A stretch of DNA of 32,075 bases from Malassezia furfur. Lineage: Eukaryota. Location: NCBI GenBank assembly GCA_052055015.1, contig JBQJIT010000089.1, one strand, 5' to 3'. Below are positions 1 through 32,075 of this stretch, one piece after another. The translations under genes and the position numbers were made by a program. The notes under the pieces were generated by a model. That model was not told the DNA's origin and made no database searches. It was given only the letters and a program-made list of their open reading frames with translations. The stretch's first letter is position 1. Every line of letters begins with the position of its first letter.

Positions 1-134
1 CGTGTCGGCCGATGGCCCGCGCCCGCTGACTCAGCGCGTGACGCTCCACGTGGGGTGCATGCAGCGCGGGGGACGCAGGGGCGAATGCCGGGGCGTGCGC
101 CGCGGCACGCCGGCGTCTCGTGTGGGCGTCGACG

Positions 135-3045
135 ATGGCCGCGGGGGGCGTGCAGACGGCGAGTGCCGCGGCGTCGCGCACGTCGTCGCAGCGCTCACAG
201 CCTGAACGGCTCATGCCGCCGGCAAGTCCGGTGAGCAGCGCGCCGACGCACTCGCGCGCGTCGTCCTGGGCGTCGTCGTCGGCCGCGGCGTCGCCCGTCG
301 TGTCGCGCGATGCGGACGGCGAGATGATTTGCACCGCATGCAACGAACCGATCGACGACTCGGATGCGGGCAACGGCGCAGTGCGCATGTCCGAGTGCTT
401 CTGGCACATCGACTGCTTTACCTGCATCACCTGCGGGCGGCAGGTGCCGCTCGACCTGGACAACGTGCTGCTGGTCGGCACGCAGCCCATGTGCGGTGAG
501 TGCACCTTCAACTGCAGCGTGTGCAACCAGGTGATCGTGGACGAGGTCATCATGTGCGACCAGGACCCGTACCACACCGCCTGCTTCTGCTGCTCCTTCT
601 GCCGCGCTCCGATCGAAACCAACGTCTTCGCCAAGACGCCGGGCATGCTCGCGTGCGTCGCGTGCCAGGACCAGCTCGGCGATGCAGCCTCCTCGCGTGA
701 CTCGGGCCATGCGCGCACGCGCTCGCTCGCGTCCGACAGCGGCACGACGCCGTCGTCGGAGAGCAGCAGCGTGTCGGACGACGCACTGACGCACCGGCGC
801 TCGTCGTCGTTCAGCGCGTTCAGCTCGCACGCGTCGCCCAAACCCGCCGACGCGGGCATGCGCGACGCCAACCGGCTCTCGGTCGACGACCCCGCGTGGC
901 GACGCAGCTCATCGGGGACCGATTCAAGCTCGTTTGAGCTCGCGTACGACCGCCTCTCGGAGATGATCCAGATGGAGATCGTCCAGGCCTACTATGGCAT
1001 GCAGTCGCGCGCAGGCACGCCGATGCACACGCTCGACGACCACGCGCTGCGCAGCCGCGAAAGCCTGCCGGCGCTGCGCAAGCAGCTCGCACGCCGCGCG
1101 TCGCAGACCTGGGACGGCGACGCACGCGACGCACGGCATCGGCCGACGTCGTGCACCGACTCGGAGATCATGCGCTCGCTCTCACTGTACGACAGCGAAT
1201 TTGAGGCGCTGCTCGCGACGCCCGACTTTGCGCGGCGTGCGTCGGACCGCAGTGCGCTCCGTGCGTCGGCGGACACCGTCGACCAGCTCACCGACGAGAT
1301 CGTCGAGGCGCGCGACGCGGCGAGCCCGGCATGTGCCGATGACTCGCTGCGCACGTCGCCGACGGTGATGCGCGCGCGCGATGGGCCGTGGCGCCACGCG
1401 GACCCCGACGCGAGCGTGCTGCCCGACGACGTGCCGTCGCCGCGCACGCAGGCAGACGACACGCACGTGCCCCTCGACGAGGAGACGCTGCAGCTCAAGC
1501 GGCGCATTGCGCTCGCCGAGCTGCTCGCAATCGACGACGCGCGGGCGCCGCCGGGCGCATCCGAGCACGATTCGCCGTCGATCCGCAGCCGCGTTGAGCT
1601 CGTGCTCCACTCGCTGATGGCGCACCTCGACGCCGTGAAGCAGGAGTACACGCTCGAGCTGCAGGAGCTCGTTGCGCAGCAGCGCATCGTGCGCCAGGAG
1701 CTGCGGCCCATGGTGCAGCTGCGCACGGCGCTCCACCAGGACAACCAGCGGCTCGCGGCGCGTGCCGACGAGCTCCGTGCACACGTCGCGCAGCTCGAGA
1801 AGCGCTCGCGGCAGGCGCGCGCACACAAGCCGCTGCCCGAGGATGTGCCGGGTGCCGCTCGCGCGTCTTCGTCGCCGGCCGCGCCCAGGACGCCGACGGT
1901 GACCATGACGCCCGCCGAGGCGCCGCCGCCTGCACCGCGCGCGAGTGCGCCGGACCATGCGCGCCTCGATGCGTCGCTCCCGCCGCTTCCCGAGACGCGC
2001 AAGTTCCGGTGGATGAAGCCGCGCTTGCTGTCGAACCAGGAGCTGTCGATGCTCGGTGAGTCGCTGCTGCAGCCCGCGTTCGAGGTGAAGCGCACGCCGT
2101 CGCTCTTGTCACCGACTGTGCCGCCCAAAGGCGCGGGCAGCGACGTGGTCCACACGCACGGACACGCATTCCAGCCGACAAGCGTCTTGCGCCCATCGAC
2201 GCGGTGCATGGTGTGTACGCGCAACGTGTGGGGCCAGCAGGAGATGCGGTGCGGCACGTGCCAACAAGTGTCGCACACGCAGTGCCTCGCGCAGGTCGCG
2301 TCGGTGTGCCCCGGCACGCAGTCCGGCCCGCCGAGCTCGCCGTCGCTGCACTCGCGCACGCCCTCCGCCTCGGGCGCCAGCATGCTCGGCCGCCCGCTCG
2401 TGGAGCAGGCGCAGCGCGAGCAGCAGTCGGTGCCGCGCCTGATCGACTGGTGCGTCGCCGCCGTGGAGCAAAACGGCTTGAACGACGAGGGGCTCTACCG
2501 CAAGTCGGGCGGGATCCAGCAGCAGCGGCTCATCCTGCAGTACTTTGACAGCGGCCAGCCGTTCGACTTGTGCGACTTGCGCCAGTTTAACGACATTGGC
2601 GCCATCACGAGCGTGCTCAAGCACTACCTGCGCGAGCTGCCCGAGCCGCTCATTCCGCGCGACGCGCACGACGCCTTCCTCGAGTTTGGCGAGCAACTCG
2701 TGCACATGCACCATACCGTCGCGCTGAGCGCGATGCGCGGCCTGCTCGACCGCCTGCCGGATGCGCATCGTGCGACGCTCCGCCGGCTGTGTTTGCACCT
2801 CAAACGCGTCGACCAACACGCGAGCAAAGCGCGCATGTCGGCCCGCAACCTCGGACTGGTGTTCGGACGTAGGTACCCTGCCCACTCACCCAGCGACCCT
2901 CATGCGCGCCGCCAACCCCGCACAGGAGCTCGTGGAGACTAGCGCTTACGCACGCACCGTCGAATGTACGTGCCCAGCTTGGACTGACCCAGTCTTGATC
3001 ATCCACGCACCCACCTTGTTTATAGAACCTGTACATACGCTATGA
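135..3045 (+). CDS. Rho GTPase-activating protein with two N-terminal LIM domains, coiled coil, C1 zinc finger and C-terminal RhoGAP domain (Rga1/Rga2-like)
   Basis: LIM motifs (CTACNEPI...WHIDCFTCITC; CSVCNQVI...YHTACFCCSFC), C1 (HAFQPT...CMVC...CGTCQQVSHTQC), RhoGAP arginine finger GLYRKSG and MSARNLGLVFG. Introns 2869-2893 (25 nt) and 2966-2992 (27 nt) restore FGPTLMR and VEFLI. First in-frame ATG is 135 (alternative 213). Confidence 0.9.
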
Positions 3046-4031
3046 TGGGTGGATGGGCGTCGCAAGCACCTCGTCGCTCGCAGGCGCGCCGCGCGGCAGC
3101 ATCCAAAAGGCGGGTGCATCGGGCGACGGCTCGGACAACGCCGCCTCGCGCGCCGGAGATGGCGCACGCGCCGCGCCGTGCCGACGTCGCCCACGTCGCG
3201 CGGGCTGACGTGCCCACCGTGGGCCACTAGCCAGCTCGGGCGCGACATCCAGCGCATCGAAAAACGTGTGTACCACTGCATCGAGCGCGCCGGGTGGTGC
3301 CTCGTCACACGTCGGCAGTGCGTACCGGTGCCAGACGGACGCTGTGTCAGCCGCCGCACGTACCTGCACGGGCCATCGCAGGGTACGTGTCCTGCGCCAC
3401 GTACGCATCCAGATCGTTGCCACACAGCACCAGCCCACCAAGCCGCACTGCATCCCAGTTGGCACGCAGCAGCGCTTCGTACAGCGCGCGGGGGCATTTC
3501 GGCATGTACACAAGCGTCGGGCGGTCCAGGGTATATTCCCCGCACTGGTGAGCGACGCATACTCACCTGGTTCTCTTTGGGGAGCGCCATGTCCAGGCGC
3601 GCCACCAGTGCGCGGTCCTGCGCATCAAACAGCGGATCGTAGATCGTCACGGTGCACAGACCAGGGGGGTGTTGCTGCGTGAGCACGCGACGTACCTCGA
3701 GACGTGCACGAAACGCCAACACCATCGCTAGCTGGAACTGTGCCGCGGTAGTATCGAGCTTGCCGATACCTAGACACAACAAACACTCGGGAGGCTCCTT
3801 GCGCGCCCGCAACGCAGCAACGACGGCTGCGTCAGCCTACCACCTACCGTCCAAACGTGCACGCGCTCCGTCGTGCTCGAGCTGCGCTCGCTTCGCGTCA
3901 ATGTTCGCTACGAGGCTTTTGATGTGCGCTGTGCGCTCCTCGTCACTCTGTTCCGCCCACGTCTTGGGCACTGCATGCGCCGCACCGCGCCGCCTCCGGC
4001 GCCGTGAAGCCGTCCATACTTCTTCGCCCAT
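3040..4031 (-). CDS. SRR1 (Ber1-like) domain protein
   Basis: The spliced product contains LCLGIGKL...AQFQLA, IYDPLF, TLVYMPKCPRALYEALLRANW and LCGNDL, typical of SRR1. Introns 3827-3847 (21), 3675-3695 (21), 3545-3566 (22), 3342-3363 (22). ATG 4031, TAG 3040-3042. Confidence 0.82.
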
Positions 4032-4085
4032 CGTGAGCCTCCACAAAATGCGCGCATTATCGCTGCGCGTCGGCTTTTCACCGCC

Positions 4086-5267
4086 ATGGCGTCGTCGATG
4101 CTCAGCCGGCTGCCTGGTGGGCCCCAAACTCTGATTGCGTTTGTGGCGATTCTGTTTGCCTATACGGTGCAGACAGAGTCGACGCAGCACATTCAGTACG
4201 CGCTTCACTTTGAAAAGCCGCTGCAGCTCTTGTATGTGACGCACAGCAGCTTTGTGCTGCTGCTGCCGCTGCAGCTCGTCGCGCTCCGTGTACTCAGAGG
4301 CAAGCCCGCGTCCCACTACCTCGGCCTGCTTCGACGCGACGTCCAGAAACAAATCGACCATGTGCGCGCTAGCTGGGGCTGGTCTCCTGCACAGACGTCC
4401 TCGTCGCTGTACGCGACGCTGGCGCTCGTTCTGTTTCTCCTCACGCTCGGGCTCACCATCCCGGCCGTGAGCTGGTTCATCGCGCTGCCGCTCACGACCA
4501 TGGCTAACGTCACGGCCATTTACAACACGTTCAGCATTTGGGCGCTCGTGTTCTCGGTGCTCTTTCTGAACGAGACGTGGATCTTTGTACGTGGCTAACG
4601 ACTCACTCAGCATCATGCGATTGCCGTGTTACTCGGCGTGGTGGGCGTGGTGATGGTTGCCTACGGCAGCACGCAGCCCGCTGCAAATGCAACCATGTCT
4701 GTGACACCGGTCGTGTCGCGTGCCCTGGTCGGGAACGGCATGGCCTTCCTCGGCGCGGTGTCGATGGCGGCATACGAAGTGGTATACAAGCTGATCGGCA
4801 CCGTGCCCGACCACGAGCACGCGGGCTTTCGACCGCTCGCAGCTTCAGAGGAGCACGCAGAGCGCGAGCAGGACCAGTCGCCCCAGGATGATGAGCCCTT
4901 GCCATTCGGCATGCATGCCATCGCCATGACGACGGGCATTGGGCTTATGACGCTGCTCACATTGTGGTCCATGCTTGTCGTCGCCGACTGGACAGGTTTC
5001 GAGCCGTTCGGACTGCCGCCGAATTGGAGGACCGTTGGTTGGATCGCGACGGGGGCGGCCTGCGGCGTGCTGTTCAATGCGTGTTTCTCCATCCTTTTGT
5101 CACTATGGGGTCCCGTGCTGGCGAGCATGTCGTGCCTACTCACCACGGTGCTGGTGCAACTCGTCGACCTGTTTTTGGGCGTACCGTTCACCTGGGTCAC
5201 ACTCACCGGCTGCGCCATCATTGCCGTGAGCTTCGTGGGCCTGTTGCCCTGGCAAAACAAGGACTAA
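4086..5267 (+). CDS. DMT/EamA-superfamily multi-pass membrane transporter (SLC35F-like)
   Basis: About 10 hydrophobic segments; motifs FEKPL.LLYVTHSSF, TAIYNTFSIWALVFSVLFLNE and GPVLASMSCLLT. One 24-nt intron at 4587-4610 (gtacgt...ctcactcag, containing an in-frame TAA) joins two same-frame ORFs. Confidence 0.85.
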
Positions 5268-5294
5268 GCCGCGTGGGAATATTGTACAGACAAT

Positions 5295-6991
5295 CTACAG
5301 TACGTAGTCCTTGTTGTGCAAAACACATACCCCCTCAACGTGGCTGCGGTCAGTGTCTCACGTACTGGGTCTGCGGGAAAAAGTCGAAGCCGCGCACACT
5401 GTCGATCACGTACGAGGGGCACGCGTGCAGCAGGGCGCCCACATCGCGCGCTTGCGTCTGGGTGAGTAGGTAGGGCGTACGTGAACGTTGCACGAAACTG
5501 GGTGAGACTTGCTTACGTACCATAGACAATGTTTCTCGGGCGCAGCGCGACCAACTGGTCAAGGAATGGCTGGTCACAACCCCGGCGCGGCGGGTCAATC
5601 ACCACGGTCGTCTGCTCGGGCGGATACGCAATACTCGCGAAAATGTTTTCCGCACTGCCCGCCAGAAAGCGGGCGTTGGTAATCTTGTTCAGCGCGGCAT
5701 TGTGCTTGGCGCATTCGATGGAGCTGGCGCTAATCTCGACGCCAGCCACTTCGTGGAAAAGTGAGGCAAGCGACAATGCAAACAAGCCCGATCCACAGTA
5801 CGTGTCGACCAGGTACCGTGGCTTACCTTGGTCTTGCGCCAGTATTTGCTCTTTCACGTACTCAATCACCGACGGGATGATTGAACGGTTGTTCTGGAAA
5901 AAGGCGCCCGCAGGTGTCGAGAACTGAATGTCTCCCATCGTCTCGTACACTGTCGCATGATGGTCGGTCACCACGACCGATTCCTGCGCCTCGATGGTCT
6001 CTGGCTGCAAATCGGCCAGCGAATCACGCAGCAGGAGCGTTGCACCGTTCTTGTAGTGCTGGATATTGGCACGCACTTTGGCGTACTCACTTGGCATCTG
6101 CGCATTGATCGCGGGAGTGCCTATGGGGCACTCTTCAATGTCCATCACATGGCCAGTGTTGACGCTGTCAAAGCCGATCGGCACAGAAAGAGCACTCATA
6201 TCAACGTCTTCAGTCTTGTTCGCACGGCGTAGCGCGTGCGGCAGATCAAAGTGCGGCGTGAGCTTGGTGCGGTACTGCATCACTTTGGGCGAGCCTACCG
6301 TGGGCAGCACCTCGGGGACAAGCGACTTGTCCAGCTTAGAGAAGTGGGCAAAGGCTTTTTCCACAACACTCTTTTTTAGCTCCAGCTGGGTTGCATACGG
6401 GATCATTTGGTATTGACACCCGCCGCACTGGCCAAAGTAGCGGCATTGGACCAACTCGTCGTTCCGCATTGGACTGTGTCCACCCACACGCTCGACTAGC
6501 CGTGACTTGAAATACAGTCGTTCGGCCCCATACGGCACCACACGCACGATTTCACCTGGTAGACAAAAAGGTACCACAAGCACGCGGTCGCCTTCAGGTG
6601 AGCGAGCGAGACCGTCGCCATGCGAGCTGAGTCGTTCAATGGTCACTGTCACTTCTTCGCCAAAGGGTTTGACCCGGTCGAACTCCTGCTTCCGTTGCAG
6701 GATCGATTCAACCTGCTCTTTCCCCAGCATTTCAATAATATCAAACAGAATCGGCGGGTCGCCCTGCTTGCTGACCTGTTTCTGGTAGGCTTTCTGAAGG
6801 TAGTGAATCCGCTTCCGGTCGCGCTTAGCTGCTTGGCGGTCTTGCTTCGAGGGCGCTGCGCGAGGTCCGTCTTCCTGCACGCGCATCTTTTTCTCCATAG
6901 GTGCAGCGGGTGGGCTTGGCGGTGAACGAGGCGTTACCGACGTCATGATTCGGCGCACAATCAAAGGACCCCTCCGCAAACGAAATGGCAT
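5295..6991 (-). CDS. TRM2: tRNA (uracil-5-)-methyltransferase, TrmA/RumA family
   Basis: TRAM domain, CRYFGQCGGCQYQ, YRTKLTPHF, FFQNN, LVDTYCGSGLF, VIDPPRRG. Introns 5498-5520 (23), 5458-5480 (23) and 5344-5365 (22) restore YVSCNVHTQARD and FPQTHHVEGVCVL; stop TAG 5295-5297. In-frame ATGs at 7030, 6991 and 6946, so the start is uncertain. Confidence 0.93.
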
Positions 6992-7083
6992 GCACGCCTG
7001 GAGAAAAAGACGCTCCACTGCCGTGCACATTACTAACACAAAAATTTAGGCCGGATGTGGAGGTTCGCTCCCATCGTGTACCA

Positions 7084-8817
7084 ATGGAGGCTGCCAACGA
7101 TATTCTGGGGCAGGTGCTCGTGGTGAGCGGCGGAAGTGGCTACAATGATCTGGTTGGTGCCACACCCAATGCGATTTATGTTCTTCCAGGTACGTCTTTA
7201 TACCTCATGTCCAGTATCCGACAACGGCGGTGCGTAACAATTGTCATGAAGCGATGCTCACACCCCACACAGGGTCGTCTTCGGGTACGTACGTCGCCTC
7301 TGATCGCTAGAAATCATTCGTGTGCTAGGTATGCACGTTTCACTTACGCAGGCGGCCCATCTCTTGGTGATATCCGCTCCAGACTTGTCCGTCTCGCCGC
7401 GATCGCAATGACTCACCGGGATGAGTCATGCCTCAGCCAGCCCCATTCGCGTGAAGCACTTTACGCACTCTTGATGCATCGTCTTCCTCTCGAAGGATCA
7501 TCAAGGGCTATTAAGCAGGAATGGATGGATATCCTCGAAGGAAAGCATAAACTCTGGCGGGGCATCGATCCAGAGAAGCGCGAATGTGTTCGTGGTTTCT
7601 TGGTCCAGTTCGAGAGCGATGTACTACATCGTGCGCACCGAAACTTTAACTTCCGCGGAGGAAGTATCGGAAACTTTTTCTTGGTCGCGATGCAGCGATT
7701 TTTCCGCTCGATTCAAAGCGCGATTTTTTTGTTCTCAGCACTTGTCGGCATACAAGCGGCGCTACCAGATTGCCGCATTCTCCCAGCAATCAATACAAAC
7801 AGGACTGTAACTATTGCAGCTCTTCTGGAGAACGGCGAAAGTATCGTTGGCCAGTGCGAAATATCTCATCCAAGTGTTCGTCCTACTGCCAATGTCCAAG
7901 AGTTTATCTCGAGTCATGTGTCCACCCGCCAGCCCTCGCCCGAGGCGACTCCCTCCGCTTCTGTACACAACATTCAGCAGCTGGACACAATATCGCCTAG
8001 TCAGGCGCACAAACAGCTGTTATCGCGCTCAATCGGCGGGCAGGGTGGTGCTTCGGATGCCTCTAGTGCGCACAGTATGGACGACATTGAGTTCGGAGAC
8101 GACGATGAGGAACAGAATGAGCACTCGGACTCAGAAGAAGATCTTGGGAATCTTGCTTTCTCGAAACTAGACGAAAGTGCGGTTCTACAATCCCCTATTT
8201 CTCGTACGTCTTTCGCTAACACAGGCATCTATTATGTGAATGTACGCCATACGCTGACCCAAGTCCTTCCGCAACGAAGTGTTCCCGTCTCCCAACCCCG
8301 TTTACCTGCAAGCCCTCGAGCGGTGCCGCATGCTTGTGTACTCTTGGTGAGTGCTTGTCTAATACCAGCGGGTCTTTGTGGACAAGCATCATTCCTTGCT
8401 TAGCCTTGCGAGGCATCGCCTCTGCCATTGCGAATTCGCCCACCCTGAAACACAAAGTACTACTCCTCAACTCTTCCCATGATCGTGAAACCATGGGTAT
8501 GAATGGGATTGACTTTGTGCTGGCGATATGTCGGTCTCTGAACGAAATGGACAAGGACCCGAGTCACGCACAAGAAAGCGGCCATTATCCAATCCACAAA
8601 TTCATTACCCATGTCGTTTATGTGAGACAAGGCTCTATATTTGTGCCAGTGGAAGAGCTCGAGGTATGTTTCACCAGTTCTTATCCAGTCTCTGGGTGTG
8701 AAATGTGTGTCTGTTGACGCAGATTATTCTAAACCCCGTCTGAATGAACATCGTGAGTCCCTCTTTCCTTACACAGTCCTGAGGACCGCTCTCGAATCCA
8801 TTGCGCTCAATCGTTGA
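7084..8817 (+). CDS. CofD/UPF0052 (YvcK/GlmR-related, yeast YNL011C-like) family protein
   Basis: Motifs SGGSGYN, spliced VSDNGGSSSEIIRVLGGPSLGDIRSRL, GSIGNFFL, GQCEISHP, YSCGSLWTSIIPCL. Nine introns: 7190-7214, 7230-7272, 7285-7310, 7329-7351, 8204-8224, 8242-8263, 8347-8368, 8664-8688, 8753-8776. TGA 8815-8817. Confidence 0.9.
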
Positions 8818-8968
8818 ATCAAAGCAACCGTCGCACCATCGTTTCTAGTCACCTGCCTTTTTTCTTTTTGTAAAGCATAATTTCATGGAAAGCAACACGC
8901 ATAGTGTCTCAGAATAACATGGTTCACACATTTGCTTCGTACCTTTTCCTTTTAACAAATTACTATAT

Positions 8969-9750
8969 TTATGATTCAGATTTCTGTACCTCTTCACCCT
9001 GGTGTCGCATGAAACGAGCCCAGCCAATTTTGGCTTGCTGTCCCTGGATGTATAAGGGGTTTGAATGATAGTGGTGGATGGCTTCAGCCGCGGAAGCATG
9101 TGTTTTGAGAGTGACAAACGCAAAATGACGCTCCAGAAATAGTTGCGTTGAGACGACCGGTCCATAAGCCTCAAATTGTGAGGCAACTTCCTCCGATGAA
9201 GCCGAGCTCGGAAGATTGCCGACATAAACTGCTGTGATTTCTGAGGGGGAATGAGTATTAGACGTATGCCGAGTCGAGTTTGCTGGGCTTGAATTTTCTT
9301 CCACAAACCATAGCCTCGGGAACGGTGCGACTGTAAGTCCCAGACGACTCTTGCATCAAATAATGATGGGAAGATAGAGAATGCATGTACAAGGGCCGCA
9401 TCATTGATTTCAGGGGCTAGGTCTCCCACGAATACTGAAAATAGCCTGGGTCCTGCCAGACTGGCGGTAGTGGCCTCCGGTGAAGGCTGTTGAGAAGGGA
9501 ATGTTGCTAAAGATGCTTGTGACGAAGAAGAGTTGTGAGGCGATGCGAGTTGTGGGCTTCCAGCACCCCGGACCAGCCATGGCGGTAGTGGCTCACCCGA
9601 ATTGGCGCCCTGATGGGCCCAATTCAGACGCAGCGTGCGTCCGAACAGTCGATATCCATGGAAGATGGAGATCGCTTCTTCCGCACTTGCTAGGCGCGCA
9701 TACTCAACGAACCCATAGCCTGTTCCGGGCTGACCACATTTGGCTGACAT
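8969..9750 (-). CDS. PUB1/TIA-1-like RRM RNA-binding protein with truncated RRM1 and RRM2 (possibly degenerate or a pseudogene)
   Basis: GYGFVEY...LRLNWA (second half of RRM1), VFVGDLAPEIND...DARVVWDLQSHRSRGYG (first half of RRM2), then in another frame VYVGNLP...FAFVTLKTH...KIGWA (RRM3). Joining them needs either a 68-nt intron at 9241-9308 or a 1-nt frameshift near 9305. Confidence 0.6.
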
Positions 9751-9831
9751 GTCCAATTTTTCACGCGTAATAATATGTTTACGCAGCTCCCGAGCTAGAT
9801 GCTTACACGTTTCTACGCGCCCAATTTGGAA

Positions 9832-10501
9832 ATGGAGGGGTCCAACTATGGTGCATCCCTAGTGCTCCGATTGCAGGCGCTGATTGCCTTAGTGGTAGCC
9901 GCCAATGGCCACGACCATGAACTAGATACCAAGAATGTGCTCGTGCTGCGATACAAGGCACTGCAAGACACTATTGCGCGAGCCTCAGAGTCCCATCCTT
10001 CTTTGAAAATGGCACTTGCGAAATGTATGGGTTGCAGGCGTAACTGACCACCTAGCCTCTCAATGGAACTCCAACCTAGACAAAGTTCTATCAGCACAGG
10101 AAGGAGCGAGTCGTGCGGACCCTTACGTCCAACTTGCGTTTGCGCTGGATGGGGCCGACGATATGCGCGCTTTCCTGCAATACATGGAGCAGTGTGAAGC
10201 CCTCGATCACCAAGGGGCTACCTGTACAGGCTCACTGGAAGGTTTGTTCTTGGATGTAACCCAGATGTCACCGCCATGCAAGACCGTGTCGGTACCTGTG
10301 CGCAAGCGCAAGAGACTCTCTCGACGGAGTTCGAACAAATCAGACGAAAGACTGTTGGCGTGCTTGAAAGCTACGGGAGCTATGTAAGCTGTTATGCATT
10401 GCTCACCCCGCCAGGTCGATCAGTTATCGCGCATTTTCCTGAGTCTAGACCATACCATTGGCCAACTCGAGAGACGGCTTCCACGTGGCGAATGTACATA
10501 A
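9832..10501 (+). CDS. Dynactin subunit p24/p22 (Ro10/DCTN3-like) helical protein
   Basis: N-terminal LVLRLQALIALV and C-terminal YGSYVDQLSRIFLSLDHTIGQLE resemble fungal Ro10/p24. Introns 10025-10055 (31), 10242-10264 (23) and 10384-10414 (31) give a continuous frame to TAA 10499-10501. Alternative ATG at 9799. Confidence 0.6.
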
Positions 10502-10537
10502 TGCATAGTGAGTGTACCATTTGTACAATTACACAGA

Positions 10538-11252
10538 TCACGGACGCGCCGCGCTTTCTACAGGTGCAGCTGAGGTATTACGAACAGATAGGTCAGCATC
10601 GTCTTGGGACGGAGCCGCAACCTGGTCGACAACAGCGTCGCGTGGTGGGTTCATCGCTTCGAGCTGCTTCATAGCCGTCGTGAAAAAAGGGCGTAGCTCG
10701 GCAATCTCCATAGTTGAAATATTGGTCATCTAGATTAGCCTGAGGAGACATACCTCGAGATGGTTCCGGTTGATCATTTGGAGACCGGATGTAATTTTGC
10801 TTTGGCGTGCCTCGCGCAGATCTTTTAGGAGCGCGCGAACTCGTGCAGATGAAGGAATGTCTTCAGCGGCACTAGGGTCAAGACAAGCACGTACTGCTCC
10901 AGCAACAGCTTAGACACTGCAACGTAATGTAGGGGCAAAGGGGCAAAGGGTAATGACTGAGTTTCCTGACGAACAAATTCGGAAAGTGCATCTGTGTTTA
11001 AATCATTCACGTACCAACCGTGAGCCAGTCAGGTGGAATGATCACACATTTTCGTTTCTTCCGTAGCGACAGTGCTAACCACAACGGAACCTCTGCATGA
11101 GAAGGAGGCCGAAAGGGGCCATATGTCCCACTCAGTAACCGGAATCTGTCGACAGTTACGAGTGGAAGAATCTGAATTTGCGTTTCACTCGAAGCCACGA
11201 ACTCCATCTCAGTAGGCAAGATGCCGTACTGCGTAGCCGCTGGTAGCGCCAT
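10538..11252 (-). CDS. PSF2: GINS complex subunit Psf2
   Basis: EMEFVAS...YGPFRPP...VPLWLALSLRKKRKCVIIPPDWL, LLKDLREARQSKI and NISTMEIAELRPFF. Introns 10992-11014 (23), 10872-10894 (23), 10730-10753 (24). Confidence 0.95.
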
Positions 11253-11317
11253 GGTCGTCTGCTAGATGTGGGGTGGAGGTCCTCTGATCGGGGTATCGGG
11301 CTTGAGCACGGCCCTCC

Positions 11318-12314
11318 ATGTTGGAGGTAGTGAACCACAGGGTCTCAGACCTGTGGGGAAAGCTCCGCGAACGGCTAGAGCAGCTGACTCCTGCTCAACG
11401 AGCGGCAGTTGTTGCTCTCGGAACTCTCTATGTGGCTGTACTCATTGGTCTAATGTTTATAGGTGGGGATTATGTCTTTCAAGGTACGTTGCGCTCTAAC
11501 GCAGTTCTTGCACATATTGCCACCTGGATGCGGGTATCAAGGCTCCGTGCCCTCGTGCTTTATGCAGGAATGACACTTGCTGCAATCCCCCCCATTTCTG
11601 GATTTGGAACATGCGTTACAATGGCAGGAATGGCCTACGCAAGTGTACAGCCATCGGAACCACATTCCTGGGCGCATGTTTTTTGGCGTCTAATGGAAGG
11701 ATGGATGGTTGCATCAGGAGGACTTATCTTGAGCGCATCTATCAGTTTTATTGCGTTGCGTACCCTGCTCAATCGTCTGGATGGACGTTGGGGCATTCTC
11801 ACCAATATCAAAAGCGACCGCCGATTCCGCGCTCTGCAGCAGGCTGTTCGAGAGCGGGGTCTTTGGATGGCTGTGCTTGCAAGGTATGTATCTTTCTAAT
11901 GCAGATTTTGCCCATTACCTTACTGTTGTACGTATACTAACTCATCCAGATACCAATCTTCTCCTCGCGGTAAGTGCTTAGCTGACGCAGTCACTCGACT
12001 CTCTCTCCCTCCTTGTGTATATTGTGTCCGCAATCCTATCTGCCCCACGTTTACTGATCCATGTGTTTATGGGTGCAAAGCTTTACGAACTTATTGACAG
12101 TGATGTCCGTGCGCACCAAGACACGGCGACGAAGGTTCGGAACATTATTTCGGTCGTAATCGGACTCTTGCTTGGCATTGGAAGCAGTTGGCTTATTTGG
12201 AAAGAGACTAGCCGTATTTTGGACCTAGAGAATGACGAGCCACTGCTGGAAGAAGGCGAAGAAGAATGGAGAACAGAACACGAAGAAGGGCAATTCGTGC
12301 TCGAAAATGCGTAA
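11318..12314 (+). CDS. TVP38: TVP38/TMEM64-like SNARE-associated (VTT/DedA) membrane protein
   Basis: IPPISGFGT...GMAY and spliced LARFCPLPYCYTNLLLAS...PRLLIHVFMG, the DedA/VTT signature. Introns 11484-11504 (21), 11884-11904 (21), 11928-11949 (22), 11970-11990 (21). Confidence 0.85.
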
Positions 12315-13121
12315 CTATGAAGTGCTAGCTTGGGGTGGTAACCACCAGCGATGCAACCGCATTGCAATGCCTTCAAAGGTATCGGGTGCGGGACGAACAT
12401 CAAGGTAAAAACTGATTTTGTTCTTAGGGTCAGAAGCTTTCATCATCGCATCAGAGGATGTTTGGCTCGGGTTTCGACCAGCATAGAAGTCAATGATGTA
12501 TCGCATAGTCTTTGGCTCCCCTGCCGCATCAGGACGCACAACAATCCAATCATGCCGATCAAAAGGCAGCTGGTACCCCGCGATGCTACGCATCCAGGCA
12601 CGCCAAGTGTAGTCACGAGGACGACCCACAAAATTTACAAGCTCCGGTTCTGGTGACCCAGGCTCGTTCCAGTTCTTTTCCCACTCACGAATCATGTGCC
12701 ATGCCTGTTCATTAACGGCATTGTGTATGGGTACCACCACATCCATGTCTTCCGCGCGGGCATCGTGGTTTTTCCGACGCACTGCGCTGTAAAATTGCAT
12801 GGGAGAAGGGTATACCCACTTTTTGTCGTGCTCCCCGAGCTCTTCGGCATCCGTGTGCGCCGAATCTTCCTTCCCTACGGTGCCCATATAGTGCCTTGGG
12901 ATGGAAGATACTTCTCGTTCCGTAGAGAGGTGAGGTGCACCTTCTGACGCGCCTGCCACATTCATATTGCCGGCCTTTGCCTGCTCTAAGTAGGCAGCTT
13001 GCGTCTCATGATCGACAGGGCACCCGGTATTCTCCTTCCATTTGTGACGCGTCTCATGATCCACTGGGCAGCCGCTTGGGTGCACAGGCGCCGCTTTCGC
13101 GCTGCTCGAGAACGGCCACAT
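12315..13121 (-). CDS. CYT2: Holocytochrome c/c1 synthase (heme lyase), probably the cytochrome c1 type
   Basis: Two GCPVDHET heme-regulatory motifs, EREVSSIPR, WVYPSPMQFY, VPIHNAVNEQAW, PFDRHDW, YIIDFY, YLDVRPA; intronless. The family is clear, but CYT2 versus CYC3 is an inference. Confidence 0.88.
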   Translation of the reverse strand: MWPFSSSAKAAPVHPSGCPVDHETRHKWKENTGCPVDHETQAAYLEQAKAGNMNVAGASEGAPHLSTEREVSSIPRHYMGTVGKEDSAHTDAEELGEHDKKWVYPSPMQFYSAVRRKNHDARAEDMDVVVPIHNAVNEQAWHMIREWEKNWNEPGSPEPELVNFVGRPRDYTWRAWMRSIAGYQLPFDRHDWIVVRPDAAGEPKTMRYIIDFYAGRNPSQTSSDAMMKASDPKNKISFYLDVRPAPDTFEGIAMRLHRWWLPPQASTS

Positions 13122-13221
13122 CGTCGAGCCACCTTGGCAAGAGTTATTTAGTCAGCACACGGTGTCCTTCGCTTCTGCAGCCCAAAACCCCTCACGGCCC
13201 AACGGCCCTGGCTCATGCAAG

Positions 13222-15177
13222 ATGAGTATGGTGTGGTCGCGGGAGAGTGCGCGCCTATGCCAGAATATAATCAGGGAACATTTTGGACCGGTAGTTGAGG
13301 TGCGTTTCTCCAGCTTATCCAGCGGGTAGCAGCTGTGTTGCTCCAGCGCGGCAGAATGACCGTACGAGAGTTGGCTCGCTACGTCAACATGGCCACAACG
13401 GGCCGATCCACGTCCAAAACTGTGTGGAATGCCAGAGGAAGGCCACCAGCATCTGGTCAATATACCGAAGAGCAATCAAAAAAGCGACCTATTTCCATGC
13501 GGCTGGTCCAACAGTCTCTTATGATCTTGATTCAGCACCATTGTGTGCTGCATTCCATTCACGCTCGCAAGGATGCAGACATGCACCAAGAAGAGTTTTT
13601 CGAACCAAACATTGACGAGATCCTCGCCCGGCTCCGCTTTGGAATCTACCGAAACATCGCTCAGAACTGGGGTGGTGATATGGCCGAAAATGTCGTGGTT
13701 CTTCTTATGCTTCATGGGCAAATGCGCGCTGGTGATATCATCGATACCCTCGCCAGCACCGAAGGTGACTTCGTGGACCAGATTGTGCTCTCTAGTGCGG
13801 AGCCTGCTTCGGGTCAAAAGGCCGCACGTATTGCGCAAACCCTGGTCCACATGCTGCAGGAATCGTTTGTGCGGCCGTCTACGGCCGTGCAGCATGTCTC
13901 GCGACAGGACCGCGAAATCGCTTATGAGACCATGCTGCGGAAGTCTTATAAAGGTATACCAACCGCGAAAGTTCTCAAAGAATTCAAGGTGAAAGTCGCA
14001 CAGATGATCGACGAGGAGGATCGTCGTGAATGGGAAGTTCCCAACAACGCATTGGATGAACCGCGCCTGGGTTTAAAGCGCAAGACGCAAACACCCCATC
14101 ACCGTGAGAAGCGTGCTAAAAAGTCGGCCCGCACTGACGTCTCTACCGATCGAATTGAGGACGACCAAAGCTGGGACATTGACAGGGACGTTTGGCTTCG
14201 TGTCAATCATGACAGGTTCAATGTGCGAATTCGTAATGAAATTTTGGTTCGCGCAGTGGCTCAAAAATACAACCCAACGACCGGCGAAGTTTTCCGTGCG
14301 ATGATGGTTGACGATCGACCTGGTATGGTTCGTTGTGAGATGGACGAGCGGTCTCGGCCTATCTCCATCAATACTTTATCGCATAACATTCCGCATGGCC
14401 TCAAAATCCAACGCGGGCTCGACAAGCGGTCCATCTTGGGCGAGAACGCAAGCCAACATCCCACCACCAATGAGCTGTTGGCCGAATACTTTGCCATCCT
14501 GTCGAACCACGACAATATTTCCTCTTCCGTACGGAACACACGTCTGCTAGCACCTTTTGGGAGTGCGACTACGACAAGCGCGGGAGGGACAACCAAAGTG
14601 CCGACCTCTGTAACCGTTGAATACATCAACATTATCCGGCAGCTGCAAACGCAGATGGTCCGCGATGTTGTTGTTGAACGTTTTGGTCCCACTGCAGGTC
14701 GTATATTCTCCATCTTGACCGAGAAAGGCAAATTGGAAGAGAAACACGTACGTCGTTTTGCTGACCCAGATTTCCAAAATTGGCCTGATCTCTATGGGTG
14801 AAACGCGAGATATTTGTGCACGGATGTTTGCTGCATCCTTGCTGAGTTTGCAAGAGGTGCCGAAGAGCAATGAGCGGAATCCTCAGCGCACATTTTTCCT
14901 ATGGTTTGTCGACCTGAACAAGTGCAAAGCGTGGCTCAAGGATCACTTTTCGAAAACTATCGGACTCATTATCGAGCGTCGACTATTTGAGCAAAGTCGC
15001 AAGTCGCTTCTTTTGCGAAAAGTCGAGCGTTCCGACGTCAAAGAAGACACCGAAGGATTGCTTACGGAATGGGAGCGGAACAGTCTGGCGTCCCTCCACT
15101 CCGTGCTAGAGGCCCTCACTGTGGTGGAGACCCGTGTGGTCCTTGACAGCTTTTTGCTTGACCATTTCCCCTCATAA
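13222..15177 (+). CDS. RPC82: RNA polymerase III subunit RPC3/C82
   Basis: Spliced N-terminus ARLCQNIIREHFGPVVERVAAVLLQRGR (intron 13300-13322, 23 nt), LMILIQH, RFGPTAGRIFSIL...GKLEEKHISK (intron 14748-14769, 22 nt), LQEVPKSNERNPQRTFFLW. Confidence 0.93.
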
Positions 15178-15278
15178 ATCCACCTCCACATAGATATTGT
15201 ACCAACATGTTGAGTTTGGTTCTATCTGGGGAACGTGTTTTCGTTGTCTCGCACTAGCATCTGTCGACGCTCACGCTG

Positions 15279-17436
15279 ATGGTCTCTGACAACGCCGTGG
15301 ATCTTGCGCTGATCCGCAGCGAAGCACTATACTGTCTGCGTCGCGAGCAGCTGGTAAACTTGTGCAAGCGACATGGTATTAAACCCAAAGGAAAAGTACG
15401 TCTAAACCGTAACACAGACGAGTCAACTCGCCGATGCATTGCGCAAAAGCATTGACGCAACCCTCGCACAGAACCAAACAATTGCTCTGAATCCGGAAGT
15501 GGCTGGCTCGCTGGCATCAGGAGTAGGCACAAGCAAGGTGACAGCGACAGAGCCAAACAACGATCTCCATGAGTCTACCTCGAAGCTAACCTCGTTCCAG
15601 GCCAGCTCTGGCTCAAAGGTACCTGTCGTCGGCCTGTATGAGGAATCTATTCTCCCTCAATCCATGAGCCCCATGGTTGCAGAGGTAGAGGACGAAGCAT
15701 CTCTTGAACCGACAGAGTCTCGTTGCGAACCGCACTGCGGTAGTTCCGCATCGAACAGTTCAAAAAGGACCCCGAAGCTTACAATGGAGCTTCCACAACT
15801 CAGTCTCAGTCTGTCCAATGACGACTTCATGTCTCAAAAGGATGGTTTGAGTCCGCAAACGCACGAACACGGCATTGTGTCGCCGTCCCTGTCCGACCGG
15901 GACGCAGGTGTGCGGGGTCAGGAGACAGAAACCGTCCCTGACCACGGCTCTCCATCGGAGGAGTCGTTGAGCCATACCATCACGACTGAGAATGACGTTT
16001 CTAGCCAGGACGCACCTGCCACTGTTTCTGAGTCTGCGCCCCAAGAGCAGCTATTGAGCCCCGCTACGCGCCCACCGCCCTCGCCTGCGACCTCACACGT
16101 ACCGACAGCCAAGTCTGGAGAAGCTGAACAACGATCCCATTCCGACTCGCGATCACTTCTTTCTCCTCCTTCTTCACCTGCGGTATCCAGCCGCAGCCCT
16201 CACCCTTCTTCTCCTTTTAGCGGCGCTTTGAGCCGGCTTCCAGGATCCCTGCGGCGTCACCGCTCTACGCGGTCGACTAAGTCGACGACGTCCAAGACCC
16301 CGACCGAGGAGCATCCCCCAACATCCTCGGCGCCAAAATCGCCTGCGCCGCAACAGACGCATACGCAACACCGGATGGTCATGCTGAGTCAAAATACGCA
16401 ACGCAACGACAGCCAAATGCGGACCAAACCCCAGACGACTGATTATTCGTCGCAGCCGAGTGCGCTAGAGACCACTGCAGGTCGGTCTCTTTTCCCTGAT
16501 CTATGCCACGACAGCATGTATTTCCCTGGCATTTCTCAGCCGGCTACGCGACCGCTGACGCACGGCGATGTCCGGCGCATCTATGCCGAGCTGCTGGCAG
16601 AACGGGATGCGGCGAAGCCTCCAACGCTGTCGCGCCGCGTCGGCAAGTTTGTCCGCCGTATGCGCGGGGTCAAGGACAGCCAGCCTACCGAGCAAGGGTC
16701 ACATGCCCGTGCGCGTACCCAGCCCTACCCAATCCGGCGCTCGACGCCGCCCATGCCGGAAGACGACCAGATCAACGTCGCAGGACCTGACATGCTCAAG
16801 GCGGCGATGCAAGGCTGCCAGAAAGCGTCTGCAACATCACCTGAGCCGATGCCGACGCTGAATGTCGGCGAATACGGCAACGTGGTTCATTTCACCGAGC
16901 CGGTGCTGGAGGAGAGTGAGGAGGAGAGTGAAACCCCTGCCATTGCCATCACGAGCCCCAGCATCGAGGCGTCGCTGGACCAGGCCCCTGTGCCTGAGGT
17001 GATGCCGGTCCAGGAGGCAGACATCGATACCAGCAGCTCGTCATTGGTGCCTACGGAGCTGGTTGAGGCGCCACGTCGGCGCAAGAAGCGGTCAGCCTCG
17101 GTACTCGAGGCAATCACTCTGCCACCTGCCCTCCGCTCGGGCACGTCATTGGAGCCAAACGTACATATGCCCACGTTCTCTCCGTCAGCGTCGAGCGTCA
17201 AGCAACACCTGCCGACGCTCGACGACATGGTGGACACACTTGGCTGGGATAAGGCGCTCGAGCTGATCCAGCAGGAGAAGCACAATGAGCCCAAGTCGCT
17301 CCGGAGCACGGCACGATTCCGTGCGCCCGGCGGCGAGAATGTCCCGCCTGGCTGCGACACGTCCCGTTCGCGAGCGCGGATGCAAGGAGCGCTCAATCGG
17401 CCCCGACCGCAGCTGCGGACGAGCAATCTACGTTGA
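15279..17436 (+). CDS. Uncharacterized protein: N-terminal SAP-like helical domain plus long Ser/Pro-rich disordered region
   Basis: Exon 15279-15395 and a 22-nt intron (15396-15417) join to the 665-aa ORF, giving ALYCLRREQLVNLCKRHGIKPKGKTSQLADALRK (SAP-like pattern). The remainder is S/P/T/E-rich with basic patches. Confidence 0.75.
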
Positions 17437-17482
17437 TCCGAGTAGTAAATAGCACTAGTGGGTATGAAGTCAAGAGTCACTC

Positions 17483-19518
17483 TCATTTTGCGGATTCGCC
17501 CTTGACGGCGGTATCGCTGCGGACGCCATCTTCCGGCATCGAGACCGGTGCGTTGTCCGCGAGCGCCGCCCGATTGGTCCCCGAAGCGGCTGTTGGCGAA
17601 GGCGCCGGGCCATTGACGGGGTCCACAAACTGATTCAAAAACGAGTCGAGATCGAAGTCACCCGTAGCGTTCCCATTTGGGGTAGGTGCAGAGGTCGTGC
17701 CCGAGGCCGATACGTAAGACGATGGTGAGGTCATGTTCAGTGGTGGCACACCGGCAGTACCGGCAGGCTGCGCCGACTTGCCCGTGGGCGCGGTGGGGTC
17801 CAGTCGCAGGCTCTGCACCAGGGCGTTGATCGAGTTCTGCAGCTTGGTCGTCTGGTCCACGTTCGACTGCACGTTGCGATTTACCCGCTGGACGTCCTGC
17901 GCAAACTGCTGCTCGGGCAGAGGGAAAGCGCCACCGCCCGACTCGGGTAGCGGCGTCACACTTCCGCGTGGCGTGTGCACCAGAGCATTCTGGATTGGGC
18001 CGGTGCTCCATTGGTTTGAGTTATTGGGTGCATCGCCCGTGTTCCACGAGGCCATCGGGAGGTTGGAGGTCTGTGCCCCAGGCCCCGACACGGTATCCTC
18101 CATTCCGCTCTGCGACGCCAGCGCATTTTGCAGTGCAGCCAAGAGCTGCGGATCCACTCGTGCGTTGTTCTCTGGCGACTGCGATGCTAGGATGCTGTTG
18201 ATCCATGCACTGTTATCTCCCTGCGCGCCCATCGCATTCATCAGGGCCTCGCTGGACTGTAGCGGTGTCTGAGGCTGCCAGCCTTCGGCGTTTGGCGTAG
18301 TCTGTGAGCTGCGTGACGAAGCATCCCGCACCGACTCGGGAGAGAGCTTTTCGGTGATCCGCGTCCAGGAGTTGGCGGGGCTGTCTTTCTTTTCGAGTCG
18401 GTCGCCATCGCTCATGGCGTTGTAGTCGTTAGCGTCCTTGAGCATGCCAAACTCGGAGTTGTTCAAAAATTGATCAGCATGGCTCGTGTCGCCAATCAGC
18501 AGCCGTTGCCGCTTTTGCGGGCGGGGTGGGCCATACGTGCGGGGCGGCGTACCGACGTCATTGAAGCCGGTGTCCTTGTTCATGGTGCCATTCGTGCCGC
18601 TGTCAGCAGACTGGTTGTGCAGCATATCGCCCACATTGGACGAGCCAAAGACGCTCGCCATAAAGCGCAAAATCCGGTTGATTGTGTCCTGCTGCTTCCT
18701 TGTCTGCTGCCGGTTCTCAATGCCTTGCTGCCAAAGTGCATGGCTGGAGTGCTGCAGCTGTGAAATCTCCTCAATGATGGTCCGCTGGTTATTTTTGATG
18801 CCTTGAATGGCATTCATCAAGCTGTTGAGCTGCGTCGTGGTGATGGCCGCGCCGTGGGCGTCGGCGTCACTGAGCGCATGCAAGAATTCGCCGCGCGTCA
18901 AAGCATTACTCGTTGTACCGACCTGCCGTGCATCTTCGTTGTGCGCCTGATTCGCATGCTCGCGCTCCTTGCCGCTCCGCTTGCGCTGGACCTTGGACAA
19001 AAGCTCAGGTTGGTCGCGATGGAAGCAGGGATTGGAAAACTCCCATAGTTCATTCTGTGACGGTTGGTCGTGCTTAAGCGCACCCTGCTGCAGGTGGGGG
19101 ACCTTGTGGAAGCCATACATATTGAGCTGTCGCACGAACGAGCTGAAGTTGTTGTGCTTGAAAAAACGTGGCAGCACTTCGTCACCAAAGCGGACATGAT
19201 TAGGGACAAGGAAGGTATCACCAGCGGGTGACCAGCGAATGAATTCATCGGTATTGGGGTCATCCACCATACTGCATGAGTTGTGTAGGCGTACCTGCGC
19301 AGCTTATTCAGGAACGCTGGATTGCTCCGACTCATCACGGTCGGCGCCGCGTGGTCCGCTTCCGACCGCTGCGCTCCCGAGGACACCATTTCTGGGCGGA
19401 AGGGTTGTAGCGGCGTCGACGAAGACTCGGCGTGGGGTCGTGAAGGGGCGTGTGGCAAGGTGTTTATGGACTGCGCCACGCTCGTGCTCCCTGTCGACCA
19501 CGCCGGACGCTGGGCCAT
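17483..19518 (-). CDS. HSF1: Heat shock transcription factor
   Basis: HSF DNA-binding domain PAFLNKLRSMVDDP...FIRWS...LPRFFKHNNFSSFVRQLNMYGFHKV (23-nt intron 19272-19294), HR-A/B coiled coil ending QQDTINRILRFMASVF, no receiver domain. Confidence 0.92.
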
Positions 19519-19704
19519 CGTGCGGCCGACCAAAAATCCCGCGACGGGTTTTGTGGAGGGGCACGTGACGTGCCGGGAAGGGGGTCCGAGACTATATAAA
19601 CCCTCGCTTGCCCCACCTGCCCCCCGGGCGTGGCGCGTGTGGCGGATCGAGCCACGAAGCGGAGGCAAGGGCGGTTTTAATTTTTTTGGGTGTCGATCGG
19701 TTCC
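19519..19704. promoter_or_regulatory. Divergent HSF1/TBP promoter with TATA box and E-box/CRE-like palindrome
   Basis: TATATAAA at 19593-19600, inverted repeat GGCACGT-G-ACGTGCC at 19560-19574 (contains CACGTG and TGACGT), T-rich tract at about 19675-19687. Confidence 0.6.
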
Positions 19705-20532
19705 ATGTCGAATAATGGTGCACTCCAGCTTCCCCAAGCGCAGTCCAAGTCGTCTGTAGACGCATCCTCGCAGAACAGCAAAGCGCTGGCGCTGCCGAGC
19801 CAGGCGGATGGGGAAAAGTCCCAGAGTACGGAGGAGAAAAAGGAGGAGGATGTGAAGATTCCTCCGTCTGTGCATGCACCGATCACGGAGCAGATGCTCT
19901 CGAGCATGCACGGTATTGTTCCGACGTTACAGTAAGTTGGCCTTTGCCCTCCCTTGGTGGTCGGACAGTATGCTAATGGCTTAGAAACATTGTCGCGACC
20001 GTGAATCTCGAGGCGCGTCTGGATTTGAAAACCATTGCGCTCCATGCTCGCAATGCCGAGTACAATCCTAAGGTATGCATGCACCAGGTTAACACGGTAG
20101 CGTTTTGCTGCGGTCATTATGCGTATTCGTGAGCCGAAGACCACGGCCCTCATTTTTGCGTCAGGAAAAATGGTGATCACGGGTGCGAAGAGCGAGGAGG
20201 ACAGTCGTTTGGCCAGCCGCAAGTATGCACGCATCATTCAGAAGCTTGGGTTTGAGGCGCGTTTCAGCGAGTTCAAGATCCAAAACATTGTGGGATCGTG
20301 CGATGTACGCTTCCCTATTCGCCTCGAGGGTCTGGCGTACAGCCACGGCGTGTACTCTTCATACGAGCCAGAGTTGTTCCCTGGCTTGATTTACCGCATG
20401 GTCAAGCCCAAGGTCGTGCTCCTCATTTTTGTTTCGGGAAAAATTGTTCTTACGGGCGCAAAAGTGCGCGAGGAGATCTATACCGCCTTCAACCTTATTC
20501 TCCCCGTGCTTTCCGAATTCCGAAAACCCTAA
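19705..20532 (+). CDS. SPT15: TATA-binding protein
   Basis: [15 protein letters not shown]...[30 protein letters not shown]...[13 protein letters not shown]. Introns 19932-19984 (53) and 20073-20100 (28). Confidence 0.98.
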
Positions 20533-20663
20533 ATGGCGCGTAGCTATGCAAGTGCGCCGTAGTTTGTATTCATATTGTGGGCAGACACGCGACCGGCCGA
20601 CGAACCCTGGGGTGCCCGTGGGGCGGCGCGCTTGGCGGAAGGCCACGTGATCCTTCTTCCTCG

Positions 20664-22583
20664 ATGGTCGGACCAAGTGCGGGACTGCGGGTGTCGAGCG
20701 TCGTGTGTCGGCACGGCGTGTGGAAGACGCATGCGTCGGTGCCCCGGATCGCACGCGCTCCGAGCGTGCTACTGGCTACGCGCTCCTTCTCGCTATGGGG
20801 AAACAGCGGGAACAACGAAGAGGCGCGTATGACTGCCTGGGCGCAGGTGCAGGATGCCAGGGCCCACGCGGGCACCGGCGCCGAGACGCTTTCGCGCGAT
20901 GCTGCGCAGGCGGCCTCGGACGTACGTGAGGGTCTTGCGTCGACGGGTGCGTCGCTGCACGACAATGCGTCGTCCGCGAGTGCCTCGATGCAGGACACGC
21001 TTTCCTCGATGAGCTCTTCCGTGCAGAGCGGATGGGCGAATGCCAACGCGTCGCTGCAGCAGGGCATGGCGTCGGCCAAGCAGGGCTTTGAAAGTGCGAA
21101 GCATTCGCTGCAGGGCACCAACGCATCGATCGAGAACGGTCTGGCGCGCGCCGACGAGTCCCTCCAGTCGGGCTGGTCGACGGCCAGCCAAGCCGGCAAG
21201 GAGTATGCGGCGAGTGCAAGCGAGGCTGCGGCGTCGGCCAAGCAGTCGCTGCAGGGCGCAAACGCCTCGATTGAGAATGGACTGGCGCGCGCGAGCGAGT
21301 CCATCCAGTCGGGCTGGGCGAGCGCCACCAACGCCGGCAAGAACGCCGCTGCGGACGCCGGTGAAGCAACGCAGAAGCTCGCCGACACCGCGCGTGAGGG
21401 CAGCGCTGAGGCGGTGTCCGATGCGCAGGGTGCGCTTTCCTCGATTCAGGACCGTCTGGCGCACGCGAACCACGGCCACGGCAGTGGTATGCTGGCGTCC
21501 GAAAGCGAGGCGATTTCGCAAGCATCGCAGGAAGCTACCTCGGAGCTGGCCGCGCACGGCCTGGGCGGCTGGTCGCCGTCGGGCATTTTGCAGCACCTGC
21601 TCGACACGACGCAGTATTTGACGCACCTGCCGTGGTGGGCCACCATCATTCTGGTGACGTGCTTGATCCGTCTGTCGGTTGCACCGCTGCTGGTGTATGT
21701 GCAGGGCAACTCGATCCGCCTGTCCAACATCCAGCCGCAGATGCAAAACATGCTTAAGGACCTCGAGTACGCCAAGGCCACGGGCAACCAGCAAGAGATG
21801 CAGCGCGCTGCCGTGCAGGTGCGCAAGTTGCTTGCCGACAACAACTGCTCGCCCTTCCGTTCGCTGCTGCTGCCTGCGGTGCAGATGCCCATCTTCTTGT
21901 CGTTCTACTTTGCGCTGGATGGCATGGCCAAGGCCAAGCTCCCCGCGCTTGTTACGGGTGGCTTTGGCTGGGTGCCTGATCTGACGGTGGCTGACCCGTA
22001 CTACGTGCTGCCCATCACTTCGGCATTCATGACCCTGCTTGTGCTTGAGACCGGCGCCGAGACGGGCACCACCGCGATGAACCAGACCAAGCAAGCGCGC
22101 ATGGTCAAGAACCTGCTGCGTGGTGTCACGGTGCTGGCTGCATGGTTCGTGTCCAACTTCCCCGCGGCCGTTCTGCTGTACTGGACGACGACCAACACGT
22201 TCTCGCTGGTGCAGCTGCTGGTGCTGCGCACGCGCTTCATGAAGCGCCTGCTGAAGCTGCCGGAGCGCGTGCAGCACCCCGTGCAGCCACATGTCAAGCA
22301 GCAGTCGTTCATGGAGGGTCTGCGCTCGGGACTGGCCAGCGGCAATGCCCACCCCAACTCGGCAGCGTCCGCCCGCCGCCCGCCGCCCTCGAGCCTGTAC
22401 CGCCGCGGCGGGGAGCGCCCCGTCGAGGCCGACACGCGCAACCGTGCCCTGGACAGCATGCTCTCGTCCAAGCCTGGCAGTGAGAAGTCTGCATCCGCCG
22501 CCGCTGCCGGCGACGACGCCAGTGCTGAGAAGCAGTCGCGCATCGCGGCCGCCCGCGAGCGCCGCCTGCGCCAGCGGAATTAG
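20664..22583 (+). CDS. OXA1: Mitochondrial inner-membrane insertase Oxa1 (YidC/Oxa1/Alb3 family) with a repeat-rich N-terminal insertion
   Basis: Arg-rich presequence ending RSFSLW, then GLGGWSPSG...HLPWWATI...IRL...VQMPIFLSFYFAL...GGFGWVPDLTVADPYYVLP...LLYWTTTN, and a basic C-terminal tail. Intronless. Confidence 0.93.
   Translation: MVGPSAGLRVSSVVCRHGVWKTHASVPRIARAPSVLLATRSFSLWGNSGNNEEARMTAWAQVQDARAHAGTGAETLSRDAAQAASDVREGLASTGASLHDNASSASASMQDTLSSMSSSVQSGWANANASLQQGMASAKQGFESAKHSLQGTNASIENGLARADESLQSGWSTASQAGKEYAASASEAAASAKQSLQGANASIENGLARASESIQSGWASATNAGKNAAADAGEATQKLADTAREGSAEAVSDAQGALSSIQDRLAHANHGHGSGMLASESEAISQASQEATSELAAHGLGGWSPSGILQHLLDTTQYLTHLPWWATIILVTCLIRLSVAPLLVYVQGNSIRLSNIQPQMQNMLKDLEYAKATGNQQEMQRAAVQVRKLLADNNCSPFRSLLLPAVQMPIFLSFYFALDGMAKAKLPALVTGGFGWVPDLTVADPYYVLPITSAFMTLLVLETGAETGTTAMNQTKQARMVKNLLRGVTVLAAWFVSNFPAAVLLYWTTTNTFSLVQLLVLRTRFMKRLLKLPERVQHPVQPHVKQQSFMEGLRSGLASGNAHPNSAASARRPPPSSLYRRGGERPVEADTRNRALDSMLSSKPGSEKSASAAAAGDDASAEKQSRIAAARERRLRQRN
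21093..21370 (+). repeat. Degenerate 141-nt (47-aa) tandem duplication within OXA1
   Basis: SAKHSLQGTNASIENGLARADESLQSGWSTASQAGK and SAKQSLQGANASIENGLARASESIQSGWASATNAGK; the anchor tcgctgcagggc occurs at 21105 and 21246. Confidence 0.9.
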
Positions 22584-22655
22584 AGGGGCGCCCGCCCCGC
22601 CGTAGTGGCCCACATTCTTAGTCAGCACACCCTGCCAGGGACGACGACGCTCGGC

Positions 22656-24947
22656 ATGGCGGCGTCCGACACGGCATCCCCCCGCGCGGCGACGCGCGCA
22701 GAGGCACGCGCGCCTGCGCCAGGCACCACGCGTGCGGGGATGGAAACGTTGCGTGCCACCGCGCTCGCGTGGGTGCGTCGTGCCGTCTCGGCGCTGCTGG
22801 CACCATCCAACGGCGCCAACATGCGCGCACGGCGCTCCGCGGGTGCAGACACAGACGCCGCGCAGCGTGCCTACGAGACCGCCTGTGCCACTGACGATGG
22901 TGCGATGGCATTTGCTGAAAAGTTTAAATACATCGTCGCGACCTCGTTCCTGCTCACGCCGACACTGTCCATCTCGATGTACGGCACCGATGCGCCTCCC
23001 GCGCCGACGCACGCGCGGCGCGCGCCGGTGGTCGAGGAGCAAGGACGCTACGAAGAGACTGCTCGTATTTCTGGCACGCCGCCGCTTGCACTGCTCGTGG
23101 TGGCTGCCGGCGTCACCTTGCTGTGTGGGGCCGTGCAGTGTGAACCATTGCTGCGTACCTACGTTCCACTGCATGGATTTTTGCTCGCGGTGACCATCGG
23201 CACCGTGGAGCTGGTACGCCTAGTTCTACTGCACTCCGCCGAGCCGTCGTTTCTGGAGAACATCTTGGGCCCACGGACGGTGGCATGCACCCTGTCACGG
23301 GCGCCAGATACGATGCGCCCGCGCTACCTCGCAACGGGGGTGCCAGTCCCGACGTGGATCGCTGACGAGCGCATGCGAATCCAGACGCAGGCGGTGCGTC
23401 TCGTTACCGAGCTCGTGCGCAGCGCGCACGCCATGGACCGCAGCCTGAACGCGGCGCTCGCCGCGGTGCAAGAGGTGGAGGTCGTCGCGCGGGGGCTGAG
23501 CCTCTCGACGCCGCTGCCGCCCATTTCGCGCCTCGAGGACACGGTGCTCGAGAGTGATGGCGGGATGTCTGGCACCATGTCCGCGCCTATTGAGCCGCGC
23601 GGTGTATACCGCCAGCGGCTGACGCCGCTCCGCAAGGCGTTCTCGGAGCACGTCGAGCAGGTGCGCTTCCACTGCCTCGCGGCACAGCGCCGCCTTGCAC
23701 CGCTTGTGCACGCCGACGAACTGGAGCAGTCACTGCGGTGCATCACGCCGCAGCGCGTCATGTCGCCGACGCACACACCGCTCGAGCGTGCGCCGTCTGG
23801 CAGCGCGCTGACGCCGCGGTCGTTTGCGCTGGCGTCGTCGCTACTGACGCCGCCGCGCAAAGGCATGTACCTGCCACCCGTATCGCCCGTGCCACGACGC
23901 ACACACGGCGCCAAGGCCACGCCCACCGAGCTGGGCAGCGCCCCGGACAGCGACGCGACCGACGGCGCGCACAGTTCCGCCGACGAGGCCGACGATGTGC
24001 GCCTGCGCGTGCGCCCACCACGTGCCGACCGTCTGGCACTGTCGTTGCTGCGCGCGCGCTTTGAGCACATGCACGTCGCGCGCGCTGCGCTGCTATACCA
24101 CTTTCTTGCGCTCGACTTTTCGCTGCGCGCCCCGCGGGACGATCCACGCGGCTGGCTCCACGGGTACTGGGACGAGGCGGTGTTGCGTGAGCTGGCGGAT
24201 TTGGCAGAGCTGTTTGGTATGACGGCTGCGCGCATGGGCGCCCAGCTGCAGACGGCGATTGGCCTGCCGCTCGACGCGGAGCCGCCGGCGCTGTCGCTAC
24301 ACAAGCACCTCGGCCTTGCGGATCGCATGACCGAGATGGGCCGCATGCTGCGCACGATCCAGTGCAAGCTGCATGTCTGCAGCGAGGAGTTGAGTTTGCC
24401 GCCCGTGACGCTGCACGGCACGCCCAGTGCGCCGCCACCGCCGTCATCGTCGGTCGAAGCGATGTTCAACAGCATGCGAAACGACTTGCTTGCGCTGTCG
24501 AGCGAGTGGGAGGCCGGTCAGCGCATTGTGCAGGCCGCACTGCACCCCGCGCTGCCCCCGCAGCGGACGCCAAGTCCGCCGCACACTACGATACCCGATG
24601 CGGCCCAAGCCGCTGCGTCGCAGCGTTCGCCTCCGGCATCGCCGCCTGCGGCGGCCGCCTCCGATACATCTGTCGAGCTGGGCGCCGATGTGCCGCGCGA
24701 CGCGCTCTCTACGTTGCTGCTTGACACGGCCGACGCGCAGCACCTGCCGCCGCCCGGTGTGGAGGAGGTGTTTGAGGGGGAAACGCACGTCGCGCCGCGC
24801 GCGACACTGTCGCGTGCCGAGCGCATCGCACGCATGCACGAGCGACGGCAGCAGGCGGCGCCCGCGTCGCCGCCGCGCCCACTCGCGATGGTCTCGGAGC
24901 TAAAAGGCGTGCTGGCGCACCGGCACGCCGTCCCCCGTAGCCCCTAG
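22656..24947 (+). CDS. Vezatin-like (fungal VezA-type, myosin-binding domain) membrane protein
   Basis: FAEKFKYIVATSFLL, two hydrophobic segments, ALAAVQEVEVVARGLSLSTPLPPISRLE, C-terminal EEVFEG...LSRAERIARM...MVSELKGVL, recognised as the fungal vezatin-like pattern. First ATG 22656. Confidence 0.72.
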   Translation: MAASDTASPRAATRAEARAPAPGTTRAGMETLRATALAWVRRAVSALLAPSNGANMRARRSAGADTDAAQRAYETACATDDGAMAFAEKFKYIVATSFLLTPTLSISMYGTDAPPAPTHARRAPVVEEQGRYEETARISGTPPLALLVVAAGVTLLCGAVQCEPLLRTYVPLHGFLLAVTIGTVELVRLVLLHSAEPSFLENILGPRTVACTLSRAPDTMRPRYLATGVPVPTWIADERMRIQTQAVRLVTELVRSAHAMDRSLNAALAAVQEVEVVARGLSLSTPLPPISRLEDTVLESDGGMSGTMSAPIEPRGVYRQRLTPLRKAFSEHVEQVRFHCLAAQRRLAPLVHADELEQSLRCITPQRVMSPTHTPLERAPSGSALTPRSFALASSLLTPPRKGMYLPPVSPVPRRTHGAKATPTELGSAPDSDATDGAHSSADEADDVRLRVRPPRADRLALSLLRARFEHMHVARAALLYHFLALDFSLRAPRDDPRGWLHGYWDEAVLRELADLAELFGMTAARMGAQLQTAIGLPLDAEPPALSLHKHLGLADRMTEMGRMLRTIQCKLHVCSEELSLPPVTLHGTPSAPPPPSSSVEAMFNSMRNDLLALSSEWEAGQRIVQAALHPALPPQRTPSPPHTTIPDAAQAAASQRSPPASPPAAAASDTSVELGADVPRDALSTLLLDTADAQHLPPPGVEEVFEGETHVAPRATLSRAERIARMHERRQQAAPASPPRPLAMVSELKGVLAHRHAVPRSP

Positions 24948-24983
24948 TTGCCACGTGGCTTTGCCTACGACGCGCGCGACGGC

Positions 24984-27393
24984 ATGAGCGCACACGCAGC
25001 GAGCGCGGTTGCGCCCGTGCGGCGCGCCGACGACCCCGCGGCGCGGTCCGTGGCGCCTGCACGCGCCCCGCTGGAGCGTACGTGGCACCCACTCACCCGC
25101 AGCGCTGTATTTGGAGCCGGGCCCGCTAAACCGCCTATATCTCTCGGTAAGCTCGGGGATTCCGTCGCAGGTCGCCTGGGCGCTCGCGCGCCTCGCGCTG
25201 TACACGCAGCAGCTGGGCGACCGCTTCCAACTGGCCGACTACCCTGGGCTGGATGAGGCGCTTGTGCGCCTTGTGCGCCGCCTGACGCTCGCGCTGCAAG
25301 GGGCGCCGCGCGCCGACTGGGACGAGGACGTGCCCGACGTGACTGCGAGCAACCTGCGCATCGATCAAGGCATCGGTGCCCCCGGCGAGAACGGCGGGAT
25401 GGACCTCGCCCAAACGCATGTCGCGTTTGCGCGCATGCGTGTGCCCGAAACGCCGCCCGCGTCGTTCGCGCCGCAGCAGGTTGCACGCGACGCAACATTG
25501 TTCCAGCACGCGGCGGGCGCCGTCCTCGTTTTGCGCAACGTGGTCCTGAGCACTGCGAATGCCGCCCAGCTTACTGTGGTGCCTGGCGTGCTGCAGGTCG
25601 TCTACGAACTAGCGCATGCGACGATCGAGGCGCCCGCAGCGCTCCGGGGGGGCGCGTGGGCAGACGTACGCGGCAATGCGCTCGACATTCTCGAGGCAGT
25701 CGCGCCGCGCATCGTGCTGAGCGAGTGGGTGCGTACCACCTACGGCCAGCGCGTGCCGCCCGTGGCGCGCACCGCGCCGACGCGCACCGAGGACCAGGTG
25801 TTTGCGCTGCTACACACCCTCCTGCACACCACGCGCGACCGTGCGCTGCTGTTGGCGAGCTTGCGGTGCCTGCGCGCGATCGCAATGAACGAGGCCAACG
25901 TGCCGCAGCTTGTTGACGCCACGCCGCAGCTCGAGCCGACGCAGCTCGGGCTCACGGCGCGGTGTGTTGCGCTGCTGCCTCTCACGCAGGACCCAGAGCT
26001 GCTCGAGGCGGCGGTCGATCTGTTGTACCAGATCGCGGCGACGGGCGAGAATGCGCTGCTCCTCGGCACGCTCATGCTCGCCGACGTGTGCGACGTGGGC
26101 TACGGCGCGGGCCTTGCGCGCCGTGCGCTGCACGAGGCGGAGCCGCCGGCCGACGCGCCCACCGACACCTCGCTGGCGCGTGCGGTTGTGGCGTACCTCG
26201 CGCGCAACGTCGACCTCGGCAAGACAGTGTGGGAGCGCGACTCAGCGATGAGCGCCAACACGAGCGCTGCGTGGGCGCCCCACGTCCCGAGCGCTGCGCG
26301 GACACGCCGCGAGCGCGAGCGCGAGCGGCGCTTGCGCAAGGAGCACGCCACGCCGCAGGAACGGGCCAAGTGGAAGGAGCTGACGCGCGACGAGCTCGAG
26401 CGGCTCCGGCGGCTGGATGAGCCAATGCGCGGCATTGAATGGTGCGTGTGCGACTGACACAGGATGCAGCTGCTGTTTGAGCGCGACCCCCATGGTGAGG
26501 TGACGCAGATGGAGTTCTGGATCGCGTACCGGGACCAGTTTACGCCGATCGCGGCCGAGGGCGGCGTCGCGCTGCAGCCTGCGGCGAACCTCATCCGCAA
26601 CGTGTCGCAGACCTTCCCGGGGGCCGCCGCCGTGGTCATCCCGTCGACGATGGGCGCGCAGCCGCGCTTCATCATCCGCGGCATCTCGGTGCGCGACCGT
26701 AGTACCCCGCGCATCGAGTGCGCGTGGGAGGCGTGCCCGGCGCCGCACGTCGGCGACTGGGACGCCGTGCGCGAGCACCTTGCCGTGCATGCCCAGGCGG
26801 CGCGCGACGGGCAGTGCCGCTGGCGCTCGTGTGCGTACGCCATCGATCCACGCGACCCACACCGTGCTGCGCGGCTGTACGCGCACGCGCTAACACACAC
26901 GCCGCGCGACACGCCGGTCCACACCGCGCAGCCAGCCGAGGGCACACAGGAGAACCCGGGCGTGATTACGTTTACCGTCGAGCGCACGCCGTCGGTGCCC
27001 AACGCGACGCCGGGCGAGGCGCCGCTGCCGTGCGGCGTCGCATTCCTCTCGGCGCTCGTACTGCGCTTTGTGGCGCGCGCAGCGCACAACGTGCTCAAAA
27101 GTGCGGGGCAGGGGTGCCCGCCACAGACGTACGGCGGTGCACAGGCGGCCACCGCGCAGCCGGGCGACCGCGACGAGCGGTTCGGGTGCCCGGTGCCGCG
27201 CTCCGTGCAGGACGCCATGCAGGACGCCGCACAGCAGGCATCGGCGCTCACGCCGCGGCACATGGCCGCTGCGACAACGGTCATGGAGGCCCTGGCGCTC
27301 GCAGAAGAGGGTATGGTACAAAGCTCGTTGCGGAACGACATCCTATGTCGTCTACTCAACGATATTCTCGTGGCCATCCGACCCGTAGCGTAG
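24984..27393 (+). CDS. RSC9: RSC chromatin-remodelling complex subunit Rsc9-like (armadillo region, RFX-like winged helix, C2H2 fingers)
   Basis: EPGPLNRLYLSVSSGIPSQVAWALARL, WMQLLFERDPHGEVTQMEFWIAYRDQF...AANLIRNVSQTFPGA...RFIIRGI, CAWEAC...HLAVH, CRWRSC...HALTH. Introns 25078-25102 (25) and 26442-26462 (21). Confidence 0.83.
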
Positions 27394-27571
27394 TGTCTCG
27401 AGAATGTAACGATATGCTGGGTGTGAGTCAGCTCGCGGGGAAGAGGGACCATCAGGGAAGAAGGTGTCTATCATGAAGATCGGTAGTCTAACATATGTGA
27501 CTCGCCGAAGCGAAAGCATCCTCTGGTCCCATGCATACGTACCGTGTGACGAGGTGTGTCCGTGTGCGCTG

Positions 27572-29980
27572 TTACGGCGTCGGCGCCGGTGGGGGGGCGT
27601 CGGTCGTGGCGGCAGGGGGTTCCTTCGCCTCGGGCTCCTTTGCCGCGGGTTCCTTTGCCGCGGGGTCCTTCGCCTCGGGGTCCTTCGCCGCGGGGTCCTT
27701 CGCAGCCGAGTCCTCCTCTGGTTCCTTGCTCACGTCGTGCTCGGTCGCGCTGCCATTCGCCGCACCAGGCGCATCCGCACACGCCGCGGCGTCTTTGGGC
27801 ACCGATTTGAACACGTGCCGCTGGACAATCCCCTCGCAGTGTGCCAGCTCGTCCATGAGCTCCTGTTGCACGTGCTGGAACGTGTGCACATACTCGGCGA
27901 GTGCTGCCCGCAGATCCGCCACCTTTTCGCGCTCGAACCGGAGCATCTCCTTCTTGCACAGCGCCGAAACGTCCTCGAATCGGTTCTGCAGCGAGGCGCT
28001 GGCCAGCTCGGCATTCGACAGGGCACGCATCTGCGCATCGATGTGGCCAGTGGCCGTGCGCCTGTGCCGTGCCTTGAGCTTGGCAAGGTCATCGTCCGCG
28101 CGCTGCCACGCGTGCCATACGTCAATGCGCGTCGCAAATGCCTTGCGTACGCTGCCAATCAGCCGCTCGTACTCGTAGAAAACGAGCTGGAGGACGTGCG
28201 ACTCGTGCGACGCCAGGCGCGTCGATGCCTCGGCGCTGCGTTTCTTGAGCTCAGCGAGCGCGCCAAAGCACGTCGACACGCTTCTCGACAGTGCCCCGCC
28301 AGACAGGGTGACGAGGTGCTTGTACAGCACGGTCTGTGCCTCGGCAAGCTCGTGTCGCCGTTGGGCAAGCGTATGGATCGCGGCAACAATGTCGCGCAGG
28401 CGCGCCTCGAGCTGCGCAAGGTACTCGAGCTGCTGGTTGAACCACTCGTCCGTTTCGTGGAAGCGTACATTGTACAACGACTGGCTCCACCCGAGGTAGG
28501 TCTTCTGCTCGGGTGTCACAACCGCGCCCTTGACTGCGTCGCGCGCCTTGATATCGGCCGCGAGGTGCGCGCTTTTCAGGAAGAGCACGAGGTCTTCGTC
28601 CTTCTGTAACAGTGGGTGCTCCAGCATCTTTTGCAGTGCCTGTTCCAGGGCACGCCGGCGGAACTCGACCAGGTCGGGCTTCATGTTGTTCAACTTGACC
28701 TTTTCGGGGATCGGCGGGACCACCACGCCGGGGTGGTTGTGGACTAGCGCCGCGTGCAGCCAGCGGAACTCGCTGTAGCGCCGTAGTGCCGACCACTCCG
28801 CTGGGCCGCCGAGCCATGGCGCATCGGAAGCCACCCGCACGGTGTATACGACGTGCGACGAGACGCGGTCGCTGATCCGCTGCGGGTTACATACGCGCAC
28901 AGAAAACGTCGCATGCGGTGCATCTGCGTCGCGCGGCGGCACAGTGGCCGCGGGGGTATCAGTGGGCGAGCGGACGCCGTAGCGCGCCGCGTCGTCGTCC
29001 GGCGTGGCCGGTGCGTCGGCAGGCGCATCGGCAGGCGAGTTGTTTGCGCCCTTTGGCGGCGGCGGAGGGCCACGCTTGGCCAGGTACTCCCGCCACCACG
29101 TCGCAAACGCAACACACTCCATCGGCAGGCCGAGCGCGACCGACGCCTGGGTATCGAGCTGGCAGTTGCCCGGCCGCTGCGTCGCCGCGTTGGGGTCTGG
29201 CGTGCGCTCGGGCACGAGGTGGTCCGTCACAACCTTTACTCCAGAAGCCGCCTCCCATGCGGCGGCCATGGTCAGGCACATGTCGTACTTGGTCATGGCC
29301 TCGGCCGCAGAAAAGTGCAGGATGGGCGGCAGTGGTCCCTGGTCGTATGCACACACAGCGAGCAGGAAACGCGCAACATCTGCCACGTTCGTAGGGAACC
29401 GCACGCCGTGGGCGTCCATCTTGGCCGGCGCCGTCTGCTGCAGGGCGCCGAGCAGTACATTCACAGCCGACTCCCCGTCGTATTCTGTGTCGCCGTACAG
29501 CACCGGCACACGCACACACGTCGCCTGCCCGGGCTGGGAGGCAGCCGCGATCGCTTTCTCCGCATCGAGCTTGCTCTGCCCGTACGCATTGAGGGGGTGC
29601 GGCGCATCGTCCGGCCGATAGGGCGGGTGCGCCCCATCGAAAACATAGTCGGTCGAGAGATGCACAAGGCGTGCAGGACGCTCGAGAGTCGCACACGCCG
29701 CAACCAGCTGCGAAGGCACATCGACATTGAGCCGGCGCGCCTCGTCGGGGTGTGCCTCCATTGCATCCGGCCGGCGCTCGGCGGCGGTGTGGATCACTGC
29801 GTCCGGCTGGACATCGGCGAGCAGCGCACGCACCGCGTCCGCGTCGCACAGGTCGAGCTTGCGAAGCGCCCCATGCGCACGCGAATATGCCACGCCCACG
29901 ACCTCATCGCCGCGGGCCTCGGCCGCCGCGACAACGGCGCGGCCCAGGAGCCCCGAGGCGCCCGTGACCAGCACACGCAT
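27572..29980 (-). CDS. VPS5: Fusion protein: N-terminal MAT2B/RmlD-like extended SDR plus PX and BAR domains of a Vps5/SNX1-type sorting nexin
   Basis: One 802-aa ORF. SDR part: VLVTGASGLLG, HTAAERRPD, STDYVFDG, PLNAYGQSKLDAE (YxxxK), RFPTNVADVA, RPGNCQLD. PX part: HVVYTV...RRYSEFRWLHAAL...PGVVVPPIPEK...VEFRRRALE. BAR part: ETDEWF...YERLIGSVRKAF...RFEREKVADL. Confidence 0.9.
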   Translation of the reverse strand: MRVLVTGASGLLGRAVVAAAEARGDEVVGVAYSRAHGALRKLDLCDADAVRALLADVQPDAVIHTAAERRPDAMEAHPDEARRLNVDVPSQLVAACATLERPARLVHLSTDYVFDGAHPPYRPDDAPHPLNAYGQSKLDAEKAIAAASQPGQATCVRVPVLYGDTEYDGESAVNVLLGALQQTAPAKMDAHGVRFPTNVADVARFLLAVCAYDQGPLPPILHFSAAEAMTKYDMCLTMAAAWEAASGVKVVTDHLVPERTPDPNAATQRPGNCQLDTQASVALGLPMECVAFATWWREYLAKRGPPPPPKGANNSPADAPADAPATPDDDAARYGVRSPTDTPAATVPPRDADAPHATFSVRVCNPQRISDRVSSHVVYTVRVASDAPWLGGPAEWSALRRYSEFRWLHAALVHNHPGVVVPPIPEKVKLNNMKPDLVEFRRRALEQALQKMLEHPLLQKDEDLVLFLKSAHLAADIKARDAVKGAVVTPEQKTYLGWSQSLYNVRFHETDEWFNQQLEYLAQLEARLRDIVAAIHTLAQRRHELAEAQTVLYKHLVTLSGGALSRSVSTCFGALAELKKRSAEASTRLASHESHVLQLVFYEYERLIGSVRKAFATRIDVWHAWQRADDDLAKLKARHRRTATGHIDAQMRALSNAELASASLQNRFEDVSALCKKEMLRFEREKVADLRAALAEYVHTFQHVQQELMDELAHCEGIVQRHVFKSVPKDAAACADAPGAANGSATEHDVSKEPEEDSAAKDPAAKDPEAKDPAAKEPAAKEPEAKEPPAATTDAPPPAPTP
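27618..27707 (-). repeat. Coding minisatellite, 6 x 15 nt, encoding (A/E)AK(D/E)P pentapeptides in the Vps5 C-tail
   Basis: Plus-strand units: ggttccttcgcctcg, ggctcctttgccgcg, ggttcctttgccgcg, gggtccttcgcctcg, gggtccttcgccgcg, gggtccttcgcagcc. Confidence 0.95.
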
Positions 29981-30039
29981 GGAGGCGGAAACGGAAGACC
30001 CACGTGACGCCCCGCGCGCGCGACGCGGTGGAGGGCGTC

Positions 30040-32075
30040 ATGATCGCCGAGGCGTGGGCGGCCGCCGAGCGCGCGTGCCGCGCCGAGCATGCCGCCGGCG
30101 TGGACGAAGTAGGTGTCTCGCTCACCCAGGCATGGGCGTGTGTGGAGCGCACATTTGATCCGAGTGCGCCGGCATCGGCGGACGTGCGCGAGAGTGGTAC
30201 GTCGTCCACTCACGCAGCGTCGGTGCAGCACGCCGTGGACCAGGTCCACACGCACCTCGACGGCCTCGACGCATGGTACTTGGATGCATGCGACCGGGTG
30301 TTTGCTGACTTCTGCCATGAGATGCTTGCGCCGCTGCACGAGGCAGGCGCGCACGACGCCGTGCCGGGTGCCATCGACGCGTGCTATACGTGGATGTGCA
30401 CGCGGCACGCGCTGCTTGGTACCGACCGCGGCGAGCTGGGCGTTCCCGGTGCAAGCGCCGCTTTTCTGCTGCAGTGCCAGACGAACTTTACACTCGCGAT
30501 GCGCCCCGCGGCACTCGAGACGCTCGCAGCCTACTTTGCGCACGGACTGTCAAGTGCGCACAACCACATTGTCGCCGACGCCGAATGCATCCAGGTGGCC
30601 GCGCAGCTGCGTGCACTTGGGCTCGCGACCTACGTGCAGGGAGTCTTGACAACCACCGCGACGCAGTTCCTCGAGGCCGCCGTGCGCCGCGAGACGCACG
30701 GCGCGGCGGCGCACGCATTGGAACATGCGGCGTTCCCCCGGATGCACGACCTGCTGCAGACGCAGCTTGTGCCTGCGCTCGAGGCGCTGCTCGAGGCACG
30801 CCCCGGCGGCGTACACCTCATGGACGAGCCGCTGCGCGATGCGTGGGACACGAGCGTTTCCCACGTGCACGACGATGCGCTGCATGCGAACCCCGAGCAG
30901 GCGTCGCTGTACCTGCGCCTCGAGTACCGGCTCTCGCGCGCGCTGGGCCACGCGCGGTACGTGTTCCCCTGACGCAGCCTTGCGCAGCTGTTTGACATTG
31001 TCGGCACCTACCCACGGAGCCGCGCGGCGCTGAGCGATCTGATGGTACGCCGCATCCTCACCCAGGTGTGGCTCGAAAAGTCGGACGAGCGTGTGGCTGT
31101 CGCCGACGTGTTCCTGGCGACGCTGCATGCGCGCCTGCTGCACCCCGGCGTGGACACGCACGCGATCTTGGTGTACTACGTCAATATTGTGTACGCGCTG
31201 CGGCTCGTCGATACCTCGGGCGTGATTCTGTCCAAGGTGCTGCCGCCCGTGCAGCGGTACCTGCGTACGCGTCCCGACATCATCCCCGCGGTCGTCAATG
31301 CGCTGCTGGGCGACGATGACGCATTTGCGCTGCTGCGCATGGAGCTCGCGAGTGCGACCGCCTCGCTAAGCCGCAGCGCACGGCTCCAGGAGGACGATGC
31401 GGCGCAGGCGCGGCCCGAGTACTGGATGGATCCGACGTGGACGCCGCGTCCGGTCGATGCAGGCCCCGAGTACAGCCAGATGCGCACGCGCGACGTGATC
31501 GACTTGCTGGTGTCCATTTTTGACGACCACAATGGGTTCATCCATGCGCTCGAGGAGCATACCGCGCAGCAGCTCGTGCGCACGCAGGACTACGATACGA
31601 CGCGCGTGGTACGTCTACCCACTGATACAGCAACGCAACAACGATATCTTCAAGCGGCGATTTGGCGAGAGCAGTTTGCACCACTGCGACGTGATGCTCG
31701 CCGACATTGCCGCGTCACAGACGAGCGACGCGGCATTCCACGCGGCGCGCGACGCGGCGCTGCACCGGACGCCCGCGCCTGCCGTGCACGCGCTGGTCAT
31801 CTCGCGCCAATTCTGGCCGGACATTGATACGCGCGCGTTTACGCTGCCGCGGCGCATGGCCGAGGCGCTCGAGGCGTATGCGGCACACTATGCCGCGGCG
31901 CAGCGCAAGCGGCGCGTCAAGTGGCTGCCGTACCTCGGCACGGTCGACGTCGAGGTCGAGATGAACGACGGGCGGCGCGTGCGTGCGTCGGTGATGCCGG
32001 TCGAGGCGGCGGTCGCCGAGCTCGTCGCGGGGATGGGCGTGCCCGCCGAGGCGGCCGAGGCGGCGGCCGTGGTCG
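30040..32075 (+). CDS. APC2: Anaphase-promoting complex subunit 2 (cullin-like), 3' end outside the window
   Basis: LFDIVGTYP, RLLHPGVDT..IL..Y, LRLVDTSGVIL...YLRTRPD, WTPRPVDAGP, RFGESSLHHCDVMLADI, VISRQFWP. Introns 30957-30977, 31045-31065 and 31609-31630, plus probable in-frame 21-nt introns 30109-30129 and 30197-30217. Confidence 0.93.

What the first reader, a model, noticed from the sequence alone, without database searches (positions are those of the whole stretch)
2869..31630. Ultra-short spliceosomal introns with a sharp 21-nt floor and branch point next to the acceptor
Seen: 42 manually predicted GT-AG introns, most needed to restore conserved protein motifs. Lengths: 21 nt x11, 22 x9, 23 x8, 24 x3, 25 x4, 26, 27, 28, 31 x2, 43, 53 (median 23, none below 21). 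The shortest follow roughly GTRYGY-N6-CTVAY-NCAG, e.g. gtaggtggtaggctgacgcag (3827-3847, minus), gtgcgtgtgcgactgacacag (26442-26462), gtacgtgttcccctgacgcag (30957-30977). This puts the branch A at position 16, 5 nt from the intron end, with no polypyrimidine tract. Known: most fungal introns are at least 45-50 nt, and sizes near 20-25 nt are typical of ciliates, nucleomorphs and microsporidia; Malassezia introns are known to be short. Inference: a 16-nt lariat loop leaves little room for U1 and U2 to bind at once, implying a modified spliceosome or assembly route in a tractable yeast.
Basis: partly seen in the sequence, partly recalled or inferred. Interest (0 to 1): 0.78.

Follow-up and report, generated by a model that had tools for sequence, protein, structure and literature searches.

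The report
Ultra-short introns in a Malassezia yeast
This stretch of a Malassezia skin-yeast chromosome holds about forty real introns only 21 to 31 bases long; tiny introns are a known trait of the genus, and here their lower size limit and signal spacing are measured.

Summary
The window is Malassezia furfur or a very close relative. It carries 42 candidate GT-AG introns on the coding strands of 14 of its 19 genes (median 23 nt, minimum 21).

- **Support:** 34 of the 42 are backed by comparison with other species, Pfam or solved structures. The other 8 rest on reading frame alone, and one of these is doubtful.
- **Not chance:** the 21-nt pattern occurs 11 times against 0.04 expected.
- **The floor:** the limit lies in the spacing from 5' splice site to branch point. 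The branch A never sits before intron position 16, apart from the doubtful case, and it usually lies 5 nt from the intron end.
- **Relatives:** two syntenic Malassezia-like relatives from metagenomes have introns at the same codon positions but slightly longer, with a minimum of 23 nt.

The best reading is ordinary U2-type introns shrunk to a physical minimum. Very short Malassezia introns are already published (M. sympodialis mean 30 bp, M. restricta median 30). I found no description of the exact spacing rule.

Other lineages with equally short introns keep a normal spliceosome, so the inference is not required. Interest is moderate.

The parts
2869..2893 (+). 25-nt intron in the LIM-C1-RhoGAP gene
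   Evidence: It splits the motif VFG|PTL. Retention gives a premature stop. Relative A has a 24-nt intron at the same codon, and relative B encodes the joined peptide without a break.
2966..2992 (+). 27-nt intron in the RhoGAP gene, in frame and free of stops
   Evidence: Retention would add 9 aa. Relative A has a 27-nt intron at the same codon, and relative B reads VEFLIEH without a break.
3827..3847 (-). 21-nt intron in the SRR1-like gene
   Evidence: Pattern hit. Retention gives a stop 3 codons later. The joined peptide aligns without a gap to relative A, though conservation there is low.
3675..3695 (-). 21-nt intron in the SRR1-like gene, in frame and free of stops
   Evidence: The Pfam SRR1 profile runs 5-46 and then 52-78 across it. 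Relative A has a 29-nt intron at the same codon.
3545..3566 (-). 22-nt intron in the SRR1-like gene
   Evidence: Only the 22-nt donor keeps the frame; the 18-nt alternative does not. The Pfam SRR1 profile runs 52-78 and then 83-127 across it. Relative A has a 24-nt intron at the same codon.
3342..3363 (-). 22-nt intron in the SRR1-like gene
   Evidence: Only the 22-nt choice keeps the frame. Retention gives a premature stop. Both relatives encode the joined peptide without a break.
4587..4610 (+). 24-nt intron in the EamA-type transporter gene
   Evidence: It carries an in-frame stop. Both relatives encode the joined peptide without a break.
5498..5520 (-). 23-nt intron in the TRM2-like tRNA methyltransferase gene
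   Evidence: The 23-nt donor, not the 19-nt one, gives IVYVSCNVH. Both relatives encode that peptide without a break.
5458..5480 (-). 23-nt intron in the TRM2-like gene, following a 17-nt micro-exon
   Evidence: Retention gives a premature stop. The relatives have introns of 26 and 27 nt at the same codon.
5344..5365 (-). 22-nt intron in the TRM2-like gene
   Evidence: The 22-nt choice restores FFPQT|HHVEG. The relatives have introns of 29 and 32 nt at the same codon.
7190..7214 (+). 25-nt intron in the CofD/UPF0052-like gene
   Evidence: Called by 29 of 34 homologue alignments. It restores YVLPV|SDNGG. The relatives have introns of 25 and 26 nt.
7230..7272 (+). 43-nt intron in the CofD-like gene
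   Evidence: Called by 28 of 34 homologue alignments. The relatives have introns of 44 and 54 nt.
7285..7310 (+). 26-nt intron in the CofD-like gene
   Evidence: Called by 29 of 34 homologue alignments. The relatives have introns of 25 and 27 nt.
7329..7351 (+). 23-nt intron in the CofD-like gene, following an 18-nt micro-exon
   Evidence: Called by 30 of 34 homologue alignments. Relative A has a 23-nt intron there, and relative B reads through without a break.
8204..8224 (+). 21-nt intron in the CofD-like gene, in frame and free of stops
   Evidence: Called by 30 of 34 homologue alignments. The relatives have introns of 24 and 23 nt at the same codon. The public M. furfur model P0003 keeps it as coding sequence.
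8242..8263 (+). 22-nt intron in the CofD-like gene, following a 17-nt micro-exon
   Evidence: Called by 33 of 34 homologue alignments. The relatives have introns of 23 and 25 nt.
8347..8368 (+). 22-nt intron in the CofD-like gene
   Evidence: Called by 33 of 34 homologue alignments, and it restores VYS|CGSLWTS. Both relatives read through without a break.
8664..8688 (+). 25-nt intron in the CofD-like gene
   Evidence: Called by 28 of 34 homologue alignments. Both relatives read through without a break.
8753..8776 (+). 24-nt intron in the CofD-like gene, in frame and free of stops
   Evidence: Called by 6 of 34 homologue alignments; most alignments end before this point. The relatives have introns of 24 and 28 nt.
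9241..9263 (-). Doubtful 23-nt intron in a truncated RRM-protein gene
   Evidence: It joins two open frames. The donor GTCTAA is weak and the only branch box is at position 12. There is no support from other species.
10025..10055 (+). 31-nt intron in a gene of unknown family (9799-10498)
   Evidence: Reading-frame logic and motif only. No Pfam family matches the gene.
10192..10241 (+). 50-nt intron in the same unknown gene
Evidence: It is needed to move from one open frame to the next.
10384..10414 (+). 31-nt intron in the same unknown gene
   Evidence: Reading-frame logic and motif only.
10992..11014 (-). 23-nt intron in the GINS PSF2 gene, with no YTNAY box
   Evidence: Retention gives a stop. 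The relatives have introns of 26 and 37 nt at the same codon. PSF2_N lies in exon 1.
10872..10894 (-). 23-nt intron in the PSF2 gene
   Evidence: Retention gives a stop. Relative A has a 30-nt intron there, and relative B reads through without a break.
10730..10753 (-). 24-nt intron in the PSF2 gene
   Evidence: It carries an in-frame stop. Both relatives read through without a break.
11484..11504 (+). 21-nt intron in the TVP38-like membrane-protein gene, in frame and free of stops
   Evidence: Called by 8 homologue alignments, and another shows a 7-aa gap there. Relative A has a 24-nt intron at the same codon, and relative B reads through without a break.
11884..11904 (+). 21-nt intron in the TVP38-like gene
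   Evidence: Called by 21 homologue alignments. It carries an in-frame stop. Both relatives encode ARFCPLPY without a break.
11928..11949 (+). 22-nt intron in the TVP38-like gene, following a 23-nt micro-exon
   Evidence: Called by 18 homologue alignments. Both relatives read through without a break.
11970..11990 (+). 21-nt intron in the TVP38-like gene, following a 20-nt micro-exon
   Evidence: Called by 18 homologue alignments. It carries an in-frame stop. Both relatives read through without a break.
13300..13322 (+). 23-nt intron in the RNA polymerase III RPC82 gene
   Evidence: Exon 1 ends at position 16 of the Pfam HTH_9 profile. The relatives have introns of 31 and 38 nt at the same codon.
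14748..14769 (+). 22-nt intron in the RPC82 gene
   Evidence: The Pfam POLR3C_WHD profile runs 2-30 and then 31-77 across it. Relative A has a 23-nt intron there, and relative B reads through without a break.
19272..19294 (-). 23-nt intron in the heat-shock factor gene
   Evidence: The downstream exon starts at position 8 of the Pfam HSF_DNA-bind profile. Relative A has a 27-nt intron at the same codon, and relative B reads FLNKLRSMVDDP without a break.
19932..19984 (+). 53-nt intron in the TATA-binding protein gene
   Evidence: Retention gives a stop. Relative B has a 43-nt intron at the same codon.
20073..20100 (+). 28-nt intron in the TATA-binding protein gene
   Evidence: Exon 2 aligns to residues 9-37 and exon 3 to residues 38-179 of the solved yeast TBP chain 1tbp_A.
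25078..25102 (+). 25-nt intron in gene 24984-27393 (no family found)
   Evidence: Frame and motif only; retention gives a premature stop.
26442..26462 (+). 21-nt intron in the same gene
   Evidence: Pattern hit. It carries an in-frame stop. There is no support from other species.
30109..30129 (+). 21-nt intron in the APC2 gene, in frame and free of stops; weaker support
   Evidence: Pattern hit. Called by 2 of 20 orthologue alignments, and others show a gap there.
30197..30217 (+). 21-nt intron in the APC2 gene, in frame and free of stops; weaker support
   Evidence: Pattern hit. Called by 3 of 20 orthologue alignments, and others show gaps of 7-9 aa.
30957..30977 (+). 21-nt intron in the APC2 gene
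   Evidence: Called by all 18 orthologues that reach it. It carries an in-frame stop.
31045..31065 (+). 21-nt intron in the APC2 gene, in frame and free of stops
   Evidence: Called by all 18 orthologues that reach it. The Pfam TPR_ANAPC2 profile runs 22-41 and then 45-111 across it.
31609..31630 (+). 22-nt intron in the APC2 gene
   Evidence: Called by 19 of 20 orthologue alignments. Retention gives a premature stop.

Best explanation
These are ordinary U2-type GT-AG spliceosomal introns of a Malassezia furfur-like yeast that have been shortened to a physical minimum.

**What each intron contains.** Little more than three signals. There is a strong donor, GTACGT in 18 of 42. There is a branch box, CTNAY. 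The acceptor is the first YAG after the branch box.

**Inferred mechanism.** The donor pairs with U1 and later with U6. The branch box pairs with U2. The acceptor is picked by its closeness to the branch point, so no polypyrimidine tract is needed.

**The lower limit.** It is set by spacing, not by total length. The branch A needs at least 15 nt between itself and the donor G (A at position 16), and usually 5 nt to the intron end, which gives 21.

**Shown versus inferred.** Shown: the introns interrupt conserved proteins, their removal restores those proteins, and related species have the same introns at other lengths. Inferred: the snRNA pairings, the lariat, and that the limit is steric.
For: **Organism.** A CofD exon is 98% identical to an M. 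furfur CBS14141 protein.

**Signal statistics.**
- The 21-nt pattern has 11 hits against 0.04 expected.
- There is a sharp onset at length 21 and at branch-A position 16.
- Composition of the 42: all are GT-AG, 39 have GTRNGY donors, 26 of 41 have 5 nt after the branch A, and the A is at position 16 in 14.

**Effect of retention.** 27 introns are not multiples of 3, and 7 of the 15 that are multiples of 3 carry an in-frame stop.

**Protein evidence.**
- Nine CofD introns are called by 6-33 of 34 mostly non-Malassezia homologues, eight of them by 28-33. They restore PVSDNGGSSSEIIRVLGGPS across exons of 15, 12 and 18 nt.
- TVP38 introns are called by 8-21 homologue alignments.
- Three APC2 introns are called by 18 of 18, 18 of 18 and 19 of 20 orthologues.
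- TBP exons abut at residues 37 and 38 of a solved TBP.
- Pfam profiles run on across introns in SRR1, RPC82, APC2 and HSF.

**Relatives.**
- Two fully syntenic relatives were found.
- 20 of the 31 window introns examined have an intron at the same codon in at least one relative.
- Ten of the other eleven sites are encoded without a break or a gap. The eleventh, in TBP, is not covered by the loci but is confirmed by the solved structure.
- Orthologous lengths differ, for example 21 against 24 and 23. That rules out conserved coding sequence.

**Literature.**
- M. sympodialis has 5350 introns with mean length 30 bp, 99% with RNA-seq support (PMC5389616, Table 2, passages read).
- M. restricta has a median of 30 (PMC9241646, Table 1).
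Against: No RNA evidence for this organism could be obtained. Excision, lariats and branch sites are therefore all inferred.

Eight introns are multiples of 3 and free of stops. They could be partly or wholly retained without breaking the protein. A public M. furfur gene model does keep 8204-8224 as coding sequence.

Eight of the 42 have frame and motif support only. One of these (9241-9263) breaks the spacing rule.

The 'floor' rests on 42 introns in 32 kb.
Confidence: 0.85

Rival explanations
1. One reading: the donor and branch box lie so close together (5 nt apart) that U1 and U2 snRNPs cannot sit on the intron together. On this view Malassezia would have a changed spliceosome, or a different order of assembly.
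For: The branch A sits at position 16 in 14 of 42 introns, with a sharp onset there. That is what a steric limit would look like. An abstract seen only in a search listing (PMC11291888) says that critically short donor-to-branch distances block U1/U2 assembly on a human intron. The relatives stop at branch position 17 and length 23, so the limit may have moved in this lineage.
Against: I could test nothing about the spliceosome, because no genome is held and the window has no snRNA gene. Myxozoans, with median introns of 22-27 bp, keep a conserved U2 branch-binding region and U2AF, and functional spliceosomes are reported for Stentor with its 15-16 bp introns (PMC13644364, passages). The donor and branch boxes here are close to the usual fungal consensus, which suggests the usual snRNA pairings.
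Confidence: 0.15
2. Some of the 21-27 nt segments that are multiples of 3 and free of stops are not introns, or are only sometimes spliced. They would then stay in the mRNA as 7-9 extra codons.
For: Eight such segments exist: 2966, 3675, 8204, 8753, 11484, 30109, 30197 and 31045. The public M. furfur model P0003 translates 8204-8224, and P0116 translates the 30109 segment. Two look-alikes, 7854-7874 and 28152-28172, match parts of the motif and yet look like coding sequence.
Against: Six of the eight have an intron of a different length at the same codon in a relative, or are missing precisely in homologues. All eight carry the full donor, branch and acceptor grammar (five of them match the strict 21-nt pattern).
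Confidence: 0.1
3. The 21-nt floor is a sampling effect. Across the whole genome there would be a tail of shorter introns, so no hard limit exists.
For: Only 42 introns were sampled. Introns without a recognisable branch box, such as 10992-11014, would be missed by motif scans. Other lineages splice 15-16 nt introns (PMC13644364).
Against: All gene models close without needing a shorter intron. Across 9183 aligned residues, the 3-9 aa insertions relative to the two relatives lie in variable regions. Reading the inserted peptides, I saw none that looked like a retained short intron, but I did not check the underlying DNA.
Confidence: 0.2

Closest known systems
Annotated introns of Malassezia sympodialis ATCC 42132 (Zhu et al. 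2017, PMC5389616; passages and Table 2 read)
   Same: Same genus. It has 5350 introns with mean length 30 bp, 99% supported by RNA-seq. These are canonical splice dinucleotides in compact genes.
   Different: This window comes from an M. furfur-like species with a mode at 21 nt. The passages I read give no minimum length, branch position or signal spacing. Its one held supplement had nothing on intron size.
Malassezia restricta KCTC 27527 and M. arunalokei annotations (PMC6473144, PMC9241646; passages read)
   Same: The M. restricta median intron is 30 nt. The annotators had to lower the gene finders' minimum intron length to 15-20 nt.
   Different: Those papers give summary statistics only. 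Here the lengths are shorter (median 23) and the spacing rule is worked out.
Ultra-short introns of myxozoans and dicyemids (PMC13644364, passages read)
   Same: Median lengths are 22-27 bp, there is no polypyrimidine tract, and the putative branch A lies just upstream of the AG. The spliceosome is judged to be conventional.
   Different: There the branch signal is only a weak run of A. Here it is a strong CTNAY box at a fixed distance. That paper's list of lineages with introns under 30 bp does not mention Malassezia.
Ciliate ultra-short introns: Paramecium about 25 bp (PMC5014332, abstract in the listing only); Stentor 15-16 bp (as cited in PMC13644364)
   Same: A narrow length distribution pressed against a lower limit.
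   Different: Ciliates reach shorter lengths. I recall from memory, not from any call, that introns that are multiples of 3 and free of stops are depleted in Paramecium. Here 15 of 42 are multiples of 3 and 8 of those have no stop, so no such depletion is visible.
Microsporidian short introns (named in PMC13644364; PMC6349667 seen as an abstract in the listing only)
   Same: A fungal-related lineage with a reduced genome and introns under 30 nt.
   Different: Microsporidia have very few introns and splice them poorly, with a median efficiency of about 25% as quoted in PMC13644364. Here there are about 2 introns per gene, in conserved genes.

Membership tests
U2-type (major) GT-AG spliceosomal introns | GT at the 5' end and AG at the 3' end | tested here: met
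   All 42.
U2-type (major) GT-AG spliceosomal introns | Extended donor consensus able to pair with U1 and U6 (GTRNGY) | tested here: met
   39 of 42 match. GTACGT occurs 18 times. The exceptions are GTCTAA, GTATGG and GTGTGA. The pairing itself is inferred.
U2-type (major) GT-AG spliceosomal introns | Branch box YTNAY upstream of the acceptor | tested here: met
   41 of 42 have one. In 40 of these the A is at position 16 or later and 4-12 nt from the intron end. The 21-nt pattern is enriched, with 11 hits against 0.04 expected.
U2-type (major) GT-AG spliceosomal introns | Removal restores an open frame that encodes the conserved protein | tested here: met
   34 of 42 are supported by homologue alignments, Pfam or PDB continuity, or syntenic relatives. 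The other 8 rest on frame only.
U2-type (major) GT-AG spliceosomal introns | Polypyrimidine tract between branch and acceptor | tested here: not met
   Only 4-12 nt, usually 5, follow the branch A. This feature is also weak or missing in many fungal and other short introns, so it does not exclude membership.
U2-type (major) GT-AG spliceosomal introns | Excision from the transcript as a lariat | not testable with these tools
Ultra-short intron class (median under 30 nt) known from ciliates, microsporidia, myxozoans and dicyemids | Median length under 30 nt with a narrow distribution against a floor | tested here: met
   Median 23, minimum 21, and 36 of 42 are 21-26 nt.
Ultra-short intron class (median under 30 nt) | Depletion of introns that are multiples of 3 and free of stops (the Paramecium-type signature, recalled from memory) | tested here: not met
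   15 of 42 are multiples of 3, and 8 of those 15 have no in-frame stop. The sample is small.
U12-type (minor) introns | AT-AC ends or a GTATCCTT-type donor with a TCCTTAAC branch box (recalled consensus) | tested here: not met
   No donor hexamer of that kind occurs among the 42.

The most novel reading that the evidence does not exclude
The M. furfur lineage may have driven its introns to a true mechanical limit of the spliceosome: branch A at position 16 and 5 nt to the acceptor. This limit is lower than in its relatives (position 17, length 23).

At this spacing U1 and the branch-site machinery could not occupy the intron together. Splicing would then have to proceed by a hand-off, or by a U1-light route.

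Because Malassezia can be grown and genetically transformed, it would be a yeast model for a question so far studied only in ciliates and parasites.

The orthologous introns being shorter in 23 of 30 comparisons (my tally from the table) would then mark active selection or mutational pressure towards that limit.
Probability: 0.15. Interest if true: 0.7.

Novelty: new member of a known kind. Interest (0 to 1): 0.4.

Why it matters
Very short introns are rare outside ciliates and a few parasites. A 2026 survey of introns under 30 bp does not list Malassezia at all (PMC13644364). The genus is cultivable and can be transformed (PMC7426719, describes its genetic tools).

A clear rule, with the branch A no closer than position 16 and the acceptor 5 nt later, gives a simple handle for testing how little RNA a normal spliceosome needs.

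There is also a practical point. In-frame 21-nt introns and exons of 12-23 nt defeat gene finders. For one gene, the public M. furfur model keeps one intron as coding sequence, skips an 18-nt exon and picks a wrong acceptor, which drops conserved residues.

The finding does not show a new kind of splicing.

Tried and rejected
- The whole genome is not held.
I retried neither.

**Gene modelling.**
- A first dynamic-programming gene finder that maximised ORF length chose several donors of 18-19 nt. Frame and protein sense rejected these in favour of 22-23 nt.
- An open-frame filter alone was useless in this GC-rich DNA, passing thousands of candidates.

**Homologue searches.**
- The word-indexed search for TVP38 gave one hit. 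The exhaustive search then gave 36.
- The APC2 search returned only Malassezia proteins. The two N-terminal APC2 introns therefore stay weakly supported.

**Look-alikes left out.**
- 7854-7874 matches part of the motif but encodes the conserved GQCEISHP. None of 34 alignments calls it an intron.
- 28152-28172 has donor GTACGA and a branch A at position 14. It lies in the Vps5/BAR domain, where Pfam leaves 12 profile positions for about 8 residues. It remains undecided, and I lean against it being an intron.
- 25962-25989 (28 nt) would break the open frame.

**Other checks that found nothing.**
- Rfam and tRNA scans of the window.
- Earlier notes of this scan.

**Literature.**
- Searches for a description of Malassezia splice-signal spacing and the one held supplement of PMC5389616 gave none.
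- One search did not require the word Malassezia and was of little use.
- A paper outside the held library could still describe the rule.

Full report
**What the window is.** The 32 kb are a gene-dense piece of a basidiomycete yeast chromosome.
- A CofD-family exon is 98% identical to a protein of Malassezia furfur CBS14141. The next best hits are other Malassezia species and then other Ustilaginomycotina.
- Pfam on exon translations names most of the 19 genes: LIM-C1-RhoGAP, SRR1, an EamA transporter, a TRM2-like methyltransferase, CofD/UPF0052, an RRM protein, GINS PSF2, a TVP38-like protein, cytochrome c haem lyase, RPC82, HSF, TBP, OXA1, a vezatin-like protein, an RmlD plus PX-BAR reading frame, and APC2.
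Everything below therefore rests on sequence, homology and comparison.

**Checking the observation.**
- I rebuilt the gene models independently and reached 42 candidate introns between 2869 and 31630. Lengths are 21 x11, 22 x8, 23 x8, 24 x3, 25 x4, 26, 27, 28, 31 x2, 43, 50 and 53, with median 23 and minimum 21.
- The pattern GTRNGY-N6-CTNAY-NYAG occurs 11 times against 0.04 expected from shuffles. All hits lie on the coding strand.
- Scanning the same grammar over total lengths 15-39 gives 0-1 hits at each of 15-20, nested inside longer introns, and then 11 at 21.
- A two-way scan shows that the step lies in the distance from donor to branch. Hits with the branch A at positions 10-15 are at background level (7 hits in 48 cells, about 0.1 expected per cell). 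There are 14 at position 16.

**Are they real introns?**
- Retaining any of 27 would shift the frame. Seven more carry an in-frame stop. Eight are multiples of 3 with no stop.
- I wrote a protein-to-genome spliced aligner that requires only GT-AG ends and uses no motif information. I ran it with homologues fetched from the public protein collections.
- **CofD gene:** 34 homologues were used, mostly from other genera. Nine introns are called by 6 to 33 of the 34, and eight of them by 28-33. The alignments rebuild the conserved N-terminal motif across exons of only 15, 12 and 18 nt.
- **TVP38-like gene:** three introns of 21, 22 and 21 nt, separated by exons of 23 and 20 nt, are called by 18-21 alignments. 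A fourth is called by 8.
- **APC2:** three introns are called by 18 of 18, 18 of 18 and 19 of 20 Malassezia orthologues. Two N-terminal ones are supported only weakly.
- **TBP:** exon 2 aligns to residues 9-37 and exon 3 to residues 38-179 of a solved yeast TBP, so the 28-nt intron joins them exactly.
- **Pfam:** profiles run on across introns in SRR1, RPC82, APC2 and HSF.

**Independent evidence from relatives.**
- One scan of metagenome contigs returned five loci from two Malassezia-like species, with GC of 45-49% over the CofD-gene stretches. Species A is L001-L003 and species B is L004-L005.
- The loci hold the same genes in the same order and orientation, from RhoGAP to HSF or TBP.
- I aligned the window's spliced proteins to them and examined 31 window introns. 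Of these, 20 have an intron at the same codon in at least one relative.
- At ten of the other eleven sites the relatives encode the joined peptide without a break or a gap. The eleventh, in TBP, is not covered by the loci but is settled by the solved structure.
- Orthologous introns differ in length. For example, the in-frame 21-nt intron 8204-8224 corresponds to introns of 24 and 23 nt. These segments therefore cannot be conserved coding sequence.
- Counting from the table, the window's intron is shorter in 23 of 30 pairs, equal in 4 and longer in 3.
- The relatives' minimum is 23 nt and their earliest branch A is at position 17 (25 and 12 introns).
- In all, 34 of the 42 have support beyond frame and motif. 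Eight do not: two in gene 24984-27393, two at the APC2 N-terminus, three in an unknown gene at 9799-10498, and one doubtful case in the RRM gene.

**Anatomy.**
- The donor is GTACGT in 18 introns and fits GTRNGY in 39 of 42.
- The branch box is CTCAC (13), CTGAC (10), CTAAT (5) or another YTNAY variant.
- The last four bases are mostly CCAG, GCAG or ACAG.
- The branch A is 5 nt from the intron end in 26 of 41 introns, and at position 16 in 14. These 14 comprise all eleven 21-nt introns and three 22-nt ones.
- In a 21-nt intron only 5 nt separate the donor hexamer from the branch box. There is no room for a polypyrimidine tract.

**How it most likely works.** These are normal major-type introns reduced to their three signals.
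- The strong, near-invariant donor and branch boxes probably make up for the missing tract.
- The acceptor is the first YAG after the branch.
- The sharp onset at position 16 looks like a spacing limit in the spliceosome core. This step is my inference.
- It is also not required. Myxozoans, with introns of similar length, keep a conserved U2 branch-binding region and U2AF, and Stentor, with shorter introns, is reported to have a functional spliceosome (PMC13644364, passages).

**What is already known.**
- Malassezia genome papers state that introns are very short (PMC7426719, passage).
- M. sympodialis has 5350 introns with mean length 30 bp, 99% with RNA-seq support (PMC5389616, Table 2).
- M. 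restricta has a median of 30, and its annotators had to lower the minimum-intron settings to 15-20 (PMC9241646 and PMC6473144).
- I found no description of a 21-nt floor or of branch spacing in any of these passages. Searches combining Malassezia with intron, spliceosome, branch-point and length terms gave none either. Nor did the one held supplement of the M. sympodialis paper.
- A 2026 survey of introns under 30 bp lists ciliates, microsporidia, dicyemids and myxozoans, but not Malassezia.
- That M. sympodialis study mapped reads with STAR. As I recall, STAR's default minimum intron is 21 nt. A floor seen in such annotations would be suspect, whereas the floor seen here comes from sequence alone.

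**Verdict.** The introns are real by comparative evidence. The phenomenon is a known trait of the genus, taken a little further in this species. The exact spacing rule appears not to be in print, and the modified-spliceosome idea is untested speculation. Interest is moderate.

Noticed in passing
7215-7229, 7273-7284, 7311-7328, 8225-8241; 5481-5497; 11905-11927, 11950-11969: There are micro-exons of 15, 12, 18 and 17 nt in the CofD gene, 17 nt in TRM2, and 23 and 20 nt in the TVP38-like gene. They sit between ultra-short introns and each encodes conserved residues.
   Followed up: yes
7084-8814, compared with protein P0003: The public M. furfur CBS14141 model of the CofD-like gene differs from the homology-supported structure in three ways. 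It translates the 21-nt intron 8204-8224. It merges 7285-7351 into one 67-nt intron, skipping an 18-nt exon. It uses acceptor 8386 instead of 8368, which loses the conserved GSLWTS.
   Followed up: yes
about 5500-15800: A 10-kb island of about 50% GC lies between flanks of 60-72% GC, with no deep AT trough. Third-codon-position GC falls from about 0.8-0.9 to about 0.5. It holds 22 of the 42 introns, and their branch boxes shift towards CTAAT and CTTAY. The cause is unknown.
   Followed up: partly
8972-9750 (-): The RRM-protein gene looks decayed. The first RRM starts in the middle of the domain, at the GYGFVEY motif. The second ends right after RGYG, with no room for the rest of the domain. 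The relatives align at only 32% identity.
   Followed up: partly
27575-29980 (-): One uninterrupted reading frame of about 800 codons holds an RmlD-type reductase domain followed by PX and Vps5/BAR domains. It may be a fusion, or two genes with no stop codon between them.
   Followed up: no
window against L003 and L005: Intron turnover within the genus is high. Ten of the 31 window introns examined have no counterpart in either relative at sites the relatives cover, and an eleventh (TBP, codon 105) is not covered by the loci. The relatives have at least 7 introns that the window lacks: TRM2 codon 465, CofD codon 418, RPC82 codons 146, 313 and 332, HSF codon 91, and HSF codon 45 (a 129-nt alignment gap that may not be a real intron). 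Whether these are gains or losses cannot be told from three species.
   Followed up: partly
7854-7874 (+) and 28152-28172 (-): Two 21-nt segments resemble the intron grammar but lie in coding sequence. The first encodes the conserved GQCEISHP. The second lies in the BAR domain, with its branch A at position 14.
   Followed up: partly
all 42 introns: The commonest donor is GTACGT, with C at intron position 4 in 26 of 42. Whether the U1 snRNA of this species has a matching change could not be checked.
   Followed up: no
30109-30129, compared with protein P0116: A 98%-identical protein from a close strain translates this segment as a different 7-residue peptide. Only the last three residues are shared, and they correspond to the branch box and acceptor. 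That is the pattern expected of an intron read through by a gene caller. I did not see the DNA of that strain.
   Followed up: no

Follow-up and report, generated by a model that had tools for sequence, protein, structure and literature searches.

A MAT2B-like SDR and a Vps5-type sorting nexin joined in one reading frame of Malassezia furfur and other Ustilaginomycotina

On the minus strand of the 32,075-nucleotide stretch of Malassezia furfur DNA analysed here (referred to as the window) a single open reading frame combines an SDR with a Vps5-type sorting nexin, and this raises the question whether the two are truly joined and, if so, what the joined protein might do. Vps5/SNX1 belongs to the core of the endosomal sorting machinery and is well studied; MAT2B, a regulator that has also received much attention, has an NADP-binding SDR fold for which we know of no catalytic role. 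We report that the joining of an SDR and Vps5 into a genuine single-ORF fusion is confirmed at the level of sequence. Moreover, we consider it fairly likely that the gene is a Malassezia VPS5 (retromer-type SNX-BAR) which through an ancient fusion has at its N-terminus an entire NADP(H)-binding, MAT2B-like SDR, giving an endosomal SDR. The closest named relative of the species is M. brasiliensis.

Domain architecture of the predicted protein

The original prediction described one uninterrupted ORF of 802 amino acids having neither a stop nor an ATG between the SDR and PX, and the translation agrees with this on both points (Table 1): no stop codon is present from the SDR end through the PX start, and after residue 287 the first in-frame Met is residue 433 (Met433), which lies within PX. 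The Pfam domain scan that it proposed detected RmlD_sub_bind, PX and Vps5, all in this one ORF.

Table 1. Predicted features of the fused gene, with positions in the window
Feature	Position	Strand	Evidence or description
Whole gene (SDR-linker-PX-BAR-tail, P0001)	27572..29980	-	802 codons starting at ATG + stop, uninterrupted
MAT2B-like extended SDR, aa 1-304	29069..29980	-	Pfam, human MAT2B match, AF2, conserved columns
Pro/Ala-rich disordered linker, aa 305-356 (52 aa)	28913..29068	-	pLDDT, identity, PL scan, stand-alone C-termini
Conserved short linear motif, aa 328-340	28961..28999	-	acidic run then RYGxRSP(T)
PX domain, aa 357-490	28511..28912	-	Pfam PX aa 394-470, E 4.1e-22; ctVps5 6h7w match
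BAR domain (Vps5 C-terminal-like), aa 491-726	27803..28510	-	Pfam Vps5 aa 504-710, E 7.6e-42
Disordered species-specific C-terminal tail, aa 727-802	27575..27802	-	AAKDP/AAKEP/EAKEP repeats

The N-terminal domain matches Pfam RmlD_sub_bind at aa 1-283 (E 1.2e-57) and is modelled by AF2 with pLDDT mostly 80-95. All the SDR motifs quoted in the original prediction are found in the translation, i.e. GxxGxxG (GASGLLG; aa 7-13, 29942-29962), STDYVFDG, YxxxK (YGQSK), AAERRPD, ESAV and RFPT..DVA (RFPTNVADVA). Its placing of the domain in the MAT2B branch of the RmlD family also holds, since human MAT2B is by far the nearest solved relative (E 2.4e-56 over aa 2-286, compared with 1.3e-18 for the best RmlD); in the same comparison no MAT2B similarity was detectable past aa 286. 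The glycines G7, G10 and G13 are kept in 26/26 fused and 29/29 stand-alone proteins, S109/T110 and Y133xxxK137 (29570-29584) are intact in the window and all four residues are invariant in the aligned proteins, and from these residues NADP(H) binding by the SDR is plausible. Among the 66 columns most conserved in the stand-alone orthologues the fused SDRs retain 58, which suggests that the fused SDR is probably functional; the window protein matches 61 of them, and the fused clade has seven conserved positions of its own.

For the C-terminal half, AF2 predicts PX strands and helices spanning residues 359-484 and three long BAR helices (512-560, 566-641 and 647-726). The PX residues R400-R401-Y402 are invariant in 13 Malassezia proteins; the RRY motif of PX domains is a mark of PI3P (phosphoinositide) binding. 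Among solved proteins the best match is ctVps5 (E 1.4e-53), followed by SNX1 (4.2e-37), SNX5 (4.9e-8) and Mvp1 (4e-6). Judged by these matches the PX-BAR half is closer to Vps5/SNX1 than to the SNX5/Vps17 or Mvp1 subfamilies, and together with the Pfam assignment this bears out the Vps5 identity originally claimed for it. The tail has pLDDT <50 (aa 725-802). Compared with 12 Malassezia orthologues, identity averages 0.60 for the SDR, 0.32 for the linker, 0.72 for PX, 0.63 for BAR and 0.09 for the tail.

The linker, originally predicted to be Pro/Ala-rich and about 55 residues long, measures 52 residues; it is without stop and Met, its pLDDT is <50 at aa 309-353, and a motif scan found no PL dipeptide in aa 305-356. 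Within it R333, Y334, G335 and P339 show no or almost no variation among the 13 Malassezia proteins, and an acidic-YGxPSP motif is also present in many fused proteins outside Malassezia. The AF2 model gave no confident docking of this motif. A passage in PMC12000511 describes that the disordered N-terminus of Vps5 binds Vps29 through a PL motif, the Vps5 form being DPLG. The linker lacks a PL motif in 15 of 21 distinct Malassezia-type sequences, the window included, and at least one is found in 25 of 28 fused proteins outside Malassezia, with PLNL common to 17 of the 25. When long linkers were searched for traces of the NPF/DPF motifs that the Vps5 N-terminus has in Agaricomycetes, only low-complexity BLAST matches were obtained, and an NPFR motif was seen in 6 of 23 proteins; neither was informative.

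Distribution and origin of the fusion

Rather than two adjacent separate genes, the relatives mostly have the fused form: PF04321, PF00787 and PF09325 are all present in 74 of 83 full-length matches. The architecture search across fungi that had been suggested thus revealed that the fusion is already catalogued, mostly as "Vps5", in at least 10 named Malassezia species and in many other Ustilaginomycotina (smuts and allies), the named taxa ranging from Malassezia to Tilletia and Ustilago. The fusion is therefore real but not new to the databases, and since the architecture is already public as Vps5 the window gene is an orthologue of deposited proteins and not a discovery in itself. A survey of 2010 tabulates RmlD_sub_bind as one of the domains occurring together with PX (PMC2837644). 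In the literature, searched without supplements, we found no publication discussing the SDR-Vps5 fusion; no link between MAT2B and sorting nexins at the level of titles and abstract openings; no work on smut Vps5 by title or abstract among the matches listed; and nothing joining dehydrorhamnose reductase with Vps5. The function of the fused protein seems unstudied so far.

Eight matches with PX and Vps5 only were examined as possible unfused relatives, but most of them do not qualify. P0076-78 (by BLASTP) and P0079 (by eye) begin inside the SDR C-terminus, P0080 and P0081 begin within the linker, and only P0082 and P0083, both from Agaricomycetes, are truly unfused. Short PX-BAR matches of high identity lie on contigs <2 kb and are thus fragments.

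In a tree of the SDR domain, 26 fused proteins and 13 short ORFs form one clade (SH-aLRT 100) on a long stem (0.55), and 29 of 29 named stand-alone fungal SDRs sampled lie outside it. The tree was computed by a quick method with SH-aLRT as its only support, has one misplaced outgroup row, and sampled 42 of 120 listed short matches (total 2362). The short "stand-alone" SDR ORFs in the fused clade were rejected as genes of their own in those cases in which the ends run into a presumed intron or the contigs are tiny. A 323-aa stand-alone SDR model is deposited for Violaceomyces (P0096), and for this reason some lineages may make a free SDR.

With respect to the junction, stand-alone SDRs stop 6-14 residues (median 9) beyond FxxW in 31 of 32 cases checked, and it is at this end point that the fusion join is located and the linker starts. 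Seven smut-type short ORFs have 87-89% identity to the fused models, and diverge from them directly after WWRPYLAE, where a GTN codon follows and a stop comes early. As judged from protein ends alone, smuts appear to have an intron at the junction that Malassezia reads through. We propose a single ancient fusion in the ancestor of Ustilaginomycotina, in which a 5' splice site shortly upstream of the SDR stop codon probably linked the SDR gene to a downstream VPS5. The smuts seem to retain this junction intron; the intron-poor Malassezia would have lost it, and the fusion would therefore have become obligatory there.

Alternative readings and a proposed function

That the window holds two adjacent same-strand genes with a GC-rich spacer lacking stops by chance, and thus no fusion, is a reading to which we give hardly any weight. 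An open linker alone does say little, since at 75% GC the frame also stays open in 56% of cases when the 52 linker codons are shuffled 20,000 times with matched composition. What places the fusion beyond chance is the common frame preserved across many species: in the 13 aligned Malassezia proteins it is kept despite linkers varying widely in length and sequence, the DNA loci L001 and L002 have one 810-aa ORF apiece, L003 reads open for 818 codons, starting near SDR aa 30 and ending at the stop, and both halves share a frame in every Malassezia-type sequence examined, besides the predominance of fused forms among the full-length matches. In addition, with Met433 as the first in-frame ATG a separate Vps5 would miss half its PX. 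A fusion can also be neutral, such that neighbouring genes merged by accident and the halves act independently, one in a MAT2B-like role in the cytosol and the other in Vps5 sorting, with the linker maybe cleaved and no cross-talk. This is possible although we do not favour it: the linker is disordered, weakly conserved and ranges between 48 and 152 aa in Malassezia, AF2 models folded domains on a disordered linker with no fixed packing of the SDR on PX-BAR (pTM 0.44), each half keeps the conserved residues of its own family, and the data are equally compatible with a neutral fusion whose two functions are independent. However, the join is maintained over the whole subphylum, a short motif is conserved inside the linker, and in named Malassezia neither a free SDR nor a free Vps5 was found among the matches listed, which would attach the entire SDR activity of these species to a dimer that binds membranes.

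The SDR might also be a MAT2B in the full sense, which binds SAM synthetase and thereby takes SAM synthesis or sensing to PI3P endosomes. Its close match to human MAT2B agrees with this, and so does conservation of the NADP-site glycine motif as defined in MAT2B in a passage of PMC4107924, but we regard this reading as improbable. As described in the same source, human MAT2B grips MATalpha2 by a free C-terminal tail (K315-H323, isoform V2) buried in a tunnel, removal of the last 15 residues abolishes the complex, and NADP is dispensable for binding to the catalytic subunit (PMC4107924). At the equivalent point the fused chain goes on for about 500 residues into the linker and PX-BAR, which makes a free tail of the human type impossible; similarity to MAT2B ceases at aa 286, and the fungal stand-alone orthologues themselves finish shortly past FxxW with varied tails. 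The original prediction thus stands for the single-ORF fusion, the MAT2B branch and the Vps5/SNX1-type PX-BAR; its suggestion that an NADP/SAM-sensing module is tethered to endosomes is not supported so far. Very unlikely, in our opinion, is a working nucleotide-sugar 4-reductase (RmlD or NRS/ER type) that produces rhamnose or a different 6-deoxy sugar while attached to membranes of the endosome or Golgi. The Pfam family, the intact and invariant Ser/Thr-Tyr-Lys catalytic residues and the automatic name of many fungal orthologues (dTDP-4-dehydrorhamnose reductase) would fit such an enzyme, but the E-values of real RmlD structures are worse than that of MAT2B by about 38 orders of magnitude and, according to a passage in PMC8092308, the UDP-rhamnose enzymes RHM and NRS/ER are absent from most Basidiomycota, and hence the rhamnose substrate pathway is probably absent.

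For the endosomal SDR that we prefer, PX would bind PI3P and BAR would dimerise on endosomal tubules, by analogy with other Vps5/SNX1 proteins, and every dimer would present a pair of folded NADP(H)-binding heads, each on a flexible tether about 50 residues long. Most likely the SDR retains an ancestral MAT2B-like activity (cofactor binding, possibly redox chemistry) that is confined to the endosome, and probably acts without the human-style tail-in-tunnel hold on SAM synthetase. The ancestral disordered N-terminus of Vps5 would have been shortened in Malassezia to the present linker, and as the PL motif is lost in the window's species we propose that the contact with Vps29 is weaker there or made otherwise.

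A bolder extension, which we offer as a long shot, treats the fusion as a Rosetta stone: NADP(H)-binding proteins of the MAT2B type may have a conserved job in the retromer/SNX-BAR coat (e.g. relaying redox or methionine-cycle state to retrograde sorting), also where the two are separate, animals included, and in Malassezia the SDR head, perhaps with the acidic-RYGxxSP motif, may replace the lost PL docking. If true, this would mean an unrecognised endosomal-coat role for MAT2B-type proteins. A fusion kept over a whole fungal subphylum hints at cooperation between Vps5 and MAT2B, and cooperation of the two modules could be tested in Ustilago maydis, which is genetically tractable. Malassezia, where the Vps5 N-terminus is trimmed, and the window's species, where it is without PL, also constitute a natural experiment on how much of this disordered segment retromer requires.

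Comparison with known systems

Compared with Vps5/SNX1-SNX2 (Chaetomium thermophilum Vps5, 6h7w; human SNX1), the window protein has the same RRY-bearing PX followed by a three-helix BAR, and in both a disordered segment precedes PX. It differs in having a folded 304-aa SDR as an N-terminal cap and a disordered segment of just 52 aa without PL, whereas the classical Vps5 N-terminus is long and free (P0082, P0083). The fused relatives outside Malassezia keep an acidic PL motif resembling the Vps29-binding DPLG described in a passage of PMC12000511.

With human MAT2B (2ydx, 4ndn, 4ktt) the SDR half shares the extended SDR fold, the GxxGxxG NADP site and the motifs AAERRPD, S(S/T)DYVFDG, YGxxK, P(V/I)LYG, ESAV and RFPT, while the fused protein is without the free MATalpha2-binding C-terminal tail that a passage of PMC4107924 describes. 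Bacterial RmlD (1vl0, 1kbz) is grouped with the window SDR in Pfam (RmlD_sub_bind) and has the same Ser/Thr-Tyr-Lys catalytic residues, but is much more distant from it (best E 1.3e-18), and the passage of PMC8092308 referred to above reports that most Basidiomycota lack the rhamnose pathway. Finally, the stand-alone fungal SDRs of Mortierella, Mucor, Rhodotorula, Cryptococcus, Agaricomycetes and chytrids (about 295-320 aa) have 42-48% identity to the window SDR over its full length; unlike in the fused proteins their chains stop 6-14 residues past the FxxW helix, and they fall outside the fused clade.

Reading frame, domains and predicted structure

The gene is one uninterrupted open reading frame of 802 codons from ATG to stop, in which Pfam predicts RmlD_sub_bind, PX and Vps5 (BAR) domains (see table). 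The open reading frame, the three domains and a frame kept across species bear out the original prediction of an SDR fused to PX-BAR, and every motif quoted in it was found in the translation. It was also correct that no ATG lies between SDR and PX: in-frame Met codons are present at 1, 74, 188, 229, 234, 238 and 287, and the next one is 433, within PX, so that a separate PX-BAR protein would have no ordinary start codon. The linker has a GC content of 75%, and when its 52 codons were shuffled 20,000 times, 56% of the shuffled versions were stop-free too. By itself the open linker is little proof of fusion; the case rests on the cross-species comparison, which gives a high probability that the SDR-Vps5 fusion is real.

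The SDR half (aa 1-315) matched human MAT2B with an E-value of 2.4e-56 across aa 2-286 vs 1.3e-18 for the best true RmlD (1vl0), which confirms its proposed place on the MAT2B branch. For the PX-BAR half the nearest match was Vps5 of Chaetomium thermophilum in 6h7w, a structure of the retromer coat (E 1.4e-53), followed by SNX1 (4.2e-37), with SNX5 (4.9e-8) and Mvp1 (4e-6) much weaker. In an AlphaFold2 model from 13 Malassezia sequences (mean pLDDT 72.6, pTM 0.44) the SDR (1-305) is confident, the linker (309-353) disordered with pLDDT about 32, PX folded, BAR three long helices (512-726) and the tail (725-802) disordered. The model thus predicts beads on a string, i.e. two halves without fixed packing.

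Features of the SDR-Vps5 gene and its surroundings (window positions, except for locus L003)
Feature	Position (strand)	Residues	Observation
SDR-Vps5 gene	27572-29980 (-)	802 aa	
RmlD_sub_bind		1-283	Pfam E 1.2e-57
PX		394-470	Pfam E 4.1e-22
Vps5 (BAR)		504-710	Pfam E 7.6e-42
Acidic run, then RYGxxSP		328-340	linker; RYGxxSP of low confidence in AlphaFold2 model
Tail	27575-27802	727-802	pentapeptide repeat run, AAKDP / EAKDP / AAKEP / EAKEP
Intergenic segment	29981-30039		59 bp, from gene's start codon to first ATG of divergent ORF
Divergent ORF	30040-30972 (+)		
ANAPC2-like ORF	31042-31827 (+)		ANAPC2-like TPR, E 1.6e-18
Antisense ORF	27473-28609 (+)	378 aa	Arg/Gly/Ala/Val/Leu-rich
Antisense ORF	28913-30007 (+)	364 aa	Arg/Gly/Ala/Val/Leu-rich
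Upstream ORF of consecutive pair	25399-26457 (+)	352 aa	no Pfam match
Downstream ORF of consecutive pair	26464-27393 (+)	309 aa	no Pfam match; 6 bp from the preceding ORF
Metagenome locus L003	2941-3100		about 30 first SDR residues, glycine motif included, in a different frame

Apart from this gene, the window's large ORFs represent ordinary eukaryotic genes (RhoGAP-LIM, tRNA methyltransferase, cytochrome c haem lyase, RPC82, HSF, Oxa1, a vezatin/Inp2-like protein and ANAPC2), and no second SDR, Vps5 or SAM synthetase was found within its 32 kb. The divergent and ANAPC2-like ORFs probably constitute one APC2 gene; if the divergent ATG is real, the two start codons flank a bidirectional promoter region that is very short. 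The antisense ORFs, which overlap the SDR-Vps5 gene, most likely reflect the GC content of 63-75% rather than being genes, and the consecutive pair may represent a single gene interrupted by a stop, a frameshift or a short intron. Since the tail repeats are mostly absent in M. brasiliensis and missing from other orthologues, they look like a recent species-specific low-complexity expansion.

Distribution of the fused architecture

Of 8000 candidates scored in a full-length protein search, 83 reached E ≤ 0.001; PF04321, PF00787 and PF09325 occurred together in 74 of these (P0002-P0075), from Malassezia and many other Ustilaginomycotina. The nearest named relative is M. brasiliensis (89% identical); fused proteins are also present in M. 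obtusa, M. yamatoensis, M. psittaci, M. vespertilionis, M. nana, M. pachydermatis, M. cuniculi, M. arunalokei and Malassezia sp. CBS 17886, and in Tilletia, Exobasidium, Pseudozyma, Ustilago, Sporisorium, Kalmanozyma, Melanopsichium, Tilletiaria, Ceraceosorus, Testicularia, Parajaminaea and Sympodiomycopsis. Eight of the 83 matches were listed with PX and Vps5 alone. Among these, P0076-P0078 start within the C-terminal part of the SDR (aa 249-303 by BLASTP, E 1e-9 to 2e-7), as does P0079 by eye, and P0080 and P0081 start in the linker, which leaves just two, the Agaricomycete-type P0082 and P0083 (Multifurca), with a classical free Vps5 N-terminus. One fused protein (P0074), with the smut-type motif VDESPLNLAA, is deposited under the plant name Cichorium endivia and is probably fungal DNA within a plant assembly. 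The only other long SDR match, P0084 (711 aa; match E 6.6e-7), has an AMP-binding domain (PF00501) alongside its RmlD-like or epimerase SDR and is unrelated to the Vps5 fusion.

At the DNA level both halves were matched in 5 of 48 metagenome loci. L001 and L002 each carry a single 810-aa ORF; L003, of a Malassezia-type lineage, has 818 open codons from about SDR residue 30 through to the stop, and the match span is the same in L004 and L005. The frame change in L003 is probably a short 5' intron absent from the window's species. The linker differs greatly in both length and sequence among the 13 aligned Malassezia proteins, with the frame kept in all.

The fusion is a subphylum-wide trait and not new as sequence, many of the proteins being deposited as "Vacuolar protein sorting-associated protein vps5" or related to it. 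As biology it is unstudied: we found no discussion of it in the literature searched (main texts, with subscription journals mostly outside), the sole mention in print being RmlD_sub_bind in a table of PX co-occurring domains in a 2010 survey (PMC2837644).

Origin of the fusion and fate of the Vps5 N-terminus

Searches for short proteins with the SDR gave 2362 matches; those listed include stand-alone SDRs of ~300 aa and 42-48% identity from Mortierellomycota, Mucoromycota, Pucciniomycotina, Agaricomycotina, chytrids and others. In a quick IQ-TREE analysis (SH-aLRT only) of 68 SDR domains, 26 fused and 42 of the 120 short matches listed, a single clade with support 100 contained all 26 fused domains and 13 short ORFs; the 29 named stand-alone SDRs of other fungal groups all lay outside it, and one outgroup sequence, Sorochytrium, was misplaced.

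The 13 short ORFs are not convincing as separate genes. Seven smut-type ORFs (P0087, P0088, P0090-P0093, P0095) are 87-89% identical to fused models across about 310 residues and diverge straight after ...FEDWWRPYLAE into V(R/C)xQ...L, then a stop, which suggests an ORF caller reading into a GT-starting intron. From these protein ends we infer a junction intron in smuts. P0096, a 323-aa model from Violaceomyces palustris, ends likewise a few codons beyond the junction (YLEE, then VRDHNG...), and P0085 sits on a 1.4-kb contig. The SDR-only models P0087-P0095 similarly end a few codons past YLAE, with VRTQ...L and a stop; should the junction intron be retained at times, one smut gene could yield both a free MAT2B-like protein and the fused Vps5.

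In 31 of 32 stand-alone SDRs checked the C-terminus lies 6-14 residues (median 9) past the FxxW helix, and the fused proteins run on from exactly this point. The fusion probably arose once, in the ancestor of Ustilaginomycotina, through a splice donor just 5' of the SDR stop codon that linked the SDR gene with a VPS5 lying downstream; later loss of the junction intron in intron-poor Malassezia would have fixed the fusion as a single exon.

The disordered N-terminus of Vps5 carries a PL motif of DPLG type that binds Vps29 and is needed for retromer association and Vps10 recycling, as shown by Chen et al. (PMC12000511). Linkers of non-Malassezia fused proteins are 122-473 aa long (27 with a locatable SDR end) and open with a Glu/Lys-rich helical stretch. 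At least one PL is present in 25 of 28 such proteins, 17 sharing xPLNL(A/S/R)A (e.g. EESPLNLAA, EEDPLNLSA), and in the free Vps5 proteins of Agaricomycetes the PL occurs as SDDPLESA and ASDPLDSA; the long linker is thus the ancestral Vps5 N-terminus. Malassezia-type linkers are 48-152 aa, and the PL scan found no PL in 15 of 21 distinct ones (those alike in length and PL content being collapsed before counting), the window's included. Conserved instead is the acidic run with RYGxxSP; many Exobasidiomycete-type proteins carry it as (D/E)n-YGxPSP, and its form in Ustilaginaceae is degenerate.

State of the SDR half and comparison with MAT2B

At 66 alignment columns conserved to ≥90% in 29 stand-alone SDRs, ≥90% of the 26 fused proteins kept the same residue in 58, and the window's protein matched 61. 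Among the elements conserved are the glycine motif, R34, AAERRPD, STDYVF-G, Y133/K137, P-LYG and R-PT. Mean identity to 12 Malassezia orthologues is 0.60 (SDR), 0.72 (PX), 0.63 (BAR), 0.32 (linker) and 0.09 (tail), so that the SDR and BAR domains are under equal constraint. The protein is most likely a working Vps5 whose flexible tether bears a MAT2B-like, NADP(H)-binding head that is still functional; the main rival explanation is a neutral fusion. That the SDR acts as a rhamnose reductase is a weak alternative, RmlD being a distant match and most Basidiomycota lacking RHM and NRS/ER according to a phylogenomic survey (PMC8092308).

For human MAT2B, Murray et al. (PMC4107924) describe a free C-terminal tail (K315-H323 of isoform V2) buried in the tunnel at the MATalpha2 dimer interface, removal of the last 15 residues abolishing the complex; NADP was reported as dispensable for complex formation and as not binding to the formed complex. 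In contrast to human MAT2B, the equivalent C-terminus is not free in the fusion and the similarity ends at aa 286; a canonical MAT2B-type grip on SAM synthetase by the fused SDR is therefore unlikely, while another mode of binding is possible.
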